Source of the DNA: a virus
Taxonomy: Duplodnaviria; Caudoviricetes
DNA length: 64,000 nt
IMG/VR virus record: IMGVR_UViG_3300010348_001841
Direction: 5' to 3' (one strand)
Both the position numbers and the translations under genes were made by a program. The notes beneath the pieces were generated by a model that made no database searches, had not been told where the DNA came from, and worked only from the letters and a program-made list of their open reading frames with translations. Positions 1 to 64,000 of this stretch are shown piece by piece. Position 1 is the first letter of the stretch, and each line of letters starts with the position of its first letter.

Positions 1-499
1 CAATTTCTATTATTATATTATTTATGTTAAAGTCAACAAAATATCTGTCAATTTGTTTCTGATGTTCAAATTGTATATTATTTTCTACCAAAAAGTCAAA
101 TGCAACCTTCTCCGGATATGTCATTTTATTTCTGTTTCCAGCGAGTCGTCTATTAGGATGTGTTTCTGGAAAATTCTTGTGTAATTGCTTGCGCCATAAA
201 GACTTTTCTTCTTTCCGTTCATCCGTCCAATATTCATCGGAAGCTATAAACGGCTTCCATCCTAATTTTACTTTATTAGAAAAACTTAGGCCGCCGGCAG
301 ATAATTTTTCTGCCAATTCTGGATTTAATTCCTTTGTTTTTCCCTTATTCCAACTCGGTGGTAATTTATCTAAATTTTTTTCTAACCAACTTGGTTTTCT
401 ATCCGGATTAAGTTTGCATAATCTCTCATGTCCTATGAGAGATAAATTACTATTTCGTTTAGCTGGATTATTACAGTATTTACATATAAAAAGCGTCAT
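1..499 (-). CDS. Zn-finger plus DUF559/Vsr-like endonuclease, truncated by window start
   Basis: Hand-translated from ATG 499: MTLFICKYC..HERLCKLNP..SWNKG..YPEK..FEHQKQIDRYFVDF..IIIEI; late-type ATAAATA motif just upstream. Confidence 0.7.
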   Translation of the reverse strand, partial: MTLFICKYCNNPAKRNSNLSLIGHERLCKLNPDRKPSWLEKNLDKLPPSWNKGKTKELNPELAEKLSAGGLSFSNKVKLGWKPFIASDEYWTDERKEEKSLWRKQLHKNFPETHPNRRLAGNRNKMTYPEKVAFDFLVENNIQFEHQKQIDRYFVDFNINNIIIEI

Positions 500-534
500 G
501 CATTATTTATACAAAACAGACGCATTAGCCCATT

Positions 535-786
535 TTACTGACCACGCTTTCTAATCTTAATCTGTTGCCTTATGACTGTAAAAATCCAGTAAAGAATCAC
601 CAAGGGAAAACATATCCACCAAGGTGTACCAATTACCCATTTTAGTACAATGCCAATAAGTGCTAACGCAGTCACACAAAAAACAAAGATAACAATAATT
701 CCGTTCACTAAATCGTCGTCCTTGCTCTTACCTGGAAAATATTTCACAAATAGGTCGCCGAGACGATTTAATAATTTTTCAATCAT
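535..786 (-). CDS. small membrane protein
   Basis: Two hydrophobic segments; ORF 535..825 with likely start MIEKLL. Confidence 0.5.
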   Translation of the reverse strand: MIEKLLNRLGDLFVKYFPGKSKDDDLVNGIIVIFVFCVTALALIGIVLKWVIGTPWWICFPLVILYWIFTVIRQQIKIRKRGQ

Positions 787-984
787 AGTACCAGCATTCC
801 CAGCCAGCAAACAAATGCCGTCCAAATCAATGCACTATACAAGGTAATGACACCATACTCTGTATCATATGGACCAACCACACCCGGCACTATAAACATG
901 CCAATAACCCATACAACAGAAATAAGAAAAACAGTAGTCATTACATTCCTAAATTCTTGCTCGTGTGTGGTTTTCCAGCCCACT

Positions 985-1640
985 GGTCACTAACGGTTCG
1001 GCCCCCGGCATCTCTTTCATATCCTAGGATATTTAGGCGGTCCATGCTGCCTTGAGTTATTTACAGTAAATCTCACAAAACCTACTGACTTCAATGAGGC
1101 AGCCAGTTTCAACCTCACTTCGACATGAGAGAGTCGAAGTCGCCCCAGCACACCTTTTACATGCGGTGCTCTACATGTGGAAATCGTGTTTCGCTCAGGC
1201 TTCTTCGCTCACCTTCACTATCGTTTCAACTCACGTGGCAGTTTGTGGTTCATACCAGGGAATTCGGATCTCACGGTCACCGTTATCGACTATACAGACA
1301 TAGTCCCGTACCAACATCATTTTATAAGTCAAGGTTAACTTATCTCCGCTTGAAGAACCTCTGTGAAATTGATGTACATCTAAATTCCACTAAGTCACCT
1401 TCTCGCTTTATAGTCGGGAGAACAGACTCGAATTCTTGCTCGCTGTTGCCAACTTGTGGTAGCAACCTGCTCAACGTTTCAGCTCACGCCCCAGGAAAGT
1501 ATGGGTCCTCATCCCTCGATAACGTCGGGACACGTCGGCCAAATTTTGTAGGACTTCGGCGACCTTACCGGAACCTTTTACATCTAGGCCCCCACGGGGC
1601 CCTTTATACCGGCTTGATGACAAGTTATAATATCCAATAA
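985..1640 (-). ncRNA. large structured ncRNA candidate (about 650 nt)
   Basis: No credible ORF, GC-richer than flanks, many hairpins, thrice-repeated GTGAG-(G/C)TTGAAAC-like motif; directly downstream of tRNA-Val. Confidence 0.55.
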
Positions 1641-1649
1641 ATTGGATTC

Positions 1650-1724
1650 TGGTGGGTTGTGAGAGCATCGAACTCCCGACCTACGCGGTGTAAACGCGCC
1701 GCTCTGCCACTGAGCTAACAACCC
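1650..1724 (-). tRNA. tRNA-Val(TAC)
   Basis: Cloverleaf, loop TTTACAC, encoded CCA. Confidence 0.9.
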
Positions 1725-1748
1725 AAATTCTTAACAACTGCGTCTATT

Positions 1749-3576
1749 TTACCCCTGTAACACCATTGCTGTCAAGTCTGGCGATAATGTACCATTCAAT
1801 AAGGTAAATTTATGTACCATGTCGCCCCTCTCTTCTATTTGCCAAGTGCATTCATTCCACGTAAAATTTGCAATGGTTCTATCACCGGTACTCTTAGTGG
1901 AATCATCAATCCAACAAACGGCACCGTTAATAATTGCCCTTCGTAAAAGAGGATAAAGGTCTTTAGTGAAATTTGTACAAATAATGTCGGATTTGTGTGG
2001 CCACATTACCTTACCTTGCCTTCGAGTTTTAACATCAGAAATTCATCTTCGGGAAAGGCACCGCGACCCTCACAGAATTCACATTCCTCATAACACTCGG
2101 TGTGACCGTTTGGATACAGCCTCGGGACCATTATTTCGCCCTTGCCCTTGCATTCACGGCATAGGTATTCTTTTTCTTCCATTATACTACGAATTCCTCT
2201 TTGACTGCAACCAACGAGCAAGTCCTAAAATTCCAATTGTAAATCAAGGTGTACTTATGAGGATATGATGGTTTGTTGTTATCTTCAAGGAACATAATTT
2301 CTGGATGTTTATTCATCACAGCATCACGGAGAACTTTAAGACTGTTCTCTGATTTCAAAGTAACAATGGTTACTTCCGTTCCTAATAGTTTTTCATTCAT
2401 GATAATCCTTAGGTGTTGTAGGTATCGAAATCTCCAGGCCGGGTGGCGCCTTCGACAGGCTAAAAGGTCTTTCACCTAGTCTTGTATACTTAAAGTAGTG
2501 TGCTCCTGCGAGACTATTTCCTACAACTGATATTTATTTCAGCCCCTTACGCTTTTTCCAATCTTCGACATCAAATGGCTTCACATCACGAAATTTATCA
2601 AATGTCGGCTCTGTCTTCGACACCTGTTTTTCCTTGTACCAGATATAGGGCCAAAGTATAAAAAGAAGAATTACGAAGAATAAGGACCCGAGGACACTCA
2701 GTCCACTATTTCTAAGCATTCTATAGGAAGTCATGTCAATCCTTTAAGATAATTTTATATTCGCCAGATTGAATCTGATCAAACATATCTCTTAGGACGC
2801 TAAGGTAGGCCGAAGGACCAGTGAAGCTCATACGAGTTTCGTTCTTTTCCGCTTCCTTGATTGCGGTATTCAGGGCAGCAAGGAGAGTGTTGCGGTAGAC
2901 TTCCATTATACTTTTACCTTTGTATCGTGAATAATAAGTTCAATTTTTTCACGAATAACAGGTACACTTAGTTCCTGCAGACGAGCCGTGGCCGTATTCA
3001 TTTTAGTCCACATTTGTGGGAAATCATTAGTATGTGTGGTCAGATAGAAGAAGTTTTTATCGCCCAGAACTGGATCTCTGGCAATCTCAGAGGTCTTCCA
3101 GTGTAGTTCCCTGGCAATAGAAGATGCGGTTTCGGCGTATTCAGTCGAAACAGTGATATGACATTCGTACAACATTATTTTGCCGTCTCGACGTTTTCTT
3201 TAATTTCAGGAATAGCAGATAGGAGACCTTTTGCAAAATCTTCAACAGATTTTACATCTGGAAATTTGATGATTGTACTATCGCCGACATGGATAAAAAT
3301 GCCCTCGTCAAAACGATCGCCATCCTTATCATAGAGATTTACGCTAAAATAAAATTCCATATTTTCTTTCTATAAGATGATCTTATATCTCGGTGATTCA
3401 ATAAATTCTCTAAATGAATTATCAAATTCATCAATAATTGTAGTATTGATAGCCATCCCTGTCCTGACCTGCTGAATATGATTCCAGTAAGATTTTTCAG
3501 CTTGGCGCCAGCGATGATACTCGGGATGTTCTCTACGATAATACTCTTCTAATTCAGGTGTTAATGTGTCAATCAT
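1749..3576 (-). other. run of small hypothetical phage CDSs (1749-2006, 2006-2182, 2182-2400, 2534-2734, 2906-3175, 3175-3360, 3370-3576)
   Basis: Abutting same-strand ORFs with overlapping stop/start codons. Confidence 0.6.
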
Positions 3577-3584
3577 TTTATTTT

Positions 3585-3669
3585 TGGTGGGCAAGAAGAG
3601 ACTCGAACTCTTACGCCTTTCGGCGCTGGAACCTAAATCCAGTGCGGCTACCAATTACGCCACTTGCCC
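3585..3669 (-). tRNA. tRNA-Leu(TAG), long variable arm
   Basis: Loop TTTAGGT, V-arm CGCC-GAAA-GGCG, CCA. Confidence 0.9.
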
Positions 3670-4116
3670 ATTTTTCCGTTGTTGCCACCACAATTTTATA
3701 GCCTGTGATGTTTTTTGTCTATGCTCCACAGACTTTGGCTTGTCCTTGTTCCCAGAACCATGTTTATTTCCGGATTTGCCCCTTGCATTCATTTTGCAAG
3801 CCTGTTCATATCCATATTTTTCAACAGTCCTCTGCCAGACCGAACTGCCGTGTCCCTGATCTAATCGATTTTCCTTTGCTGTACCCCAATATAAATGATT
3901 AGGATTGCTACATTTTTCGTTATTACAAGCATGGCATATATGTATCTTATGCCCTGTCGGGATTGTGGTATCCAACAGGTGTGCCATCAATCCTTTACAA
4001 TAAGAAGATAAACCACCCTTTTGTGGTCCGCCCCGTTCTATACAGGGTTCGTGCAACCTAAGATGGCGCTGCCTATCTTCTTTCGGTAAGGTTATATATT
4101 CTTCAATCAGATGCAT
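3655..4116 (-). CDS. HNH (Zn-binding loop) homing endonuclease
   Basis: HICHACNNEKCSNPNHLYWGTAKEN motif; NUMOD-like C-terminus; stop lies inside tRNA-Leu. Confidence 0.8.
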   Translation of the reverse strand: MHLIEEYITLPKEDRQRHLRLHEPCIERGGPQKGGLSSYCKGLMAHLLDTTIPTGHKIHICHACNNEKCSNPNHLYWGTAKENRLDQGHGSSVWQRTVEKYGYEQACKMNARGKSGNKHGSGNKDKPKSVEHRQKTSQAIKLWWQQRKNGQVA

Positions 4117-4593
4117 GCTTTATTTATGCTAAACATAAAGAAAACACAAACTTTTATGTTTACTGTTTATGCAAGTTGTCAAAAAGTGCTTCTGTCTTTT
4201 GACGTGCCTGAAAACTCACATTTACAATTTCAACGCTTCCATCTACTTCTTCAAACATAACCAAGTCATCTCTCAACCAAGGCACGGGACCTTCAAAAAA
4301 AGACTCGGGAATATGTATGAAATCTACTTCACTAAGCTTGTATAAAGCCTTTTCGTTAGGATTTTCCATTCTTTCCTCTTAGTTTATCTTCAAGATAATC
4401 AAGGTGAGTATATTCCTTTATTACCTTACCGGGACGCATTATTTCAAGCTTTACAAAACTTTCAATTGAAGCCTCGGCTGCAAATAATGTCTTCTCTTTA
4501 GCAAGAGTGTTCCAGAGAATCCATCCCTTCTGCTGAATTAGATAAGGATAATCAGCATCATCACTGATTCTAATTCTATATCTAAATTTAATT

Positions 4594-4986
4594 TTATCTT
4601 TTGAGAACATTTGTTGGCTTTCCAGTGCTTCTTGCATAACGAATAGTCGTCCAGGTGCCACTACGAATAATCTCATTATCTGATTTAGGAGCACCGATAA
4701 GAAACTCGGTGTTATCGACAATCTTTTTATCCCTGGGCAGATAGGCCTCGGGTTCCTTATGCTCGTCTCCCTTTTTGAATGCTTGTCGGTACGAAGATTT
4801 CGGAGGATATACAACAATCTTCACTGCAGGAAAAAACATTCTTACGATGTCATGGGCCTCTGCGTCGGCACCTTCGCAATCACCATGATGGAATTCTGTT
4901 GGATTTAGATCAAGCATCAGAACAACAAATTGCTCTTTCTGATGCTGACTCATTCCTTCTCTAGTTCCGGTAAATCCAATTTTCAT
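4594..4986 (-). CDS. SLOG/DprA-like nucleotide-binding protein
   Basis: IGFTGTR, HHGDCEGAD, RSGTWTTIRYA motifs. Confidence 0.65.
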   Translation of the reverse strand: MKIGFTGTREGMSQHQKEQFVVLMLDLNPTEFHHGDCEGADAEAHDIVRMFFPAVKIVVYPPKSSYRQAFKKGDEHKEPEAYLPRDKKIVDNTEFLIGAPKSDNEIIRSGTWTTIRYARSTGKPTNVLKR

Positions 4987-5650
4987 TTTTTTGTTACCGG
5001 TTCATCAACCACACAGGTGCAATAGAGTCTGAATAGAATTGCAGTCTCCTCATCCTTGAAGGAATAAGATACCATTCTATTTTCGCCGTGGTCCTTTGGA
5101 TCAAGTCTTTCTGTGTGCATATTAGGGCCATGCTGACGGAAAAATCCACGAGGAAGTTTACCAATTTCACTAAAAAGTGTAGTAACCTTATAATTGAAAC
5201 TCATATTAAACCTTGGTTGAAAATTTTAATTTGAATGTGATTGCATCGCATTCATTTTTGAATCCGTAGGTTACCTCCCTACTTTTGTCAAACATACTCA
5301 ATGCTATATTGGAAACAACTATATAGTCAATCGGCGGGGATGATTCGATAAGCCAATCAACCAATTCAACCGGAGCAATTATGTCCTCGGTGATAATAGT
5401 CACCTTAAAGGGATAATATCTCTTTATGTGTTCAAAATCCTCAGTCGTTGCTGCCGAACCGTATTTTAAACGCAAGAGCATCTTCTTCTTTCTTAAAGTA
5501 GTAGTCTAATTCAGAAGTGTCTTCGCCGTAATCCAATGGATCTTTATAACGACGCCAGCTGTTCTTCTCTAGTTTATCTAACCACAGACCAACATTAGGC
5601 GACCAGTCACGACTCCACATCATTACATGATACGGATAATCCTCAAACAA
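4983..5650 (-). other. three short paralogous ORFs (4983-5204, 5206-about 5460, 5441-5650)
   Basis: Shared C-terminal motif YxFKxExxAxxF(K/R). Confidence 0.55.
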
Positions 5651-6089
5651 GTTCTTTAAGCTCCAGATACATCTTATGATACTTCTCGATTCGTTTAATG
5701 TCCTTCTCGGTAATCCCCTTCAGTCGACGAATGTCACTGTTATGGCGCAGATCAGCAAGCTTCACACGGATACCATCCTTGTTGGCCTTGATCTTAGCCA
5801 TATATTCATCATGCGACTCGCCGGGAATTTTTGTAACCGAAGCGATGCCGGCAAGAATACGCTCACTAAAGCCCATCTCACGAAGCATAGCATAGGTAAC
5901 ATATTTGCCGCGGTCTTCGATGAGATCGTGAGCCAATGCAATGCAACACAACTCTTCGTCGTCGGACTTCAGATAGTGCATTACCTTTAGGCAATGAAGA
6001 ACATAGGGAACACCACCCTTATCAAAGATACCGTCAAATTGTGACGTTACCAAAACAAGCATTTTATTGAGTGCTTCACCGCGCTTCAT
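5643..6089 (-). CDS. HD-domain hydrolase, SpoT/Mesh1-like putative (p)ppGpp hydrolase
   Basis: DKGGVPYVLH, ALAHDLIED, VKLADLRHNSD motifs. Confidence 0.75.
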   Translation of the reverse strand: MKRGEALNKMLVLVTSQFDGIFDKGGVPYVLHCLKVMHYLKSDDEELCCIALAHDLIEDRGKYVTYAMLREMGFSERILAGIASVTKIPGESHDEYMAKIKANKDGIRVKLADLRHNSDIRRLKGITEKDIKRIEKYHKMYLELKELV

Positions 6090-6110
6090 AACTTCTCCTT
6101 TATGACACTA

Positions 6111-6602
6111 TTATGCCATAGGGCTGGCGATGGCGTCAACAAGAAGTTGCTGATTATATCGATCAATAAAGAAATCTGGTGCATAGACATCACCATAATA
6201 TCTATACCAGTTTGGTTTCTCATTCAATCTCTGAGCGATGCGATCGATGTTTACCTGTATATCTTCTTTTGTAGGCCGCCAATTCATTTGGGTTATTCGA
6301 AGCCAGACAAGGGTATAATCAATTGTCTCGAAGTCAAAAGGAGCAATATTAAACCCACGCTGATGCAATTCATTAGTAAGATCGTTAAATCGCTGTTTTA
6401 AGAAAGGAAGTTTATTATAGAAGAATGTAACATGCCCTGCATTCAATGTATATTTAGGACTAATCTTCTCAATAATTGTTTCAACGGATTGTGTCTGCAG
6501 AGATCTTTTTGCCGCAGGTGCAATCATTTTGATTTCACGCCATTCGGCAAATAAATGCTGGTCGGCTAAATCTTCAACCCGAACTAAATTGATTCTTGTC
6601 AT
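6111..6602 (-). CDS. denV: pyrimidine-dimer DNA glycosylase (endonuclease V)
   Basis: MTRINLV..LADQHLFAEWREI, GHVTFFYNKL, KPNWYRY match T4 DenV. Confidence 0.9.
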   Translation of the reverse strand: MTRINLVRVEDLADQHLFAEWREIKMIAPAAKRSLQTQSVETIIEKISPKYTLNAGHVTFFYNKLPFLKQRFNDLTNELHQRGFNIAPFDFETIDYTLVWLRITQMNWRPTKEDIQVNIDRIAQRLNEKPNWYRYYGDVYAPDFFIDRYNQQLLVDAIASPMA

Positions 6603-6611
6603 AATAAAAAG

Positions 6612-6678
6612 ATGGATCACGGGTTCGAACCGTGTTCAGCATTGTAAAGAGGCTATGTTACCAAATACACCAATCCGT
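6612..6678 (-). pseudogene. degenerate tRNA-like element (loop CTTTACA; TTA or TAC reading ambiguous)
   Basis: Good D arm and T arm CACGG-TTCGAAC-CCGTG; only about 4-bp acceptor; no CCA. Confidence 0.5.
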
Positions 6679-6679
6679 G

Positions 6680-6755
6680 TGGCGCCTGGTGCAGGATTCG
6701 AACCCGCGACGCAAGGTGTTAGGGACCCCCGCTCTAACCGCTGAGCTAACCAGGC
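6680..6755 (-). tRNA. amber-anticodon tRNA (CTA), putative suppressor
   Basis: 76-nt cloverleaf; acceptor GCCTGGT/ACCAGGC, G73, CCA; anticodon loop CCCTAAC (C33). Confidence 0.8.
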
Positions 6756-6763
6756 ATACATCT

Positions 6764-6792
6764 ATTATGCATAGATGCAATATTGATGTCAA
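6764..6792 (-). promoter_or_regulatory. sigma70 promoter for the amber tRNA
   Basis: TTGACA-17 nt-CATAAT ending 8 nt before the tRNA 5' end. Confidence 0.75.
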
Positions 6793-7109
6793 TCGGTATG
6801 CTTGTACAGATTCCACCGCCTGAAGAAGTTTTGTTCTCTTCTTTCAGTAATGGGCTTTGTGCATAATGCACTGTAACCCATCGGACCGAAATCAGGCTCA
6901 TAGAACATATAGAATTCAATACCTCTTCCATCAATAGTATCTGCAATCCGCTTTAGATCATCTTGGTCCTTGGCAGAAAGAAGAATCATACTCGAGATCC
7001 CGTTTGTATCCTGGAATTTTTTGCCGGCCTCATAGCAAGCATGTCCAATCTGGACAATTTTTTGCTCAGGTGACAAATCTTCCCTGATAAACATATAGAT
7101 ATAGCTCAT
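6789..7109 (-). CDS. peptidyl-tRNA hydrolase, Pth2-like
   Basis: YMFIREDLS..KIVQIGHA, FYEPD, SALCTKP pattern of the phage PTH2-like family. Confidence 0.7.
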   Translation of the reverse strand: MSYIYMFIREDLSPEQKIVQIGHACYEAGKKFQDTNGISSMILLSAKDQDDLKRIADTIDGRGIEFYMFYEPDFGPMGYSALCTKPITERREQNFFRRWNLYKHTD

Positions 7110-7426
7110 TGTATTTCCTTTCCGTGGACCTTAATTTCCTTAGCATACGAAAGAAGTTGTTGCTTCTCCTCTTCATCAAGCCAGGTAATCAGGGTTGAAT
7201 TCTTGATTGCCCAAAGTGCTGATTCAAGAGATCCATACGGGTATGCACCGTTCTCAAGCTTAACGGGGTTGGTGATGGGTTTGAATGATTTCTGAAGTCT
7301 GCTAATCGCACCATTCTTGCCTTGTTCTTTGACAAGGGCCCTGTAAATGCACAGAGCAGCGATATCTTCACGAGTAATTTTACGTTCGGCAGCGAGTGCC
7401 TTCCATTGTTGACGAATGTCTTTCAT
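7106..7426 (-). CDS. hypothetical protein coupled to the Pth-like gene
   Basis: Start MKDIRQQ with AGGAAG RBS; ATGA overlap with next gene. Confidence 0.7.
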   Translation of the reverse strand: MKDIRQQWKALAAERKITREDIAALCIYRALVKEQGKNGAISRLQKSFKPITNPVKLENGAYPYGSLESALWAIKNSTLITWLDEEEKQQLLSYAKEIKVHGKEIQ

Positions 7427-7430
7427 TTTG

Positions 7431-7537
7431 TTCTTCCTATAAAAAATTTGTTGATTAGAAAAATTGCGTTGCACAAGATTGAGCTAATCAATTCTTAGGA
7501 AGAATTGTAATAAACCTACATCATAGTAGTTTCTCCA
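7431..7537 (-). promoter_or_regulatory. minigene ATG-ATG-TAG plus RBS-sequestering hairpin
   Basis: GGAGA RBS, minigene 7524-7516; TTCTTCCTA (7504-7496) pairs with TAGGAAGAA (7439-7431); inner stem TTGATTAG/CTAATCAA. Confidence 0.7.
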
Positions 7538-7650
7538 TATAAGTTGTAAAACTATTTAGTCTCAAAACGAGACACACAAATAAAATAGGTAAGATGTTGA
7601 TTATAAGTCAAGATCACAGATGTACGGTTATCAGCCTATACATATACCTA

Positions 7651-7826
7651 TGTTTATGAATTGTGTAGATCCTTCCGTCTTCAACACGGACGCGCCCGAT
7701 TGGCCGAAACCAATATACACTGTTATACACAATTCATAAACACAGCTATATTTGTGAATTAGGTAGTCCTTCTTTCAGCGCGTCCGCCTATTCGTGTGCC
7801 GCACACCGTTATACCTAATTCACAAA
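7651..7826 (-). ncRNA. two tandem homologous stem-closed RNA elements
   Basis: Perfect 17-bp (7651-7667/7726-7742) and 15-bp (7751-7765/7812-7826) inverted repeats; interiors share TAACRGTGT...GAAGGA. Confidence 0.65.
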
Positions 7827-7831
7827 CACAG

Positions 7832-7900
7832 AGCGTCCAGCCGGAATCGAACACGGTCTCCTAGTTGAAGCTAGGTATGTTACCATACACCATGGAATAT
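7832..7900 (-). ncRNA. tRNA-like element with 6-nt CTTCAA loop (possible opal TCA anticodon)
   Basis: D arm, perfect CCTAG/CTAGG stem, TTCGATT loop; short acceptor; no CCA. Confidence 0.55.
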
Positions 7901-7915
7901 GTGTTTGTTACCACT

Positions 7916-7944
7916 ACTTTAGTCACCTATTAGCAACCTGTCAA
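7916..7944 (-). promoter_or_regulatory. sigma70 promoter
   Basis: TTGACA-17 nt-TAAAGT. Confidence 0.6.
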
Positions 7945-8045
7945 ATGGTTGTGGCTCCATTCTAAAGTTGTAGGGGGCTCTTCCGATGCCCCCTCACCCG
8001 TCCAAAGCCAAAGCTGTAAGTCTTAGGGTGGATCATGCAATAAGA

Positions 8046-8939
8046 CTATAGCAGCTCGAGCGCTGTTCCGCAATCTGAACAGAATTTAGCATTCGCTTTA
8101 TTCAGATGTCCACAAGTGGTACATTTTTGTTTTGTCTTAACTGTGACAGGTTGCTTAACTTCGACTTCGCCTACTTTGCCAAACAATCTCAGAACAATTA
8201 CATGAGATTGTGACTCAGAATTAAAACCATAGACGGGAACAAATTCCTGGGATACCTTTGAACCTGCTACCGTAATGCCTGCCTCATTGGCTGTTTGGGC
8301 CTGATTGATGAATACGCTATCTGCTGTCGGAGTAGCCGCATTCATAGCAATTGCATCACCTGCAATAGTAGCTGAGGCAGAAGCCACGGCACTCTGCACC
8401 ACAGCGTCACCAAGGCCGCGAGCAGCACCGAGCTTGACACCAGAAATATCCCCACTCTTACTTGCAATGGATCCTGTTGTAGAATAGTATGGCCCTGTTG
8501 TCCAAGTTTGATGCCATGTCGGCCAAGTAGTCTCTTTTACAAAAATATCTTTGTAATAATTGGTTGTGTAGGTGTACTCATGAGCACGCTTTTCGAACCA
8601 GTATTCAACACTAATGATGCCATCCTCGGCTTTTATGCCGCGTGGTCCATTCTCAATCTTCTCAGTACGCTCGATAAATTTGAAGGCATTACCCTCTTTC
8701 ATATTACCGTTACGCATGAAACGCTTGATTTCTGTTTCGGAGTTTGCATTGACAACAATATCGTCACCCAATGCATCGTCGCCGTCAATGCGCAACCTAA
8801 ATTTCACACGACGGGAATCAAGGTTCTTTACAAGAACGCTGTATTCAGATCCAAATGGGAGTTTTACAATATCGCCGTTTTCGCGAAGGATTTTTCCGTT
8901 GTGTTTGATAGCCACAACGAGCTTATTTTGATACATCAT
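8046..8939 (-). CDS. hypothetical protein with C-terminal zinc ribbon
   Basis: CTTCG...FCSDCG. Confidence 0.75.
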   Translation of the reverse strand: MMYQNKLVVAIKHNGKILRENGDIVKLPFGSEYSVLVKNLDSRRVKFRLRIDGDDALGDDIVVNANSETEIKRFMRNGNMKEGNAFKFIERTEKIENGPRGIKAEDGIISVEYWFEKRAHEYTYTTNYYKDIFVKETTWPTWHQTWTTGPYYSTTGSIASKSGDISGVKLGAARGLGDAVVQSAVASASATIAGDAIAMNAATPTADSVFINQAQTANEAGITVAGSKVSQEFVPVYGFNSESQSHVIVLRLFGKVGEVEVKQPVTVKTKQKCTTCGHLNKANAKFCSDCGTALELL

Positions 8940-9082
8940 GATTTCCTTTTACTGCACACTGACTAAGTGCATAAGTTAAAGTCAGTTGGTTGTCCGGAAT
9001 GGACTATGGTATTTACCATCTTAAGATTGTAACATTACGAAACGCGATTGTCAAGAACGGTAAATAATGTAAAGGAGTTCAC

Positions 9083-9475
9083 ATGAAGAAACTTATTCTA
9101 ATTCTTGCTATCTTTTTATCAGCTTGTGGAACTATTTCCGGGCCAGCTAACTTTGATAACAATGAATATGCACTTGTCAATCGTATATACACCCTTGCCG
9201 ATGTATATAAATTAGGATGCAATGATCCTGAAAAAACAAAAAGAAACTTTGATAAACTTGCCGAATTATCAATGGAGCTTCTAAATTACAGCTCTGATTT
9301 ACCTAACAACCTCGATACGGTAAAATTAGTCAATCCACTAAATAAGATGATTTCAGATGCTGATATAAAATTCAATCAAGAAGCCCATACAGTGACCTAC
9401 TGCAAACTAAAACTTGATAATATTAATACATCTGCAGGCATTGTGAAAGAAGCAATTGCAAAAAGGAGAAGATAA
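9083..9475 (+). CDS. lipoprotein
   Basis: Signal peptide with LSAC lipobox; AGGAG RBS. Confidence 0.75.
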   Translation: MKKLILILAIFLSACGTISGPANFDNNEYALVNRIYTLADVYKLGCNDPEKTKRNFDKLAELSMELLNYSSDLPNNLDTVKLVNPLNKMISDADIKFNQEAHTVTYCKLKLDNINTSAGIVKEAIAKRRR

Positions 9476-9741
9476 TGGATTTTAAGCACGATCTTGCCGA
9501 ATTACTCGGTTCCAACAATGCAATAGCACAAAAAATTGCACAACAGGTCAAGAATATTAACGATGCACTCGAGGCAAATGCTATTTCTGCGACTGAGGCA
9601 GAGGATTTACTGAAAGATATAGAAGTTGAAAAACAATTACTTGTTCTTGCCGACGATTTGAAAGCAAAGATACTTGTTCAAAAAGTTATTGACGGTTTGG
9701 TAAGCATCATTACTAACTTTTCATCATTCATTAAGCCATAA
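9475..9741 (+). CDS. hypothetical protein
   Basis: TAATG coupling to the lipoprotein gene. Confidence 0.7.
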   Translation: MDFKHDLAELLGSNNAIAQKIAQQVKNINDALEANAISATEAEDLLKDIEVEKQLLVLADDLKAKILVQKVIDGLVSIITNFSSFIKP

Positions 9742-9743
9742 AA

Positions 9744-9763
9744 ATGGGGACCGAGGTCCCCAT
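9744..9763. terminator. hairpin terminator between convergent genes
   Basis: ATGGGGAC-CGAG-GTCCCCAT. Confidence 0.7.
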
Positions 9764-9829
9764 GGTTGTTTGGATTATAAGGTATTTCCTACCCCATTCG
9801 CGGCCGTTTTTTAGGCGGCTAGAGCGAGA

Positions 9830-10171
9830 CTACGATGGCCGGTAATGTCGAATTGCATCAGCATATGTTTTATTTTTATAGTGTTCTTTAAGAGCTTCAT
9901 CCATTGATTTATCTCCCTTTAATCGATTACTGTACCAATTTAGCGGTTGAAGATTAGAGGGATCATCTGTACCCGCTGAAGAAACAGGAACAATATGATC
10001 AACTTCCCAGCCATGATTATGGTTGTGATTTCCATATTGTCTATAGTCCATAATTCTTCCGAATGGATCAATTTTAATTGAAGATGTCACCTTTCCTTCG
10101 ACTATGATACTTTCACTTAATAATCCATTTGCATTGCCGGACGACAACCAAACTTCTTTATAATTAAACAT
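9830..10171 (-). CDS. HNH endonuclease
   Basis: GWEVDHIVPVSSAGTDDPSNLQPLNWYSNRLKGD. Confidence 0.85.
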   Translation of the reverse strand: MFNYKEVWLSSGNANGLLSESIIVEGKVTSSIKIDPFGRIMDYRQYGNHNHNHGWEVDHIVPVSSAGTDDPSNLQPLNWYSNRLKGDKSMDEALKEHYKNKTYADAIRHYRPS

Positions 10172-10392
10172 TTTACTTTCCTTTAAAAATCAATAAAAAT
10201 CCACTCAATTTATTGAGTGTCAAGGCGCATAAACTCGTACACGGGAGCCCTAGCCTTTGGAGATTCCCCTGGCAACTAGCTATGCTCACTGATACCATAT
10301 CAATGTACTGTATTTATGATTTTTGTGGTTAGGCAGCAATTACCAATAAATACTATATGCCTGATAAATAGCATAAACTTAAAGGAAATAAC

Positions 10393-10890
10393 ATGATTGG
10401 ATTTATTTACGTTTGGAAAGATAAATTAAGAAACATGTATTATGTGGGATCTCATATCGGAACACCCGATGATGGATATATATCATCTTCTCGTTGGTTA
10501 AATTTTGAATATCAATATCGTCCTCAGGATTTTAGGCGCAGAATTATAAAAGAAGTCGATATAGAAAACTTAAAAATAGAAGAATATCAATTTATCTGTA
10601 TGATTAAACCACACGAATTTGGCAAGAAATACTATAACTTAAAAATTGGTGCACCGAAAGGTACAACACCTTGGAACAAAGGAACACAAGGTATTTTCTC
10701 CGAAGAGCATCGCAAGAAAATATCTCAAAGTAAGATAGGTCACGCGGCGTGGAATAAAGGAACACCAAATCCGTTAGGTGCCAAGAATGGCAGGAAGGGT
10801 GCTAAAAAACTTTCAGAAACTGCTAAGGGAAGAAAACGATTCTATAAAGAAGATGGTTCATGGACCTGGCAATATCCGGAAAACAAATAA
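10393..10890 (+). CDS. GIY-YIG homing endonuclease (Seg-like) with NUMOD repeats
   Basis: GFIYVW..YYVGSH..DDGYISSS; WNKG repeats; GATAAATA upstream. Confidence 0.8.
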   Translation: MIGFIYVWKDKLRNMYYVGSHIGTPDDGYISSSRWLNFEYQYRPQDFRRRIIKEVDIENLKIEEYQFICMIKPHEFGKKYYNLKIGAPKGTTPWNKGTQGIFSEEHRKKISQSKIGHAAWNKGTPNPLGAKNGRKGAKKLSETAKGRKRFYKEDGSWTWQYPENK

Positions 10891-10893
10891 GAA

Positions 10894-10909
10894 GGGGCCC
10901 GAAGGCCCC
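10894..10909. terminator. hairpin terminator ending tmRNA and Seg-like transcripts
   Basis: GGGGCC-CGAA-GGCCCC. Confidence 0.7.
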
Positions 10910-10910
10910 C

Positions 10911-11250
10911 TGATTATTGGGTAAGAAGGTAATCAACCCCCGGTGGTTTACGCGGCTAGCGCAACCTCACCATAGAATGCATCATTTGCATTTAGTTTGT
11001 TTTCGTGAGTTACGGTCATTGCCACCGTGTCGCGTCCCTCATCTCAGCAACCCAATCGAAACCTGGTCGGCCCCATCAGAAGTAGACATCCTGCGTTTTA
11101 GGGGTAATACAAGAATTGTGACTTCGACGTTTGCAACCGCCAAGGCATCAAATTGTATGCAGGTAGAACCATTCTTATCTACTTTTGGTGGAGCCGGCGG
11201 GAATCGAACCCGCGTCTTGAACCCATCAATTTAGTCCGAATTACGACAAT
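10911..11250 (-). ncRNA. ssrA: circularly permuted two-piece tmRNA; tag ANDAFYGEVALAA
   Basis: Acceptor piece (T arm, GGCTCCACCA, ends 11186) precedes coding piece starting GGGGCCGA at 11074; G3:U70; tag ORF 10989-10948. Confidence 0.9.
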
Positions 11251-11265
11251 AAAAACATTGTACGG

Positions 11266-11784
11266 TTATTTACCGCCCTTGTCAATAATGGGTGCATCCC
11301 TGCGAGGCATCTCTTCAAAACATATTGTTCCTATCTTTATATGGAACTTTAGTTTTTCGTATCCACGCTGAATGTACACATCAACATAACCATTTATCAC
11401 TTCTTCTCCGGGATTTAGAAGTTGGTCACCCACTCTGATACCAGCCTTATAGGCCGGATATTGTTCTGGCGCCCTATATACCGCATTTACCGGACCATAA
11501 TATAAAACACCTATTCCCCGATATGTCGAAGCTTTATCTTTACAGGGAATAATCTCTTCAGAGATCTCCGATGGCATTGTTAATCCAATTTCGGATTTTG
11601 GTACAGTTATGGTGTCACGAGATACCTTAGGGTCAGATAATAACTGTACCTCTACTGTATTTTCTTCTAAATTACTAACTGTTTCTCTTTTATGTAGAAC
11701 TGGTGGTAGAAATAAATAGAGAAACAGGAACAGATGAAGCAGAAAGCTTGCAACTATTCCTGTTAATTTTTCTTTGCGCGGCAT
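11266..11784 (-). CDS. membrane-anchored protein with PDZ-like domain
   Basis: N-terminal TM helix; YRGIGV and PAYKAGIRVGD. Confidence 0.6.
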   Translation of the reverse strand: MPRKEKLTGIVASFLLHLFLFLYLFLPPVLHKRETVSNLEENTVEVQLLSDPKVSRDTITVPKSEIGLTMPSEISEEIIPCKDKASTYRGIGVLYYGPVNAVYRAPEQYPAYKAGIRVGDQLLNPGEEVINGYVDVYIQRGYEKLKFHIKIGTICFEEMPRRDAPIIDKGGK

Positions 11785-11794
11785 CAGCTATTTA

Positions 11795-12472
11795 TTACCA
11801 GAGTAGGTCAAAGTAACCACGCATAACCTTTGATACGGTTGAAGTTTTATCACTATTGTGATCTTTAACGGTATCGTCTTGGAAGCGATATGTTCTAATC
11901 TTATCGCCTCTCATTCCCGAACCAACCTGTTGCTTACGCTCAGCCGATAATGATTGATTTTTTTCTCGTCTGTCATTTTGTTGAAGAAGTTGAATCATTG
12001 TCGATTTTGCTTCCTCAAGACTTGTTTGGCGTGAACGATTTTGTGAAGTAGTTACAAGGCCTGTTTCTATATGAATGACTCTACAAGAATTTTGATGTTT
12101 ATTCCTGTGTTGGCCACCAGCGCCTGTGCCACTAAACCATTCTATACGAAAATCTTTATCAGTATAATCTCTCTTCTGTATAGATGGATCAATTACCGCA
12201 ACGGTAACTGTACTTGTATGGACTCTTCCACGTTTTTCAGTAGGTGGAATTCGCTGAATTCTATGCCCACCTGCTTCATTTTGTAACTGTGTTAAATTTT
12301 CCCCGACTATTTCGATATGCAATTCGCCGGGCATGTCTCTAATCACACGATTGAGTCATCCTACGCGATCAAAATGTCGTTGATATGCTTGTGCAAGATC
12401 TTTCACGAAGAGCTTGCTATCTTCTCCGCCCTCAGCGGATCTAATTTCAACTATCCTGCGTTGAGTTGTCAT
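11795..12472 (-). CDS. prfA: RF1-like peptide chain release factor lacking domain 1, with in-frame UGA at codon 39
   Basis: [21 protein letters not shown] (PxT), KIRTY; upstream in-frame segment [31 protein letters not shown] with GAGGA RBS. Confidence 0.85.
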
Positions 12473-13130
12473 TTTTATTTTTCCTCTGTTGTGCTAATCG
12501 TCTCGCCTCAGACCAAGTCTTCCCTTTAGAAGCTTCGGATTTGGCTTTCTTTTGTTCCTCGGTCCATTTTCTGCCGGGTTTTCCTTTATTTGGAGATGGT
12601 TTTCCTTTATTTGGATGTTCTTTGCCTTTCCAATAACCTTCCTTTCCCAGCATATGTCCAATCTTGCCTACATTTTTACCAATCATAGCAGTAGATCTCT
12701 TTGCAATAGTTTCGGCCGATTGTTTTATTCCTTTTTTTGCAATAGAAATTTTCTCTATAATTTCTTCAGAATAGATATTTGTTTTTCCTTTGTTCCAGGG
12801 CACCTGAACTCCAGTTTTACCCTTATTCCACGGTGTTTGACCTATGTGTCCGGAAGCCCCGTCTCCACCATCTGTTCTATTATGAAGTATACCAGTACCC
12901 AGGTCCTTACGACCATACCACCTAATCATCCTTCTTTCTAAAGCAAATGCACCAATTTCTGTAAGATTTGTTTCAAGAAAAACTACATTTGATTTATCTT
13001 TAGGCACAGGAACATTATTGTGGTACTCATATGCCCTTCCTTTTTTGCCCTTCCCGATATAATAGGGAGTTCCTGCATCAGCAGTCGGTGAATTTGTGTT
13101 TCGAACATATGCATAAACATAATACATCAA
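12447..13130 (-). CDS. GIY-YIG-like homing endonuclease with NUMOD3 repeats
   Basis: [27 protein letters not shown] repeats; 3' end overlaps RF start. Confidence 0.8.
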
Positions 13131-13158
13131 TTATTTATTGATAATTCAACAACTCTCT

Positions 13159-13896
13159 TCATTTATTAACGAAATTATCTACTGTTAGAACTACAGGAGA
13201 TTCAAGATCTTCCGGCGTTGCTGATCTTCTATTTATTGTACCTGGTGGTGCAATAAAAGATGCAATAAGAAATTTTTCCATAATTTCATGCACAATTATA
13301 TACGCCTCAACATCCCCGTGTAATTTCCAAAGATTATATGTCCAAAACTCCGGAGTACAGAAATAAGATATCAATGATGGAGGTCCAAAACCTATACAAG
13401 CATCTACCATTTCTGTGTCAATTACTAGTATATTTTCGATTTCAAAATTTGTCCCTACAATTTTCGAACATTCTTTAAATAAAATTGCTTTTGAAACTTT
13501 ATTAATTGTGGTATCAAGAACCTTCTTATCAAAGGTATATACGCCTATTGTAGATGCAGTGATACCATGATTACCCAATATCACATGTTCCTTCAAATTC
13601 AATTTTTTTAATTTAGAAAATGAATATTTTTGATGCGTCGGTAATCTTTCTTTCCAGGCCGAATGCATAGTTGATTCCGATGGGTCTAATGCAAGGAACA
13701 CTGAATCAGCAAACAGCTCATCGGTGTTCGACGAACCATGATTACACATTTCACACGAATTTACTGTATATAAGGAGATACCTTTTCTACTAAAATCCAT
13801 TCTTTGTTGTTTAGCCAACATAACCTTCGGCGGTACATGATCTTTTGTAACCTTACAGATCTGGCCGCAGTAAATACATGTTCCCATGTAGGCCAT
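13159..13896 (-). CDS. HNH-like nuclease
   Basis: CIYCG..TKDHVPP..CEMCN. Confidence 0.6.
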   Translation of the reverse strand: MAYMGTCIYCGQICKVTKDHVPPKVMLAKQQRMDFSRKGISLYTVNSCEMCNHGSSNTDELFADSVFLALDPSESTMHSAWKERLPTHQKYSFSKLKKLNLKEHVILGNHGITASTIGVYTFDKKVLDTTINKVSKAILFKECSKIVGTNFEIENILVIDTEMVDACIGFGPPSLISYFCTPEFWTYNLWKLHGDVEAYIIVHEIMEKFLIASFIAPPGTINRRSATPEDLESPVVLTVDNFVNK

Positions 13897-13913
13897 TCTC
13901 TTCTCCATAAAAT

Positions 13914-13992
13914 TGGCGGTCCGTACGGGATTCGAACCCGTGGTCTCCTGCGTGACAGGCAGGCGCATTAAGCCAAGCTATGCTAACGAACC
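13914..13992 (-). tRNA. tRNA-Asp(GTC)
   Basis: Loop CTGTCAC, G73, CCA. Confidence 0.9.
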
Positions 13993-14002
13993 AAATATAA
14001 AT

Positions 14003-14337
14003 GATTATTCTATAGCCGGGATTCTGTGCCCTTTCGGGTGACAATCATTTGACTACGGCTTATTTACCGTCCTCCCCAGGTTTCAATCTGGATCCTTGGT
14101 GCACCAACCCGTTTCCTCGGCGAGCAGCGTAAGGAAACTGTTTGGCTTGCTGCGGTATCGTTGTGGTAAAGGCGTGTCAGAACTCTAATAGTGCAGGGCA
14201 CTTTCATGCCTGGGACCATATAATCCTTTTCCTTACCGGCGTTCTATTAAAGATAACACTCCCACAGAGCGATGATTCCTGCTCTTTGCAGTCCCGAACT
14301 TCCTCTATACTTTCGTACAGCGATTGTCCGAATAATC
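14003..14337 (-). ncRNA. rnpB: RNase P RNA
   Basis: P1 GATTATTC/GAATAATC; P2 GACAATC/GATTGTC; GAGGAAGTTCGGG and ACAGAATCCCGGCTATA P4 motifs; GCAAG in the CR-IV region. Confidence 0.85.
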
Positions 14338-14343
14338 AAAAAC

Positions 14344-14540
14344 ACGTTGCCCGGTCGGTGACCAAACCGACCTCGCTTAATTCTTATCTAAAATTTAGAT
14401 GAATTTTCAGAATTACATCCGAGCTGCGAACTTAGCTTTAGGATCACTGAAATAGACTCCCACCACCCTAGGGAATTACGTGGCATCTAAAGGGTACAGA
14501 TAACACCGCGCTACCGGAGCATAATTTAGTCTGGCAACGT
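14344..14540 (-). ncRNA. unidentified structured RNA upstream of rnpB
   Basis: Terminal stem ACGTTGCC/GGCAACGT with internal hairpins. Confidence 0.5.
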
Positions 14541-14551
14541 ATTAGGCTATT

Positions 14552-14821
14552 TTACTTGCACGCCTTTAGTTTTGCAACCAATTCTGTCTCGTAACCGAGA
14601 TGAAGTTGACGATCTGCCAGCAATGCTTTGGCTTTTTCGTGAATATCTTGATCTTCTGTCAATTTATCAAAATTAAAATCAGGCTTGCTTGGGTATTCTT
14701 CCTTACAGGGAACAGGTACAGGGATTTCAACTCTCTGTGTTTCAATTTTTACAACAGGTACGGTGGCTCCGCAGCCTGCAAGAAGAAACATCGGCAGGAT
14801 AAGCAAATTACTTACGCGCAT
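14552..14821 (-). CDS. o-spanin-like lipoprotein
   Basis: LAGC lipobox, Pro-rich, overlaps the upstream TM/coiled-coil gene. Confidence 0.7.
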   Translation of the reverse strand: MRVSNLLILPMFLLAGCGATVPVVKIETQRVEIPVPVPCKEEYPSKPDFNFDKLTEDQDIHEKAKALLADRQLHLGYETELVAKLKACK

Positions 14822-15215
14822 TTCTTATCTCCTCATTGATTAATGCATTGGCAGCATCGCATTTATTCAAATTCTGCGGAGCTTTCCTATTCATAAGGTC
14901 CTCTGCCTTCTTCTTATAAGTCTCTGCGACTGCCTGTGCCTTCTTTACTTCTTCGGCATTCTTGGCTACTCGCTCATCTCCCTCTTTCTTTAACTTCTCA
15001 ATGGCATCATTCTGAACCTTGATCTCACCTTGTAATTGCTTGAGATTTGCCTGAGATGTCTCAAGCAACGTCTGTACCGCTGCCTTCTCGGCCTCAAGTG
15101 TTTTATTGCTTGATTTTAGCAAGGAAATGCGAAAACTTTGCCCGGCCAATGCAAGGGCAAGTATTGCCATGGCGACCAGCGCCTTATTCTTCAGTAAAAA
15201 TTCGAGTATGAACAT
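14808..15215 (-). CDS. i-spanin-like protein
   Basis: N-terminal TM plus long coiled coil; start MFILEF; GATAAATA late motif upstream. Confidence 0.7.
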   Translation of the reverse strand: MFILEFLLKNKALVAMAILALALAGQSFRISLLKSSNKTLEAEKAAVQTLLETSQANLKQLQGEIKVQNDAIEKLKKEGDERVAKNAEEVKKAQAVAETYKKKAEDLMNRKAPQNLNKCDAANALINEEIRNARK

Positions 15216-15276
15216 AATAGTATTTATCCGAAGTATAAATGAGAAAGCCCATTGCCAATTACGACAATGGGCATAT

Positions 15277-15352
15277 TGGCAAGGGAAGTCGGAGTCGAAC
15301 CGACACCTGACAGATTCAAAGTCTGGCGCTCTACCAATTAAGCTACTCCCCA
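15277..15352 (-). tRNA. tRNA-Gln(TTG)
   Basis: Loop CTTTGAA, CCA. Confidence 0.9.
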
Positions 15353-15363
15353 ATTGTAAAATC

Positions 15364-15456
15364 AGAATTCATTTAACAAACCCTGCCGGTATTACCGGGG
15401 TGGGGTTCGATTGGAGTTGAACCAATTTTAACCGAAGTTATTGCTGTATGAATTCT
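15364..15456 (-). ncRNA. CAGCAA-stem RNA copy 1 (T arm plus acceptor-like stem)
   Basis: AGAATTCAT/ATGAATTCT stem, ACAGCAA, ATTGG-TTCAACT-CCAAT. Confidence 0.75.
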
Positions 15457-15622
15457 TTAGAAAAATATTGAAGTTAGATTAGTCTTTATTCTACTGATTG
15501 ACAGATATCGTATGTAGAATAGGCCACACCTCAAAACTTTTATTGTGTATGTCGACACCTATTCTGTTTTGGTCCTAACCAGCCCTGAGAGACATAGTTA
15601 CCTATGTTCCTAACTTCAAATT

Positions 15623-15699
15623 TGGTACCCGTGATCGGATTCGAACCGATACTGTACAGGGTTTAAGTCTGCTGCCTCTACCTATTGCGCTACACGGGC
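15623..15699 (-). tRNA. tRNA-Leu(TAA), short variable region
   Basis: Loop CTTAAAC, A73, CCA. Confidence 0.85.
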
Positions 15700-15879
15700 T
15701 CATTCTTGTTCATCTCGGCGATCGCTCTTTTCAACCTGATGGATGTAATCCGCCAATGTGCGAATTTCTTTTTTCTCTTCTTTCTTTTTTCCGAAGATTC
15801 TATCCCAACCATCTCGGTAGAGATCGTTATTGGTTTTTGATTTGAGCTCATCACCTGTAATTTCGTTTCTACTTGTCAT
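15700..15879 (-). CDS. small hypothetical protein (59 aa)
   Basis: Hand-translated MTSRNEITGDELKSKTNNDLYRDGWDRIFGKK... Confidence 0.6.
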   Translation of the reverse strand: MTSRNEITGDELKSKTNNDLYRDGWDRIFGKKKEEKKEIRTLADYIHQVEKSDRRDEQE

Positions 15880-16093
15880 AATATAATAAAAAGATGTAAA
15901 ATTAGCTTTCGTACACCGCTACAGCCGCCTTTCCGTGTACTCCCCCGGGACAATACTGTTTATCTGCTCGATATGCCTCCGAGCATTTACATGAGCTAAT
16001 TAGCCGGGCTAAGGTTTTCTCGTCTCGAAGAATAGTTGCTGCTGGGTAGCTAATCCAATGCCCTATGCTTCTTACGACCCTAAACATCAAATT

Positions 16094-16185
16094 TGGAGGT
16101 CGGGGGTGGATTCGAACCACCGCTGTATACCGAGTAGTGTGCTTGCTTTGCAGGCAAGTGCATTCGACCGCTTTGCTACCCGACC
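16094..16185 (-). tRNA. tRNA-Cys(GCA) with unusually long variable region
   Basis: Loop CTGCAAA, U73, about 20-nt V region. Confidence 0.8.
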
Positions 16186-16271
16186 ATTATTCTCAATAAT
16201 TCGATAATGTAGCAGGCCCTTTGATTCACAGTCTCGGACATACCACCAGTCATCTTGACTAGCTTCTCGAA

Positions 16272-16676
16272 TTATTTAGTTGTTACAACTTCTACACCAA
16301 GCTCAGATGCTAATTTTTCTAACATTTTTTGCTTAGATTCCTTATCTTTTAATTCCTTCTTAAACTTTCTCTGTAAAGCAGCTTCTTCCTTCTTACGCTT
16401 TTCGTCAGCAAGCCTTGCCTCTTCTGCCGCAAGTAACTTCTTATAATCAGAAACTGTCTTTGCAATAAATTCTTTCTGATTTACAACCTGTTCGATTACC
16501 TTGAAGGTTCCGTGATGTTGCTCAGCTCTAAGTAACAATTCATATTCTTCGTCGGTTACTTCTTCCCACTCAGTAATACTATTTGCCACTAGAACATCGC
16601 CATAATTATCACCATAACTATCATAATAAGCGTATGGCACCTTTCTTATTGAGATAATTGCAATCTTGTGTGACAT
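16272..16676 (-). CDS. hypothetical coiled-coil protein
   Basis: AAGGA RBS, charged helical C-terminus. Confidence 0.65.
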   Translation of the reverse strand: MSHKIAIISIRKVPYAYYDSYGDNYGDVLVANSITEWEEVTDEEYELLLRAEQHHGTFKVIEQVVNQKEFIAKTVSDYKKLLAAEEARLADEKRKKEEAALQRKFKKELKDKESKQKMLEKLASELGVEVVTTK

Positions 16677-16762
16677 AATATTCCTTAGTGAATTCTCGAA
16701 AGCTCCCTTATCTGGGTTATCGTCGTTTTTGCTTCTTCTCGCAGTCAGCTTTATAAGAAACT

Positions 16763-16848
16763 TGGTGGGGCAGGATGGATTCGAACCAACTTAGCCGGAG
16801 GCGACAGATTTACAGTCTGCTGAGGATCTCCAACTCCCCTGCTACCCC
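16763..16848 (-). tRNA. tRNA-Tyr(GTA)
   Basis: Loop CTGTAAA, V-arm, CCA. Confidence 0.85.
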
Positions 16849-16903
16849 ATAATAGTCGGCAGAACGTTGCCAGCGTGGAGAGATATACAGTCAACTCCAA
16901 TCT

Positions 16904-16981
16904 TGGTAGGGCTGGAGGGACTCGAACCCTCTCCTGGCAGATTAAAAGTCTGCTGTGCTAACCATTGAACACTACAACCCC
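16904..16981 (-). tRNA. tRNA-Lys(TTT)
   Basis: Loop CTTTTAA, CCA. Confidence 0.9.
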
Positions 16982-16985
16982 ATTA

Positions 16986-17815
16986 TTACTTTTTCGCATT
17001 GTCTCTATCAAGTAGCAGAGTATTCAAATCTTTGATGCCACCGGCCTGGGTACCGTGGATCCAATGATGCAGATTAGGTCTTAGATAGAATGCAAGTTTT
17101 CTATATAAATCACTGTCGCCTTCATTCCCTTGAACTTTTTCCTGCATCTTCTCAGCTAGTGTCAGAGAGACTTCAAGATGATATTTGATTTGTTCGAGAT
17201 AATTTTTATATTCTTCAGAAGCGTCCATATTTTCTCTTCATTTCTAGATGCATCTTGATTGCTGCACCGCTTGGAAATTTATCACCTTTTAGAAATTCTA
17301 CACCATTGAGTGTGAATGGACTAATAACCTCATCACCGTTCCAGTAATTTCTTACAGTCTTGATAAATCCCATTTCCTCAATATTATTTCTAAACTCAGC
17401 AAACTTAGGATGATCCTCTGAATGTGTACTCGAGATAATGTCTGTTCCTTTTAGTACCTTCACTAACTCATCTTCGGTGAGTTCTTTCTTATTGACATAC
17501 ATACTCCATGTCTTTGTTATGGAGATTGAACACAGATATTTGTCATCTAATTCAAAATTGTAACTTATTACTTTCATTTTCGAGATACCTAATGAAAAGA
17601 GGTGTGACTAAATCATTTAAGTCCGTTAGTTCTATTTCCTGTACCATTGCATTTTCATTAACTATTTCAAATTCATTTTCCAGAATTCTTCTTTTATTAA
17701 TTATAATACCCGTATCAGGATTATGCACAAAATCATGGTCGCCTGAGCCGTCGCCTATATTTGTGCGATAGGCTTTCCAACCTCTCAACTTTGCAATTAG
17801 TATCAAATCATTCAT
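16986..17815 (-). other. three overlapping hypothetical CDSs (16986-17228, 17215-17577, 17552-17815)
   Basis: ORF track; overlapping same-strand ORFs. Confidence 0.6.
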
Positions 17816-17820
17816 ATAGG

Positions 17821-17915
17821 TGGCGGAGATTATGCGATTCGAACGCATGCGGCGTCTCTACGACACCGGCCTCTTCTTAGCAGGAAGGCACAATACCTGA
17901 CTCTGTCAAATCTCC
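17821..17915 (-). tRNA. tRNA-Ser(GCT)
   Basis: Loop CTGCTAA, long V-arm, G73, CCA. Confidence 0.9.
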
Positions 17916-18186
17916 AAATGTGTAATCCCAGGAAGGATTCGAACCTTAAGTGTATCAGACTCCGAGTCTTACCATGTACCTACTCAGTCTTCATTACCCT
18001 TTCTCTGATACATACTCGGGATTATTACTAGCTTCTCGGCGACTCGCATGGGACAAATCATTGTAGCATGGCCACAATCTCTTGTAAAGGCCACCCCGGC
18101 AGGAGTCGAACCTGCTTTACCACGCACCGAATCGAACGGAGTCTCCGGCTTGCGCGCGAGGCCGGGGGAACCAACCCACGAGGTGA

Positions 18187-18423
18187 TTATTTTACGAAAT
18201 GAGGATAACCTTCCTTAGCCTTCCAGGATAGATGAATCCATCCCTTAGGGACATAATGGCTGATACCTTGGGCATCAAAAATTCTATGTCCACCCGAGCT
18301 AACTGATAGCCACAGGGGCTGATCAATGGTTACTGAATTATTATCGAAATCATATTTGCGAAACTCCTCGCTTGAGATGTCCACAAATTTATTATCTGAT
18401 TCATTTTTGAATACTACCGACAT
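18187..18423 (-). CDS. hypothetical protein
   Basis: AGGAG RBS, 78 aa. Confidence 0.65.
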   Translation of the reverse strand: MSVVFKNESDNKFVDISSEEFRKYDFDNNSVTIDQPLWLSVSSGGHRIFDAQGISHYVPKGWIHLSWKAKEGYPHFVK

Positions 18424-18501
18424 ACAAACTCCTAATAAGTTATACTCAAAATGTTCTGGAGTGCAGAAACAGAGCAGGATTAGATTTGTATTTATCGTTT
18501 A

Positions 18502-18577
18502 TGGCAACCCCTGTCCGACTCGAACGGACACCCCCCTGACTCAGAATCAAGTGCTCTACCAATTAAGCTAAGAGGCA
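18502..18577 (-). tRNA. tRNA-Gln(CTG)
   Basis: Loop TTCTGAG, CCA. Confidence 0.85.
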
Positions 18578-18792
18578 ATTGTTGGTGTCGACCACGGGTT
18601 CTCCTGTCGACTCTACACACCCTCTTGTGACTGGTTGTGCAGTATATGGCGCTCACCGCCGGCTTCACACCGTACTCCAAGTTTGGTAATATTACCTCCG
18701 AACCTACACATCTCGTGCTGAGTGAGCATAAAAGAATCCCGCATTCCTCCGACTCTCAGCCGTAGCCTTCCTCGGACTCTCAACGGGATAAC

Positions 18793-18867
18793 TGGTACAC
18801 CTACGGGGAATCGAACCCCGCTTTACGCCGTGAAAGGGCGCCGTCCTAACCGATAGACGATAGGTGC
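18793..18867 (-). tRNA. tRNA-Glu(TTC)
   Basis: Loop CTTTCAC, CCA. Confidence 0.9.
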
Positions 18868-18873
18868 ATTGTA

Positions 18874-18945
18874 TGGCAAGGGCGGTAGGAATCGGACCCA
18901 TTCCAACAAGGTTCAAAGCCTCGTGTCGCTCCAAGCGTCACCCCA
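18874..18945 (-). tRNA. tRNA-Gln(TTG), divergent
   Basis: Loop CTTTGAA, reduced D arm, T loop TCCGATT, CCA. Confidence 0.65.
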
Positions 18946-19246
18946 ATTGTAAAAGAGACAGTAACACGATCGGGCTTCTGGGTGCCGATACCAGTTGCTT
19001 TCGCAACAGACCGAAAAGGTCTCGTTGTATGTCTATAAATTAATTACAATTATGGGTGGTATCAATAATTTTCCACCCATACGTATCAGATATTTGTTGA
19101 AATTCAACCTTACACTTTACCACGTTGAAACAACGTGGGCAAAATTTACTATGATAGTCTTGTTGGCCGATATAATTATACATTGGCAAGGATTCTAAAT
19201 TTCCAATCCTTGTTTTCCATTCTATTAATTCCATAATTGTCCTAGA

Positions 19247-19322
19247 TGGTATCCCTATCGGGATTCGAACCCGACTTTCCACCTTGAGAGGGTAGCGTCC
19301 TTTGCCACTAGACGATAGGGAT
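19247..19322 (-). tRNA. tRNA-Glu(CTC)
   Basis: Loop CTCTCAA, CCA. Confidence 0.9.
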
Positions 19323-19460
19323 ATAGACAGTATCAAAAGTAATGCCGGTGCTCGAGTGCCGATTCGTTAAGCCTAAGGGAGAAGACCGTAAAAGCCCTTA
19401 ATCCACCTTCTTACTGCGACGGTCTATCGTTTGATACCGATATTACTTATAACAATTTGA

Positions 19461-19533
19461 TGGACCCGCGTAGAGGAATCGAACCTCTGCAATCTGGTTT
19501 CGTAGACCGGACGCCAAATCCATTGGACGCGAG
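19461..19533 (-). tRNA. tRNA-Arg(ACG)
   Basis: Loop CTACGAA, CCA; reduced D arm. Confidence 0.8.
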
Positions 19534-19534
19534 A

Positions 19535-19717
19535 TTAATAGTAACGCTCGAAGAGACTTACCTGACGCTTCTGATGGTATTCTCGTTCAAGACGGTCAAC
19601 ATCTTCAACCGACTGTGGATTACCCGCAGCAATATATGCCTCGAGGTTATCGTGATATGTAGGAGATGTAAAAATTTCTTTCAATAATTCAAAAATATTA
19701 GGAATGTTCATGTTCAT
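19535..19717 (-). CDS. small DUF3563-like protein
   Basis: LEAYIAAGNPQSVEDVDRLERE motif; GAGG RBS. Confidence 0.55.
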   Translation of the reverse strand: MNMNIPNIFELLKEIFTSPTYHDNLEAYIAAGNPQSVEDVDRLEREYHQKRQVSLFERYY

Positions 19718-19782
19718 ATTTGCCTCTTAGTGTTTACACTAATATTTATACTGCATTGCAGCAAAATTGTCAAATATGTTAT

Positions 19783-19856
19783 TGGTAGTCGGTGCGAGAA
19801 TCGAACTCACGAATGCGGCGTATGAAACCACTGTTATACCACTTAACTAACCGACC
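19783..19856 (-). tRNA. tRNA-Met/Ile2(CAT)
   Basis: Loop TTCATAC, CCA. Confidence 0.85.
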
Positions 19857-19863
19857 ATAAAAT

Positions 19864-19956
19864 TGGCGGACCTCGATGGATTTGAACCATAACCCCGGCC
19901 GGGATCAAATATGTTTCACAGTGATTTGCGTGTTCGCCCATACACTTCGAAGGTCC
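19864..19956 (-). ncRNA. non-canonical tRNA, Ser-like body with 13-nt anticodon loop
   Basis: Long acceptor, 4-bp T stem, V-arm, G73-CCA; loop CACTGTGAAACAT. Confidence 0.6.
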
Positions 19957-19962
19957 ATGTTT

Positions 19963-20038
19963 TGGTGCCGCCTCCTGGGATCGAACCAGGTTCCTATGCT
20001 CTTCAGGCATCTGTGAGGACCACCTTCACCAAAGCGGC
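19963..20038 (-). tRNA. tRNA-Phe(GAA)
   Basis: Loop CTGAAGA, CCA. Confidence 0.85.
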
Positions 20039-20048
20039 TTAATATATC

Positions 20049-20112
20049 GGAATGCTTTTTTTGCGTTTTCAAATTACAAGTTTGATGCTTTTTATTTTGC
20101 TGAACGCATTCC
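20049..20112 (-). ncRNA. CAGCAA-stem RNA copy 2 (isolated Thr TGT anticodon stem-loop)
   Basis: GGAATGC/GCATTCC stem, TTCAGCAA, TCAAA-CTTGTAA-TTTGA. Confidence 0.75.
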
Positions 20113-20175
20113 TTAAAAATTGGCGTGTCTCGACGATAATTTTCGTCCGAGGCTGTAGACAGCAAGACACATAAC

Positions 20176-20249
20176 TGGTGCGGGCTAGGGGAATCGAACC
20201 CCTGACTACTGGTTGGCAACCAATAATTATACCATTTAACTAAGCACGC
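20176..20249 (-). tRNA. tRNA-Gly(GCC)
   Basis: Loop TTGCCAA, CCA. Confidence 0.85.
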
Positions 20250-20255
20250 ATTATA

Positions 20256-20348
20256 TGGCGGGGAAAGGGTCGTGTCGATCGCCTACCTGTTCTTCACAAG
20301 TACATCTGTTTTCAAGACAGTGACGGAGGCCGCTCCGCATCATTCCCC
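20256..20348 (-). tRNA. tRNA-Ser(TGA) with 8/4-like fold
   Basis: Loop CTTGAAA; 8-bp acceptor, 6-bp D stem, 7-bp V-arm, G73. Confidence 0.75.
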
Positions 20349-20411
20349 ATAATAGATTTGACGGACTGCTTTGCCATTTTCGTAGCAGCCAACGATGGCG
20401 TCATCAAATTT

Positions 20412-20489
20412 TGGTACCCGGATAGAGAATCGAACTCTACACTTGCCTACTTGTAAGGAAGGTGGCTTCACCAGCTGCACTCTCCGGGC
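20412..20489 (-). tRNA. tRNA-Val(TAC)
   Basis: Loop CTTACAA, CCA. Confidence 0.75.
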
Positions 20490-20499
20490 ATATTCGTTT

Positions 20500-20573
20500 A
20501 CGCTATACAGGATTCGAACCTGCGACCTCCACCGTTGCGGGGTGGTGTTCTGGGCCTCTGAACTAATAGGCGT
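20500..20573 (-). pseudogene. tRNA-like gene, GCA anticodon with C33, bulged acceptor, no CCA
   Basis: CCACC-CCGCAAC-GGTGG; GCAGG-TTCGAAT-CCTGT. Confidence 0.6.
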
Positions 20574-20614
20574 CTCTGTATAAAACCAATGTATACAACA
20601 TTGATAATAGTGAA

Positions 20615-20690
20615 TGGTGCCGCGTGATGGATTCGAACCACCCACGCCAGGTTCTTCAGACCTGCGCTCTACCACCTGAGCTAACGCGGC
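20615..20690 (-). tRNA. tRNA-Phe(GAA)
   Basis: Loop CTGAAGA, CCA. Confidence 0.9.
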
Positions 20691-20994
20691 ATATTAGTGC
20701 TATCTTTGATAATCCTGATGGATAGCGGCACCAATGGATGCCAGACATCTAGTCCACAGCCCGGCGATTACATTTTGGTGGACACGCCGTGGAGTCGAAC
20801 CACGTAAACCTATTATCTGGTATCATCCCGAGCACGGCCCATAAATCAAAAGTTTATACAATACGCCACCTGGCCCCTTCCGGGTTTGGACTTACACCTT
20901 GCTTCCAGGCTATTTATCGGCAGAATTTGAACCATTAACCTGAGCGAATGTATAAACTACAGCATCACGAGTGTCTTTCGTGACTCTGCGCTGT

Positions 20995-21072
20995 TGGTAC
21001 CCACGGACGGATTCGAACCGACACTGTACAGGTTTTGAATCTGCTGCCTCCTACCTATTGCGCTACGTGGGC
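20995..21072 (-). tRNA. tRNA-Leu(CAA), short variable region
   Basis: Loop TTCAAAA, CCA. Confidence 0.85.
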
Positions 21073-21073
21073 A

Positions 21074-21517
21074 TTATTTCTTAACTGCAATCATGATAAC
21101 AACACATCCAGATTCGTTATCTTCTAACGTCATTGAATGAATTTTTTCATGATTGAACTCATACATGTTGAATAATTCAACTTCGGCGGTCTCATCTTCT
21201 GCTGTAATCACCGAACGACCCGAGGGCAACACAACAGGAATAACGTATGTTTTTGGCTCAAAAACCGTCGGATCTAGCAGGTCAACATGTGGCTCTGCGC
21301 CCCGACACACACTAAAATAGACATAGTCTAATTTATTCACTGCTACGCCTACAGCCATTGAGACATTAAATAACATCTCAACATCGGCACCATCAATGCG
21401 CCTAATCTGAAATTTAGCAGGGGTGTTTGTTTTGTAATTCTCAAACTTGATTGTATCCGCATTAGCTACAATCTCTTTCGGAATAAAAACTTTGCCGTGA
21501 TTGATAATTTTATTCAT
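21074..21517 (-). CDS. cupin/2OG-Fe(II) oxygenase-like protein
   Basis: PHVD...IHSM metal-ligand pattern in a beta-rich protein. Confidence 0.5.
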   Translation of the reverse strand: MNKIINHGKVFIPKEIVANADTIKFENYKTNTPAKFQIRRIDGADVEMLFNVSMAVGVAVNKLDYVYFSVCRGAEPHVDLLDPTVFEPKTYVIPVVLPSGRSVITAEDETAEVELFNMYEFNHEKIHSMTLEDNESGCVVIMIAVKK

Positions 21518-21568
21518 AATATTTGGAGCCGGCATGTGGATTCACACATGGATCACCCGGCATTGATC

Positions 21569-21645
21569 TGGACGCTAGGGTGGGAATCGAACCCACTCTT
21601 TTTACTGTTTTGCAGACAGCTACCTTCCCAATCGGCCACCTAGCG
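21569..21645 (-). tRNA. tRNA-Cys(GCA)
   Basis: Loop CTGCAAA, U73, CCA. Confidence 0.85.
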
Positions 21646-22032
21646 GTTCTGTTTATAGAGGTAACGACAAATTTTCGCATGCTCCCGTCTTCTTTCATAC
21701 GGACCCACATACACCTTTATCGGCTTCCTTGCCCCGGCGGGGTGGGATGAAACCGGCTTAGTTACATATAGAATTCGTTGCAACGGTATCTATTTTGAAG
21801 TGAGACACTTTTGGATTGACCTGTTGTATCAGCCTACGCTGCGTCGCTCTCAAAATTATAACGTGACGATCGTTGCGGGTCAACCGCGACCTCGGAGACC
21901 AACATTGTTAAGAGGTTTCTTCCGCGCTCTATTCTGAGCTAAACGATCTAAAATTGAATGAAGCACATCGTACAACGTGCGCCCTTCTGAGGTCTTAAAC
22001 AGCGTCCCGTACACGCCGATATGCTTCAAACT

Positions 22033-22106
22033 TGGGGTGAAACCGGGAATCGAACCCTGGCCTACTGTTTCACAGACAGTCTTGCTACCACTACACTAGA
22101 ATCACC
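22033..22106 (-). tRNA. tRNA-His(GTG)
   Basis: Loop CTGTGAA; G-1:C73. Confidence 0.9.
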
Positions 22107-22241
22107 ATAGAATCAAAATTCAGAGTAACCTTATAGGAACACCAATAACCGTAGAACGGCGCCTACATCTTCTTGCAGATGCTCTCAAGGAGCCACAAAC
22201 TCAAGATGTTTTTGTTAAACTAAAAGTATCTGAAATATAAC

Positions 22242-22357
22242 AGGTTCGCATTTATATCCTACCATTAGACGACAGTGGTGACCAACTCCACCGCTGGGAT
22301 TCGAACCCAGATCTTCTTTTTTACAGAAAGAATAATTTTGGCTGCTGAAACGAACCT
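22242..22357 (-). ncRNA. CAGCAA-stem RNA copy 3 (complete circularly permuted tRNA-Tyr-like domain)
   Basis: AGGTTCG/CGAACCT stem; order is anticodon arm (CTGTAAA), T arm, looped acceptor, D arm. Confidence 0.8.
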
Positions 22358-22374
22358 AAAGGTCAAATAAAATC

Positions 22375-22476
22375 GGGATGGGTGACAAAAGCCGGGACTC
22401 GAACCCTATCGTCACACCCCCAGCGGGCCGGCTCGCAGAAGTTTTGGTTGCGAATTTAGATTGCTGCAATCATCCC
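22375..22476 (-). ncRNA. CAGCAA-stem RNA copy 4
   Basis: GGGATG/CATCCC stem, TTGCAGCAA, GGG-TTCGAGT-CCC T loop. Confidence 0.7.
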
Positions 22477-22485
22477 TTAGAAAAT

Positions 22486-22923
22486 TTATGTCAGGATCAA
22501 CGAAGTTGTCCTACTTAACTCTTCAATCAATTCGTCGACCGAATAAAAAACTCCAGTTGCAAATTGATACATTACATCCCACCGATCCGGATCATCAAGT
22601 AAAATATATCCGGGTTTACCTGTTCCAATCACGTATCCAAGTTCAAGGTGAGCTGACTTACCTGCTGGAAGAGCCAGTACTGCTATCTCATTCCTATCAA
22701 GGTGATGTTTATCAAATTCATAAACATGTTTTGCAGCATAACCCTGCAAGCCCTGTTTATAGTTATTTCCCTTTGCAATCTCATATTTTTGCCAATAATC
22801 GTCTGCTTCGGGTCCTGCAGCATACCAGTCATCAAACACCTCATGGCCGGCTGCTCTTAACTTTGACGCAATGGTTCCAATTTGCGGATTACGCAAAGAA
22901 CCGATAAGATAAATTTTTGACAT
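22486..22923 (-). CDS. nucleoside 2-deoxyribosyltransferase-like protein
   Basis: KIYLIGSLRN, FDKHHLD, GKSAHLELGY; own TTGACA-type promoter at about 22941-22969. Confidence 0.65.
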   Translation of the reverse strand: MSKIYLIGSLRNPQIGTIASKLRAAGHEVFDDWYAAGPEADDYWQKYEIAKGNNYKQGLQGYAAKHVYEFDKHHLDRNEIAVLALPAGKSAHLELGYVIGTGKPGYILLDDPDRWDVMYQFATGVFYSVDELIEELSRTTSLILT

Positions 22924-22975
22924 CTTTTCTCCTTTTAAAGAGCATAGCACACGAAATGCCTGATGTCAAATTGTC

Positions 22976-23053
22976 TGGTACCCAAGGAGGGATTCGAACC
23001 CACACTGTACGGTTTCTAAGACCGGTGCCTCCTACCTATTGCGCTACTTGGGC
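22976..23053 (-). tRNA. tRNA-Leu(TAG), short variable region
   Basis: Loop CTTAGAA, CCA. Confidence 0.85.
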
Positions 23054-23129
23054 ATTATATTTTCGAAGTAGGTACCCGTCTGCCAACCCACTGTGGATCC
23101 AGCAGAACACCCACGTATACTTCAAATTA

Positions 23130-23204
23130 TGGCGGGCCATCAAGGATTCGAACCCTGACCGACAGTTTTGGAGACTGGTATGCTGCCAATTACACTAATG
23201 ACCC
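23130..23204 (-). tRNA. tRNA-Trp(CCA)
   Basis: Loop CTCCAAA, G73, CCA. Confidence 0.9.
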
Positions 23205-23279
23205 ATATAGTATTGGGCTTCCCACCCAAGTTGTCTGTTGCCTAGGGCATTATTCAGGTTTACAGATAATCTATCATTT

Positions 23280-23355
23280 TGGCTCCACGACTAGGATTCG
23301 AACCTAGCTCATTCGGTTAACAGCCGAGGGTACTCACCAAGAATACTATCGTGGA
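23280..23355 (-). tRNA. tRNA-Asn(GTT)
   Basis: Loop CTGTTAA, G73, CCA. Confidence 0.9.
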
Positions 23356-23362
23356 ATAATCT

Positions 23363-23974
23363 TTATAAAATATTCAAATCTCTCAAATCTTTATGCATAA
23401 GGACAGTCAATTGTTTCTCTTTAGGAAACTGTGACCATTTTGCACTATCTTTTTCGGTTTTATAACCTTTTATCTCTACATATTCATTTGTCTCTGGAAG
23501 ATAAAAATCTGGAGTATATCTTCTTATTTTATTCTCAAACTCATAAACAAATGATTCAGTATTTCTTTTCCAAAGTGTACCTAGTCTATCAAGGTAACGC
23601 ACATACGCCACTTCCCATGATCCGTGCAAATCTACACCATTGTAATCTATATGCATGCGCCTTGCCAACGATGTATGCCATTCATTATTGACAACCTTTT
23701 TGGCTATTGTGTCTTTTCTTTTTTGTTTTGTTTCTAGAGATTCTTTTTTATTCTTTATCTTGGCAGCATTTGACATTTTGCTTTTGGATTCAACTGTGGC
23801 TGTTTGACAGCGAATATCACCGGAAAGTCCAGTATTCCAGGCCCTCTGTCCTTTGCGATTTCCAGTTGCCCATTCGGATGGGTCTTTTCTTGTAGGATTT
23901 AGTTTACAGAAAACTTCGTGTGCCCTATGAGACTTTATACTTACGCACACCTTGTTACAATATTTGCAATGCAT
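23363..23974 (-). CDS. Zn-finger plus PD-(D/E)XK freestanding endonuclease
   Basis: CKYC..HEVFC; GSWE, YTPDFY..YVEIKG. Confidence 0.8.
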   Translation of the reverse strand: MHCKYCNKVCVSIKSHRAHEVFCKLNPTRKDPSEWATGNRKGQRAWNTGLSGDIRCQTATVESKSKMSNAAKIKNKKESLETKQKRKDTIAKKVVNNEWHTSLARRMHIDYNGVDLHGSWEVAYVRYLDRLGTLWKRNTESFVYEFENKIRRYTPDFYLPETNEYVEIKGYKTEKDSAKWSQFPKEKQLTVLMHKDLRDLNIL

Positions 23975-24195
23975 CTTCTATTTATCAAACTAAGTCCAGT
24001 CCATGCACCAAGCTCGGGTTTCGCGGAATAGAATATTTCGGAGTAGCAGCGGGGTAGTCCCAAATGACAATCCACATACTCCTGCTCATAACCAATGTGG
24101 CCACATTGGTACATGCATTTAGATTGATGCATATAGGAATCGAACCTAGTCCCACAGCCCTAGTCGAGCTTAGCCTCCAAGGAATACATCAAATT

Positions 24196-24271
24196 TGGTG
24201 TCCAGAGTAGGACTCAAACCTATAACCGCTCGCCTATCAAGCAAGTGCTCTATCAATTGAGCTATCCGAGC
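24196..24271 (-). tRNA. tRNA-Ile(GAT), divergent
   Basis: Loop TTGATAG; mismatched acceptor; CCA. Confidence 0.7.
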
Positions 24272-24272
24272 A

Positions 24273-24584
24273 TTATATCTTGCCCTTAAGGGCATTTACG
24301 GTCTCTTCTTCGGGAATATCGCTATAGCGCGGAATCTCCGGATCATATCGACCGTTTAACCATCTATAAATGGTACTTTGATAAAGCTGAGAATTCATAG
24401 CCTCTTTCTCAAGCTTAATATATGATGGCAAACTAAGGGTACACTGCACATCCATGCGTCTTTTACCCTTATTGGATTCAAATAAATGGAAATAAATCTG
24501 TCCCGGTATCTTCTCAAACTTAATATCGATTGAGAGAGATTTTACCAGACGCCAATCATCTTTCCAAAAATTGTACCAGGCCAT
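24273..24584 (-). CDS. hypothetical protein
   Basis: AGGA RBS, 103 aa. Confidence 0.6.
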   Translation of the reverse strand: MAWYNFWKDDWRLVKSLSIDIKFEKIPGQIYFHLFESNKGKRRMDVQCTLSLPSYIKLEKEAMNSQLYQSTIYRWLNGRYDPEIPRYSDIPEEETVNALKGKI

Positions 24585-24674
24585 AATATATCCTAAGTAG
24601 GAAATGGATGGGAATCACCAGCCCCACATCTACCGAAAGGTTGTTTTTGATCACTAAACTACCACTATACTTTC

Positions 24675-24749
24675 TGGAGCGGATAGCGGGAATCGAACCC
24701 GCGCCATCAGTTTGGAAGACTGTTATGCTACCACTAACACCACACCCGC
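24675..24749 (-). tRNA. tRNA-Gly(TCC)
   Basis: Loop CTTCCAA, U73, CCA. Confidence 0.9.
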
Positions 24750-24878
24750 ATAATTGCTGCCGGGTCATTTCTAACGCGATGCACCGACACCCGCGACTTA
24801 CGGGTGGGTGTACATGTACAAGGTCGGCCCACCTATCTTATGTTCTCACCTGGCACCTTTCGATGCCAGGATTTTTCT

Positions 24879-25907
24879 TTAGGCCGGCACGCCGACCCAA
24901 ATCATCAGGCCCATGCCCTTGGTCAACTTACGATTGATCGACGTGGATTGCACGTAGATTTCGTAATTGGCATGATTGCCCGGGGCAAGCTTAACATCGC
25001 CGGTGTGCGGAAGACCGAGCAGATCTCGCGCATTGAAGCCGCTGTAAACTGCACCAGTTGTCTTCTCACGGATGGCAATTTGCTTATAGCCTTGAACAGT
25101 CTCAGTCTTCTTCAGTTCGTAAAAAGCACAGCCCTTAACAAAGGTAACGCCTTGCGCTTCAACGAAATCACGAATCTGCGAACCATCCCATTGATCATCC
25201 ACTTCGTAAACATCAACCTGTTTGGAGATGTCAACAAGTTCAGACTTCACTTCCTTAAGTGTCACAGAACTCAGATCAGCATAGAACTTATCTGTGCTGT
25301 TGATGCCTGCTGCCTTTGCAGCATAGAAACCTCTGAATGCACTCTTAGTCAACGTAGTCGACTGAATCATTCCGCGCTCGCTCTGCTCCCATTCTTGGAT
25401 GTTGCCCTCTGGAATACCATAGCGAACAAGTTGTTGCTTATATCCTGCAGGAACACGAAACACAAACGTCCAACGATCGGTCATTTGCAGTTTCTTGATC
25501 AGTTTAGCGATATCATTACCGCTATACTTTCTGCTGGCGTTTTCGCCACCGTCTGTGGTAGTAAAGACCACAAAAGATACACCGGGATCATCGGCATCAG
25601 GAACGGCCTGCAGTTGTTCAACAAGTTCACCGACCGCATCAAAAAGTGGAGTACCGCGACCACGTGCGCTATAACTGGATTCGCCAATCGGCTTCAATGC
25701 CGAGACAGACGAGTTACTAACAACAGTGCGCACCTTATCGGTGTCACCGTATCCAAGTTCAACAACCGACACAATGGTATCGATGCCATGATTGGATGCT
25801 TCTTCTTTAATCGAAGAAATATTGTCATTGTAATCAACGGCAGCATGGCGTGCAATATGTGCCATAGAGCCCGAATGATCTCGTGCAAAACCGATGTAAT
25901 TCTTCAT
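24879..25907 (-). CDS. von Willebrand factor A (MIDAS) domain protein
   Basis: DHSGSM, GTPLFDAV, TTDGGENAS. Confidence 0.8.
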   Translation of the reverse strand: MKNYIGFARDHSGSMAHIARHAAVDYNDNISSIKEEASNHGIDTIVSVVELGYGDTDKVRTVVSNSSVSALKPIGESSYSARGRGTPLFDAVGELVEQLQAVPDADDPGVSFVVFTTTDGGENASRKYSGNDIAKLIKKLQMTDRWTFVFRVPAGYKQQLVRYGIPEGNIQEWEQSERGMIQSTTLTKSAFRGFYAAKAAGINSTDKFYADLSSVTLKEVKSELVDISKQVDVYEVDDQWDGSQIRDFVEAQGVTFVKGCAFYELKKTETVQGYKQIAIREKTTGAVYSGFNARDLLGLPHTGDVKLAPGNHANYEIYVQSTSINRKLTKGMGLMIWVGVPA

Positions 25908-25970
25908 GTATGCCTTTCTGTGTGGTTAGGTTGTCCGTATACTTTATAAGCATACCTATAACCTGTCAAA

Positions 25971-26090
25971 TGGTGCCGCCCCCGGGAATCGAACGCCGGT
26001 CCTACTCCTTGTCATGGATGGAATAGATTGCTGAACGTATCCTTATCAGGATCACCTTTTTAGTTGTGCTACCATTACACTAAGGCGACA
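25971..26090 (-). ncRNA. CAGCAA-stem RNA copy 5: tRNA with the motif hairpin inserted between D and anticodon arms
   Basis: TGTCGCC/GGCGGCA acceptor plus CCA, D arm, insert GATCCT-GATA-AGGATACGTTCAGCAA, loop ATGACAA, T loop. Confidence 0.75.
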
Positions 26091-26199
26091 TTATTGTGGA
26101 GCACCCGGCTAATATAGAATAGTGATTAGGACGGAGGCATAGAATTGGGCGTTCCAGAGGAAATATAACGATAGCGATCTCTGTCCGGAACATTAAAAA

Positions 26200-26275
26200 T
26201 GGTAGGCTGCCAGGGAGTCGAACCCTGCTGGTACCGGGTAAGAGCCGGTTACATCTGCCGCTCTGTCAACAGCCC
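26200..26275 (-). tRNA. tRNA-Lys(CTT)
   Basis: Loop CTCTTAC, CCA. Confidence 0.85.
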
Positions 26276-26284
26276 ATTAATTGG

Positions 26285-26358
26285 TGGTATCCTGTACGGG
26301 AGTCAAACCCGCCTAAACTGGGTGAAAGCCAGGTGGCCTCTCGGAAGCCTAACAGGAT
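26285..26358 (-). tRNA. tRNA-Glu(TTC), divergent
   Basis: Loop CTTTCAC, atypical D loop, CCA. Confidence 0.75.
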
Positions 26359-26366
26359 ATAGAATT

Positions 26367-26440
26367 TGGTTGTCCCACAAGGTATCGATCCTTGGTCTCT
26401 CGATTATCAGTCGAGTGCTCTACCATTGAGCTATGGGACA
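26367..26440 (-). tRNA. tRNA-Ile(GAT)
   Basis: Loop CTGATAA, CCA. Confidence 0.9.
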
Positions 26441-26444
26441 AATA

Positions 26445-27026
26445 TTATCTTTTATAACATTTATCAAAATGCCATCTCTTCATTACATTATTTCCACCAA
26501 TTATTCCGCAAACAGGACATGTTATGGTCGAATGCACGATATTTTCTCTTTTCTTTCTATTTGGATACTTACGACCCTTTGTGCTTTTTCTTTCAGACTT
26601 TTTTACACCTGTTGAAATATTCTTCTTATGCTCTTCAGATTTGGGTATGCCCGGTGCTCCAGATCCCGGGGATGATATTCCTTTATTCCAGCCGCCTGTT
26701 GATGCCTTGATGCCTTTATTCCAACTTGGTCGACCAGGTGATGCACCATCTAAACCATTTTCTATATCTAGATTGGCCCATTTGTCAGATTTTACAATAT
26801 CAAAGAATTCAGAAATAAATGTCGCAGCTTCTATAAGATTTTCCATATTTAGAAACTGCTCGGCCCATATAGTTTCGATTTCTCTGCCGTGCTTCTTTAT
26901 ATGTTTTACCCAATACTTTCCAGAACCCAAATATTTATAAGGATCTTTTCGTGTTGTTTTTCCGAAATACAGAAGGCCGGTCTGTTTATGTTTCTTTATA
27001 TAAAGATATGTAGGAATAAATATCAT
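26445..27026 (-). CDS. GIY-YIG-like homing endonuclease
   Basis: YLYIKKH..GLLYFGKT..YLGSG; ENGLDG; C-terminal CPVC..RWHFDKC. Confidence 0.8.
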   Translation of the reverse strand: MIFIPTYLYIKKHKQTGLLYFGKTTRKDPYKYLGSGKYWVKHIKKHGREIETIWAEQFLNMENLIEAATFISEFFDIVKSDKWANLDIENGLDGASPGRPSWNKGIKASTGGWNKGISSPGSGAPGIPKSEEHKKNISTGVKKSERKSTKGRKYPNRKKRENIVHSTITCPVCGIIGGNNVMKRWHFDKCYKR

Positions 27027-27073
27027 ACTGTATTTATCTTTTACCAACTGAGCTAAAATCCCGGCATGCGTTA

Positions 27074-27340
27074 TTAATGCTGCACGGATCCTTTGAAATC
27101 AGTGAATTTGTATCTTATTACAACTACCAGACAAGCAATGTTGAGTGCGTAGTTAAAGAGCAATGGCCAATCTTTCTTTGGAAAAATATAGGCAGCGGTT
27201 AGCAATTCACCCACTAACCACATTGCGAGAAATAAATTTGAAATGCCCCTGGAATGCTTTTGTTTATACGATTGCCAGGCTAAAGGAATAGCACACAATG
27301 CAAGTAAAACACTTCCAATCCAACCAATAATGCTTATCAT
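27074..27340 (-). CDS. PQ-loop/SemiSWEET-like membrane protein
   Basis: Three TM helices; IGWIGSVLLALCAIP..GIS..WPLLFNY. Confidence 0.7.
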   Translation of the reverse strand: MISIIGWIGSVLLALCAIPLAWQSYKQKHSRGISNLFLAMWLVGELLTAAYIFPKKDWPLLFNYALNIACLVVVIRYKFTDFKGSVQH

Positions 27341-27610
27341 AATGAAAAGTATAATGATAGCTGATCTTAAACTATCCTGCGACCAAGCAAGGTATTCGGG
27401 CTATACATCTCGGGTCTTCAAAACCGTGTTCTATTTAGTGGACTGCCATCCACAGGCCCTATCAGTAATATAGTACGACGCTGGCAGGCCATCGTAATAC
27501 ATCATATCATTAATCGGAAAGTTAGGTTCGGGTTTCATCACTTACCGTCGTGTTATGCTTTCGCAGAGCGATCCGGGATAGTACCGACTTTATAATTACT
27601 CTAACTAATA

Positions 27611-27689
27611 TGGTCTGGGATGCAAGATTCGAACTTGCGACCTCTCACTTCCAAGGCGAGCCGTCTGACCTGACTGACAATAATCCCAG
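27611..27689 (-). tRNA. tRNA-Pro(TGG)
   Basis: Loop CTTGGAA, C1:G72, A73. Confidence 0.85.
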
Positions 27690-27695
27690 AATGTT

Positions 27696-27774
27696 TGGTC
27701 TCCGATGAGGGATTCGAACTCTCATTGTGTCACACCCCAAATGTGCTGCCATAACCTGGTTAGGCGAATCGGAG
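27696..27774 (-). tRNA. tRNA-Pro(TGG)
   Basis: Loop TTTGGGG, CCA. Confidence 0.85.
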
Positions 27775-27834
27775 AAATTATTAGAAGCGTAGGGAGCGTC
27801 ATGAGCCGATTATACATTCTTCTAAACTAAAAAA

Positions 27835-27910
27835 TGGTGCTCCCACAGGGAATCGAACCCCAATCTACGGACTACAAAACCGTCATAATCAGCCATTATA
27901 CTATAGGAGC
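27835..27910 (-). tRNA. tRNA-Thr(TGT)
   Basis: Loop TTTGTAG, CCA. Confidence 0.85.
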
Positions 27911-27920
27911 AAAACTAAAC

Positions 27921-27976
27921 AGAATACGCATTTGCTTTCATTTACCGTGAAATTTTATATTTGCAGTAGGTATTCT
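27921..27976 (-). ncRNA. CAGCAA-stem RNA copy 6 (CTGCAA variant, anticodon-like hairpin)
   Basis: AGAATAC/GTATTCT stem; TTTCA-CGGTAAA-TGAAA. Confidence 0.7.
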
Positions 27977-27983
27977 TTAAAAC

Positions 27984-28059
27984 TGGCGCCGTAGAAGGGA
28001 ATCGAACCCTCTTGAATCCGCTAGACAGGCGGTTGCACTCTCCAAAATGCGACTACGGC
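27984..28059 (-). tRNA. tRNA-Asp(GTC)
   Basis: Loop CTGTCTA (U37), G73, CCA. Confidence 0.8.
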
Positions 28060-28459
28060 ATGTAAATTTGAGAGCCCAGCTATCCTTGCGGCCTCGCTGG
28101 ATTGTCTCGATAAGGCAAGTCTTAGACCATACTTCACGGTAAATCTGAGTCTGCTGAGCAGCGCCGCTACTTGGGACTCGAACCTTTCGTCTATCTCAAA
28201 ACTTGTAATGAGCATAAGGCGTGCGTTTCCTGTTGGTCAGTTATTCCCCTCCTGGGACCAATCCGCGCCTGGGATCGGGGGGCCAGATGTTGTCTGCACA
28301 GAAACGCCTACATCATACGTTGCACCGTAGTGCTCAGTAGTTTTCGACAACCCACGCCTTATGCTCACTAAAATTTGGTGGAGATATTGGGCCTACGTAG
28401 TTACCCAACCCACCCGGGTTTCCCACGGATGGTGCTTTCACGATGCATAACCCCTAAAA

Positions 28460-28534
28460 TGGTGGACCGTAAGGGACTCGAACCCTTATTACCGAGTTGC
28501 AAGCCCGGTGTAATTCCCCCTATACTAACAGCCC
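28460..28534 (-). tRNA. tRNA-Ala(TGC)
   Basis: Loop CTTGCAA, G3:U70. Confidence 0.9.
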
Positions 28535-28542
28535 ATAAAAAT

Positions 28543-28629
28543 TGGCAGGCCCTGGTGGGATCGAACCACCGAAACCAGACTGGTACCTGTTTTGGAGACA
28601 GGCGGGTTTGTCCGCTTCCCTAAAGACCT
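28543..28629 (-). tRNA. CCA-anticodon (Trp) tRNA on a Tyr-like long-V-arm body
   Basis: Loop CTCCAAA, D region GGGAAGCGGACAAACCC, V-arm, G73. Confidence 0.75.
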
Positions 28630-28634
28630 ATAAA

Positions 28635-28721
28635 TGGTGGACCCTGATAGATTTGAACTATCGAAACCTGTGGTGCCGGATGTACATGCCCGGTGGGTTT
28701 GCCCGCTTCCCTAAGGGATCC
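28635..28721 (-). tRNA. Tyr-like tRNA with 8-nt anticodon loop
   Basis: Loop CATGTACA; paralog of 28543-28629; A73, CCA. Confidence 0.6.
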
Positions 28722-28730
28722 ATTGAAACT

Positions 28731-28814
28731 TGGTGGAGCGTTCAGGTAACGATCCTGACTGGCCTTGACGACAGTTTTACAGACTGCCCCACCTCCTTAG
28801 TGGTCTACCGCTCC
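28731..28814 (-). tRNA. tRNA-Tyr(GTA)
   Basis: Loop CTGTAAA, V-arm, CCA. Confidence 0.85.
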
Positions 28815-29357
28815 TAATTCTATAACATAGCCGGATTTATCTATAATAGATAAATTTTGTAATTTTTCCTTATCCCATAATTCTATAACAATATTGGGAT
28901 AATCCTGCAAAAATAGATCAAACTTTTTTCTATTATTTTCCCTAAAATATCCCTTTACTTCTATCAATTTTTCTAATATACCGTCTTTATAGATAAAAAA
29001 ATCTGGATAATAATATCTACCATCTGACAATTTGTATCCCTTTTCGGAATATTTCCAAATTATACTGATGGAATCTAAGTATCTTGCAACCCCTGTCTCC
29101 CACCGAGAATCCATCCTAACATCTTTATAGAAACTTTGTCTGTCACCTCGATGAGTTGCATTTTTATTTCCCATCTTGGCCTTTGCTATTTTCTTTATTG
29201 TTTCCTCAGTATGACGCCTGCCGGAAAACATTCCCTTCTTACCTGTAGTCCACGGTACATATTGTGTACGTGCTGGGTTGGCTTGACAATGCATTTGATG
29301 CATTGAGATTGAACCTCTATTGATGGTTTCTTTATCGCAAAATAAGCATTTATACAT
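28797..29357 (-). CDS. Zn-finger plus PD-(D/E)XK freestanding endonuclease
   Basis: CLFC..HQMHC; DSRWE, YYPDFF..LIEVKG; stop lies inside tRNA-Tyr. Confidence 0.8.
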   Translation of the reverse strand: MYKCLFCDKETINRGSISMHQMHCQANPARTQYVPWTTGKKGMFSGRRHTEETIKKIAKAKMGNKNATHRGDRQSFYKDVRMDSRWETGVARYLDSISIIWKYSEKGYKLSDGRYYYPDFFIYKDGILEKLIEVKGYFRENNRKKFDLFLQDYPNIVIELWDKEKLQNLSIIDKSGYVIELGAVDH

Positions 29358-29940
29358 ATTGTATTTATGTAAAACAGACTGTAAGCAGAGACAGAACACA
29401 ATAAAAATGATACTGATGCAACTTACCACCTTTCAGTGGTCACGGCAAGTCTCTAGGACTACTCCTCTTTGGCCGGTTGCCATCGATGAAAACATCGTTA
29501 CTGTCTCTATCGGCAACGTTTTCGTCCTCTACATATTTGTAGTCAACGCACGGTCTCATATTTTACAGATTCTGCTGGCATATGAGCGACTTAGCCTTTT
29601 ATACGGCTACCATGTGCATTCCGGACCTCTCGATGCCCGGACCCCAACATACCGGGTGATATATCTGCCAAGATAGGAGCCCGGGTGTATTCAGTATCGA
29701 AACTTTGTAAGCACTTCATACGAAATGCCTATCGTAAAGTACACAACAGATCATCTAGCGGTAGTAAGCGCCTAGAGTGGATATGTACTTTACGATCGGG
29801 TTTTTACCACCTGCGTTCTCTCCACAGGCTTCTCATCCCCCGACACGCCCTCATTATTAGCCGGATGTTTTTATACAGTGCCCAGCAGGATCGCGTTTCC
29901 CACACACTGCCCGTGATACGCCTTAGCTTAACGCGGAGAA

Positions 29941-30032
29941 CAAAAAACCGCCTTGGTTTCCTTTGGCGGCTTCCTTTTATAAACTTTCTGGATACTTTTT
30001 ATTTGTGTCCAGACTCCTTATAGAAGGAAGCC
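29941..30032 (-). terminator. intrinsic terminator with overlapping antiterminator (attenuator)
   Basis: GCCGCC..GGCGGT-TTTTT; competing 14/15-bp stem 30032-30018 with 29982-29968. Confidence 0.75.
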
Positions 30033-30157
30033 ATCGTAATCGGATCTTGTTCAGGATTATTCGATGTACTAAACCCGACCCAATAACCGGCGCAGAGGCG
30101 CTCAGCGGCTAAGGCCACCTTATGCATCGCGATCGATTTTGTTGAGTTAGTAAACAT
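29999..30157 (-). CDS. 52-aa leader peptide containing all 20 amino acids
   Basis: MFTNSTKSIAMHKVALAAERLCAGYWVGFSTSNNPEQDPITMASFYKESGHK*; stop in the antiterminator loop. Confidence 0.7.
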   Translation of the reverse strand: MFTNSTKSIAMHKVALAAERLCAGYWVGFSTSNNPEQDPITMASFYKESGHK

Positions 30158-30208
30158 TTATAAACTTTCCAATTATACGAAACTATGCCGACCCCATGTC
30201 GACAAAGT

Positions 30209-30491
30209 TATTTATCATCTTGACAATTTCTTGCCTGTTTTGAAGCACTTTAGCACATGCTCTAGTGATTCGTCAAGTTACACCAGTTATCTTCTAAGAA
30301 ACGAATATATCGTGCATCAAAGATATTTATCATCTGCGATTCTACACATACTTTATATAGGTGTCAAATCAACCATTCTTTGTACCGTTTTGCGCCTGGT
30401 ACCACAGCAGGATAGCAGTTTGTAACCTCCTGTTACACCTTGCTTATACATATCGTAGACCAACTGTAGCACTATTTTAGATAGGTGTCAA
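30209..30491 (-). promoter_or_regulatory. promoter cluster driving the tRNA island
   Basis: TTGACA-17-TACAGT (30491-30463), TTGACA-17-TAGAAT (30367-30339), TTGACG-18-TAAAGT (30276-30247); GATAAATA at 30331-30324 and 30216-30209. Confidence 0.75.
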
Positions 30492-30733
30492 CCGTCTTCT
30501 CTGTCGTTGAATTTACCGTGTCTATTTGGACTTCACCATAAAATAATACTTAGATTGGTGTAGCGATTATGTCTCCTTTAAACCTACTACCTCGAACTCG
30601 TATATAGTAGCGAGCACCATAAGTAATATTAGAGTAGCGATAGAGGACGCCTACCTTCTGGTAAGACCCTGCCTACTTCATATCTTTTTATCTGGCAGCT
30701 ACCGTATTACTATATTTAACAAAAAAGAAGATG

Positions 30734-31399
30734 TCAAGCCGAAGTTATTTTAAGAACCTGCTCTCCGTATTCTTTTGGTAAATTTGATATAACTTTATCC
30801 AAGACACCAATTTCTTTACATCTTTTTAAAGAAGACATAAGATGCCCCTGAAGATTCTGAGCATCAGCAACCGACATAGATTCTGGATTGGTGTTATATG
30901 CTTTCAATAGAAATTCTACCGAATAACTAACTAATTGATGTTCATTTACATCTGTTGTAGAAAACGATCCGTCGGCAAGTTCTTTTTTTATCGACGACCA
31001 CATATATATTTCCCTGACTCTATCAGATGCAACAGATTTCATTGATGATTTTTTAAAGTAACATTCTTCTAAATTTATTATTGCCTCTTCTTTTTCAAAT
31101 TCATCGGTAGAATTTTCAATTATTTTTTTATATCTTTTAATAGCTACCTCATTTCTTCGATAATCAAAAGACAATAAGGATAATTGCTCGAGCATGGTTG
31201 TCTGCTCTCTTATTGCTTGCCAGTATTTTGCGGCATTAGTCGGAAAATTTATATCATTTAGGACAGATATTCTAGCTTCGGTTTCGGTTCTAAATATTTG
31301 TCTATTTTTATATGCAGATGTTAATTCATCTGCAATGTCTAACAAATTATCTTCATTACTGAGTAAAGATGGTAAAATTTCTAATGGCAATTTTTTCAT
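30734..31399 (-). CDS. hypothetical tail-fibre-associated protein
   Basis: Coupled to the upstream Kelch-like gene; helical. Confidence 0.65.
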   Translation of the reverse strand: MKKLPLEILPSLLSNEDNLLDIADELTSAYKNRQIFRTETEARISVLNDINFPTNAAKYWQAIREQTTMLEQLSLLSFDYRRNEVAIKRYKKIIENSTDEFEKEEAIINLEECYFKKSSMKSVASDRVREIYMWSSIKKELADGSFSTTDVNEHQLVSYSVEFLLKAYNTNPESMSVADAQNLQGHLMSSLKRCKEIGVLDKVISNLPKEYGEQVLKITSA

Positions 31400-32424
31400 T
31401 ATTGATATTTTTCACACGTATTTAATGGATTTGTGAGATTGCTTCTGCCCCCAGAAACAACTGCCGATGTTGCCGAACCTGCCATTGCATTCTCACTTCT
31501 TTCTATATTCATGCTATTTATGGTTGTCCACGTAGTTCCGTTAAAAGTTAAGGCGCCAGAGGTTCTCGCTGGAGCAATACCCCCGGCTATTATTGCCACT
31601 GTAGAAGAGCCAGCACTAGCTCCACCGGAAGTTGCTACAGGTAAAGCGGTCGCTGCGGCCCATGTTGTATTATTAAAAATCTGAGTTGTGGTAACTAAAG
31701 ACCCGGTATTGCCGCCTGCAGATATACCCGAGGGTATTCCACCGCTTGCCTGTAAATTTGCACGAGCACTGCTCATAATAGGACCCGAAAGCCATCCGGA
31801 AATATATCGATCACAGGTATCAATAATTGTACCCGAAGTATTTCTTCCTCCAAAGACAGCAAATGTTGTACCTGAATTTACACAGGCACCGTGAGTATAT
31901 CTTGTAGTGGTTGGATTTGTAGCAATATTTGTCCATGTGGAACCACCAAAAGTCTCTGATGTATTTGTACCATTAGGGGACGTATTGTTATATCCACCCA
32001 TTATTATAACTGATGATGTTGTCGGGCCGCCGCCAGCAGCTGATACTCTTGCAGTAGCCATATTACCAGAAGAGGTCCAACTTGTTCCATTGAATATCTC
32101 TGTGGATGTTAGTGGAGAGGTTGGATTGCCACCGCTTACCATAGCCGAGGAACTACTTGCACCTCCGGATATATGATTAGCTCTGGCAGTAACCAAATTG
32201 CCACCTGTAACCCAAACCGGGCCAGTTACTTTGGTCGTATTTCTGAAGGTACCCATACTAATTTGGCCGGAGGTAGCAATGGGACCGTAACCGCCATCTG
32301 ATGTTCCAGAGGGCACATTTGCCCCTCCACGATAGTATGAACTTAAAGATACCGGGGCTGCTGGCCCGCCAAATTCCGTTTGAATTCCTGATTTTAGACC
32401 AACGTTTGTAATAGGTACTGTCAT
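31399..32424 (-). CDS. Kelch-like beta-propeller virion protein
   Basis: Repeats of GG..TEIFNGTSW..GNMATAR. Confidence 0.75.
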   Translation of the reverse strand: MTVPITNVGLKSGIQTEFGGPAAPVSLSSYYRGGANVPSGTSDGGYGPIATSGQISMGTFRNTTKVTGPVWVTGGNLVTARANHISGGASSSSAMVSGGNPTSPLTSTEIFNGTSWTSSGNMATARVSAAGGGPTTSSVIIMGGYNNTSPNGTNTSETFGGSTWTNIATNPTTTRYTHGACVNSGTTFAVFGGRNTSGTIIDTCDRYISGWLSGPIMSSARANLQASGGIPSGISAGGNTGSLVTTTQIFNNTTWAAATALPVATSGGASAGSSTVAIIAGGIAPARTSGALTFNGTTWTTINSMNIERSENAMAGSATSAVVSGGRSNLTNPLNTCEKYQ

Positions 32425-35400
32425 TAATTGCCCTTCAACAATAATATTTCAGACTTTAAATAAGAAATTTCGTCTTTAAGTTCCTTGATTGCTTCCACAA
32501 GCAAACCAACCATATTGCCATAGGCAACGCCTTTCATTCCCGAATCAGACTCTGTTACTACCTCCGGTAATACCTTTTCAACTTCCTGCGCAATGACACC
32601 TGCATGACGGTTTTGATTTGCAGAATCTTTTCTTGTAAATGTTACACCTCTTATTGAGGAAACTTTATCAAGGGCATTAGTAATTACTTCAATGTTATCC
32701 TTTACTCTTATATCCGAGAATGCAGTAATATCTCCGGTGGCAACAATGGTTCCTGCAGTTGTGTTTGATGTTCCTACACCAAGAGCATTCATCTGATAAT
32801 TATTACCGGTATTCAACGAATTTGCTGTTGTCGCAGTAGTTGCGGTTGTCGCAGATGTTGCACTGGTTGCTGTTGCTGCATTTCCCGTGACATTTATTGA
32901 CCATGTACCCGATGCACCAGTACCTGTTAGTGTTGGGGCAAAAGAATTATAGTTTGCACTGTCAAGAGGTGTATTTCCTGCAAAACTTGGACGATGCTCA
33001 AACCACCAACGACTGCCGTTATCATTATATACACGAGATTGAAGTGCTAGGTCCGAGCGATTCAACGAAATTGAGTACGGGCCATTGCTGTTTGTTGTCA
33101 ACAACAATGGCAAAACACCACCGGAATTGATTGTAACCGTATTGGCCGCGCTAACAGTTCCGCCGAGGGAGATTGAACCATTACTTGCTCCTAATGCAAG
33201 AGGTCTAGCGGTAGTTGTTTCTGCAGCATCTGTTACATCAATTGCTACACCCGATCCTGCTGGCTGAGATGCAATTCTCAGTCTGTCACCTGTTGTGGAA
33301 AGAGCACGGAAGACATAGTTGCCAGGTGAAACACCGCCACCGGAGTAAACACCTCCGCTTAGAGTCGAAATTCCGGTAACACCAAGAGTGCTGTTTATCT
33401 GCAAGGCACCGGTCATTGTATCACCGGCTTTCAGCACGTTGTTTGTAGCTGTAGTTGCTGTGGCAGCATTACCCGAAATAGAAATGTTGTATGTACCTGT
33501 CAACCTTGCAACAGGAACAGTACCTGTACCTAATGTCGATGCATCAAGATTTGTTACAGGGATAGAAATATTTGCTGTTCCATCGAAGCTTGTTGCTGTA
33601 CCTGTTGCACCACCGGAAATCGCAATTGTTCTTGCGGTCTGCAATGCTGTTGCAGTTGTTGCATTTCCGCTAATTGCACCAGAAAAGCCTGTGGCAGTAA
33701 GAATACCAGTTGACGGGTTGAATGTAAGTTTTGTCGAAGAAACTTTTAGTGGATTATTTCCAGATGTAGCATCAACCCACGCTAGATATTTTGTTGCATT
33801 AGTGGTTGTATCATCGGTTATCGCTGTATTTGTTGCGTTAGTAGCCGATGTTGCTGTAGTAGCGGTTGATGCATTTCCTGTTAGACTACCGACAAACGTT
33901 GTAGAAGTTACAGAGGTCAATCCTGCAAGTGTTGTAGAAGTTCCACCGAGTGCAATGTTAGTTGTACCAATTGTGACAGAACTATTGTTCAATGCAGCAT
34001 TAGGAATTCCTGTGAAATTTGTACCGGTCAATGTAGGTGTATTAGACCAAGATGGTGAGCTTGCTCCTCCCACCAACACCTGAGATGTTGTACCAGCTGC
34101 CAAAAACGTTGTCGTGTTCGAAGCAGATTGATATGGTAATGATCCTGTTGCGCCACCGGCAATATTTGTTGCGGTAGTGGCCGTCGGAACCGATCCTGTT
34201 ACAGAAACTGTAATATTGCCAGTTGATCCAGATAAACCAATATTTGAACCTGCTGTTAGACTTGTTACACCGGTATTCGTAATTGTCACATTTCCTGTTG
34301 CTGACGAAACAGAAATGCCCGAACCCGCAACATTACTTAGAACTCCTGTATTAGAAACAACAAGACCAGTAATATCGATGCCCGACCCGGCAGTATATGA
34401 AGCTGAGCCAGAAATTTGGGTAAATGCAATCAGAGATGTTCCTACTGTTATAGGATTAGGTGTTGTCACTGCCCACTGTGTATTTGCAAGCGTGCCATTT
34501 ACAATGAATGTGTAATCTCCAGACCTTAGCTCCGATGCCGGAGAACCATCCATATCTGCACTTCTGGTCAATATCCAAGGTGTAGAAACAGAACCTAAAT
34601 CGGTAACGACATAGATACCATTTTCTACTTGGTTTGACTGATCTTTGACAAGAACTCTATCATTCAATGAAAGACTTGCATAACCGCCTACTGTACCAAG
34701 AGCGCCGTTTGCGTTAGCAGTCAACGTTGCACCGACACCCGATGCACCATTATTATATGTTGAGGCTGGTAAGGCTGCTGTGGTAGATGTAACACAGGAT
34801 GCATGAACATTTAGGCCCATTGCAACCAAGTCTACGTATTGCTTTGTTGCCGCACCGAGTGCTGCTACTGGATCGGCGTTCAGGATCAGATATCCTGTCA
34901 TTGTATCGCCGGCAACATCTACTGGAGTGAAACCAAGTGCAGTTGTAATATCTGTTGGTGTGACCGATGACGTTGCAGTTACCAGGCCTTTACCGTTTAC
35001 TGTTACTTTTCTAAATGCATTTGTTTGCGGCGATGCATTTACTGTTGCAAGTGTTAGTGTATCAGTTACATCTGCTGATCCATCAAAGAGCACCGACCAA
35101 GTGGCATCACCTGTTGCAGTAATGTTTCTTGCTGTTGTCAACGATGCTGCTGATCCGGTGAATGTACCTACAAAGGTTGTGGCAGAAACAGATGATAATC
35201 CCGATAGTGATGTAAGAGTTCCACCTAATGCTATAGTAGAAGAACCAATAGTAATTGAATTATTTACAAGTCCGGAATTTGGAATACCTGTAAAATTTGT
35301 TCCTGTTAGAGTTGGTGCATTAGACCACGAAGGCGAACTTGCACCGCCGATTAGGACTTGAGATGTAGATCCGGCACCAAGAAACGATGTTGTTGATGTT

Positions 35401-35888
35401 GCTGACTGGTAAGGTATTGCACCAGTTGAACCGCCGAGAATATTTGCTGCACTTCCGCCACCAGAAATAGAAATATTCGAAATGCTTGTAATTCTTCCCT
35501 TATCATCTACTGTAATAATAGGGACTTGAGATGCACTACCATATGTGCCCGGTGTGGCATTCACAGTTGCCAGAGTAACAGGAATGTTGCCGGAAGAGGC
35601 TACGCCTGTAGCATCACCAGAAAGAGATAGCGGAACACTAAATGTATAGGTATTTACACCAGGTGTGATAGTAATATTTTGTCCAGCAATAAATGCTGTA
35701 CTTAGATATGCTGAAATGTCAGCATTCAAGAATGAATTTTGCCATTCTTGGATTGTCGCATTATATCTTAGATATTGTCCTGTCTGTGGTGCGACAATAC
35801 TAACATCTGCGAGATCAGAAAGTCTCAATGACGATGGGCCGCCGCCCATATTACCCAATTGTACATTACCTGTTAGTTTGATAGGCAT
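32424..35888 (-). CDS. tail fibre with C-terminal intramolecular chaperone (S74-type)
   Basis: T/G/S-rich repeats; FSDIRVKDNI..GVIAQEVEKVLPE..YGNMVGLLVEAIKEL. Confidence 0.85.
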   Translation of the reverse strand: MPIKLTGNVQLGNMGGGPSSLRLSDLADVSIVAPQTGQYLRYNATIQEWQNSFLNADISAYLSTAFIAGQNITITPGVNTYTFSVPLSLSGDATGVASSGNIPVTLATVNATPGTYGSASQVPIITVDDKGRITSISNISISGGGSAANILGGSTGAIPYQSATSTTSFLGAGSTSQVLIGGASSPSWSNAPTLTGTNFTGIPNSGLVNNSITIGSSTIALGGTLTSLSGLSSVSATTFVGTFTGSAASLTTARNITATGDATWSVLFDGSADVTDTLTLATVNASPQTNAFRKVTVNGKGLVTATSSVTPTDITTALGFTPVDVAGDTMTGYLILNADPVAALGAATKQYVDLVAMGLNVHASCVTSTTAALPASTYNNGASGVGATLTANANGALGTVGGYASLSLNDRVLVKDQSNQVENGIYVVTDLGSVSTPWILTRSADMDGSPASELRSGDYTFIVNGTLANTQWAVTTPNPITVGTSLIAFTQISGSASYTAGSGIDITGLVVSNTGVLSNVAGSGISVSSATGNVTITNTGVTSLTAGSNIGLSGSTGNITVSVTGSVPTATTATNIAGGATGSLPYQSASNTTTFLAAGTTSQVLVGGASSPSWSNTPTLTGTNFTGIPNAALNNSSVTIGTTNIALGGTSTTLAGLTSVTSTTFVGSLTGNASTATTATSATNATNTAITDDTTTNATKYLAWVDATSGNNPLKVSSTKLTFNPSTGILTATGFSGAISGNATTATALQTARTIAISGGATGTATSFDGTANISIPVTNLDASTLGTGTVPVARLTGTYNISISGNAATATTATNNVLKAGDTMTGALQINSTLGVTGISTLSGGVYSGGGVSPGNYVFRALSTTGDRLRIASQPAGSGVAIDVTDAAETTTARPLALGASNGSISLGGTVSAANTVTINSGGVLPLLLTTNSNGPYSISLNRSDLALQSRVYNDNGSRWWFEHRPSFAGNTPLDSANYNSFAPTLTGTGASGTWSINVTGNAATATSATSATTATTATTANSLNTGNNYQMNALGVGTSNTTAGTIVATGDITAFSDIRVKDNIEVITNALDKVSSIRGVTFTRKDSANQNRHAGVIAQEVEKVLPEVVTESDSGMKGVAYGNMVGLLVEAIKELKDEISYLKSEILLLKGN

Positions 35889-35968
35889 TATGATTTCCTA
35901 CATAAGCCGATATGAGTTATCGGTGTTTCTATTATTTATCACCGATAACTCAATGTAGCAATGTCTAA

Positions 35969-37411
35969 TCAGGATGTTGGGAATGCACCAGCCGGAACTG
36001 TAAAGTTTGCTGTATAACGGGCGTAACCTTTAGTAATTCGAATTTCGTCCATAAATCCAATAAAATCCACCGGGCCAGATGCCGGTAAGGTTCTTGATGG
36101 TCCGTAATAGTTGCCCATTGAATATGGAACTGCAATAGCAGCCCTGGTATTCGTATTGGTTGTTGTCGCTGTTTGTGTACCGTTGAGGAACATTCTAAAG
36201 GTGTTTCCACTTCTTGTTACCGCAATATGCTGCCATGTTCCTGCTGTAATTGAACCACCGGACATAATAATACCGGCACCGGGATCGGGGCCCCACAGGA
36301 ATTCAAGGCCACCGGCATTTGTTCTTAAGATAAATCCGACCAATGAAAGGGAAGATTGGTCCCATTGGGCTATCAATGAACGAACACCCGAAGTCTGCCC
36401 AGAAGTAAAATTGAACCACCCCTCAATTGTGAAATCACCTGTTAGAATGTTTCCTACTGTTGGAATTGGCGAATACACAGCACTGGTTTGTGTGGAAAGT
36501 GTTGTAAGCCACGAGCCAGTTGATGGGAAACTCAATGATCCCGAACCATACTTTACGGTACCCGTGCTAATCTGCATGCTGCCAGCAGTTACATAGTCGG
36601 ATTTCTTAGAATAATCAATAACACCTGCATTTGTATTTGTAAGAAGAATTGCAGTATTCGTAATATTTGTCAAAGGAGATGTAGAAGGTGTAAATGACGC
36701 GGTATATACAGCAGTACCATTTACTAATCTAAAATTAGAAATGTTACCGAATGCAAAACTTGCCGATGGAGATGCTCTATAACCCATTGCCGCACCATTT
36801 TGCGCAAATGCTACACCCGAAAATGTGGCAGAAGAGCTAATTAGATTTCCATTTAGGAATGCCCTTGTTGTACCTGATTGTCTCGAAACTGCTACGTGGT
36901 ACCACGTACCTGTGTTTACAGTTTGACCGGTAAAGGATGCTGTTGATCCACCTACCGCACCAATTTGAATCCCTGTAGGCGTTGCACCAAACCACATTGA
37001 TGTGCTACCAGGTGCTGTCAATGATGCATCAGATTGCCAAATAGGGAAAAAAGTGTTCGAAAACTGATTTACATAAATCCATGCTTCAACAGTAAAATCT
37101 GTTGATGCACCGATGGCATACGATGAAAAAGAAGGCATTGTTATGCAATCTAGGTTGCTTGTAGAATTGCCGCCGTTGAAGGCCATGGATGCCCAGCCGC
37201 TTGTTGTGTACGGAGCAAATGTACCAATTGTCGGTGCTCCGGTTCTCGTAATACTTCCCGAACCACCGGCAGTGAAAGTAAACGTATTGTTCTGTGATGC
37301 ATTTGCAGTACCGTTGCCATTGAGCAATGTAACCACATTGCTCCAATATGGATCAACGGATGGTACTGCACCAGTATAACCGGATCCCAATGTAGATTTT
37401 ACTGCGAACAT
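35969..37411 (-). CDS. tandem LamG/concanavalin A-like lectin protein
   Basis: Two DFT(V/I)E.W..W.H.AV.R modules; DEIRITKG.ARY. Confidence 0.85.
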   Translation of the reverse strand: MFAVKSTLGSGYTGAVPSVDPYWSNVVTLLNGNGTANASQNNTFTFTAGGSGSITRTGAPTIGTFAPYTTSGWASMAFNGGNSTSNLDCITMPSFSSYAIGASTDFTVEAWIYVNQFSNTFFPIWQSDASLTAPGSTSMWFGATPTGIQIGAVGGSTASFTGQTVNTGTWYHVAVSRQSGTTRAFLNGNLISSSATFSGVAFAQNGAAMGYRASPSASFAFGNISNFRLVNGTAVYTASFTPSTSPLTNITNTAILLTNTNAGVIDYSKKSDYVTAGSMQISTGTVKYGSGSLSFPSTGSWLTTLSTQTSAVYSPIPTVGNILTGDFTIEGWFNFTSGQTSGVRSLIAQWDQSSLSLVGFILRTNAGGLEFLWGPDPGAGIIMSGGSITAGTWQHIAVTRSGNTFRMFLNGTQTATTTNTNTRAAIAVPYSMGNYYGPSRTLPASGPVDFIGFMDEIRITKGYARYTANFTVPAGAFPTS

Positions 37412-37420
37412 GTATTATCC

Positions 37421-38959
37421 TTAGAAATTCAATCCTGCAACAAAACCATACCAAGTGGTTCCATTATCTTTTGTAACTAGTGTAATGATATCTGCCTTGC
37501 CGTTTGCAGATGTCAATGTTGGAGCAGATCCGCCGGCCCATTTTACAGAAGCTGGCCATGTAACATTGAATGAACCTGTATACGCTAGGAAAAGTGTCAT
37601 GCTGTAAACACGGCCCGATGCTGGTACATTGGTAAACGACAATGTTGTAATGCTTGCGCCCATCGAAACAGTAAAGTTATTACCCAATGCGCAGTTGATA
37701 GAGGTAGATGCTGCTGCTGTAACTGCGGAATTCAATTCTGTGTAACGAGCACCAAAATCAACGCTTGTACCAGTTGCTGTTGTGATTGTTCCATCATTAG
37801 CAACACGCAATCTTTCTGTAACAGAACCAGTTACACCGGTCTGTAGCGCAATGTAGCCACCGACACCTACTGTGGTTGCAAAACCACCTGAAATAACAAC
37901 ATTTCCGCCGTTGCCTGATGTAGAACCGTTCTGTGAGTTACCGCCGCGAATTGTTACTGTACCACCATCGACTGAGTTTGTAGCTGTGTCGCCACCACGA
38001 ATATTGATTGCACCACCAACCCCCGCTCCAGATGCATCAGCGTGAATTGTAACTGTACCGGCTGTTGCACCAGGAGCACCAGGAGTTCCGCCACTTAATG
38101 TCAAGGCACCGCCGTTACCTGCCACAGACGAGGACCCACCAGTGACCGTCACCGAACCTGCTGCGGAAGCTGTATTACTTGTACCGCCGGAAATAAACAA
38201 TGCACCGGGTGTGCCGTTGGCAGGATTACCGGAACGAATTGTTAGACCGCCTGTACCATTGGTGCCGCCATCGGCACCTGCAAGAATACCTGCAAGATTT
38301 ACCTTATTTGTTCCGTCAAAAGTGAACGACGACGATCCTGCAAATGTACCCGATGAATTATACTGAATCTGAGTATCGGAACCACCAGGGGTACCACCTG
38401 TACTAATTGCCACACCGTTAATTGTTGGTGTTTGTTTGAAGTCTAAAACTCGTGTTGAGCGCGATACCGTAAACACCTGATTTTGTGTTGCACCGTTATC
38501 TGCTACAGCAGTAAATTCAAAATTGGTTCCCGAATTTGCGCCCGATTCTGCTACATTGTTTGCCTGAAGCAACCAACGATCGCTGCCCGCCGTTTGTAGC
38601 TTAATGGAACGATATGTGGCTGCCGAATTAGTTACAACCAATCCCTGATTGGTCAAGGTGCTTGTTGAAGTAATTGCACCAGTCGATTTATTTACTGTAA
38701 GAAATGCATTACCACCAAAAGTACCCGAATCGTTGTATTGGATCTGAGTATCAGATCCACCGGGTGTTCCTGCACCGATTGTGCTCCAGGAGACCACAGA
38801 GCCGTTTGTTGTTAGAACCTTTCCAGAATTTCCGGATTGTGTTGGCATCAATGCATTGATTGCATTTGGTGCTGTTGTCTGTCCGGTACCACCTTGCGAA
38901 ATTGGAAGTGGTCCGCCGTTTGATTGAACTAGAATATTGCCTGCAAATTGAACACCCAT
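37421..38959 (-). CDS. tail fibre/virion structural protein
   Basis: PGGSDTQIQYN repeats, Gly-rich, C-terminal VTWPASVKWAGGSAPTLT. Confidence 0.75.
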   Translation of the reverse strand: MGVQFAGNILVQSNGGPLPISQGGTGQTTAPNAINALMPTQSGNSGKVLTTNGSVVSWSTIGAGTPGGSDTQIQYNDSGTFGGNAFLTVNKSTGAITSTSTLTNQGLVVTNSAATYRSIKLQTAGSDRWLLQANNVAESGANSGTNFEFTAVADNGATQNQVFTVSRSTRVLDFKQTPTINGVAISTGGTPGGSDTQIQYNSSGTFAGSSSFTFDGTNKVNLAGILAGADGGTNGTGGLTIRSGNPANGTPGALFISGGTSNTASAAGSVTVTGGSSSVAGNGGALTLSGGTPGAPGATAGTVTIHADASGAGVGGAINIRGGDTATNSVDGGTVTIRGGNSQNGSTSGNGGNVVISGGFATTVGVGGYIALQTGVTGSVTERLRVANDGTITTATGTSVDFGARYTELNSAVTAAASTSINCALGNNFTVSMGASITTLSFTNVPASGRVYSMTLFLAYTGSFNVTWPASVKWAGGSAPTLTSANGKADIITLVTKDNGTTWYGFVAGLNF

Positions 38960-39010
38960 TTTGTATCTCCAGCTGGTTTTTATTATTTATCTGTTATCAC
39001 GCATTAGATA

Positions 39011-39406
39011 TTAGATCACATTATATACATGGTTGGTTTGAACTACCACATCGGCAGTCGTGGTCTGATTTCCATTTCCTGTATCAGTAACGGTACATCT
39101 GAATGTTCCGTTATACTGATTTGATGTGCCAAGAACTGTAGGCGCGGCAGCAGTTCTTGTGAATGTCGTTGAAGCACTCGATGGTGAATTGATTGTGGCG
39201 TTTGTTCCAGATACAAATGTCCATGCATATGTAAAGGAGCCAACCCCGCCTGTAACGGAACAGGTACAAGATGAAGTTGCTACTGCCACCAGTCCACCCG
39301 AAACACTTGTAGTATTTGTACCAGTGACGGGATTAGGAGAATCGCTTGCCGAGAATGCCAGGGTGGCATTGGGCACCATAAGAAATGTCTGCAATATACC
39401 TGTCAT
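39011..39406 (-). CDS. small virion protein, Ig-like
   Basis: VTGGVGSFTYAW..FRCTVTD. Confidence 0.6.
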   Translation of the reverse strand: MTGILQTFLMVPNATLAFSASDSPNPVTGTNTTSVSGGLVAVATSSCTCSVTGGVGSFTYAWTFVSGTNATINSPSSASTTFTRTAAAPTVLGTSNQYNGTFRCTVTDTGNGNQTTTADVVVQTNHVYNVI

Positions 39407-42400
39407 GTCAATCCTGCTCCGCTGATTACGAATTCATTGCTGGCAATACACAACACGGTACACAAACCTCTTTGTGCTAGTGTTCTATTTCCTGTACTTG
39501 CTGTTCCAGCAAATCTCAGTGTCACGCCGGATGCCTGTGTAATTGTTATATTTCCAGATGTATTGTTATAGATGGTTACTGCATCACCGATTGAGAATAC
39601 GCTTTGTGGGACTGTCACTCCAGAGGTAGCTGGTATGTGCTTACCCACATCAGATGCTGCAAGGTTTCCGCTTGTCGTCGATGATGCTGGTATTCTTTTC
39701 CATCCCAGTTCGAGGTTATTAGAATCGAGTATCTGCTTACCATCGGTCAATCTCAAGGCCTGTGCAAGAGAACCGCCGGCGGCCTTTGTGTAGAAAATCA
39801 TATCGCCGGCTTCGTTTCCCACCGAACCCGAAGTTGTTTGGCAATAGATTCTTGCCATCTGAACTTCACTGCTACTGTTGTTCCAGTTGGCAAAATTCAA
39901 TGCACCACCGTTTGTGCCCGTTGGGCCACCACGGAATACAACTTGCAAACCCTGACCACTGGTAGTCGACATACCGGTAAAACCACTGGTATCGTATCGG
40001 CCATATGGTGCGCCGCCTCCGGCCCAATAATCGCCGCCACCTTGGACAACTAATTGATCTGCTGCCGGTGCTTTTACTATTTGCCAACGGTGGCTATTAG
40101 CGACATCGGTAAATTGGATACCAGATGCATACCCATTTGCTGCTGCACCCACCCAGGCAATACCTGTCGATGTTTCGTATGTGTTCCAGGTGCCACGGGC
40201 CAACTGAACATCAAGTTTCTGTGCAGGTGTCTTACCAATTCCGAGTTGACCCGAAGAATCAAGTGTCACATGTGTAGTCGATCCGTTACCGGATAGCTCC
40301 AATGTGCTACCCACGACGCGTAGCTTGGCGCTGACACCTGTATCAGAATATCCAATGAGTGTTGCAGCAGAAGATTGAGATACTATTGCAGCATTCTGAT
40401 TTGTACCAACGCGCACAATGAACGGGACACTACCCAACGAAGGGGCGCCGGCACCGACCAATAATTGACCGGCGCTATCCAATTCCATATATTGGGTTAG
40501 TGTTGCACTGCCATTAGCGGTACCCGATGGACCATTGAACCAGCGGTGGCGTCCACTAATCTGCGAATACAATGTTGGTGCATCACCGGTGGTCAAATAA
40601 TTGAATGTATTCGTACCGCCTTCATATACACCGAATCCCAGGTTCGATGATCCGTTAGCCTGTGTCCAGAGGCTCACAAATGGACCGGTCTGTAGTGCAT
40701 ATGCGCCGGCGCGCCAATTTGCATTAGGCGTAACACCAATACCCACCATACCTGATGCAGCCTTAGTAAACTGAGTCGATGATCCCAAATAAACATTACT
40801 GTTCGATGCACCCAGAGTTAACGGTCTTGCTGTTGTTGTTTCGCCCGAATCAGTGACATCCATGCTAACACCAGATCCGGCCCCTAATGACGCGATGCGT
40901 AATCTATCACCGGTCGTACTCAGGGCACGCAGAACATAATTACCGGGTGCAATTCCGCCACCGATATTAGTTACGCCATTAAGCGTTGCTGTACCTGTTG
41001 CGCCTAATGTGCTATTAACCTGCAGGGCGCCGGTCATTGTATCGCCAGCTTTCAGTACATATGTTGAATTTACAAGTCCTGTGATATCACTTGCGACAAC
41101 TGCGGTTGTGCCCGAAACTCTGCCGTAAGAATCCCTAGTAAGTTTTAGAAATGTACCTGTTCCAGAATCAGTAACTGTTGCGAGATCAATATCATCAACA
41201 TTCACTACGATACGAGAACTGGATGCTGTGCCAACATTGAAAGTATTACCAGTCAGTGATAGACCAGCACCTGCTGTATAAGCACCTGCTGCTGAGAACT
41301 GCACGAATGTAATGGGATCAGTGCCCACTGTAACTACTGTTGCAGTTTCTGTCCAACCTGTATCGGACTGTGTTGATCCTGTGGTAACGAAAACCGCAGC
41401 ACCGTTGATTTCATCTATCGGTGTAACAGAATCAAAATCGGTTGCCCGTGTCCAGGAGCCCGACGCCGCAACATAGATACCATTTTGTGAAGTTGTATTT
41501 TGATTCTTTACAAGAACACGATTACCGGCAGTTACAGAAACACCATCGATTGTCTGAAGTCCCGAGAGAGTAATATTTGCTGTTGTGGCAACGAGAACAG
41601 GAGTTTTCCATGTTAAACCAGCGACTGCATTATCAACATATTGCTTTGTCGCAAAATTACTTGCTACGGTAGGATCGGCACCCACCACAGGATTATTGAA
41701 TGTCCAATTTCCTGTAATGGTTTCGTTAGAACCGACACGCGCTAGAATAGTACCGTCGGTAATTTGAGTTTCTGCAATCTGGATACTTGTGTTCGATGCT
41801 GCTGTGACAAGACCTTTGGCATTCACAGTAAATGTCGGTACCGACGATGCCGATCCCCATGATCCTACATTGCTGTTCACTGATGCGAGAGTAAGTCCTG
41901 CCGAAACATTTGTCGAACCATCAAAAGTAACTGTCCAATCGGCATCGCCGGTTGCAGTAATTGAACGACCGGTTGTGAGTGACGCTGCAGAACCAGTGGT
42001 ATTCTGATTTAAGGTTGGGAAATCACCGGCTACAGCGGCAACCATAGAAGTGCCATTGCCGCGTAGAATACCTGTTACCGTTGTTGATAATGTAATTGCT
42101 GGTGTAGAGGTTGATGTTGCTACCGAACCTGCAAAACCATTGTTTGTTACAACCGAAACACTTGTGACCGAACCTGCACCTGTAGTTGAAAAATATAAAT
42201 TACCTGCGCCGTCTGAAGTGAGAATTTCCCCGGAGGACCCTGTTGAGTTAGGAAAAGATAATGGACCCAATGATGGGGGCGTCCAGGAACCTGTGTCCCT
42301 AATCTTTAGTGCATTTGTTGCCGAATCAATCCATAGATCACCGTTCTGTACGGTGTATGAACCTGTGGGATCCGAACTACCCTGATATAGAGTAGTTCCG

Positions 42401-42459
42401 TTTTTGCCTATTGTGAAATAGGGAACCGATGTTCCCTTTGCATTTAGTGTCACTGCCAT
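39403..42459 (-). CDS. tail fibre protein
   Basis: ATKQYVD, IDGV..RVLVKNQ..NGIY module; shares a segment with 32424-35888. Confidence 0.8.
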   Translation of the reverse strand: MAVTLNAKGTSVPYFTIGKNGTTLYQGSSDPTGSYTVQNGDLWIDSATNALKIRDTGSWTPPSLGPLSFPNSTGSSGEILTSDGAGNLYFSTTGAGSVTSVSVVTNNGFAGSVATSTSTPAITLSTTVTGILRGNGTSMVAAVAGDFPTLNQNTTGSAASLTTGRSITATGDADWTVTFDGSTNVSAGLTLASVNSNVGSWGSASSVPTFTVNAKGLVTAASNTSIQIAETQITDGTILARVGSNETITGNWTFNNPVVGADPTVASNFATKQYVDNAVAGLTWKTPVLVATTANITLSGLQTIDGVSVTAGNRVLVKNQNTTSQNGIYVAASGSWTRATDFDSVTPIDEINGAAVFVTTGSTQSDTGWTETATVVTVGTDPITFVQFSAAGAYTAGAGLSLTGNTFNVGTASSSRIVVNVDDIDLATVTDSGTGTFLKLTRDSYGRVSGTTAVVASDITGLVNSTYVLKAGDTMTGALQVNSTLGATGTATLNGVTNIGGGIAPGNYVLRALSTTGDRLRIASLGAGSGVSMDVTDSGETTTARPLTLGASNSNVYLGSSTQFTKAASGMVGIGVTPNANWRAGAYALQTGPFVSLWTQANGSSNLGFGVYEGGTNTFNYLTTGDAPTLYSQISGRHRWFNGPSGTANGSATLTQYMELDSAGQLLVGAGAPSLGSVPFIVRVGTNQNAAIVSQSSAATLIGYSDTGVSAKLRVVGSTLELSGNGSTTHVTLDSSGQLGIGKTPAQKLDVQLARGTWNTYETSTGIAWVGAAANGYASGIQFTDVANSHRWQIVKAPAADQLVVQGGGDYWAGGGAPYGRYDTSGFTGMSTTSGQGLQVVFRGGPTGTNGGALNFANWNNSSSEVQMARIYCQTTSGSVGNEAGDMIFYTKAAGGSLAQALRLTDGKQILDSNNLELGWKRIPASSTTSGNLAASDVGKHIPATSGVTVPQSVFSIGDAVTIYNNTSGNITITQASGVTLRFAGTASTGNRTLAQRGLCTVLCIASNEFVISGAGLT

Positions 42460-42519
42460 ATTGTCTCCTGTTCAGACTTTCGTCTGTCTAGGCATAAGCC
42501 TAGTCATTGAGATTTTTAA

Positions 42520-43061
42520 TTACGAAATCTTGTAAATAAACAAATCCTTGTATATTCCGCTTGTATCATATACATATACACCATTCTTATAGATATATGT
42601 AAATCCATATTGCCAACCACCATACTCAAATGTAATAACATCACCCTGAGATAGTGTGATTGGCATAATTACTGTTTCATTTGCGTTGGTATCGGTAGTA
42701 ACTATATCACTATTTTCGTTGATGTATAATCCAGAACCTAATGCTGTTCCGCCGCCGTCAGAGCGTCCCATACCAAATTTCACATTACCCAGACCATTTA
42801 CTCCACCAATTAGAAAATCTGTTGCCATTGTAGGACTATAGGGATTTGGATCAAATGCCAGATAATGAAGACCCACTGACAGCAAAGAATAATCATTGTG
42901 CCACCGGTATAATCTGCCGTATCTGCTGGATTCCTAAAGGGACTATCACCGGGAAATGTACTACCGGGCGATGTAAGGTCGAAGACCAATGGACCAGCAG
43001 GTGTCGAGATCACAGACATTGTCACACCACGAATATTTGCACCACGAATATTTGCTACCAT
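42520..43061 (-). pseudogene. probably one frameshifted gene, paralog of 43069-43773
   Basis: N-terminal half MVANIRG.. and C-terminal half ..GDVITF..YIYKNGV in different frames, overlapping near 42890-42910. Confidence 0.5.
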
Positions 43062-43068
43062 GATTTCC

Positions 43069-43773
43069 TTATACTGAAATTCCGACCACATAGCCGGCGG
43101 TGGCAAATGGGAATGAAATAATTGGATCTAGAGGATTCTGAGGAACCCCGTTTTTGTAGAAATAGATAGTATTGCCGTCAACACCACCGTCGATGGTAAC
43201 AATGCCAATCACATCTCCGGCTGTAAAAGAAGATGCATTAAAAGTTCCGCCAATGAGGCCGTCATTCTGGTAATATGCAACATATGATAGATATGCATTC
43301 CCATCATAGGTATCGGGGTTAAAGCCATAAAGATTATCTGGCCCCATATAATCCGGTGATCCTGCCGAAAATGTCCCTACCATCGTTATGGCAGCAATCT
43401 GCCCTATAGTAATTTCTACTACCGAACCATTGGCTGTAAATGTGGTACCTGAACTCGATAATGCCGATGCTGATGCTGTTCCATCAAATGTTACAGTTTT
43501 ATTGCTATTCGTTAAGGTAGCATATGTCGAAACCCATGATCCGGGAAGCTGATCATTTGGCGGATTCGGATATGTTTCTCCACCGGGTGTTCCTGTTAAC
43601 CATGTTATTCCGCTATCTATTCCCACTATGCTTGGAAAATCTGCTTGATAATCCGTAAAATAGGCCATTGTACCGGAATTTCCATTTATGGATGTCTGGT
43701 ATGGGGACGGGGGCAAGGCTGTTGTACTAAAAGTTACACCTTGAAGTTGAATACCCTTCATTGTTGCTACCAT
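43069..43773 (-). CDS. SPRY-like domain virion-associated protein
   Basis: GDVIGI..IYFYKNGVPQ. Confidence 0.55.
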   Translation of the reverse strand: MVATMKGIQLQGVTFSTTALPPSPYQTSINGNSGTMAYFTDYQADFPSIVGIDSGITWLTGTPGGETYPNPPNDQLPGSWVSTYATLTNSNKTVTFDGTASASALSSSGTTFTANGSVVEITIGQIAAITMVGTFSAGSPDYMGPDNLYGFNPDTYDGNAYLSYVAYYQNDGLIGGTFNASSFTAGDVIGIVTIDGGVDGNTIYFYKNGVPQNPLDPIISFPFATAGYVVGISV

Positions 43774-43799
43774 TTTATGATCCTCCTATAATCCTATAT

Positions 43800-44402
43800 T
43801 TATCTAAAACAGTTATCAGTGTTGGTGCTAAGATCGATATCCTTATGATTTTCTTTTAGTCCTAATATGTAATTTTTTGAATTCTGAATTGCTCGACCAG
43901 TATCAATCCAGCGGGCCGCACCATTTTCTGAAGGATACCATATGTACTGAATTCCCGGGTAATAATAATGACTATTGAATGCTAACCTTGTATAACACAT
44001 TCGTTCATGCCAATAACACCCCATTGGCCAATCCAAGGATTTTGCCATTTCTGTATTGCAGATTACTGCATGATGTAAAAGAAAAGGAAAATCAAACGCC
44101 CGATCTTTTGAAAATTCATAGCCCCTAAGGAGCATCGGGCCTGACATTTCATCGCCATATGAAATTGAAATATTTTTCTCATTCATGGTGTCTGTCATAT
44201 GCTCACACCGTTCGAGAAAATTTACAGGCAATGTATCGTTTCCACCATCTAAGAAACAAAAATATTTCTTTTTCACATTCAGCATCGCGTGAACTTTGGC
44301 GGCATACAAGGCTGCGGCGGTCGGTTTTGAATATGGATAAACAGAAAGATTAGGAATACCTTCTATATTATTTCCGAGTGATATGAACTCTATATCAAGC
44401 AT
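43800..44402 (-). CDS. hypothetical protein, possible glycosyltransferase-like fold
   Basis: YFCFLDGGND; weak. Confidence 0.4.
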   Translation of the reverse strand: MLDIEFISLGNNIEGIPNLSVYPYSKPTAAALYAAKVHAMLNVKKKYFCFLDGGNDTLPVNFLERCEHMTDTMNEKNISISYGDEMSGPMLLRGYEFSKDRAFDFPFLLHHAVICNTEMAKSLDWPMGCYWHERMCYTRLAFNSHYYYPGIQYIWYPSENGAARWIDTGRAIQNSKNYILGLKENHKDIDLSTNTDNCFR

Positions 44403-44444
44403 TGTCTATTTATTGATAAATAGTGCATTACGACAGGAAAATAT

Positions 44445-45695
44445 ATGCCACGCATTAGTCTATGGAATCCAGTCAAGGGAACCGATTATAATTTCGTCGA
44501 TCGCACTATTGGAGAAAATTTCCGTATTGCAGGTGACGGTATTCTTGTACACATGTACGAGGGTCCGACTACGGATGCCAAAGGTAATACTGATACAGAT
44601 GTTACAACTATTCAAGATGTATTATTCCTGGAGAACATCAATAGAAAATACAACCCGGATGTTATTGAACTTCGCGGACACTATACACCGCAGGATGTAA
44701 ATTATGATCTTTCGCAGTTTGGTATTTTTCTAAGCTCCGATGTTATTCGTATTCAGTTTCATTACAACGATATGGTAGATGCGCTAGGTAGAAAACTTAT
44801 TCCCGGTGATGTGCTAGAATTTCCTAACATGCGCGATGTTCCGTTGAATAGCGAGGTTGGCATCAATAGATACTATGTTGTCCAGGATGCCCTATACGCG
44901 GCCGGCGGCTACGGGCAAAAATGGTTCCCACATATCTGGCTGGTTCGTGCAAAAATGATTTCTGCAAGCCCAGAATACACTGAGATTATCAATCAGGCTG
45001 CTACAGGGCAGACTGCAGGCGGTGTCGGTCAGGGTATTGGTGTTATGCCAGAAGGTTTTACCGAAACATCAGATAAAAATGGCAATCCCGGAAACGGTTG
45101 CAATCCACAGATTATGAATGCATTAGACCTATTCTGTAAGATCACAAAAATCACAGACGAAGTTATTGTTGAGGCAGAGAAAAATGTTTTCTTTGATCCA
45201 AAGTTCTTCGAAAGTGCAAATCTTTACATTTACTTGGATCCAGAGACAGGTTACCCAATTATCGGCAGCAACTATTTCAGCGGCGACGGTGCACCACCTA
45301 ACCTCTCTACAGATAATGAAAAGAATCTAGTGCCTAGCGGACCACTTGTGGGTGCCGGGGTTCAGTTTCCACCCGGTATGCTTGATGGACAATATTATCT
45401 GCGTATCGATTATTACCCAGAGCGTCTATTTCAAAAGCAGGGCAATTGCTACAAACTTATTGAGGTAAATGTTTTGAAGAATTGGACCGCATACAACCGC
45501 GTGCTAGATACATTCATTGATAACAACAGAGATACAGTCCTATCCGACGGCACTGTTGTTCCTGAAAAACAAGCTGTCTCTCAAGTTGTGAAACAGAAAG
45601 TTGATCTTTATGCAGAGCGTAAGGTACAAGTTACTGCGGCAGAAGCTGCACGATCTGCAGTGGCCGACGAACGCGCAAAAAAGAAACCTAACTAA
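44445..45695 (+). CDS. neck/head-closure protein (gp14-like)
   Basis: IQDVLFLEN..YDLSQFGIFL..GDVLEFP; GATAAATA upstream; gene context. Confidence 0.65.
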   Translation: MPRISLWNPVKGTDYNFVDRTIGENFRIAGDGILVHMYEGPTTDAKGNTDTDVTTIQDVLFLENINRKYNPDVIELRGHYTPQDVNYDLSQFGIFLSSDVIRIQFHYNDMVDALGRKLIPGDVLEFPNMRDVPLNSEVGINRYYVVQDALYAAGGYGQKWFPHIWLVRAKMISASPEYTEIINQAATGQTAGGVGQGIGVMPEGFTETSDKNGNPGNGCNPQIMNALDLFCKITKITDEVIVEAEKNVFFDPKFFESANLYIYLDPETGYPIIGSNYFSGDGAPPNLSTDNEKNLVPSGPLVGAGVQFPPGMLDGQYYLRIDYYPERLFQKQGNCYKLIEVNVLKNWTAYNRVLDTFIDNNRDTVLSDGTVVPEKQAVSQVVKQKVDLYAERKVQVTAAEAARSAVADERAKKKPN

Positions 45696-45703
45696 GGATA
45701 TAA

Positions 45704-46213
45704 ATGGTTATCTATAAACACACATGCATTATAACCGGAAAGTGTTATATTGGAAAAACTATAAAAACCATGGGGGAAAGATGGGCAGAACATTGTACAG
45801 ATGCTAAATATCATCCTCGTAGAAAATTTTTTGCCGCATTACATAAGTATGGTAAAGAAAATTGGATTCATGAAATTTTATTCGAATGTGATAATGAGGA
45901 ATTATTAGCAGACAAAGAAATTGAATATATAGATTTTTTTGACTCTGTGAAGAATGGTTACAATACACTCAGCGAACGAACACGAACATATACACATCGA
46001 GAAGATTCTATACAGAAAATGAAAATTTCACAAACATTACGGCATGCAATGAAACGATTAGCAGGTACCGAGGGTGGATGGAAAAGAAAAGACGGTGGCG
46101 CCATGCTTGGCAAACCTCATCCACGAAAAGGAAAAGAAAATAAAAAATGGGATACCAAAGGGACCCGAGGATGGCGATTAGAAGACGGTAAAAGAGTCTG
46201 GTTCAACAAATAA
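45704..46213 (+). CDS. GIY-YIG homing endonuclease
   Basis: VIYKHT..GKCYIGKT..R..EH..KYG..NGYN. Confidence 0.85.
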   Translation: MVIYKHTCIITGKCYIGKTIKTMGERWAEHCTDAKYHPRRKFFAALHKYGKENWIHEILFECDNEELLADKEIEYIDFFDSVKNGYNTLSERTRTYTHREDSIQKMKISQTLRHAMKRLAGTEGGWKRKDGGAMLGKPHPRKGKENKKWDTKGTRGWRLEDGKRVWFNK

Positions 46214-46224
46214 GGAGGAGAGGA

Positions 46225-47642
46225 ATGGATTTTTTTACGATTCACAACTAAGAAGATATCTTCTACAATTCATGAGAATTTTCTCTGACATAAAAATCAG
46301 AAACGGTCCAGATGCTAATGGATTGTATACCATCACAACCGTACCAATTTTATACGGTGATCCATCGTCTATGGTTGCTCAACTTATAAAGGGTGTTAGT
46401 GAAAATACAATGCTTCCTGCACCTATGTTCAGTGCGTGGATAAAAAATATCAAAATGGTGCCAGAAAGAAGGCAAGATACACAATTTGTCGGACAGGTGT
46501 CTACCATAGAAAGAACATACGATCCCCAAACACAAACTTATGGATCGGGCCCCGGCATTCGGTATGATGTTGAGAGATACATGCCTGTGCCATACGATAT
46601 TACATTTCAATTGGATGTTTGGACAACAAATACAACAAACAAGTTGCAAATTTTTGAACAAATTGGTGTTATTTTCAATCCCTCCATACAACTTCAACAG
46701 AATGCAAACCTGTTAGATTGGACTGCTATATTTGAAGTGTTTATGGAAAACTTTACCTGGACAAACAGAAGTATACCACAGGGTAGTGAAATTGAAAGAG
46801 ATGTAATGAGTTTTGAGTTCAAAGTACAGGCATGGATTAATCCACCAGCTAAAGTTAAGAAGAGTGGCCTCATTGCAGAAATTGTTACAAACGTTTTTGA
46901 GACTTCCGATATACCCGGCTTGGAGGCGGCACTGAGTAACGGTGATTATGATCCATTTAGGACATGCTTTAATGGTGTGCCAACGCAAATTATTACCACC
47001 GAGGGTAATTATAAAATTAATGTTTCGTCGGGGTTATTGGGTGACGAAATTACATTGCTACATGCTGGTGGTGAAGTTGATCCACCACTATATTGGCAAA
47101 ATCTTATCGATATCTATGGACAAATTACGCCTAATATTACTAAGATGAGGCTGAAGCTTGATCCTAATATTGAAGTAGATACCCTAGATATCATAGGCAA
47201 TATTGAATTAGATCCGTTAAGACCTAATGTGTTGTTATTCACCCCAGATATCGATACATTGCCGGCAAATACTATTTTACCTATCTCTGAAATTATTGAT
47301 CCCAAGGAAGTTTCGCCGGGAAATGGTCTACCACCTGCTGCATCAGGACAACGTTATCTCCTAACATCTAGCGATAGTACAGGAGAAGAACCTGCAATAC
47401 CACCGGGTGTATCTACAAGTCCTTGGGGCAATTCAATTGTAGCATATCCCAATGATATTATTGAATTTAATGGAATTACCTGGGTAGTAATTTTTGATTC
47501 ACGAAATTCCCCCGGACTAAATTATGTTGTAAATAATGCAAATGGCATTCAATATACGTTCGACGGTACACACTGGACCTATACGTATTTTGGTACATAC
47601 AGCCCGGGTTACTGGCGCATTGATAACATAATAAAACCATAA
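46225..47642 (+). CDS. tail terminator/sheath stabiliser (gp15-like); needs a -1 shift at a T7 run to use the ATG at 46225
   Basis: PVPYDITFQLDVW..QIFEQI..FNP motif; strong AGGAGG RBS before out-of-frame ATG. Confidence 0.75.
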
Positions 47643-48094
47643 TGGAAAATTCATTACTCTCTGACAAAACTGGTGTAGGAACCATTTTTGTTTCTGTCGA
47701 CACCGGCAGAGTTCTTCTAAATCTTAGAGCACCACATAAAACACATTCAATGTGTTGGTCGCTCTGGGGCGGCATGATGGAAGAGGGCGAGCAGCCCAAA
47801 GATGCACTGTTACGTGAACTTACAGAAGAAATGGGTTTTGTACCGGATATAGAAAAAATTTACCCGTTTGATGTTTATCAGAGTAAAGATAAACATTTCA
47901 AATATTATAGTTTTGTCTGTGTAGTCGGGGAAGAATTTGTCCCTATACTAAATCAGGAAAGTTGTGGGTATTGCTGGATAGACCTTGGGCAATGGCCAAA
48001 ACCAATGCACCAAGGTGCTAAAATTAGCTTTTGCAATTCAAAAGCAATTGATAAAATTAAACTAATTCTCAATCAGCACATCAAAGATGCCTGA
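47642..48094 (+). CDS. Nudix hydrolase
   Basis: GGMMEEGEQPKDALLRELTEEMG Nudix box. Confidence 0.9.
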   Translation: MENSLLSDKTGVGTIFVSVDTGRVLLNLRAPHKTHSMCWSLWGGMMEEGEQPKDALLRELTEEMGFVPDIEKIYPFDVYQSKDKHFKYYSFVCVVGEEFVPILNQESCGYCWIDLGQWPKPMHQGAKISFCNSKAIDKIKLILNQHIKDA

Positions 48095-48701
48095 CTTCGT
48101 AAACAATCTCGAAGTCCGGGCAATCGTAGAACATCTGTGGTGTTAAGTTTTTGTTCTCTTTAATCATTCGCTCAAAATTGGCGAAATTTGTCTCATAATC
48201 GGGCTCTGCCATTAGTGCTGTTCGTACAAGTTCAACACAGCTGAGAGCCTTATCGCTTGTTAGATCAAACAGAGAATCGTAAGGTTTTCCTAGTTCTGTC
48301 CTAGCCTTGTCCATTACCGCAGTCCAGTGTTCGGCTGACATATTCTTAGGTTTTAACAAAACGACACCATGAACCATGAATACTAAATCAAAGGGCGAAT
48401 AATGAACACCAGCACCGGTTGCTTCTACTAACCTAAAATCGTCGTCTGAATGTACATCATTTTCAAGGTTCATTAGAGCATGGGCCCAGTATGACCATTT
48501 TCCAGAAACTATCCAACTTGCTAAACCTACAAAGAAGGTAGATAAATGATTTTTTCTGTGCGTCAAAATAACATAATAGTTAGGTGTAAGATATTCTCTA
48601 ACCTTTGTTAATTCGGTCTCTGTGAGGCCATCACTATAGCCCCAATGAATTTTTCCGATTGTAATAACAACCCAATTTGCAAAAGATTTCCATAATGACA
48701 C
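48081..48701 (-). CDS. permuted papain-like (YiiX/YaeF) enzyme
   Basis: WAHA..VEATGAGV..LGKPYD..SCVELV. Confidence 0.75.
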   Translation of the reverse strand: MSLWKSFANWVVITIGKIHWGYSDGLTETELTKVREYLTPNYYVILTHRKNHLSTFFVGLASWIVSGKWSYWAHALMNLENDVHSDDDFRLVEATGAGVHYSPFDLVFMVHGVVLLKPKNMSAEHWTAVMDKARTELGKPYDSLFDLTSDKALSCVELVRTALMAEPDYETNFANFERMIKENKNLTPQMFYDCPDFEIVYEVRHL

Positions 48702-48705
48702 AAAA

Positions 48706-49218
48706 TTATTCTCCGTAAATTGCAGGCCAACCAGCATAGGAATTATACGATGCAGGATCCTGACTTGCTGACATTTCTTGCCTCTTCTGTTCTGCTACTC
48801 CGAATAAAATTGCATCTGAAGTAGCCGCTGCCATAAAAACCTGCATTGCCAGGGTTTGTGTCATTACCACAAATGCACCCGACATTGTTTTCCAATTGAG
48901 ATTCTGTGGCAAATTGGCTCCCATCATTACCAGGGCGATTTGTTGAATCCGTGATGTTGTGTCAGAATGAAACCAATAATCAGTTCCATTCACATTTATT
49001 TTATATCCGCCATCAAGTTTACGGCGATCTCTCTCATTCTTTATCTCTTCCCATTTTATAAATCGTGTTTCTTCAAGAATTAGAGTATCTAGGTCTTGTT
49101 GAGAGGGTAACTGACCACCAGATATAACGTCTATATTTTCATAAATAGATCCATTGCCCGGAGCACTGAATGCAATTTCTGGGTAATATTTTGATAATAC
49201 ATCAACATATGTAATCAT
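48706..49218 (-). CDS. DUF4376-like tail fibre assembly protein
   Basis: IKNERDRR..WFHSD..WKTMSGAFV. Confidence 0.7.
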   Translation of the reverse strand: MITYVDVLSKYYPEIAFSAPGNGSIYENIDVISGGQLPSQQDLDTLILEETRFIKWEEIKNERDRRKLDGGYKINVNGTDYWFHSDTTSRIQQIALVMMGANLPQNLNWKTMSGAFVVMTQTLAMQVFMAAATSDAILFGVAEQKRQEMSASQDPASYNSYAGWPAIYGE

Positions 49219-49973
49219 AACAGGATCTCCTGAATAACATAGGTTCCGGAATTAGTTGTCGATCCGAAGGCCTGGCCGGTGACGCCTTGGCAGTAGAAGA
49301 CCGTGACTGCTGAATTAGGTCCAGCCCTAAAAGAATATGTTCTGGTTGTTGTTGATCCACTTGGAGCGGTTACTACCATACAGTAATTGTTACCATCACC
49401 TGTATCTGTTGTGAATCCTAGCATCTGTGATCCAATATTTGTTGTTCCTGAAAATATTGCACCCGAAGTAAACACATTGCTTGCAGAGTTCACGGTAAAA
49501 AATGAACTTACGGTAATAACAATTGTGCTATCAGCAGAAATAGGTGTAAACGATTGAGACCACAATTGAACACCTTCTGTACTTAATGGTGTTGTGTTGT
49601 CAAAGGGTATCTGCAGATTCGAAGATGTTGACGAAATAGTACCGACGACAGTCTGCAGAACTTTTCCTGTTGCTAACCATGCTGTACCATTATAGTATTC
49701 AAGGGCCGATAGGGTAGAATTGAATCGTGTCATGCCGGCGGCTGGCGAACCAGGGCGCTGCGCGGTAGTTCCAATGGGAAGTGTAAGTGATGCAGTGCCG
49801 GGTGCTATAAGATTATCGGCAAGCCCAACGGTTAATGATGGCAACGAACCTGTCACTGATGTTTGATTTGCGACACCAGAAACGGCATTAATGCCAGTTG
49901 TGGCTGTGAGGACAAGTACACCATTTACATCAGGTGTATCAAGAAAAGATAATGAACCAAGGACTTCTGCCAT
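49215..49973 (-). CDS. virion fibre protein
   Basis: PIGTTAQRP..GMTRFNST..EYYNGTAW module. Confidence 0.7.
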   Translation of the reverse strand: MAEVLGSLSFLDTPDVNGVLVLTATTGINAVSGVANQTSVTGSLPSLTVGLADNLIAPGTASLTLPIGTTAQRPGSPAAGMTRFNSTLSALEYYNGTAWLATGKVLQTVVGTISSTSSNLQIPFDNTTPLSTEGVQLWSQSFTPISADSTIVITVSSFFTVNSASNVFTSGAIFSGTTNIGSQMLGFTTDTGDGNNYCMVVTAPSGSTTTRTYSFRAGPNSAVTVFYCQGVTGQAFGSTTNSGTYVIQEILL

Positions 49974-49974
49974 A

Positions 49975-50688
49975 TTATTGTACCGGCCTTATATTTGAGT
50001 TTGCTATGGTGCTTGCATAATTGTATGTCAATGCTGTTCCTGCACCAGTATTTAGTAATGTATTTCCGTTGCCACTTACATCAGCACAAGAAACAACTGT
50101 TGAACCTTGTGCTAATTCATCAAATTCATATGATGCTAGAAGCCCATACGTGATTCCGTGACGGGCACCAAATGCAAGATATATAGATTGAATTTCTGGC
50201 TGTGTCAGTGCTCTTCCATAGTATCCATACCAATCTACCTGATATGCGGTTGTTTCATTTGTGGTTCCAGTAGGTGGATAACCATTTATATATACCTGTG
50301 TGAATGCATTTTCATTTACGGGTGCAACTACTGATGTCGCCAATAATGTATCATTTCTATATATCCTGCTTGTTGTTCCATCAAAGGTATATGTAACAAG
50401 AATCCATGTATTATCATAAGCGCCCATTGTGGCAGGACTATTCACGATAACAGAACCACCATACGTCCAAATAGATAAAATGTTTGCTCCGCGGGCGCCT
50501 ATCTGAAGCCCGACAGTCGGTGTGCCCGTCTCCGGAACACCATCATAGAGTCCGACGAAACTATAGGTATTTCCACTTGACCATACCGCATTTATCCATA
50601 CCGATATTGAATACGGAAGACCTGCAGACCTGAAATTTGTTCCGGTGCAATATAAATGACGATTTGATGCATTACACTGTATTGCCAT
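49975..50688 (-). CDS. LamG-like lectin protein
   Basis: SISVWI..VTYTFDGTT..YGRALTQPEI. Confidence 0.75.
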   Translation of the reverse strand: MAIQCNASNRHLYCTGTNFRSAGLPYSISVWINAVWSSGNTYSFVGLYDGVPETGTPTVGLQIGARGANILSIWTYGGSVIVNSPATMGAYDNTWILVTYTFDGTTSRIYRNDTLLATSVVAPVNENAFTQVYINGYPPTGTTNETTAYQVDWYGYYGRALTQPEIQSIYLAFGARHGITYGLLASYEFDELAQGSTVVSCADVSGNGNTLLNTGAGTALTYNYASTIANSNIRPVQ

Positions 50689-51863
50689 TATGAAAATTCC
50701 ACTGTTAATTCAACCATTAAGAAATTGGCCGCCAAGTTTGTGCCGGTAACACCAGAAACTCTTCTTGTAAGTTCAAATTGATATGTATTACCGGCAGTTA
50801 ATCCAGCTGATGCCAATGTACTCGATGTCTGATAATATTGAAAATTAGCATTTGTAGGTATCGAGATGTTTGCCAATTCGGTGGCAGCCGACCATGCACC
50901 TACTGCTGCATTATTGGGTATTAATCTTGAATATATACGCGGCTGAACTACTGATGCAACGCCAGGCGCTGTTTGCGCTCTGCCTCGAATTTTATAGGTA
51001 ACCGTGGTTGCACCTGTAGGAATTGAAACCATAAAACCAACACCTTGTTCGACTGTGTTACTAAACAAACGAACATTCAGCGATGCATATGTAGGATCTG
51101 TCGCTACAGGTGCAATGGCATTTATTGCGAAATCCGAATTTGTCGGTGTGTCTAACGAATTTGCAAAATAAGTGAAGCGCGAACCAATTGTAATATTTGT
51201 TGTACCCGACCCTGCATCAACTACACCAACTGCTTGACCGGAAAAGTTTAGTTTTGTTGCTGCGGCCGAAATTGTTACACCATCTTTAGCGGTAATAACC
51301 GATGATGGGGTTGATCCACCAGCGACAATCGACTGCCCATTAGCAATAACGACAACCTTTAATGTCCTGGTATTACCAGTGACTGTAATTCTTACTGTGT
51401 TTGCATCTGTGGTTACGACATTATTTGCGGTCACAATTGCATTCGTGTTCGTATCCCACAGTGTCACTACGACATTTGTGGTACCTAAATTATGTACGAA
51501 ATCAGCCCTGTATGAACTACCGGAAATTAATGTCCAGGCAGTTCCGCCGCCGCTCGGAGAAACACCAATGTTACCGGCAGCATTTGCACCCATAACATTT
51601 GTGTTTACCCAATTTGTTCCATTATATGCAACAACCTGGGAAGCGGTCGGCGATGTTAGTACAACCGGTAGAAAATTTACCCATGTTGATTGATAAAATT
51701 CAATCTGTGCGGTTGTAGAATTATATCTTAGAAGTCCGGTAACAGGTGAACCCGGTCTCTGCCCGGTCGAGCCGGTAGGTAATACTAAACCACCTGTTCC
51801 CCCTATTGTTAAAGAGGATGTGGTGATTGGCGTAATTGTTTCAAGGCTGGTATCAAAATCCAT
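50688..51863 (-). CDS. virion fibre protein (MDFD family)
   Basis: N-terminus paralogous to 51955 and 54602; HNLGT motif. Confidence 0.7.
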   Translation of the reverse strand: MDFDTSLETITPITTSSLTIGGTGGLVLPTGSTGQRPGSPVTGLLRYNSTTAQIEFYQSTWVNFLPVVLTSPTASQVVAYNGTNWVNTNVMGANAAGNIGVSPSGGGTAWTLISGSSYRADFVHNLGTTNVVVTLWDTNTNAIVTANNVVTTDANTVRITVTGNTRTLKVVVIANGQSIVAGGSTPSSVITAKDGVTISAAATKLNFSGQAVGVVDAGSGTTNITIGSRFTYFANSLDTPTNSDFAINAIAPVATDPTYASLNVRLFSNTVEQGVGFMVSIPTGATTVTYKIRGRAQTAPGVASVVQPRIYSRLIPNNAAVGAWSAATELANISIPTNANFQYYQTSSTLASAGLTAGNTYQFELTRRVSGVTGTNLAANFLMVELTVEFS

Positions 51864-51915
51864 TAGATAACCTTCTGCTAATTACACTATTTATCACATT
51901 CCATATATAAAGAGA

Positions 51916-51939
51916 AAAGCCCGGAATTTTCCGGGCTTT
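51916..51939. terminator. intrinsic terminator
   Basis: AAAGCCCGGAA-TT-TTCCGGGCTTT. Confidence 0.75.
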
Positions 51940-51954
51940 ATTGGTAATTAGATA

Positions 51955-54507
51955 TTAGTTGGTTACCTGAGTCAAATAGCAGGTTGCAACCCAGCGATAG
52001 GTTTGTGCATTGTTACCTGTAACACGAACCCTTAATGATCCATTTGTTGTATCATTACCAACTACAGGATCATTGCCTGCAACAATACTACCGATACGTG
52101 CGACAGTAGTTTTGGATGTTCCAGAAATTGTTGTAGTTCCTGCTGTTGCATCTTTGTAGATCAATCCTTGGAAAATCCACGAACCAAGACTGCCGGTTGC
52201 GTCAGTTCTACGAGCAACAATCTTTAATGTGAATGTCCAGGCAGAGTTATTAGGAAGAACGAGCCTTTGTGTTGCACCAGTACCATCAAGGAACAATTCA
52301 GTCTGTGTGTTATTGGTTGTGGTATTTCGAAGAACACCAATGACCTCTTGTGCATCACCGGCAGTGGCGGTATTACCGTTTGCAATTGCCTTTGTGCCGA
52401 AAATATTTGCACTGGTGCCTTGACCTAAACCAATTGCGTTCGTGCCGCTGGCTGCTGATCCATTTCCGATAGCCACAGCGTTTGTACCTGTAGCCGATGG
52501 GGTAGTTGGTGTAGATGGATTTTCTCTATATAATGAAAGTCCACCATTAGTTAATGTTACCCATGTTGGTGCTGCGGCACCATTAGATTGTAGATATTGC
52601 CCGGAAGTTCCAGCAGCAGTGATAGCCATTGCTGTACCTGAACTGTATACCACACCTCCATTTACCGCTGTTAAACTAGCATTTGTTCCACCATTTGCAA
52701 GTGCAAGTGTACCTGCGACAGTCACTGCACCTGTTGTTGCGGTGTTTGGTGTTAAACCTGTGGTTCCAAAAGAAATGCTTGTTACACCGGCATTTGCAAC
52801 AGTAATTGAGCCAGAACCGTTGGTAATAGTAATACCTGAACCTTGTGTAAGGGTAGTTCTTGTAAATCCAGTTCCATTACCAATATCAATCTGACCGTTT
52901 GTTGGTGTACTTGTTAGTCCAGTTCCACCGTTTGCTACAGCAAGTGTTCCAGCAAGTGTGATTGCACCCGAAGTTGCGGCTGCTGGGGTAAGACCGGTAG
53001 TTCCGCCTGCAAAAGTAGTAACTGCTACAGATGAAAGTGCTGTCGGTGCATATGATGTACCTGCGGTCGAGTATAAGAATTGTCCGGCCGATGGTGCTGT
53101 TGTTGTGCCCGAACCGCCCAGTGTTGCAGAAACAGGACTTGTAAGTGAAAATTGATTGCCTGTGAGTGTTAGGCCAGTTCCTGCTGTATAGGATCCCGAA
53201 CCTGAGAATTGTGCCCAAACAATGTTTGTTGAACCAATAGTTATAGGTGCGGCAGTTGTTTGTGTCCAACCTGTATCAGCATTTGCTGTACCTTGATCGA
53301 CATAAACAGATGCACCAACTAATTCTGTGCCGGTGTCAGCATCACTGGAACGAACAGGGGCGCCCGAGGCTTGAACAATATAGATACCGTTTTCAGTCGG
53401 TGTTGTCTGATTCTTAATAAGAATTCTATCGCCTGTTGCAAGTGTCACGCCGTCGATTGTCTGGCCATTTGCAAATGCTGTAGCAAGAGTTCCGTTGGTA
53501 GTAGTTGCTGCACGAACAGCCTGTTTCCAAGATAGGCCTGCGATAGCCGCATCCACATAATTTTTTGTGGCCGCATCAGTGCCTGCCGATGGTGTATTAG
53601 AAATTGTAACACTGGCAAATGTAGGCGATGAGGATGTTGCAATATTCTGTGGCAAAGATAATGTTACCGCGCCTGTTGATGCTGAAACGTTTACTTGGTT
53701 TGCAGTACCTGTCAACGATGTTACGCCGGTGTTAGTAATTGTGACTGCGCCGGTTGCACCAGATACCGAAATACCTGTGCCTGCTACATTGCTTGTTACA
53801 CCTGTATTATTAATCTGAAATGTGCCAGAACCTGTAGTAGTCGAAATACCAGTGCCCGAGGTAACTGTGAAAGGTACATATGTGCCACCAGTCTGACCGA
53901 CAAGTAATTGACCAGCCGTAGGCGCGGTAGTTGTTCCTGTGCCGCCCGATGTGGCACCTAATGTACCTGCTAATGTTATTGCACCCGTTGTCGCCGTGGA
54001 AGGCGTCAGTCCCGATAATGAAGTCTGAAATGATGTTACAGAAACACCTGATAATGTTCCCCACGAAGGTGCTGAACCTGTTGTGGCAATAAGGACTTGA
54101 CCGGTAGTTCCTGCGGCAGTCGATCCTACTGCACTTGTACTGTTACCATACAGAACTCCATTTTGTGTTAGTGTTGTTGCACCTGTACCACCGTTTGCTA
54201 CAGCAAGCGTTCCTGTTAATGTTAGAGTACCACTTGTTGTAATTGGACCACCACTAAATGTTAGTCCTGTAGTACCACCAGACGCATTCACAGAAGTTAC
54301 AGATCCACCAAAATTAGACCAGGCAGACCCATTATAATACTCCATTTGTGTGGCGGTTGTATTCCAACGCATAGCACCGGCGGCAAGGCCCGATACCGGC
54401 TGCTGGCCTGTAGTGCCTGATGGTAACTCAAGGGCACCTGTACCACCAATTGTAAGTATATTCGTACTGTCCGGTGTTATCGTTTCCGTGGTAAAATCAA
54501 AATCCAT
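51955..54507 (-). CDS. virion fibre protein with YadA-like head repeats
   Basis: T/G-rich; NAVAIG repeats; C-terminal RVTG..RWVA. Confidence 0.75.
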   Translation of the reverse strand: MDFDFTTETITPDSTNILTIGGTGALELPSGTTGQQPVSGLAAGAMRWNTTATQMEYYNGSAWSNFGGSVTSVNASGGTTGLTFSGGPITTSGTLTLTGTLAVANGGTGATTLTQNGVLYGNSTSAVGSTAAGTTGQVLIATTGSAPSWGTLSGVSVTSFQTSLSGLTPSTATTGAITLAGTLGATSGGTGTTTAPTAGQLLVGQTGGTYVPFTVTSGTGISTTTGSGTFQINNTGVTSNVAGTGISVSGATGAVTITNTGVTSLTGTANQVNVSASTGAVTLSLPQNIATSSSPTFASVTISNTPSAGTDAATKNYVDAAIAGLSWKQAVRAATTTNGTLATAFANGQTIDGVTLATGDRILIKNQTTPTENGIYIVQASGAPVRSSDADTGTELVGASVYVDQGTANADTGWTQTTAAPITIGSTNIVWAQFSGSGSYTAGTGLTLTGNQFSLTSPVSATLGGSGTTTAPSAGQFLYSTAGTSYAPTALSSVAVTTFAGGTTGLTPAAATSGAITLAGTLAVANGGTGLTSTPTNGQIDIGNGTGFTRTTLTQGSGITITNGSGSITVANAGVTSISFGTTGLTPNTATTGAVTVAGTLALANGGTNASLTAVNGGVVYSSGTAMAITAAGTSGQYLQSNGAAAPTWVTLTNGGLSLYRENPSTPTTPSATGTNAVAIGNGSAASGTNAIGLGQGTSANIFGTKAIANGNTATAGDAQEVIGVLRNTTTNNTQTELFLDGTGATQRLVLPNNSAWTFTLKIVARRTDATGSLGSWIFQGLIYKDATAGTTTISGTSKTTVARIGSIVAGNDPVVGNDTTNGSLRVRVTGNNAQTYRWVATCYLTQVTN

Positions 54508-54561
54508 AATTTATTGTCCTCTATGCAAAATTCTTATTTCTATTATTTATGCACATTAATA

Positions 54562-54587
54562 AAAATACCCGGCTTGCCGGGTATTTT
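54562..54587. terminator. intrinsic terminator
   Basis: AAAATACCCGG-CTTG-CCGGGTATTTT. Confidence 0.75.
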
Positions 54588-54601
54588 CAGTGTAGTTATA
54601 A

Positions 54602-57265
54602 TTAGTTAGTTACTTCTGTTGTCTGTACTGTTGCAACCCAACGAATTGTTTTAGCATTTTCGCCAGTTACACGAACACGGAATGCACCAGTTGCGGTATC
54701 AACTGATACTGCGGCATCCCATGCTGCATTTGTTTCTCCAAGAACTGTCTTTGAAGGTGTTCCCACAAAAGTAACAGATCCTGCAGTTGCATCCTTCTTT
54801 ACAACACCAACAAAGCGATAACCTGCGCCACCGCCAGTTGCATCTGTACGACGACCTGCAACAAGAATATCAAAGGTAAACAATGCGTTATCTGGAACAA
54901 CAATTTGCTCTGACGTACCATTAATAAACAATTCAGTTAGGACGTTTGTAGTTGTTGTATTTCTTACAACATAAACACCGTGCTGGGCAGAACCAGGAGT
55001 TGTGCTGAATTGGCCATTTGCATATGCCTTCATTCCGGTAATTCTTGCATCTGTTCCATTGCCTACTGCAAAACCATCAGTAGCTGATGCTTGTGATGCA
55101 CTGCCAATTGCTACGGCATTATTGCCGGTTGCGACAGGTGTGGTTGGTGTAACTGCATTTTCGGTATATAGCTGAAGTGCGCCCGACAGGTCATTGAACA
55201 CCAAGCCACGGAATGTTGGTTGTGCTGCTCCACCAGATGCAGGACCTGCAAATACTAGATTAGCAGATTGTGTATTTAAGGTAATTGTGGCAGCTACAGA
55301 ACCAGTTGTAGTTGTGGTAGGTGTTACTGTGTAGATTGGTGTTGTTGAATTGTCATTCAACGAGAATCCAGTTACACCAGTGTTCGCAATTGTTAGAACG
55401 TTTGCACCTGGTGTTACAGAAATGCCAGCACCGGCCGAAACTGTCTTGTATTCAAGTCCTGTAGCACCTGTATTGACTGCTAAGAATTGGTTAGCTGTTC
55501 CGATGGATGTTAGTCCTGTACCACCATTTGTTGTTGCAAGAGTTCCGGCAAGTGTTACCGCACCTGTTGTGGCAGTGTTTGGTGTCAATCCTGTTGTGCC
55601 TGCGTTGAAACTTGTAACTACTTCGGTGTTATCGATATCAATTGTGATTGATCCAGCACCATTTGTTACTGTAATACCTGTGCCGCCAGTGACTGTTCCA
55701 GCAACTGGAGGGTTTCCTGTAGAACCAATAAGAATCTGACCGTTTGTTAGCGCACCGGTTGATGTTACAAGACCACCTGTACCAGCATATAGAGCACCAT
55801 TAGGTGTTAGAGTATCAACAGTCAACGATGTTGTTACTTCAACCGAACCTGGAGCAATAAATGTCGATGGAACACTTAATGTTACTGCGCCTGTCGAAGC
55901 TGAGACAGAAACTTGATTAGCTGTGCCAGTTAATGAGGTTACGCCTGTATTCGAAATAGTAATCGAGCCGGCACCATTGGCTACAGAAATACCAGTTCCT
56001 GTGCTTAGAGTTGCTAGTGTGTAATCAACACCGTTACCAATTAGAATCTGTCCATTTGTTGGTGTAGATGTTGTGCCTGTACCACCATTTGTTGGAGAAA
56101 CAGGTGTAGTTAGGGAAAACTGATTACCAGTTAGTGTAAGTCCGTTTCCTGCTGTATATGCACCTGCACCTGCAAATTGCACGAATTGCAATGGGTCTGT
56201 GCCTAATGTCTGCACATCGTCAATCTGTACCCATGCTGTATCAGCATTTGCTGTACCCTGCTCAACGAATACGGCAGCGCCGTTAATTTCGTTAATCGGT
56301 GTTGTTGAATCCATGTCTGTGGATCTTGTTGGGGCACCAGAAACATTAACAGTATAGATACCATTTTCTGATTGAGTTGTTTGGTTCTTAATAAGGATAC
56401 GCATGCCGGTTACTAATGTAACACCGTCAATGACATCTCCATTTTCAAACGATGTGGCAAGAGTTCCAGGGCCAGTTGTGGCAGCGACCACAGACTGTTT
56501 CCATGAAAGTCCATTTGCAAGAGCATCGGCATAATCTTTGTTAACTGCATCGCTGCCATTAACAGGAGCAGCAAGACCAGTTACAGTGTTTGTGCCACCC
56601 ATATTTAGGTCACCGGTCATTGTATCGCCGGCTACGTTTACGTAGACGCTGTCAACAAGTGAAGTGATATCCGATTGAACTACTGCCGTATTTCCTGTTA
56701 CACGACCAAAACCATCTAATGTAACCTTAACAAAATTACCTGTATTTGCTTGCGTGACCGATGCAAGATCGATAGTTGGATCTGCTGCAATACCATCACC
56801 GTTTGTTACTGAAATATTTCCAGATGTGCCCTGAATTGTTCTTGAAGCCCATGTATTTGTGCCTGTAGCCACAAGAACACCAGTTGTGTTGAAAGTGCCT
56901 AATGCTTGTAGACCGGCATCAAGCGTAAAGGTGAAAGTGCCCGCAGATGTGATTGGGGAACCAGTGACTGTTAGGCTTGATGAATTCGAAACTGCTGCAA
57001 CAGATGTAACAGTGCTTGAAGATGTGGAAAGTGGTGACCATAGTGTACCGTTCCAGTATTCCAACAATGTTGTTTCTGTGTTATAGCGGAACATACCTGT
57101 ATCAGGTGTGCCTGGTTGTTCAGCAGTAGTTCCCTTAGGTACGGTAATAGCACCATTACCGATGACAGTTAAGACACCTGCTGTGCCACCCAATGGTGGT
57201 AAGGTTGTTACATCAAGGGTTTGAAGTCCACCAAAAATCGCACCCGTATCAAAATTGAAATCCAT
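54602..57265 (-). CDS. virion fibre protein, paralog of 51955-54507
   Basis: Same N- and C-terminal modules. Confidence 0.75.
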   Translation of the reverse strand: MDFNFDTGAIFGGLQTLDVTTLPPLGGTAGVLTVIGNGAITVPKGTTAEQPGTPDTGMFRYNTETTLLEYWNGTLWSPLSTSSSTVTSVAAVSNSSSLTVTGSPITSAGTFTFTLDAGLQALGTFNTTGVLVATGTNTWASRTIQGTSGNISVTNGDGIAADPTIDLASVTQANTGNFVKVTLDGFGRVTGNTAVVQSDITSLVDSVYVNVAGDTMTGDLNMGGTNTVTGLAAPVNGSDAVNKDYADALANGLSWKQSVVAATTGPGTLATSFENGDVIDGVTLVTGMRILIKNQTTQSENGIYTVNVSGAPTRSTDMDSTTPINEINGAAVFVEQGTANADTAWVQIDDVQTLGTDPLQFVQFAGAGAYTAGNGLTLTGNQFSLTTPVSPTNGGTGTTSTPTNGQILIGNGVDYTLATLSTGTGISVANGAGSITISNTGVTSLTGTANQVSVSASTGAVTLSVPSTFIAPGSVEVTTSLTVDTLTPNGALYAGTGGLVTSTGALTNGQILIGSTGNPPVAGTVTGGTGITVTNGAGSITIDIDNTEVVTSFNAGTTGLTPNTATTGAVTLAGTLATTNGGTGLTSIGTANQFLAVNTGATGLEYKTVSAGAGISVTPGANVLTIANTGVTGFSLNDNSTTPIYTVTPTTTTTGSVAATITLNTQSANLVFAGPASGGAAQPTFRGLVFNDLSGALQLYTENAVTPTTPVATGNNAVAIGSASQASATDGFAVGNGTDARITGMKAYANGQFSTTPGSAQHGVYVVRNTTTTNVLTELFINGTSEQIVVPDNALFTFDILVAGRRTDATGGGAGYRFVGVVKKDATAGSVTFVGTPSKTVLGETNAAWDAAVSVDTATGAFRVRVTGENAKTIRWVATVQTTEVTN

Positions 57266-57279
57266 TTATAATTGTTCCT

Positions 57280-58461
57280 TTAGTTTGTGACTTCGACTGT
57301 CTCGACCAATGCGACCCATCGTATAATTTTGCCATTTTCGCCCGTCACAGAAATTTTTAGCGAACCATTTATGGCATCTGCAGATATATTTATATCCCAA
57401 CTTGGATTAGATTCAGCTAACACCGTCTTTTGAATCGATCCCTGAATTCCTGTAGTAGAAACACCAGATCCACGATAGATCACGCCTGCTGCTGTATACC
57501 CTGCATGACCGTCACCTAGATCTGTTCTGTGTGCTGTGACTGTGATCTTGAAAGTCCAGGTTGAATTATCCGGTAATACTACTCTAACCGAACCGCCCGT
57601 ACCATCAACAAAAAGTTCTTGTGGGGCATTATTAATTGTTGTGCCCCTAACCATATAACGACCTACTTGTGCATCGCCGTTATTCGAAAATCTGCCACTT
57701 GCTTGTACAACTCCGCCTGGAATTCTAGCCAGAGATTGAAGACCGATGGCTAAAGAATTATTTGCCCCCGTCTGAGTTTCTGCGCCAGAACCAATGGCAA
57801 CAGAATCAAGGGCTTGTGCTACGGGTGCGGTAAAACCATTAACCTTTTCACTATAAAGATTAGGTTTTGTTGCAATTACATTCCAACTTGAACCGTTATA
57901 TCTATAGATTGCATTCCCATTTGTGACTGCCTGGTCAATATAGATAGCGCCTAGTGATGCTACGCCAACCGGTGCCCCAGTACCTTCTTGCATACTAGGC
58001 GCGCCGCCGGCGTTAATTACTTGTAGTTGATTTGTAACATTTCCAAGGCCGGCTTGTGCAGGCGTAATAGAAATTGGTGCATTTGTTGCTGAGGTTATCT
58101 GGCCTTTAGAATTTACAGTGAAAGCGCCGACAATTGATGAGGAACCGTATGTTCCTGCAATTACCCCAGTTGGAGAAATAGTTGTTGTTACAGGAGATAA
58201 ACCGCTGCCTGTAACATCGCCTATAAGTGTTATCGATCCTGCTGATGGATTCTGCCAAGATAAAATTCCGGCGCCATTTGTTGTCAGCACTTGGCCAGAA
58301 GTTCCAGATGTTATTGGATAACTATTTCCTGTAATTACTACAGGATTACCGCCGTTGCTTATTGGAAAATTATTTGTATTTAGTGGACCACCGAGTGAGG
58401 GCGAGGTATCATCTACGACAAGAGTATTATGTGCTAATAACGAACTGACTTTGATAACCAT
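57280..58461 (-). CDS. virion fibre protein, shares C-terminal domain with the two preceding genes
   Basis: ELFVDG..PDNSTWTF..RWVALVETVEVTN. Confidence 0.75.
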   Translation of the reverse strand: MVIKVSSLLAHNTLVVDDTSPSLGGPLNTNNFPISNGGNPVVITGNSYPITSGTSGQVLTTNGAGILSWQNPSAGSITLIGDVTGSGLSPVTTTISPTGVIAGTYGSSSIVGAFTVNSKGQITSATNAPISITPAQAGLGNVTNQLQVINAGGAPSMQEGTGAPVGVASLGAIYIDQAVTNGNAIYRYNGSSWNVIATKPNLYSEKVNGFTAPVAQALDSVAIGSGAETQTGANNSLAIGLQSLARIPGGVVQASGRFSNNGDAQVGRYMVRGTTINNAPQELFVDGTGGSVRVVLPDNSTWTFKITVTAHRTDLGDGHAGYTAAGVIYRGSGVSTTGIQGSIQKTVLAESNPSWDINISADAINGSLKISVTGENGKIIRWVALVETVEVTN

Positions 58462-58528
58462 AATGAATTCCCGTTACCCCGGTGTTTTCATTATTTATCA
58501 CATTTTCAATAATTTATAACCAAGGAGT

Positions 58529-59407
58529 TTATACCAATGGAACACCTCTCCAGGCCCCATTTATGTAGATATATAATGTGGACTCCGAGGTGTCAACGTA
58601 CATCGGTACCATACCGGGTATGGAATCGGGAGTACCAGATGGTGCGCCACCGGTAGATGCTGGTATATATATAAATCCGGCAGTCGAGGAATTTGTTATT
58701 GTCTGACTACCTACTGCCACACTTCCGTTTGCTGAAGTTAGAAATAAATTGGTATCGCCATCAACTGTAAGTGTTTGCCCAATCTCTGAAGAAATAAGAC
58801 CGGGGACCGCTGTTCCTAGAGTTAGTGTTGACGTAATAGAATCATAGACAAAATTTGCACTCGATGTAACAGTTCCGGGCGATGTATCACCAAACACAAC
58901 TTGTGTAGGGCTCACTGGCAACGGACCCGAACCACCACCTCCCATAATTCTCCATGTTGATGGTGCAACACATTCATATATAACTGTCGGCCCCACTACT
59001 CGCTGACCTGGTTGAATTGTAGGATATGCTGCATTCAGCTGTGGAACTGTCAGGGCATCATTTGCGGTAAAGTCAAGAGTAAATGGATAATATTCAAGAA
59101 CATTTAGTGCAGAAGCACCGATATACATTCCAACATCCGGGGTCACTAGGCCTGACGGCCATGCAGCATTATTGATGAGTAGGACACCACCCGACGATAC
59201 TGCAAGTTCAAGATTTCCGCCTGTGCCGGGAATAACATTTAGATCAATACCGGTAGGTGTAGTTATATTTCCTGCTGCAAGAGGGTCGTCACCGATATTC
59301 AATTGTCTTGAAACATTTGCTTGTCCGATAATACTAAAGTCCACAAATAAAGTGGGATCTGTAGCAGTATATCTAATTACACCATCTTGAACTTTTACTT
59401 TTTGCAT
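58529..59407 (-). CDS. virion structural protein
   Basis: GATAAATA upstream; C-terminal GFIYIP..LYIYINGAW. Confidence 0.6.
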   Translation of the reverse strand: MQKVKVQDGVIRYTATDPTLFVDFSIIGQANVSRQLNIGDDPLAAGNITTPTGIDLNVIPGTGGNLELAVSSGGVLLINNAAWPSGLVTPDVGMYIGASALNVLEYYPFTLDFTANDALTVPQLNAAYPTIQPGQRVVGPTVIYECVAPSTWRIMGGGGSGPLPVSPTQVVFGDTSPGTVTSSANFVYDSITSTLTLGTAVPGLISSEIGQTLTVDGDTNLFLTSANGSVAVGSQTITNSSTAGFIYIPASTGGAPSGTPDSIPGMVPMYVDTSESTLYIYINGAWRGVPLV

Positions 59408-59502
59408 AGAAGTACCTACCGTTTTCTATATTTATCAGAATTTTATAAAGTGCGATAGGCAATAAAATTCTAATAAATATGTAATAGAACTTCAGACTTA
59501 TT

Positions 59503-60159
59503 ATGAACTACAAAAAATTATATGAACAGATAATCAACGTTGCTAGAGAAAGATCTCTATTACCCGGTATATATTTTGAAACTCATCATATAGTTCCTAA
59601 GTCACTAGGTGGTAGTGATTCTGCATCTAACCTGGTAAAACTTACCGCTAAAGAACACTTTGTTGCACATCACCTTCTATGGAAAATTTATAGAAATAAA
59701 GAAATGACTCATGCATTTATGTTGATGTGTAACACTAAAAGAGGCGGTGAAAAGTTCAAAATCAATGCAAAAGAATATCAGCTACTAAAAGAAGACAATC
59801 GTAAGTTTAGAAGTGAATTTATGAATGGCAGACCTGGTAATAATTTAGGTAAGACATTGCCACAGGAATGGCGCGATAATATTTCTAAGGGGCAAAAAGG
59901 CAAACCTAAGAAAAAAGGAAATCCTTCTCCGTTCAAAGGAAAAACACACACAATTGAAACTAAAAGAAAGATTAGTGAAAAACGTAAAGGTATAGCAACT
60001 AGAACTGGTATTCCTTTTTCAGAAGAAACTAAGAAGATGATGTCTGAGAATAGAAAAGGTAAAACAAAACAACCCTGGTCGGAAGAACGAAAAGCTGCCA
60101 GATCAGAAATGATGCGAGAGTTACATAAGAAACGTAAACAAGAAAAAAGCCCCGAATAA
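59503..60159 (+). CDS. HNH homing endonuclease (Mob-like) with NUMOD3 repeats
   Basis: ETHHIVPKSLGGSDSASNLVKLTAKEHFVAHHLL. Confidence 0.9.
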   Translation: MNYKKLYEQIINVARERSLLPGIYFETHHIVPKSLGGSDSASNLVKLTAKEHFVAHHLLWKIYRNKEMTHAFMLMCNTKRGGEKFKINAKEYQLLKEDNRKFRSEFMNGRPGNNLGKTLPQEWRDNISKGQKGKPKKKGNPSPFKGKTHTIETKRKISEKRKGIATRTGIPFSEETKKMMSENRKGKTKQPWSEERKAARSEMMRELHKKRKQEKSPE

Positions 60160-60170
60160 CGGGGCTTTTT
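60144..60170. terminator. bidirectional terminator
   Basis: AAAAAGCCCCG-AATAA-CGGGGCTTTTT. Confidence 0.85.
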
Positions 60171-60200
60171 AGTTTGTACCTTATAGTACCAATCTTTCGA

Positions 60201-61373
60201 TCAGTAAAATTTCAAGGTGGTCGAGTCGATACCAACCTTCGACAAGTAATCCGCTGCGTTACCGAACGAATTAGCTGTGTTGGTTAGCTCTAGATAGCCG
60301 TAACGTGTCATGAACGAAACGACTGGCTCGAATGTTTGTGGATCCATAACAGGACCAACGCTCATCAATGGGATGTATGGGCAGTAGTAAGCTGCGGCGT
60401 CAGTTTCTGTAGGTCCCTTGTATCCGATAAGAACTGGATCTGCATCGCTTGCGTATTGGTTAACATAAACACGCATTGTGCTGTTCAATGTACCAACAAA
60501 CTTTGTGTTTGTAGGTGCTTCGAATGTACCTTCTGTTGTACGTGCGAACGAAGATGTTGTTGCAGACTGAAGAATTGTCAACGCTGTTGGCGAAACAACT
60601 GCCCAGTTAGCAGCACCACGACGTGTACGTGCAGCGATAAGGTTAGCTTGCTGGTTGATCATAACTGCTAGAGCAGCCATTTCGTCACCAACGTATGTAG
60701 CTGTACCAGAAACCGCAGCTTGGTTGAATGTTGTCGGAGCAACAGGAACCAACGAACCAAGCTTGAATAGCATTTCTTGGTCGATTTCAACTGTAATTTC
60801 TTGTGCAAGAGCTTGCATGATTTCTGCTTCGATGTCGATACCGTGGATTGCGTTAGCATCTTGAGCAGCTTCGAAAGTCCAGCGAGCTGACAACTTACGT
60901 GTCTTAGCTTCAACTGTTTCCTTCAAAATTTGGATGCTCAACTTGTTACCTGGAACGCCTTCCATACGTGCTGTTGATGCTGCACCTGGGTCAGCAACAA
61001 CTTCGTTACCCGAATATGCCTTAGCAATTTCGAATGGACCAAGTGCTTCTGTACCAGCTGTTACACCAGCGGCTGTGTTAGCGTAGCGAACACGTAGAGT
61101 GTGGATCTGTCCTACTGGACCTGTAATAGGCTGAACACCCATGATTTCGTTAGCGATAACTGTAGGCATAACACGACGGATTAGGGGTAGCATTACCTTG
61201 TTTAGAACTGCAATGTTACCAGCTTGTGTTGCACCTGCTGTTGCCGATTCAGCCAAGTAACGACGTGTATTTTCAAATACAACGTCCATCGACTGACGAC
61301 GTGTGCCTGATAGGCCTTCTAGAAGGGCTTCTTTTGTTGCGCCCCAGTTTGATTCAAATAGCTTAGTTGCCAT
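60201..61373 (-). CDS. gp23: major capsid protein, T4 gp23-like
   Basis: RRVMPTVIANEIMGVQP, VEAKTRKLSARWT, YYCPYIPL, FMTRYG. Confidence 0.95.
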   Translation of the reverse strand: MATKLFESNWGATKEALLEGLSGTRRQSMDVVFENTRRYLAESATAGATQAGNIAVLNKVMLPLIRRVMPTVIANEIMGVQPITGPVGQIHTLRVRYANTAAGVTAGTEALGPFEIAKAYSGNEVVADPGAASTARMEGVPGNKLSIQILKETVEAKTRKLSARWTFEAAQDANAIHGIDIEAEIMQALAQEITVEIDQEMLFKLGSLVPVAPTTFNQAAVSGTATYVGDEMAALAVMINQQANLIAARTRRGAANWAVVSPTALTILQSATTSSFARTTEGTFEAPTNTKFVGTLNSTMRVYVNQYASDADPVLIGYKGPTETDAAAYYCPYIPLMSVGPVMDPQTFEPVVSFMTRYGYLELTNTANSFGNAADYLSKVGIDSTTLKFY

Positions 61374-61389
61374 TATAATTTCTCCTAAA

Positions 61390-62505
61390 TTACTTTCTGC
61401 CGGCTAGGGCTAAAATTCTTGCGAGATCCAACGATTCTTCTGTATCGCTGGGTTGAGCGACCTCCGCTCTGTTACCTGTTTTTGCAGACAATGTAGCTTC
61501 GTTCAACTGAGCCTTTGCAGGTGCAGGTTTACGGTCTGTAGCTTCATTTAGAACGCTTGGTAGATACTTGTTGTATGCACCTTGCAGATTCTTTGTCTGA
61601 ACTGATTCAAGTAATTCTTTCATAACCCCCTGCTTGTCCTTCGACAATGGTGCAAGAAGTTCATTCATAACCTTTTGTCTTTCGAGAAGGTCTTGGGATG
61701 TCTTGATTTTTGCATCCATTGATTCAACGATTCTCTGGCTCTTCTGGACTGTTTCCTTTAGGGCCTTCATTTCTTGATCCTTGGACTCAAGCATCTTCTG
61801 CATCTTCTTGATTTCTGTACCTTCATTTAGGTACGAAGTCATGAATTCAGCTGCAACGCTTTCAAAAATCTTACGACCAAAATCGTTTTCACGGGCGATA
61901 CGAATATCTTCCTTGAACTGTGTGATTTCGGAACGCAGAGTCTTCTCAATGTTAGACTCGATAATCTTAGCGGCGCGCTTTACAAATTGTGCCTTTGTTT
62001 CTTGTAGCTTTGCCTTTCCTTCTGCAACCATCTTAACCTTCTGCTCAACAAGAGACTTCTTGTCTGCGCGGAATTCGCGGATTTCTTCCGCTAGCTGCTT
62101 CAATAGGAAATTCTCAAGCTTAGAGAAGTTTTCCTTCATAGCCTTCTTCTCGGCATGGAATTCTTTCATCTCTTTTGCTACTGCTTCTGTAATGAACTTG
62201 TTTAGAAGTCCTGTGTGTTCAGTTAGCTTGCTCTTGTAGGCAATGCGTTCTGCGACAAGTTGTCTCTTGTCTTCGGCGAATTCTTCGAGTTCAGCGCGGA
62301 CTTTTTCTGTTAGAAAACGGTCCATTGATTCTACTAAGGTGCCTTTATCGTGTTCGAATTTACGTGCAAATTCCTCGCGGAGTGTTGCAGCTACTTCTTC
62401 ACGTGCTTCAGCAATCTTAGCTTCCCAAAGACCAACAATCTGGCCCCTAGTCTCTTCGGACAGTCCAATGCTTTCACTCAAGATCTCATCAATTTTCTTT
62501 GCCAT
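61390..62505 (-). CDS. prohead scaffold protein, gp22-like
   Basis: Long coiled coil between protease and capsid genes. Confidence 0.8.
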   Translation of the reverse strand: MAKKIDEILSESIGLSEETRGQIVGLWEAKIAEAREEVAATLREEFARKFEHDKGTLVESMDRFLTEKVRAELEEFAEDKRQLVAERIAYKSKLTEHTGLLNKFITEAVAKEMKEFHAEKKAMKENFSKLENFLLKQLAEEIREFRADKKSLVEQKVKMVAEGKAKLQETKAQFVKRAAKIIESNIEKTLRSEITQFKEDIRIARENDFGRKIFESVAAEFMTSYLNEGTEIKKMQKMLESKDQEMKALKETVQKSQRIVESMDAKIKTSQDLLERQKVMNELLAPLSKDKQGVMKELLESVQTKNLQGAYNKYLPSVLNEATDRKPAPAKAQLNEATLSAKTGNRAEVAQPSDTEESLDLARILALAGRK

Positions 62506-62517
62506 CTTGAGTTCTCC

Positions 62518-63162
62518 TTAAATTTTCAACTCGTTGATCAACTTCTGAACGTCTTTAAACAACTGTTTCTGGGCTGAAGCTTCGTACAGGGCACTTTTTG
62601 CAGTATCCATGACTCGGGCTCCACCCTTCATGTTGTATAGACTTTCATAGATTGTCCTAGGAAACGCATTAGGAGCACTTGGTTGCGCAACAATGTCAAC
62701 AGTCACGATTTCAAACTCTGAAACACGACCGCCGTCATCAACGTTTCCAGAACCACGGGATGAAACACCCAACTTTGCGCCCGACATCAACATTGTCTTT
62801 ACAATGCTACCCATCGGAGTTGGAATAATTTTCAACTTACCGTATCCGTCTGCACCTTCCATCCACATTTCTGTGATGAGGTGGCTAACGCGGTCAAGAT
62901 TGATAGAAAGCTCTTCCGGGTGGTCAAGCTCTCCCATAACACTCTGTCCCGCTGCTAATTTTTCAGTAATGGAATTTACAGCCCTAGCAATTTCACGAAC
63001 TGGATAAACACGTTGGTTCTGGTTTCTTACGTCACCCTGAATAAAGATCCCCTTCATGCAGAGATCTTTACCACCTGTCATCTTGTTATCTTCTTCGAAG
63101 AGCGTTGCATGAGCTCTGTCGAATGCGACAAATTCGTAAAGTTTATTTGACATGGCTATCAT
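62518..63162 (-). CDS. gp21: prohead protease, gp21-like
   Basis: GIFIQGD.RNQNQRVYP, GELDHP, GVSSRGSG, DIVAQPSAPNA. Confidence 0.95.
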   Translation of the reverse strand: MIAMSNKLYEFVAFDRAHATLFEEDNKMTGGKDLCMKGIFIQGDVRNQNQRVYPVREIARAVNSITEKLAAGQSVMGELDHPEELSINLDRVSHLITEMWMEGADGYGKLKIIPTPMGSIVKTMLMSGAKLGVSSRGSGNVDDGGRVSEFEIVTVDIVAQPSAPNAFPRTIYESLYNMKGGARVMDTAKSALYEASAQKQLFKDVQKLINELKI

Positions 63163-63170
63163 TTAAATCC

Positions 63171-64000
63171 TTACGCTGGCTTCTTGGTAAGTGGTGACTT
63201 TGTGAAGCCCTCACCGGATGCCTTGCCGCCTGTCCACTTTGCAGTAGTATCGGCCTTAACACCAGATGTCTTTGGCTTTACATTTACGTTGTCAGTAGGA
63301 GTGTCGTCCTTAGCTGAATCACCGTTGTACTTTCCATACTCACCGCCGGTTGCCTTGCTTCCCAATAGATTGTCTGGCTTTCCACCGTAGTCCTTCTTAG
63401 AAGGAGCTCTTGTGAATACTGACTTATCTTGTTCTGCACCAAGTGGAGTATCCTTACCAGTACCAACTAGACCTGCCTTACCCTTCTGACCGGTATCGCC
63501 TGTCTTGTTCAAGAACTTAGTTTCTTCATCCATCTTAGCCTTCTTGTCCATTTCTCCCTTCTTCTTCTCAGGAGCCTTGTCAAGCTTGCCGTCTTTCTTC
63601 TTCTCGTGCATTACTGCTACAACTTCACCGACAACTTGTTCGGTTCCGTCCATTGCAGGACCAGCTTCGGCGTCCATGCCGTCATCGCCAAAATCAGCAG
63701 CTAGATCAGCATGCTGTGGCTCTTGCATTTCTTCGCCCATTAGTGCATCAAATTCTGCACGAAGTTCAGCTAGTTGAGCTTCGAGGTCGTCGATGCGTTC
63801 TTCTGTACCTTCTTCACCAGAAGCAACTTCGTCGCCTACTTCATCTTCTGCTTCAGCGTCGTCGTCTTCGGCTTCGCCGTCGGCTTCTTCATCTGAGGCA
63901 ATTTCTTCTTTGTCTGTTGCGATTTCGTCTGTGAAATCTTTATTTGGTTCTCCGCCAACTTCGTCGGATTCGTCGATCTTTTCATCATCAGTCTCGTCGA
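63171..64000 (-). CDS. acidic prohead core protein, 5' end outside window
   Basis: Frame open to the window end, very D/E-rich; upstream of gp21. Confidence 0.7.
   Translation of the reverse strand, partial: DETDDEKIDESDEVGGEPNKDFTDEIATDKEEIASDEEADGEAEDDDAEAEDEVGDEVASGEEGTEERIDDLEAQLAELRAEFDALMGEEMQEPQHADLAADFGDDGMDAEAGPAMDGTEQVVGEVVAVMHEKKKDGKLDKAPEKKKGEMDKKAKMDEETKFLNKTGDTGQKGKAGLVGTGKDTPLGAEQDKSVFTRAPSKKDYGGKPDNLLGSKATGGEYGKYNGDSAKDDTPTDNVNVKPKTSGVKADTTAKWTGGKASGEGFTKSPLTKKPA

Follow-up and report, generated by a model that had tools for sequence, protein, structure and literature searches.

The amino-acid operons headed by trpL, hisL, ilvL and thrL are controlled by leader-peptide transcription attenuators, while ermC and cat rely on translation attenuation, in which translation of a leader ORF unmasks a sequestered Shine-Dalgarno (SD) sequence. 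The Escherichia coli prfB gene, encoding release factor (RF) 2, is autoregulated via an early in-frame UGA. Among phages, Borges et al. (bioRxiv 10.1101/2021.08.26.457843) described stop-codon-recoded genomes with code-change modules consisting of suppressor tRNA, release factor and aminoacyl-tRNA synthetase, the code-change genes themselves being written in the standard code. Phage XacN1 carries tRNAs for all 20 amino acids, CUA suppressor tRNAs and an annotated peptidyl-tRNA hydrolase (PMC5852040), and phage RsoM2USA carries tRNAs for all amino acids except Ile, together with one CUA suppressor tRNA (PMC8504454). A target for the suppressor tRNAs was not found in the XacN1 study, and no specific target is named in the RsoM2USA paper.

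The window examined here, the whole stretch of 64,000 nt that was analysed, comes from a jumbo myophage, a relative of Pseudomonas phage PA5oct, with whose major capsid protein its own shares 77.5% identity. It probably carries a translation-supplement island, three parts of which stand behind separate, conserved cis switches that would report on translational status; sequence features, and how far they are conserved, are what is observed, and to these we add a proposed direction and purpose for each switch. An earlier note on this DNA had described a self-contained, co-oriented and apparently conditionally expressed set of translation parts, and every part that it listed is found at or within 5643-30491 on the minus strand (Table 1). 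Co-orientation holds for those parts, but not for the ORFs at 9083-9741 and 10393-10890, which lie on the plus strand. Self-containment fails, as the 64,000-nt window holds no detectable gene for SmpB; no RNase P protein or aminoacyl-tRNA synthetase turned up incidentally among the window ORFs scanned. The idea of a single regulon, or of one conserved island, likewise does not stand: in relatives the tmRNA, HD hydrolase, RF gene and Pth2 module are separated by tens to hundreds of kb, and in this phage a consensus scan places many promoter-like sites inside the island, which homing endonuclease genes break up. Because the parts are scattered in relatives, selection does not appear to act on them as one regulon, and the three switches are best described as independent modules that are neighbours by chance in this phage. 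The switches themselves lie where they had been proposed and are each conserved in diverged relatives (17 of 17 relatives for the RF gene, 9 of 11 loci plus 4 cultured phages for the amber gate and 10 loci for the leader). Thus, with the parts real and all three switches conserved in diverged phages, conditional, translation-dependent expression of the gated parts is a reasonable reading of the sequence.

Table 1. Positions of the island's features within the window
Feature	Position	Strand	Basis or detail
Small HD-domain hydrolase, Aph1-like (p)ppApp hydrolase	5643-6089	-	PDB 7SMG, E 6e-24
Weak tRNA-like element, UUA anticodon, without CCA	6609-6680	-	ARAGORN; Rfam tRNA 25.4 bits, below gathering
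Amber-suppressor tRNA	6680-6755	-	Anticodon CUA, C33, G73, CCA encoded; Rfam tRNA 55 bits
Pth2-fold protein (predicted), 106 aa	6789-7109	-	Pfam PF01981, E 1e-3, below cut-off
ORF106, first ORF of gated operon, about 106 aa	7106..7426	-	Conserved upstream of Pth2-like gene
RBS-sequestering hairpin	7424..7504	-	Anti-SD 7504-7496 pairs with SD TAGGAAGAA (7439-7431) of next ORF (ATG 7426)
Amber micro-leader	7495..7536	-	SD GGAGA 7536-7532; ATG ATG TAG 7524-7516; six read-through codons; TAA 7497-7495
Permuted (two-piece) tmRNA	10857-11299	-	ARAGORN; RF01850 119.1 bits, RF04321 117.8 bits
RF1-type class I release factor without domain 1, 225 codons	ATG 12472 to stop 11795	-	prfA model
In-frame TGA in RF gene, codon 39	12358-12356	-	Aligned to Trp of RF1 'RKGW'
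tRNA array	13914..28814	-	36 ARAGORN calls: 35 canonical and one with 8-nt anticodon loop
RNase P RNA, 343 nt, bacterial type A-like	13997-14339	-	RF00010 64.5 bits, E 1e-17
Intrinsic terminator, overlapping antiterminator	29975-29942	-	CCGCC/GGCGG stem and U6
Antiterminator hairpin	30032-30017 paired with 29983-29968	-	RNA folds
Leader ORF, 52 codons, all 20 amino acids	30157-30000	-	Homologous ORFs in relatives
Sigma-70-like promoter cluster, upstream of leader	30247..30737	-	Consensus scan

Within 5643-30491 ARAGORN returns 38 tRNA-type calls and one tmRNA, and the 35 canonical genes, with 26 anticodons, do serve all 20 amino acids. Nearly all tRNAs of the array encode CCA, and small ORFs and homing endonuclease genes lie between them; the UUA tRNA-like element abutting the suppressor is possibly degenerate, and the phage tRNA genes include none with a clean UCA anticodon. 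Both tmRNA model scores exceed gathering, and the tag peptide is ANDAFYGEVALAA. The presumed SpoT-like HD hydrolase is present and matches the (p)ppApp hydrolase 7SMG, with further matches to phrog_990 (2e-51) and to the N-terminal HD of spoT_relA (E 1.7e-6). The RNase P RNA shares with bacterial type A molecules (RF00010) a full-length alignment (model positions 1-367), both P4 strands and covariation-backed helices, a three-way alignment with two phage homologues showing compensatory changes in 17 of 97 predicted pairs. It departs from them in a score below the gathering cut-off of 100, in some 120 nt of the specificity-domain region that remain unaligned, in a 3' end only 5 nt upstream of tRNA-Asp, and in the lack of a recognizable protein subunit among the ORFs scanned. 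Homologues are present in phages G008 (86 bits), G010 (68.5 bits, immediately 5' of its RF gene) and G007 (partial).

The first switch stands at the head of the tRNA array, downstream of promoters of the form TTGACA-17-TATAGT, TTGACA-17-TACAGT, TTGACA-17-TAGAAT and TTGACG-18-TAAAGT and of a repeated box, AGATGATAAATA, of which the window has 6 copies where 0.67 would be expected; the related locus L082 preserves both the promoter blocks and the AGATGATAAATA blocks. Homologous leader ORFs of 49-54 codons (L082/L109, L102-L108, L110 and L112) number 10; the same pair of competing hairpins and a U tract come after every one of them, and tRNA genes lie 0.3-1.2 kb 3' of the leader in all 7 loci that have ARAGORN tRNA calls downstream. 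The final codons of the ORF form the 5' strand of the antiterminator. The minimum-energy fold favours the antiterminator in 8 of the 10 homologues and the terminator in 2, so that the two structures are near-isoenergetic; the inner stem and the terminator stem both show compensatory changes, and the terminator of the window is the weakest of the set. We infer from this arrangement a trp-type attenuation without region 1, in which a smooth ribosome run to the end of the leader would favour termination, and slow or absent translation would favour read-through into the tRNA genes. RNAalifold also proposes that the 3' strand of the terminator pairs with a conserved stretch near the start of the ORF, so the actual switch may be more complex, and since the first tRNA lies 1.1 kb past the terminator and the island has many promoter-like sites of its own, the leader would gate the first block at most.

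What the leader peptide itself contributes is a separate matter. Only 0.2-0.5% of 52-residue windows hold all 20 amino acids, and 19 of the 20 amino-acid types sit in invariant columns. There is no enrichment for codons read by the phage tRNAs (37 of 51 leader codons, against a 74% background), and the third positions of Ala GCN codons vary among homologues, which indicates selection on the peptide. Such strong conservation means that the peptide could act as a small protein in its own right or as an arrest peptide, as opposed to a neutral 'test' sequence. The locus shares with trpL, hisL, ilvL and thrL a short translated ORF that overlaps an antiterminator competing with an intrinsic terminator just 5' of the regulated genes, but here the regulated genes are phage tRNAs, the leader holds all 20 amino acids without enrichment of one, a clear region 1:2 pairing is missing, and the peptide sequence is conserved.

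The second switch precedes the Pth2-like gene. The read-through codons of the micro-leader cover the anti-SD TTCTTCCTA (7504-7496), and the layout of SD, ATG ATG TAG, 6 codons and TAA recurs in 9 of 11 related loci, where the read-through peptide is [VI][YF]x[ND]S[ST] and one TCT-to-AGT change retains Ser. Alone, the 9-mer ATGATGTAG does not reach significance in the window (2 found against 0.64 expected), and its weight therefore comes from conservation in relatives. The anti-SD:SD helix is retained in 7-8 of 8 aligned relatives, in which inner-stem sequences differ and the stems persist. ORF106, with no family match, has a homologue in G007. For the Pth2-like protein, an AlphaFold model built on an alignment of 81 homologues (pLDDT 87.7) has top Foldseek matches that are all Pth2 (2zv3, 3erj, 1q7s and 1xty; TM 0.70-0.75), and the modelled product has the Pth2 fold, a predicted look-alike of peptidyl-tRNA hydrolase. 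The CUA tRNA lies immediately 3' of this gene in all 11 related loci. Elsewhere the amber is within the Pth2-like gene, at one codon in L092 and at another in L095/L101, and in 4 cultured jumbo phages (Serratia phage BF, Yersinia phage fHe-Yen9-04, Cronobacter phage GAP32 and Ralstonia phage RsoM2USA) the Pth2-like frame starts SD-ATG-(1-2 codons)-TAG, placing the amber at codon 3-4; in BF, no in-frame ATG, GTG or TTG falls within the first ~23 codons past the TAG. The gated gene lacks annotation in RsoM2USA, BF and fHe-Yen9-04.

These structures suggest an ORF106/Pth2-like/tRNA(CUA) operon that would be shut translationally by the anti-SD:SD hairpin and opened when a ribosome passes the UAG of the nine-codon micro-leader, most simply because the phage CUA tRNA beats RF1. 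Since each of the 11 loci carries its own CUA tRNA, the gate would open without host failure, and it is most simply viewed as a feed-forward trigger, not a failure signal. In common with ermC and cat, the device has a tiny upstream ORF and an anti-SD:SD hairpin of the next gene that ribosome occupancy would open; the signal in ermC and cat is drug-induced stalling, whereas the phage signal would be a suppressor tRNA reading UAG at codon 3, or RF1 failure.

The third switch lies inside the RF gene, whose product scores 180 bits with the prfA profile against 106 for prfB and 52 for prfH, aligns to RF1 residues about 106-333, and has the GGQ and PPT motifs. In each of the 17 relatives checked, a TGA sits at the corresponding Trp position of the alignment (carriers include L001-L006, G007, L087-L091 and G008-G011), and the codons around it vary (GGA TGA CTC, GGC TGA ACT, GGT TGA ACT, GGC TGA AAG and AAT TGA AAG). 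Database proteins of 222 aa that appear uninterrupted proved, in the cases checked, to be code-4 gene calls. Window ORFs of at least 150 aa end with TAA (39), TGA (14) or TAG (3); TGA serves as a normal stop codon in this phage, which uses the standard code. Full-length RF would be made only with read-through of the UGA, for which the likely reader is the phage-supplied tRNA-Trp(CCA), and for that reason output would track the balance of tRNA-Trp and host RF2. Because an RF1-type factor does not read UGA, the gate would not sense the failure that RF1 would repair. As in prfB, a class I RF gene has a conserved early in-frame UGA, and the full-length factor needs recoding that competes with termination. 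The phage-encoded factor differs in being RF1-type, which should not read UGA, and in lacking domain 1; its recoding would be in-frame read-through at a Trp position as opposed to a +1 frameshift, and the gene is without an SD-like stimulator or the CUU UGA C motif.

The earlier note went further and read these parts as a counter-defence regulon against tRNA- or translation-targeting defences, each part being induced by the failure that it repairs: tRNA loss would act through the leader, termination failure through the RF gate, and stress at the amber minigene, from peptidyl-tRNA or from termination, through the Pth2 operon. Alarmone-family toxins act on tRNA, and short minigenes such as the lambda bar minigenes load cells with peptidyl-tRNA; all three switches are real and conserved, an attenuator whose leader holds all 20 amino acids would respond to any tRNA loss, and an Aph1-like (p)ppApp hydrolase also lies in the island. 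Phage tRNAs do counter tRNA-cleaving defences (PMC10264068, PMC11555353). The regulon is nevertheless unlikely, because its UGA gate would report the balance of RF2 and tRNA-Trp to a prfA-like, PPT-bearing factor that reads no UGA, the amber gate has a phage CUA tRNA beside it at 11 of 11 loci, and the parts are scattered among relatives. Two of the gates would be triggered more simply by the suppressor and the tRNAs that the phage itself supplies.

Slightly less probable again are dosage limiters without sensing, whereby the stops would keep RF and Pth2-like protein to a few percent of the normal translation level, more being harmful, and the leader would be no more than a small protein gene followed by a leaky terminator. 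Protein ratios are known to be set by constant low-level read-through, the leader peptide is conserved as proteins are, and the leader hairpins overlap by only a few bases; in 2 of 10 homologues the minimum-energy fold contains both. A weak RBS or promoter would, however, be a cheaper route to low dosage, the stop co-occurs tightly with the matching suppressor tRNA (11 of 11), and the wiring of the micro-leader to an SD-sequestering hairpin argues for a switch more than a fixed leak. That the stops are artefacts of pseudogene decay, sequencing error or a genome-wide alternative code (TGA as Trp or TAG as sense) is highly improbable and already contradicted, for although gene callers use code 4 for the RF gene on short contigs and the phage carries a suppressor tRNA, the RF stop keeps its column in all 17 relatives at 45-71% identity as neighbouring codons change, TGA terminates 14 of 57 long ORFs, frames that stay open under code 11 reach 1154 codons, and the amber gate recurs in independently sequenced cultured phages.

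None of the three devices is described in the papers searched, and the gated gene, the phage RNase P RNA and the leader are described in neither the XacN1 nor the RsoM2USA paper (PMC5852040, PMC8504454); RsoM2USA does possess a homologous Pth2-like gene, as does this phage. With the phages of Borges et al. the island shares a phage suppressor tRNA and release factor, and in-frame stops with a proposed role in timing when certain genes are expressed. It differs from them in its standard code, in having its stops inside a micro-leader and inside translation genes (RF, joined in relatives by the Pth2-like gene), and in bringing an RF1-type factor together with a UAG suppressor, which is the opposite pairing.

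Three putative switches that respond to the state of translation lie in the tRNA island of this phage: a UGA codon within the release-factor (RF) gene, an amber micro-leader preceding a small operon that holds a Pth2-like gene, and a 52-codon leader ORF heading the tRNA array. It is rather likely that these are three separate devices, the RF and Pth2 gates being opened by the phage's own tRNA-Trp and CUA tRNA, respectively, and the leader acting as an attenuator. The earlier note had proposed a self-contained translation-rescue island, a counter-defence regulon in which each part is induced by the failure that it repairs.

Structural proteins of a myovirus, namely a tail sheath, a baseplate wedge and a major head protein, are encoded in the right half of the window. 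For the last of these, identity is 77.5% with the Pseudomonas jumbo phage PA5oct and 66-71% with jumbo phages of Sinorhizobium, Erwinia and Serratia. A megablast search of the island DNA against 50,697 phage records returned just two 76-nt tRNA-like matches and no similar phage. Among contigs that bear proteins of the window itself, the longest measures 241 kb. Among ORFs of at least 150 codons, TAA is used 39 times, TGA 14 times and TAG 3 times (TGA closes 14 of the 57 long ORFs). Reading frames as long as 1154 codons, long structural ORFs included, stay open under code 11; it follows that the phage employs the standard code and avoids TAG. Genome-wide recoding of the code 4 or code 15-like kind was ruled out, as the long structural ORFs are free of in-frame stops and TGA is an ordinary stop. 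A codon-usage scan for more in-frame stops was noisy, with antisense frames also scored as coding.

The RF gene opens with an SD-preceded ATG, and its product carries a GGQ motif (GAGGQH), an RF-1 domain (PF00472, E 1.3e-18) and a PPT tripeptide aligned to the PVT of T. maritima RF1. The best model is prfA (180.6 bits, as against 106.4 for prfB and 51.7 for prfH), although this match begins at model position 106 of 347 and falls below the equivalog cut-off of 400; the product covers RF1 domains 2-4 only, so that the four-domain architecture lacks domain 1. Identity with RF-H (prfH), a candidate for a factor without domain 1, was rejected at 52 bits versus 180 for prfA. Upstream of the annotated start, the frame runs across a single TGA to an SD-led ATG; the 38 residues before the TGA match the RF1 PCRF domain, and the TGA falls under the Trp of 'RKGW'. 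Relatives with 45-71% identity were drawn from six IMG/VR contigs (L001-L006), the 369-kb closest complete relative (G007), five short metagenomic contigs and four more genomes. One in-frame TGA occupies the same column in 17 of 17 relatives checked, with differing flanking codons and with A or C as the fourth base wherever the context was read (the window and L001-L006). The 222-residue 'uninterrupted' database proteins of the five short contigs are code-4 gene calls, and in four relatives the RF gene sits within arrays of at least 40 tRNAs that include tRNA-Trp(CCA). On this comparison the UGA appears to be a selected recoding site, neither a product of decay nor a code change. Because the factor is RF1-type, the gate would not be read by its own product and would report RF2 versus tRNA-Trp; most simply, it would be opened by a supply of phage tRNA-Trp that outcompetes host RF2.

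The second gate precedes the Pth2 operon, which comprises ORF106, the Pth2-like gene and a CUA tRNA gene. Here GGAGA is followed by ATG ATG TAG, and read-through adds six further codons up to a TAA, spanning TTCTTCCTA, the pairing partner of the SD TAGGAAGAA that serves the next ORF. Eleven loci were compared, consisting of the window and ten IMG/VR loci whose Pth2-like protein is 57-70% identical. The CUA tRNA lies directly 3' of the Pth2-like gene in all eleven, and the layout of SD, ATG ATG TAG, six codons and TAA is found in nine. The read-through peptide is conserved as [VI][YF]x[ND]S[ST], a TCT-to-AGT change in one locus retaining Ser, and the inner stems of the SD-sequestering hairpin diverge in sequence with pairing kept. 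Two lineages possess an extra amber within the Pth2-like gene, at codon 36 and codon 56. Cultured jumbo phages have more distant homologues, at 33-40% identity. An SD, ATG, one or two variable codons and TAG open the Pth2-like frame of Serratia BF, Yersinia fHe-Yen9-04, Cronobacter GAP32 and Ralstonia RsoM2USA; in Serratia BF, the ~23 codons read beyond the TAG include no in-frame ATG, GTG or TTG. Three of these four phages have no annotation of the gene, and in GAP32 it is annotated in truncated form, from an internal start. RsoM2USA reportedly encodes one CUA tRNA (PMC8504454). In XacN1, whose authors found no targets for its CUA tRNAs (PMC5852040), the Pth2-like domain forms part of a longer, fused ORF that has no amber. 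From this conservation across relatives and cultured phages, amber gating of the Pth2-fold gene would be old and widespread in the supergroup, and in the window lineage the gate appears to have moved to a separate micro-leader controlling the SD-sequestering hairpin. Its simplest opening would be by a phage CUA-tRNA supply that outcompetes host RF1.

A second ATGATGTAG in the island, without an SD and within a structured intergenic stretch, was set aside as a chance occurrence. Just upstream of the micro-leader lies a long hairpin, probably a handle-type ncRNA, whose arms TTTATGAATTGTGTA and TACACAATTCATAAA are kept in G007 with a different interior, and next to the Pth2 module the same relative shares with the window a 297-aa protein that carries a zinc ribbon at its C terminus.

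Against PF01981 the Pth2-like protein scores 19.8 bits (E 1e-3), short of the cut-off of 23, and a few homologues have a precomputed match to this family. A single-sequence AlphaFold model (pLDDT 63), for which Foldseek gave no significant match, was replaced by one built from an alignment of 28 homologues (pLDDT 87.7, pTM 0.82). At E <= 0.001, 12 of the 13 Foldseek matches of the latter are Pth2 entries (2zv3, 3erj, 1q7s, 1rlk, 1wn2 and 1xty; TM 0.66-0.75, probability 1.00), the remaining one being 2gax, a protein of unknown function. The modelled protein has a Pth2 fold; residues Q20, H23, E71, D73 and C83 are invariant.

At the head of the tRNA array, clustered strong promoter-like sites are followed by the leader ORF, codons 42-47 of which pair with a downstream strand in a long hairpin whose 3' bases are shared with the 5' strand of a terminator ending in U6. 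The arrangement is that of an attenuator: a short ORF, an intrinsic terminator directly after it, and an alternative hairpin that overlaps the terminator and takes in the final codons of the leader. Homologues are present in one IMG/VR locus and ten metagenome loci; the complete ORFs, of which ten are distinct, have 49-54 codons, and behind each of them stand both hairpins and a U tract. In all seven loci with downstream tRNA genes called by ARAGORN, these begin 0.3-1.2 kb downstream. Eight homologues have the antiterminator as their minimum-energy fold and two the terminator, which places both states close in energy. Most of the terminator 5' strand is covered by the antiterminator in several homologues; compensatory changes are found in the inner stem, and in the terminator stem of the window relative to the others. 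All 20 amino acids are present in each of the ten complete leaders, a property of 0.2-0.5% of 52-residue stretches and of 1 of 65 similar-sized ORFs in the window; 19 amino-acid types fall in invariant columns, which reduces the family to roughly one observation (p about 0.002-0.005). Free variation at Ala third positions indicates that the peptide itself is under selection. Leader codons show no enrichment for phage anticodons over the codons of ordinary genes. In one homologue (L112) the C-terminal third is frameshifted, with all 20 amino acids still there and the RNA hairpins kept. An attenuator that would relax when leader translation is slow is the best reading of this arrangement; alternatively, the leader may be an arrest peptide or small protein, and RNAalifold also pairs a conserved early ORF block with the terminator 3' strand. 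With many promoter-like sites deeper in the island, the leader would govern the first tRNA block only. All three elements that the earlier note had singled out as candidate cis sensors are thus borne out as conserved features: the UGA by its column, the amber minigene by its layout in nine of eleven loci, and the leader by ten homologues.

The inventory of parts in the earlier note also largely survives. ARAGORN called 38 tRNA-type genes and a tmRNA in the island; 35 of the former are canonical, with 26 anticodons serving all 20 amino acids as had been claimed, and most encode CCA. The CUA tRNA scores 55 bits and the neighbouring UUA tRNA-like element merely 25. Two adjacent 87-nt tRNAs have long variable arms, one with an 8-nt anticodon loop called 'tgta' and the other called Trp(CCA). 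A tRNA-like element upstream of the micro-leader, similar to the weak UUA element and called by neither ARAGORN nor Rfam, has UCA in a 6-nt anticodon-type loop (CCTAG-CTTCAA-CTAGG) and could bear on UGA read-through. The tmRNA is of the two-piece, permuted type, above gathering in both covariance models (RF04321, 117.8 bits versus 47; RF01850, 119.1 versus 84) and with a tag reading frame, ANDAFYGEVALAA (ARAGORN). The RNase P RNA scores 64.5 bits against RF00010 (type A), below the gathering threshold of 100, yet spans the whole model (E 1e-17) and keeps both P4 strands, GAGGAAGUUCGGG and ACAGAAUCCCGG aligning with the P4 consensus. Two related phage genomes have homologues of 336-341 nt (86 and 68.5 bits), of which one immediately precedes the RF gene of its phage, and a third relative holds a partial copy at the syntenic position. 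Aligning three phage copies shows compensatory changes at 17 of 97 predicted pairs, some of them in P1 and the P4 region; a distant blastn search gave no match. This appears to be a real and probably active phage RNase P RNA; its 3' end lies 5 nt ahead of tRNA-Asp. The HD protein (~150 aa, HD dyad present), noted before as SpoT-like, matches 7SMG over residues 7-146 (E 6.4e-24) and is predicted to be an Aph1-like (p)ppApp hydrolase. The RF1-like factor stands, without domain 1, and the Pth2-like hydrolase stands as to fold and fails the Pfam cut-off.

What does not hold is the island as a unit. All 38 tRNA-type genes and the tmRNA do lie on the minus strand, but two plus-strand ORF blocks and homing endonuclease genes interrupt them and parts are absent; therefore the island is neither self-contained nor strictly co-oriented. 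In G007, SmpB is encoded immediately upstream of the permuted tmRNA; tblastn with this protein found no SmpB in the window, where an unrelated 172-aa ORF occupies the position, and neither RnpA nor a synthetase turned up among the ORFs scanned. In the RF-bearing relatives G001-G005, at least 100 kb separate the tmRNA from the RF gene, and the Pth2-like gene, HD hydrolase (one weak match) and RNase P RNA are absent or elsewhere, so that a conserved island was rejected. Gene order in G007 mirrors the window (RNase P-like, RF, SmpB, tmRNA, micro-leader, Pth2-like, CUA tRNA, DenV), with the HD hydrolase ~220 kb from that block. For the neighbouring structural gene 70 IMG/VR loci were found; the 20 that were scanned are all without tRNAs in the vicinity, and the position of the island is therefore not conserved. 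Judged by these scattered arrangements, the devices appear to be independent modules clustered in this phage, not one system, and the single regulon of the earlier note is not sustained.

The island is interspersed with at least six ORFs that resemble homing endonucleases, some GIY-YIG with repeated NUMOD-like motifs and others HNH; one of them lies between the RNase P/tRNA-Asp block and the RF gene. The best-conserved island protein is a 342-aa product of unknown function (phrog_26613), 81% identical in the leader relative L082. Between two tRNA genes lies a match to the Rhizobiales sRNA Atu_At1 (RF02496; 55 bits versus gathering 60, E 1e-6).

Features of the island and corresponding sites in relatives
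Feature	Position	Strand
Island	5643-30491	-
UUA tRNA-like	6609-6680	
CUA tRNA	6680-6755	
Pth2-like gene	6789-7109	
Micro-leader ATG ATG TAG	7524-7516	
Long hairpin	7655-7745	-
UCA tRNA-like	7830-7899	-
Zinc-ribbon protein	8046-8939	-
Homing-endonuclease-like ORF	9830-10171	
Homing-endonuclease-like ORF	10393-10890	+
ORF at SmpB position	11266-11784	
RF gene	12472-11795	
In-frame TGA	12358-12356	
Homing-endonuclease-like ORF	12447-13130	
RNase P RNA	13997-14339	
Atu_At1 match	19332-19439	-
Homing-endonuclease-like ORF	23363-23974	
phrog_26613 protein	24879-25907	-
Homing-endonuclease-like ORF	26445-27047	
Second ATGATGTAG	28316-28308	
87-nt tRNA	28543-28629	-
87-nt tRNA	28635-28721	-
Homing-endonuclease-like ORF	28797-29429	
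Terminator	29975-29942	
Strand pairing with leader codons	29983-29968	
Leader ORF	30157-30000	
Neighbouring structural gene	30734-31399	
SmpB, G007	L083 66-491	
Zinc-ribbon protein, G007	L083 4193-5119	
Long hairpin, G007	L083 5418-5520	
Frameshifted leader homologue	L112 1874-2026	
Amber site, Serratia BF	L113 1480-1500	
Amber site, RsoM2USA	L114 1480-1500	
Amber site, GAP32	L116	
Amber site, fHe-Yen9-04	L118	

A failure-sensing counter-defence regulon, as first proposed, fits the logic of the leader, and phage tRNAs have an established role in counter-defence (PMC10264068, PMC11555353); however, the RF gate would be blind to the defect that RF1 would repair and the amber gate requires no host failure, which makes this reading unlikely. 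Less probable still is a single translation-surveillance circuit that detects tRNA- or termination-targeting defences and answers with the matching part, whereby the all-20 leader would report global tRNA sufficiency, the UGA gate RF2 versus tRNA-Trp, and the amber gate RF1 versus the phage suppressor, with the phage's own RNase P freeing tRNA maturation from the host. About equally doubtful, and less likely than three separate switches, is that these elements serve purely as dosage limiters. Artefact or code change is less likely than the preferred reading and hardly credible.

Three separate switches would extend the reach of familiar regulation. Control by attenuation, read-through gating or SD sequestration is already known, and the leader-peptide attenuators described to date belong, to our knowledge, to amino-acid and synthetase genes; this one would precede tRNA genes. 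The literature searched, a part of the journals, yielded no phage-encoded RNase P RNA, UGA-gated phage RF or amber-gated Pth2, and no control of these three kinds acting on a phage tRNA array, an RF1-type factor, or a Pth2-fold gene with its own suppressor tRNA. The window places all four devices side by side in a single standard-code phage, with an all-20 leader ahead of an array that serves the full set of 20 amino acids, and with an RNase P ribozyme, near full-length, that joins the known phage-encoded translation parts. Phage amber suppressors would gain a natural target, which the XacN1 authors could not find (PMC5852040). Gated genes of this sort are systematically mis-annotated, because gene callers split them or go to code 4, and the cultured phages RsoM2USA, Serratia BF, fHe-Yen9-04 and GAP32, with their amber-gated Pth2-like gene, are ready experimental systems.

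Single stop-codon read-through events appear to control a phage's own translation factors in standard-code phages. Like the prfB-type site, the RF gate is an early in-frame UGA conserved in a release-factor gene. Unlike that site, it shows no +1 frameshift on CUU UGA C with an SD-like stimulator: the homologous frame goes on in frame 0, the +1 frame closes after five codons, and contexts vary. It would also differ from prfB autoregulation, as an RF1-type factor is not expected to read its own gate codon. Together, the RF and Pth2 gates may represent control of a feed-forward or timing type, comparable to what Borges et al. (bioRxiv 10.1101/2021.08.26.457843) proposed for code change.

What the first reader, a model, noticed from the sequence alone, without database searches (positions are those of the whole stretch)
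7106..7537. Met-Met-amber minigene gating the RBS of the peptidyl-tRNA hydrolase operon
Seen: a GGAGA RBS precedes ATG ATG TAG (7524-7516). Eleven nt later TTCTTCCTA pairs perfectly with the downstream gene's RBS region TAGGAAGAA, reinforced by an 8-bp inner stem. Readthrough of the TAG would continue V-Y-Y-N-S-S to a TAA (7497-7495) within the anti-RBS strand. Established: minigenes such as lambda bar promote peptidyl-tRNA drop-off, which Pth resolves. Inference: slow amber termination, slow recycling or amber suppression opens the hairpin and induces the Pth2-like operon. This would be a UAG sensor complementing the UGA sensor in the RF gene.
Basis: partly seen in the sequence, partly recalled or inferred. 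Interest (0 to 1): 0.8.

Follow-up and report, generated by a model that had tools for sequence, protein, structure and literature searches.

The report
Amber-readthrough gate on phage Pth2 operon
A tiny leader gene in this giant phage ends in a UAG stop that apparently must be overridden by the phage's own UAG-reading tRNA before a hairpin opens and two downstream genes can be translated, which would give phage "stop-suppressor" tRNAs, so far without known targets, a conserved natural target.

Summary
On the minus strand a strong RBS precedes ATG ATG TAG. Six in-frame codons later a TAA sits inside the strand that pairs with the RBS of an unknown gene ("gene A"), which is coupled to a Pth2-fold gene.

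- All 38 distinct related leaders keep this layout. The hairpin covaries (9 pairs with compensatory changes, 0 of 500 shuffles).
- The short ORF varies from 2 to 5 sense codons (MM, MQ, MK, MNM, MSNE and others). The first stop is TAG in 37 of 38.
- A tRNA(CUA) lies next to the operon wherever enough flank exists.
- The one lineage with a tRNA(UCA) has TGA as its leader stop.
- In eight other huge-phage records, six of them cultured phages (XacN1, ME3 and others), the Pth2-like gene itself starts ATG-x(-x)-TAG in frame.

Best reading (about 0.78): an amber-suppression-dependent translational gate, not a lambda-bar-type drop-off minigene. The drop-off, slow-termination and Met-Met parts are not.

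Other agents of this scan noted the same design on other phage DNA. I found no published description. Nothing here is experimental.

The parts
7582..7611 (-). Candidate sigma-70-type promoter of the leader mRNA (TTGACT-18-TATTTT).
   Evidence: Consensus scan, 9 of 12 matches. Weak: it is not conserved in relatives, where a long hairpin abuts the leader instead.
7532..7536 (-). Shine-Dalgarno (GGAGA) of the leader ORF, 7 nt before its ATG.
   Evidence: GGAG or GGA lies 5-8 nt before the leader ATG in all relatives.
7516..7524 (-). Leader ORF ATG ATG plus the gating stop TAG (7518-7516), followed by G.
   Evidence: The gating stop is TAG in 37 of 38 distinct hairpin leaders and TGA in the one with tRNA(UCA). 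The next base is always a purine.
7495..7515 (-). Readthrough extension (V-Y-Y-N-S-S) and the second stop TAA (7497-7495).
   Evidence: An in-frame second stop lies 6 codons (7 in two cases) after the gate in all 38 leaders, always inside the stem. Variation is mostly at third codon positions.
7492..7504 (-). 5' arm of the outer stem (anti-Shine-Dalgarno strand TTCTTCCTAAGAA).
   Evidence: helix 1: 92% of cells paired, 4 pairs with compensatory change. In L094 the RBS ACGGAGT is matched by ACTTCGT.
7451..7491 (-). Inner stem (TTGATTAG 7491-7484 with CTAATCAA 7458-7451) and the apical loop.
   Evidence: helix 2: 5 of 6 pairs show changes on both sides. The loop carries a conserved near-palindrome that remains unexplained.
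7431..7443 (-). 3' arm of the outer stem, which is the T-run plus the Shine-Dalgarno (TAGGAAGAA) of gene A.
   Evidence: In 36 of 38 leaders at least 5 of 7 RBS bases are paired to the tract after the gate.
7106..7426 (-). Gene A: 106 aa, all-alpha, no known family.
   Evidence: No Pfam or NCBIfam hit. Model pLDDT 91.6 with no solved relative. The family has 205 representative clusters, some of them fused to the Pth2-like domain.
6789..7109 (-). Pth2-fold gene (106 aa), overlapping gene A by ATGA.
   Evidence: PF01981 E 1e-3, below the cut-off. The profile hits a PDB peptidyl-tRNA hydrolase at E 7.7e-5. Foldseek finds 1q7s, 3erj and 1xty with TM 0.73-0.78 and probability 1.0.
6764..6792 (-). 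The tRNA(CUA)'s own promoter (TTGACA-17-CATAAT), overlapping the stop of the Pth2-like gene.
   Evidence: 11 of 12 consensus matches. TTGACA/TATAAT-type boxes stand at the same place in L099 and L103.
6680..6755 (-). Amber suppressor-type tRNA, anticodon CUA (loop CCCUAAC, with C at position 33).
   Evidence: ARAGORN. Rfam tRNA model 55.3 bits. A CUA tRNA lies beside the operon in 26 distinct related loci, plus 3 with an odd 9-nt loop that holds CUA.

Best explanation
The leader is a translational gate that reports whether UAG is being read through.

Off state. A ribosome starts at the strong RBS, makes Met-Met and meets UAG. If a release factor wins, it leaves. The hairpin starts about 11 nt after the stop, outside the ribosome, so it stays closed and keeps the RBS of gene A paired.

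On state. If the phage's own tRNA(CUA) decodes the UAG, the ribosome translates six more codons to a UAA that lies inside the anti-RBS strand. The ribosome then occupies and unwinds that strand and part of the inner stem. This frees the RBS, so gene A and the ATGA-coupled Pth2-fold gene are translated. The tRNA(CUA) is made from its own consensus promoter.

Output therefore follows suppressor activity relative to RF1.

Shown here:
- the sequence layout;
- conservation of frame, spacing and pairing;
- co-occurrence of the gating stop with a tRNA of matching anticodon.

Inferred:
- that the leader is translated;
- that readthrough happens;
- that readthrough opens the stem.

What the two proteins do for or to the suppressor tRNA is unknown.
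For: (1) Layout in the window.

(2) Conservation of the layout.
- 38 distinct hairpin leaders come from IMG/VR, JGI, ENA, Logan and NCBI contigs whose gene A proteins reach down to profile E about 1e-14 to 1e-25.
- All 38 have an RBS, a 2-5-codon ORF, a gating stop followed by a purine, 6-7 in-frame codons, and a second stop (TAA in 36, TGA in 2) inside the stem.
- Insertions in the ORF (+3 and +6 nt) and in the extension (+3 nt) keep the frame.

(3) Covariation.
- 91.9% of cells are paired.
- 9 pairs and 46 cells have changes on both sides.
- 0 of 500 shuffles reach this, and slid controls reach at most 64.6%.

(4) Geometry. The stem starts at a median 15th base counted from the first base of the gate.

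(5) Stop type. The gate is TAG in 37 of 38 leaders, although TAG ends only 1 of 32 long ORFs in the window.

(6) Link to the tRNA.
- 26 distinct loci have an adjacent tRNA(CUA).
- 3 loci have a tRNA with loop CAC[U/C]CUAAA.
- 8 loci have too little flank to tell.
- The only locus with tRNA(UCA) (L045/L090) has TGA as its gate, with the same spacing.

(7) The same theme in other architectures.
- In the fused gene A-Pth2 forms L093 and L095, the tRNA(CUA) lies directly upstream. A uORF with TAG follows, and its readthrough frame crosses an anti-RBS and ends at or over the start codon.
- In XacN1, Xoo-sp13, fHe-Yen9-03, RAS14, RsoM2USA, ME3, LR756511 and LR756501 the Pth2-like ORF itself begins RBS-ATG-x(-x)-TAG-purine, in frame.
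- Four of these (fHe-Yen9-03, RsoM2USA, LR756511, LR756501) have no ATG between the TAG and the conserved domain.
- All six cultured phages encode a tRNA(CUA) (PMC5852040 for XacN1).

(8) The window uses the standard code. TAG ends neighbouring genes, and no long gene holds an in-frame TAG.
Against: - There is no experimental or expression evidence.
- The match between stop codon and anticodon rests on one TGA/UCA lineage against many TAG/CUA ones, so there is only one independent switch.
- Many leaders are related, so the counts are not independent events, and the covariation alignment was fitted to the structure.
- The window's tRNA(CUA) has C33, which may decode poorly. Its amino-acid identity is unknown.
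- The single-sequence fold z-scores of most leaders are modest (mean -1.7).
- The conserved apical-loop motif, and the apparent selection on the extension peptide, are not required by this model.
- One fused-form leader (L093) has C, not a purine, after the TAG.
Confidence: 0.78

Rival explanations
1. One reading: a lambda-bar-type two-codon minigene. Slow termination, slow recycling or peptidyl-tRNA drop-off at Met-Met-UAG would open the hairpin and induce Pth.
For: - The window has a strong RBS plus a two-codon ORF in front of a Pth2-fold gene.
- Minigene drop-off resolved by Pth is established biology.
- 2-5-codon ORFs are drop-off-prone in general (PMC10192219 abstract).
Against: - Sense codons and length are not conserved: MM, MQ, MK, MTQ, MKA, MNM, MMNI, MSNE, MANA, MRKL, MKPFA, and 6 and 12 codons in fused forms.
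- The stop type, the in-frame extension and the second stop are conserved, and this model does not need any of them.
- A ribosome waiting on the UAG ends before the stem, and drop-off removes nothing from the stem.
- In the direct forms the TAG sits inside the Pth2-like coding frame itself.
Confidence: 0.06
2. The phage reads TAG as a sense codon throughout (an alternative code such as code 15). The leader would then be an ordinary 9-codon upstream ORF that constitutively couples translation to gene A, not a sensor.
For: - Phages with reassigned TAG and suppressor tRNAs are known (PMC9523058; bioRxiv 10.1101/2021.08.26.457843).
- The extension shows a coding-like substitution pattern.
Against: - In 64 kb no long gene has an in-frame TAG, and TAG ends neighbouring genes at 8046 and 9830.
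- For XacN1 the authors report 18 amber stops and no extensions with database similarity (PMC5852040).
- Only about a sixth of this phage's genome was seen here, so late genes elsewhere could differ.
Confidence: 0.06
3. The short ORF works by termination-reinitiation, or the hairpin is a protein-binding or terminator element. Ribosomes stopping at TAG would restart at the adjacent RTN codon (ATT, ATG, GTG and others) or hand over to the gene A start, independently of any tRNA. Alternatively the stem-loop, with its conserved loop and T-run, would be an autoregulatory protein site or an attenuator.
For: - The codon after the gate is often ATT, ATA, ATG or GTG.
- The apical loop CATTGCAATTTTG is conserved and unexplained.
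- A T-run follows the inner stem.
Against: - This does not explain why the stop is TAG in 47 of 48 cases, and TGA exactly where the tRNA is UCA.
- It does not explain why a matching tRNA is always nearby.
- Many post-gate codons (GTT, GTC, GTA, ACC, AAC) are not start codons.
- The T-run is itself paired in the outer stem with covariation, and the stems are AT-rich, so the structure is a poor intrinsic terminator.
Confidence: 0.08

Closest known systems
Leader-peptide translational attenuation (ermC, cat, cmlA leaders; arrest-peptide uORFs such as SecM-secA, MifM-yidC2 and the NSP-stop / NAP-stop uORFs, PMC10987492)
   Same: A short translated upstream ORF has its own RBS. The downstream RBS is locked in a hairpin whose 5' strand lies in or just after the leader frame. 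A ribosome sitting on that strand unmasks the RBS.
   Different: The signal is not a drug, a secretion state or an amino acid. It is whether an early in-frame stop codon is decoded by a suppressor tRNA. No Pro-rich arrest motif exists in this clade: the peptide ends N-S-S-stop. RGPP, RDPP and SPP do occur in distant fused forms.
prfB (RF2) autoregulatory UGA frameshift site
   Same: An early in-frame stop codon acts as a sensor of termination efficiency at that codon and sets the output of a translation-termination-related gene.
   Different: The escape route here is readthrough by a dedicated tRNA, not a +1 frameshift. The sensor is a separate upstream ORF acting through an RNA hairpin. The product is a Pth2-fold protein, not the release factor itself.
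Engineered amber-codon leader switches (a TAG placed in trp or tna leader peptides so that suppressor activity controls downstream genes; reviewed in PMC6412442, section 6)
   Same: The logic is the same: translation of a leader beyond an inserted UAG, which depends on a suppressor tRNA, turns the downstream gene on.
   Different: Those switches are man-made and act on transcription through Rho or attenuators. This one is natural, widespread in huge phages, and appears to act on translation initiation.
Lambda bar minigenes
   Same: RBS plus ATG plus one or two codons plus a stop. Both are thematically linked to peptidyl-tRNA hydrolase.
   Different: The bar effect depends on the last sense codon and on drop-off. 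Here the sense codons vary, and the stop type, the extension and the second stop are what is kept.
Stop-codon-recoded phages with suppressor tRNAs (code 15 / code 4; crAss-like and Lak phages)
   Same: A phage-encoded suppressor tRNA is needed to translate phage genes with in-frame stops.
   Different: Here the genome otherwise uses the standard code, and the only conserved in-frame TAG found is this gate.

Membership tests
Lambda bar-type minigene | RBS, ATG, one or two sense codons, then a stop | tested here: met
   The window has GGAGA-7 nt-ATG ATG TAG.
Lambda bar-type minigene | Function tied to the length and last sense codon of the minigene, so these should be conserved | tested here: not met
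   Relatives have 2-5 sense codons (6 and 12 in fused forms), with last codons ATG, CAA/CAG, AAA, GAA, GCC, TTG, ATT and others.
Lambda bar-type minigene | Peptidyl-tRNA drop-off and toxicity in Pth-limited cells | not testable with these tools
   This needs expression in pth(ts) hosts.
Leader-peptide translational attenuation (erm/cat type) | Translated upstream ORF with its own RBS | tested here: inconclusive
   RBS spacing and reading frame are kept across indels, and the variation is coding-like. There are no expression data.
Leader-peptide translational attenuation (erm/cat type) | Downstream RBS paired with a strand that lies within the leader frame | tested here: met
   (36 of 38 leaders). 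Covariation.
Leader-peptide translational attenuation (erm/cat type) | Ribosome stalling in the leader triggered by a ligand or state | not testable with these tools
   The trigger proposed here is readthrough. Stalling at the second stop is only a lead (N at -3, as in the NSP-stop peptides of PMC10987492, but no Pro at -1).
Peptidyl-tRNA hydrolase 2 (PF01981) | Pfam model at its gathering score | tested here: not met
   19.8 bits against a cut-off of 23. 8 of 12 family members match, best E 2.6e-4.
Peptidyl-tRNA hydrolase 2 (PF01981) | Pth2 fold | tested here: met
   The model has pLDDT 89.6. Foldseek finds 1q7s, 3erj, 2zv3, 1xty and 1wn2 with probability 1.0 and TM 0.72-0.78, with a clear gap to the next rows. 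The profile hits 24bt_A at E 7.7e-5.
Peptidyl-tRNA hydrolase 2 (PF01981) | Hydrolysis of peptidyl-tRNA | not testable with these tools
   An enzyme assay is needed. The substrate could equally be an aminoacyl- or peptidyl- form of the suppressor tRNA.
Stop-codon-recoded phage (TAG read as an amino acid genome-wide) | Many conserved genes interrupted by in-frame TAG | tested here: not met
   None was found among long ORFs in the 64-kb window, and TAG ends genes at 8046 and 9830. The rest of the genome was not available.
prfB-type stop-codon autoregulation | The product acts on the same stop codon that gates its synthesis | not tested
   The function of gene A and the Pth2-fold protein towards UAG decoding is unknown.

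The most novel reading that the evidence does not exclude
The module is a self-limiting circuit for amber suppression. Gene A plus the Pth2-fold protein (fused into one protein in some phages) would act on the suppressor tRNA itself, for example by hydrolysing its aminoacyl or peptidyl form. Because they can only be made when that tRNA reads the gate, the phage would hold UAG readthrough at a set level. This would be a tRNA-level counterpart of RF2 autoregulation. It could also be the control knob by which standard-code phages, and perhaps phages on the way to codon reassignment, tolerate their own suppressor.
Probability: 0.25. Interest if true: 0.92.

Novelty: new variant of a known kind. 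Interest (0 to 1): 0.85.

Why it matters
- Many large phages that use the standard code carry amber suppressor tRNAs, and no target gene has been found for them. [quoted passage not shown] The phage Summit announcement says the same (PMC9022506 abstract).
- This gate is a conserved, testable target: a Pth2-fold gene, with or without gene A, whose translation depends on the matching suppressor.
- It would be the first natural leader known to sense suppressor-tRNA activity. So far that logic exists only in engineered switches.
- It links phage tRNA(CUA), an RF1-like factor, tmRNA and Pth2 into one termination-control island.
- It points to annotation errors. The gene is missing or mis-started in the public records of fHe-Yen9-03, RsoM2USA, XacN1 and others.
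- Cultured phages carry the direct form, so experiments are feasible.

Tried and rejected
- Rfam: no family matches the leader or the upstream region, at gathering score or at E up to 1.
- DNA search of the phage collection with 3 kb around the site: no match. tblastn of gene A against it: no match.
- No whole genome is held for the window.
- GTDB genome scan for gene A: no relatives.
- Pattern scan of IMG/VR for the loop-plus-RBS motif: it returned only the already known contigs plus chance hits.
- RNAalifold on the plain MAFFT alignment found only the outer stem, because the inner stem was misaligned. A covariance model gave the structural alignment instead.
- Gene A fold: no convincing solved relative. 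Foldseek best E is 1.3; VIA-align best Z is 6.0, on helical repeats.
- Complex prediction of gene A with the Pth2-like protein returned no verdict, so it says nothing either way.
- Identity of the tRNA(CUA) by likeness to the window's other tRNAs: unresolved.
- hhalign of XacN1 ORF364 against the gene A profile: no similarity, so its N-terminal part is not gene A.
- I considered whether TAA readthrough by the tRNA-like UUA element carries ribosomes to the ATGA overlap in the window. The open frame exists here but is not conserved in relatives, so I treat it as chance.
Full report
**What is there**

The window is part of a very large phage. It carries 40 tRNA genes and a permuted tmRNA, all on the minus strand. 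Long structural-type ORFs are intact under the standard code. Related contigs are 127-385 kb. No whole genome is held for the window.

At the finding, on the minus strand, the elements are as follows:
- GGAGA (7536-7532), then 7 nt, then ATG ATG TAG (7524-7516);
- six more in-frame codons (V-Y-Y-N-S-S);
- TAA at 7497-7495;
- TTCTTCCTA (7504-7496), the exact complement of TAGGAAGAA (7439-7431), which is the RBS of the next gene (ATG at 7426);
- an 8-bp inner stem, 7491-7484 with 7458-7451.

The fold is -25.4 kcal/mol, z -2.5.

The gene behind the hairpin is not the hydrolase. It is an unknown 106-aa protein, which I call gene A (7426-7106). The Pth2-like gene (7109-6789) overlaps it by ATGA. 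Directly behind that lies a tRNA with anticodon CUA (6755-6680). This tRNA has its own near-consensus promoter, TTGACA-17-CATAAT, overlapping the Pth2-like stop codon.

**Is it more than chance?**

One sequence alone is weak evidence. ATGATGTAG occurs twice in the window against 0.64 expected. The case rests on relatives.

I collected loci from several sources:
- searches with gene A and the Pth2-like protein in IMG/VR, plus 34 JGI/ENA metagenome loci;
- look-ups of diverged family members found by a profile search of 1.8 billion representative proteins, which returned 205 clusters.

Every locus whose upstream DNA is present has the element. Across 38 distinct hairpin leaders:
- an RBS lies 5-8 nt before an ATG;
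- 2-5 sense codons follow;
- then comes a stop followed by a purine;
- 6 in-frame codons follow (7 in two cases);
- a second stop (TAA 36 times, TGA twice) lies inside the strand that pairs with the RBS of gene A.

All leaders fold the same way. In 36 of 38, at least 5 of 7 RBS bases are paired to that strand.

A covariance-model alignment of 31 leaders gives the following:
- 91.9% of cells are paired, against at most 64.6% with slid partners;
- 9 pairs and 46 cells show changes on both sides;
- 0 of 500 shuffles reach this;
- the inner stem changes on both sides at 5 of 6 pairs.

The alignment was fitted to the structure and many sequences are related, so these are not independent events. The plain MAFFT subset already shows the trend. 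In L094 the RBS itself has changed, to ACGGAGT, with a compensating anti-RBS ACTTCGT.

**What is conserved and what is not**

The Met-Met is not conserved. Leaders read MM, MQ, MK, MTQ, MKA, MNM, MMNI, MSNE, MANA, MRKL and MKPFA. Indels come in threes, so the frame from the ATG through the gate to the second stop is always kept.

The first stop is conserved. It is TAG in 37 of 38 leaders, although TAG is the rarest stop in the window (1 of 32 long ORFs).

The six extension codons vary mainly at third positions. Minority counts in codons 1-4 are 19 at position 1, 5 at position 2 and 32 at position 3. The changes are conservative (V/I, Y, F/L/Y, N/D, S/T, S/T). This suggests the extension is translated.

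**The link to the tRNA**

- 26 distinct loci have a tRNA(CUA) beside the operon.
- Three more (L006, L099, L103) have a tRNA that ARAGORN calls Arg. Its 9-nt loop, CAC[U/C]CUAAA, is the same as in L101, where ARAGORN calls CUA.
- Eight loci have too little flank to tell.
- One lineage (L045 = L090/L091) has a tRNA(UCA) instead. Its leader reads AAGGAGAATACC ATG CGT AAG TTG TGA GTG TAC CAA GAT ACT TCC TAA. The gate has become TGA, with the same spacing and the same hairpin.

No mismatched case was seen. This is only one independent switch, but it is the result the readthrough model predicts and the other models do not.

**The theme beyond this clade**

Some family members are single proteins with gene A fused to the Pth2-like domain (P0160, P0161, P0164). 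In L093 and L095:
- the tRNA(CUA) lies immediately upstream;
- a 6- or 12-codon uORF ends in TAG;
- the readthrough frame runs 23-25 codons across an anti-RBS tract and ends at the RBS (L093) or in an ATGA overlap with the start codon (L095).

A tblastn search with the Pth2-like half found it in cultured jumbo phages. In all eight records examined, the Pth2-like ORF itself begins RBS-ATG-x(-x)-TAG-purine in frame:

| Phage record | Start of the Pth2-like ORF |
|---|---|
| XacN1 | ATG AAG TAG ACC |
| Xoo-sp13 | ATG AAG AAG TAG AAC |
| RAS14 | ATG AAG TAG ACC |
| fHe-Yen9-03 | ATG TCT CAC TAG ATT |
| RsoM2USA | ATG TTG TAG ATT |
| ME3 | ATG ACT TAG ATT |
| LR756511 | ATG ACT CAC TAG GTT |
| LR756501 | ATG TCG TAG ATT |

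In fHe-Yen9-03 and RsoM2USA there is no ATG between the TAG and the conserved YxFxRxD core, and the public records leave the gene unannotated.

All six cultured phages encode a tRNA(CUA):
- ME3: adjacent;
- fHe-Yen9-03: 3 kb away;
- Xoo-sp13, RAS14 and RsoM2USA: elsewhere in the genome;
- XacN1: by its paper, which also states that no target genes for these tRNAs could be identified (PMC5852040).

Across huge phages, then, the Pth2-fold gene is made conditional on amber suppression. The condition is set either directly in its coding frame or, in the window's clade, through a leader and an RBS-hiding hairpin.

**Mechanism**

Established ribosome geometry is my own knowledge here, not measured. 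The mRNA is unwound about 11-13 nt, and covered to about 15-16 nt, 3' of the first P-site base.

- With the UAG in the A site, the stem begins at about +18 (median 15th base from the gate). A terminating or pausing ribosome therefore leaves the stem closed.
- With the second stop in the A site, the whole outer 5' arm and part of the inner arm are inside the ribosome, so the RBS of gene A is free.

The purine after the gate fits the classical context preference of amber suppression (own knowledge). The tRNA has its own promoter, so it is an input to the gate and not merely a passenger of the operon.

I put this reading at about 0.78. Translation of the leader, readthrough and opening of the stem are all inferred.

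**The proteins**

The Pth2-like protein has the Pth2 fold:
- model pLDDT 89.6;
- Foldseek hits 1q7s, 3erj, 2zv3 and 1xty at probability 1.0 and TM 0.72-0.78;
- profile hit to a PDB peptidyl-tRNA hydrolase at E 7.7e-5.

It falls below Pfam's cut-off.

Gene A is a confident all-alpha fold (pLDDT 91.6) with no solved relative. The fusions argue that the two proteins work together. What they do is open. They might clean up peptidyl-tRNA produced by readthrough, or act on the suppressor itself, which would give negative feedback.

**Rivals**

- The bar-like drop-off reading fails on the variable sense codons and on geometry.
- Genome-wide TAG reassignment is not seen in this window, and the XacN1 authors report none for their phage.
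- Reinitiation or a protein-binding hairpin does not explain the stop type or the matching tRNA.
- The conserved apical loop (CATTGCAATTTTG) and the selected-looking extension peptide remain unexplained. Asn at -3 recalls the NSP-stop and NAP-stop termination-arrest uORFs (PMC10987492), but there is no Pro at -1. A second layer of control is possible.

**Known or new?**

Five full-text searches found no description of a natural leader or gene gated by a phage suppressor tRNA.

The nearest things are:
- erm/cat-type and arrest-peptide attenuators, which have the same hairpin logic but a different signal;
- the prfB UGA sensor;
- engineered TAG-in-leader switches (PMC6412442).

Other agents of this scan reported the same design on other phage DNA, there often with RAPP- or RGPP-type arrest ends, and likewise found no paper. 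I reached the reading independently before that look-up and tested it on my own loci. In my set, Pro-Pro ends occur only in distant forms: L095 has RGPP, L093 has RDPP, and L096 ends SPP-stop.

**Verdict**

- I class it as a new variant of leader-peptide attenuation with a new kind of input.
- It is of high interest because it gives orphan phage suppressor tRNAs a conserved target and is directly testable in cultured phages.

Noticed in passing
window 11798-12472 (-): A release factor of RF1 type (PPT tripeptide, GGQ; NF001859 E 4e-53). It lacks domain 1 and has an in-frame TGA after codon 38 (VG*LNR). A phage RF1 would compete with the phage tRNA(CUA) at the gate.
   Followed up: partly
window 7830-7944 (-): A sigma-70-like promoter (TTGACA-17-TAAAGT, 7944-7916) is followed by a tRNA-like piece. 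The piece has an anticodon-arm-like hairpin CCTAG-CTTCAAC-CTAGG (UCA in the loop) and a TTCGATT loop. ARAGORN and Rfam do not call it.
   Followed up: no
window 7648-7826 (-); also L003, L004, L021, L037, L039, L050 just upstream of the leader: Two tandem long hairpins: TGTGTTTGTGAATTAGGTA...TACCTAATTCACAAATA and TGTGTTTATGAATTGTGTA...TACACAATTCATAAACA. The second type recurs in relatives with compensatory changes and abuts the leader. It could be a processing site or a structured RNA.
   Followed up: no
window 7461-7473 (-); alignments A2 and A5: The apical loop of the leader hairpin carries a conserved near-palindrome (CATTGCAATTTTG in most relatives). The readthrough model does not need it.
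   Followed up: partly
window 6680-6755 (-); L017; L006, L099, L101, L103: The amber tRNA has C instead of U at position 33 in the window and in L017. Another subgroup has a 9-nt anticodon loop CAC[U/C]CUAAA, which ARAGORN calls variously Arg or CUA.
   Followed up: partly
window 6609-6680 (-): ARAGORN calls a tRNA with anticodon UUA directly after the CUA tRNA. It does not reach Rfam's tRNA threshold, and its acceptor stem is weak. It resembles the tRNA-like piece at 7830-7905.
   Followed up: no
window 28635-28721 (-): ARAGORN reports a tRNA with a four-base anticodon (tgta) inside the tRNA array.
   Followed up: no
L106 (LT960552 about 286826-287170); L108 (MG752970 about 68910-69230); L104 (AP018399 ORF364): Public annotations omit the Pth2-like gene (fHe-Yen9-03, RsoM2USA) or start it late (XacN1, Xoo-sp13, RAS14, ME3), because of the TAG at codon 3-4.
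   Followed up: yes
L095:2385-2503, L093:80-180, L096:275-300: In distant relatives the readthrough extension contains Pro-Pro motifs (RGPP, RDPP, SPP-stop) of the kind known from ribosome-arrest peptides. The window's clade has N-S-S-stop instead.
   Followed up: partly
L143 (LR756501, 735 kb phage) about 1477-1640: After the ATG TCG TAG gate, the Pth2-like frame meets another stop about 33 codons on. This may be a second in-frame stop or a truncated copy.
   Followed up: no

Follow-up and report, generated by a model that had tools for sequence, protein, structure and literature searches.

A conserved in-frame UGA in the genes of short RF1-type phage release factors and its probable bypass by programmed readthrough

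In this study we analysed a 64,000-nucleotide stretch of DNA from a tailed phage (IMG/VR record IMGVR_UViG_3300010348_001841; hereafter the window) that carries the gene of a short release factor (RF) interrupted by a single in-frame UGA. The UGA takes the place of a conserved tryptophan codon of RF1. It is conserved through the clade of related phage genes and is confined to this one site; the codons after it appear constrained, and U is never the +4 base. In the wider family of short phage release factors, despite deep divergence and shifts in the mechanism of bypass, one place has retained a stop that must be bypassed. We think it probable, with real room for doubt, that synthesis of this RF1-type factor, which lacks domain 1, is gated by programmed readthrough of the UGA as tryptophan at codon 39.

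Results

Organisation of the gene

A minus-strand ATG (12472-12470) opens a frame of 225 codons that ends in a TAA (11797-11795), and direct reading of the letters finds just one break in it, a TGA at codon 39 in the context GTA GGA TGA CTC (Table 1). The codon before the TGA is GGA and the frame after it is unchanged; the window gene has no +1 shift. In the ORF track the gene had started at a GTG (12346), with a product of 183 aa. The first-pass annotation had proposed that the same frame runs upstream across one TGA to an ATG with a GAGGA ribosome-binding site, and the direct reading bears this out. Termination at codon 39 leaves a peptide of 38 amino acids as the sole product.

Homing-endonuclease ORFs of the HNH and GIY-YIG types dot the region of the tRNA, release factor and tmRNA genes. 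They lie at 9830-10171 on the minus strand, at 10393-10890 on the plus strand and at 12447-13130 on the minus strand.

Table 1. Coordinates of the release factor gene, its parts and the neighbouring features in the window
Feature	Position	Strand	Description
Whole recoded gene	11795..12472	-	225 sense codons and TAA; short RF1-type class-I release factor, predicted to hold domains 2-4 only
Shine-Dalgarno-like GAGGA	12482..12486	-	9 nt 5' of the ATG; direct read
Codons 1-38	12359..12472	-	First strand and long helix of domain 2 (equivalent of RF1 alpha-5)
In-frame TGA, codon 39	12356..12358	-	Recoding site, at the conserved Trp of RF1
Five codons 3' of the TGA	12341..12355	-	CTC AAT CGT GTG ATT in the window; family consensus ACU ACC CGC CUG
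Codons 40-225 and TAA	11795..12355	-	Remainder of domain 2/4, then domain 3
PPT, codons 76-78	12239-12247	-	In the domain 2/4 part
GGQ, codons 119-121	12110-12118	-	In domain 3
Upstream ORF	12447-13130	-	GIY-YIG-type homing endonuclease; ends in TGA, 26-nt overlap with the start of the release factor gene
Permuted (two-piece) tmRNA	10888..11299	-	Betaproteobacterial type, 119 bits, tag peptide ANDAFYGEVALAA; about 500 nt 3' of the release factor gene
Phage tRNA-Trp(CCA)	23130..23204	-	Unpaired C27/U43, leaving a 4-bp anticodon stem; U11:A24 pair

A short factor derived from RF1

Read with tryptophan at the TGA, the 225-aa product matches the PCRF family (PF03462) over residues 6-91 (E 2e-22) and the RF-1 family (PF00472) over residues 104-205 (E 2e-18). 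Since the PCRF match includes codon 39, the homology is continuous over the stop. When the product is aligned with proteins of the PDB, RF1 chains reach 3e-41 and RF2 chains 1e-19. Residue 39 aligns with the tryptophan of Thermotoga RF1 (in 'AERKGW'), and the decoding stretch aligns with HRVQRVPVTESGGRIHTST of the same protein. The family matches and the position of this tryptophan agree with the original observation that the product fits RF1 across the stop.

Among the NCBIfam models, that of the RF1 equivalog gives the product 180 bits, that of RF2 gives 106 and that of PrfH 52. The residues of RF1 specificity all align, namely Q, P-x-T, G-R-(I/V)-H-T-S and the GG(D/E)(E/D) helix tip, and the GGQ motif (residues 119-121) is invariant across the family. 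The middle residue of P-x-T is an unusual proline. The first-pass annotation had taken the PxT motif as a mark of RF1-type specificity; at the level of sequence, the PPT at residues 76-78, the higher RF1 score and the aligned decoding residues speak for the same assignment.

The match to the RF1 model starts at about position 106 of 347 and its score lies under the equivalog cut-off of 400, so we describe the protein as a short factor derived from RF1 and not as a prfA equivalog. It has neither the full RF1 length of ~360 aa nor domain 1, the helical domain that interacts with RF3 and the L11 stalk; that this domain is missing had already been noticed, and the late start of the RF1 model matches confirms it. 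No close long form of the short factor was found; what lies upstream is the ORF of a homing endonuclease. The AF2 model of the product (pLDDT 83.8) has ribosome-bound RF1 as its top fold match (TMq 0.86) and places codon 39 at the turn that joins a long helix (17-37) to a strand (40-47). The factor thus appears to be RF1-type and built of domains 2-4, and its codon specificity is predicted from these likenesses.

Conservation of the internal TGA

A scan of IMG/VR with an alignment of the family found 226 relatives, and 80 loci were kept. Codon 39 is TGA in 80/80 sequences of this viral-contig scan (79 loci with the anchor motif and the window), and inspection gave TGA at codon 39 also in L060, the kept locus beyond the 79 that bear the motif. 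Scanning of metagenome contigs with one database protein that has W at this position returned 80 loci, and codon 39 is TGA in 80/80 of these as well. Whether the TGA is conserved in homologues had been named at the outset as a check on the proposal, and it is present throughout both sets, which excludes chance. A 41-nt pattern taken from the window gene, searched as an exact string, gave no hit in IMG/VR. The relatives with TGA show 57-83% protein identity, and their flanking codons differ, with GGC, GGT or GGA before the TGA and ACT, GCT, ATT, AAG or CTC after it.

Elsewhere in the 80 release factor genes tryptophan is encoded by TGG in all 171 cases and there are no further in-frame stops; the final stops of the kept genes are TAA in 73, TGA in four and TAG in three. 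Invariant residues on both sides of the TGA use between two and six different codons across the relatives. As the amino acids are conserved though the codons vary, codons 1-38 are translated in this frame. Both halves of the gene are under purifying selection at the protein level. A TGA that is conserved among diverged homologues, with coding constraint on either side, is what would be expected of programmed stop-codon readthrough.

The homologues in protein databases come in two forms. Many are ~222 aa long with W at codon 39, and others are 179-183 aa long and start after the TGA. Because all 80 metagenome loci have TGA, the forms with W are most likely gene calls made under code 4, apparently on short contigs.

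Sequence context of the stop

Synonymous diversity, scaled to the family-wide codon diversity of each amino acid, has its minimum for the whole gene at codons 40-43 (0.36, against ~0.85-0.95 elsewhere), a trough that is inflated by amino acids that also vary there between subclades. After the stop, threonine is encoded by ACT (27/27), alanine by GCT (15/16), lysine by AAG (7/7) and leucine always by CTN, and the arginine three codons on from the stop uses CGC, CGT or CGA and never AGR; these counts, like those of the +4 base, come from related sequences and are not phylogenetically independent. The +4 base in 73 unique gate sequences is A in 49, G in 16, C in eight and U in none, whereas U follows 32 of the 108 true TGA terminators of ORFs of at least 200 aa in the same loci (Fisher 9e-9). 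The window gene itself has the UGA-C that the first-pass annotation pointed to as a leaky context, but the family prefers UGA-A and C is in the minority. It is the avoidance of U that is conserved.

We found no conserved RNA structure around the TGA; RNAalifold with 47 sequences, from -30 to +80, gave zero consensus pairs. The fold z-scores of single sequences (-0.96, +0.71, -1.09, -1.38, +0.51 and -3.36) are unremarkable save for that of L036. In view of the missing conserved stimulatory structure, the efficiency of readthrough may be just a few percent. In the lineage of L036, and in this lineage only, a hairpin (L036:6106-6174; -27.5 kcal/mol, z -3.4) begins about 16 nt past the UGA.

The wider family of short phage release factors

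Of 178 unique short phage release factors, 133 have TGA at the tryptophan codon. Another 16 contain TGAs at different codons, and 28 require a +1 frameshift. The frameshift cassette resembles that of prfB and lies at the codon equivalent to G38-W39, as for example in CGG AGG GGT CTT TGA G, which has the form GGAGG-N3-CUU-UGA. This clade was gathered with an alignment as query; a single protein of the frameshift clade retrieved itself alone. The 28 frameshift sites are CTT TGA in 22, CTT TAG in four, TTT TAG in one and CTT TAA in one. Cassettes of the TAG and TAA types, with GGAGGGGT CTT TAG, TTT TAG or CTT TAA, are found in L097 and L098 (both at 4007-4667) and also in L237, L244, L275 and L254. 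The identity of the stop at the frameshift site (UGA, UAG or UAA) changes with no matching change in the PxT/PPT region. By score the frameshift factors are RF1 as well, and the RF1 model exceeds the RF2 model by at least 50 bits in all three clades. Since sister lineages have an SD-N3-CUU-stop +1 frameshift at the same position, the property under selection would seem to be the bypassing of a stop and not the mechanism by which it is bypassed.

A maximum-likelihood tree unites the short phage release factors in a single clade (support 100), distinct from cellular RF1, and within it the group with TGA at the tryptophan codon is monophyletic (support 99). The frameshift forms and the forms with TGA at other codons are interleaved, which implies at least 2-3 switches of type. 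The short factors of phages with genomes of 600-735 kb show 32-38% identity to the window factor and carry one or two TGAs at other codons, and the neighbours of their release factor genes are intact genes in the standard code. One short phage release factor was seen with neither an internal stop nor a frameshift (L083:2974-3681; LR756511.1, a phage of 595 kb). It was not captured by the motif filter, and it offers a natural control for the effect of the gate. The genomes of the family measure ~100-735 kb and come mostly from freshwater metagenomes. This is a large and environmentally widespread family of RF1-type phage factors that is recoded in essentially every member.

Transfer RNAs, tmRNA and the decoding of UGA

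The window belongs to a huge myovirus, and its structural genes include those of the tail sheath, baseplate, fibres and major head protein. Its 41 tRNA genes are all encoded on the minus strand, as is a permuted tmRNA whose type suggests a betaproteobacterial host. A tmRNA likewise lies 3' of the release factor gene in the seven closest relatives, overlapping the end of that gene or separated by a few nucleotides in L002, L005 and L009 and at a distance of ~0.4-1.4 kb in L001, L003, L010 and L012.

A tRNA(UCA) was found neither in the window, with its 41 tRNAs, nor among ~600 tRNAs in 60 related loci. The simplest route of UGA decoding would be through near-cognate tRNA-Trp(CCA), which would insert the very residue that RF1 has there. 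The tRNA-Trp(CCA) of the window is a candidate enhancer of this decoding. Its U11:A24 pair, which is the state of the Hirsh suppressor and also a common tRNA state, is uninformative here. The short anticodon stem has a counterpart in experiments with E. coli, where a tRNA-Trp with a 4-bp anticodon stem raised UGA readthrough ~2.5-fold (PMC13092985). The 27:43 mismatch is present in 8 of 18 unique phage tRNA-Trp(CCA) genes in the loci, compared with 85 of 644 other tRNAs, and three of the eight mismatched genes sit directly 5' of the release factor gene.

We also looked at five complete genomes that bear the release factor. Each has one release factor gene and no phage RF2, so that termination at UGA rests on the host RF2. 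None of the six tRNA-Trp(CCA) in the fetched tRNA-array stretches of these genomes has the 4-bp stem; all are paired at 27:43. A Trp-like tRNA(UCA) with unpaired C27/A43 (L121:1501-1577) was found in one relative, G003 (523,836 bp, the record of L018). The genome of G003 otherwise uses the standard code, with a 1529-aa ORF that has 13 TGG and no TGA, and the UGA of the release factor gene is the only evident target of this tRNA. A dedicated phage decoder of UGA, as a general rule, is weakened by the absence of the stem in the five complete relatives, with a tRNA(UCA) in one relative.

Several other tRNA genes of the window are unusual. Two adjacent suppressor-type tRNAs lie at 6609-6755 on the minus strand, a tRNA(CUA) at 6683-6755 (Rfam, 55 bits) and a tRNA(UUA) at 6609-6680 (ARAGORN only). 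The tRNA(CUA) is also present in four of the five complete relatives and in L001, L002, L005 and L012, mostly with an unpaired or G-U 27:43. An amber suppressor tRNA beside an RF1-type factor is a paradox, in a genome that uses the standard code and in which TAG gene ends are rare. Two neighbouring genes of 87 nt lie at 28543-28721, again on the minus strand. One is a tRNA whose anticodon is CCA and whose long variable arm is odd for a tRNA-Trp (Rfam, 45.8 bits); the other is tRNA-like, and ARAGORN assigns it a four-base anticodon (tgta).

Discussion

Proposed mechanism and competing explanations

Under the readthrough that we favour, a Trp-tRNA would compete at the UGA of codon 39 with host RF2. 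Its CCA anticodon is near-cognate and would form a C-A pair at the third base. RF2 is taken as the terminator because the phage factor, by its sequence, should read UAA and UAG. When RF2 wins, the 38-aa peptide would be released as a dead end. When the tRNA wins, tryptophan would be placed where RF1 needs it and the full factor of 225 aa would be made. Output would then track the ratio between decoding and termination at this UGA, and the gate would report the activity of RF2 relative to Trp-tRNA, much as the first-pass annotation had suggested with its sensor of host RF2 status. The phage's own tRNA-Trp, with the 4-bp stem in the window, or the Trp-like tRNA(UCA) in one relative, may lift this ratio as infection proceeds. 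The purpose would be to hold the factor low and to tie its level to the termination capacity of the cell, as the prfB frameshift does for RF2. A prfB-like homeostat is incomplete in its logic, since an RF1-type factor cannot feed back on UGA, unless RF2 status is itself the input. The gate could be a termination-capacity homeostat, a timing device or a means of attenuating a harmful protein. A strict sensor of RF2 accounts less well for the swaps of the stop without a change of motif than would an omnipotent factor or a kinetic sensor that does not depend on the factor.

A different explanation, also named in the first-pass annotation and in our view unlikely, is true autoregulation. Here the short factor itself would read UGA, with a shifted or omnipotent specificity, and would exert direct negative feedback as in prfB. 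Two recoded release factor genes are known, prfB (PMC12421855) and Mimivirus R726 (PMC3521657), and in both the recoding is autoregulatory. UGA is by far the commonest internal stop of the family, the middle proline of PxT is unusual and domain 1 is absent, all of which would suit an altered specificity. The explanation gains some weight from the close frameshift relatives, which swap UGA, UAG and UAA with no change in the PPT region, as expected if all three are read. It is opposed by the alignment of every RF1 specificity residue and by the margin of at least 50 bits by which RF1 models beat RF2 models in three clades. Under the tripeptide rule associated with Ito, Uno and Nakamura (2000), moreover, a proline in the first position is said to exclude G at the second codon base, and with P first this rule argues against the reading of UGA. 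The particular case of an omnipotent (or at least UGA-reading) bacterial-type class-I factor, with the internal stop as an autoregulatory site that it reads itself, strikes us as quite improbable. If it were true, one protein of 225 aa would replace both host factors and would need neither domain 1 nor RF3.

We also give a low probability to a simple attenuator, that is, a leaky stop that senses nothing and only holds the yield of a possibly toxic factor down to a few percent of what its mRNA could give. UGA would then have been chosen as the leakiest of the stops. Overexpression of a release factor does lower fitness in B. subtilis (PMC12421855), and both the lack of a conserved stimulatory structure and the flexible identity of the stop among the frameshift relatives are in keeping with such a device. 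For attenuation, however, a weak ribosome-binding site would suffice, yet a good GAGGA is present. The bypassed stop is moreover strictly kept across switches between readthrough and frameshift, which suggests that stop recognition itself is selected.

It is very improbable that code 4 (TGA as Trp) is the code of the phage or of its late phase and that the gene is merely written in it. RF1 genes are found in the TGA-recoded Jade phages (bioRxiv 10.1101/2021.08.26.457843), the relative G003 has its Trp-like tRNA(UCA) and database gene callers gave many homologues W at codon 39. But TGA terminates genes here, among them the major head gene (60201-61373; phrog_138, E 9e-93) and a 1018-aa gene. 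The 49 ORFs of at least 150 aa in the window end in TAA (35), TGA (11) or TAG (3), and those of at least 200 aa in the 80 loci and the window end in TAA (189), TGA (108, or 34%) or TAG (24). Each of the 80 release factor genes has a single TGA tryptophan codon against the 171 others that are TGG, no other genes of the window are joined by reading TGA, TAG or TAA, and a tRNA(UCA) is absent from the window and the 60 loci. The long ORF of G003, with its 13 TGG, likewise has no TGA. Under the standard code, long ORFs are tightly packed at 30-64 kb of the window. A comparison of ORF length and coding density between codes did not discriminate, and it is uninformative because dropping any stop codon raises coverage. 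The genome uses the standard code, with UGA as an ordinary terminator. Genome-wide reassignment of TGA to tryptophan can be set aside, with TGA ending genes, no scattered TGA and no tRNA(UCA) in the window. The first-pass annotation had argued that the recoding would be gene-specific, and this holds on three counts, the TGA at the end of the major head gene, the TGG at all 171 other tryptophan codons and the lack of any other joined gene.

Least probable of all are three further readings. A pseudogene or an error of sequencing would take no more than one transition, from TGG to TGA, but the TGA in all 160 fetched loci and the selection on both halves exclude this. A factor in two pieces, with restart after termination, has the 183-aa product of the ORF track in its favour. 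But in-frame starts within 15 codons 3' of the TGA occur in just 13/73 sequences and at no fixed place, so that restart is not the design, and the 183-aa piece lacks the helix by which the stop codon's first base is read. Against selenocysteine, no conserved SECIS-capable hairpin follows the TGA, and cellular RF1 has tryptophan there. TGG in the homologues and relaxed selection had been put forward at the start as signs of a simple pseudogene, and both came out against one.

Relation to known systems

Our full-text literature search found no published description of a family of short recoded phage release factors. A survey of prfB in more than 12,000 bacterial genomes, published in 2025, found no programmed recoding in prfA; its 8,164 prfB frameshift motifs have TGA (98.6%) or TAA and never TAG, and phage factors are left untreated (PMC12421855). 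A paper on huge phages lists RF1 and RF2 genes and is silent on internal stops (PMC7162821).

The gene described here resembles prfB as a class-I release factor gene with an early in-frame UGA that has to be bypassed and an output set by stop recognition. The comparison with prfB that was drawn at the outset was apt, as sister clades carry a prfB-like +1 cassette at the equivalent codon. There are also clear differences. The bacterial gene encodes RF2 and shifts by +1 at an SD-like element, 3-nt spacer and CUU UGA C, whereas the window gene encodes an RF1-type factor and stays in the same frame, as in readthrough. The prfB site is codon 26, in domain 1; the window site is codon 39, in domain 2 of a protein that lacks domain 1, and this different location indicates that it arose independently. 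In prfB the internal stop is the factor's own codon, whereas the UGA of the window would, judging by sequence, not be cognate for an RF1-type factor. Finally, prfB never shows TAG, whereas the frameshift relatives of the window factor also use UAG.

[quoted passage not shown] 2012, PMC3521657). This too is a viral release factor that depends on recoding of internal stops, and the Mimivirus gene is the sole recoded one in its genome. But it is of the eRF1/aRF1 type, belongs to a virus of eukaryotes and requires two events, whereas the window has a bacterial RF1-type factor, in a tailed phage, with one UGA.

Programmed UGA readthrough by tRNA-Trp is known from the A1 protein of Q-beta, and UGA is decoded as tryptophan at a low level in B. 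subtilis and E. coli. The window gene shares with such cases an in-frame UGA in the standard code and presumably a contest between near-cognate tRNA-Trp(CCA) and RF2. Readthrough of the Q-beta type adds a C-terminal extension to a functional protein, whereas the window factor would need readthrough for any functional product, and the inserted tryptophan, unlike such an extension, would be the residue that the fold needs.

Two further comparisons concern phage release factors and short release factors in general. RF1 of the Jade phages belongs to a 'code-change module' (Borges et al., bioRxiv 10.1101/2021.08.26.457843) that is described as keeping to the standard code, and these phages, like the one in the window, have RF1 alongside suppressor tRNAs. 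They differ in that they recode TGA genome-wide in late genes, whereas the window genome uses the standard code and has the TGA inside the release factor gene only. The window protein also resembles PrfH (RF-H, which is paired with RtcB) in its composition of domains 2-4, without domain 1, PrfH being of ~200 aa. The PrfH model, however, gives it 52 bits against 180 for RF1, and it keeps the PxT decoding motif.

Implications

Recoding of release factor genes was known before from bacterial RF2 and from one eRF1-like gene of giant viruses. What is new here is a family of RF1-type phage factors that is recoded, as we interpret it, by UGA readthrough, by UGAs at other codons or by a prfB-like +1 frameshift. 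This repeated solution within one family suggests that the coupling of a release factor to stop recognition answers a general need of design. Sequence databases misdescribe the family, since gene callers either truncate its members (179-183 aa) or silently apply code 4 (222 aa with W). Our results are of relevance to the fields of translation and of phage biology. The family offers a test bed for the reason why release factors are regulated in this way and for the question whether a factor without domain 1 works alone. It also offers one for the ways in which termination in infected cells is reshaped by phages that bring along tRNA arrays, a tmRNA and amber-suppressor tRNAs.
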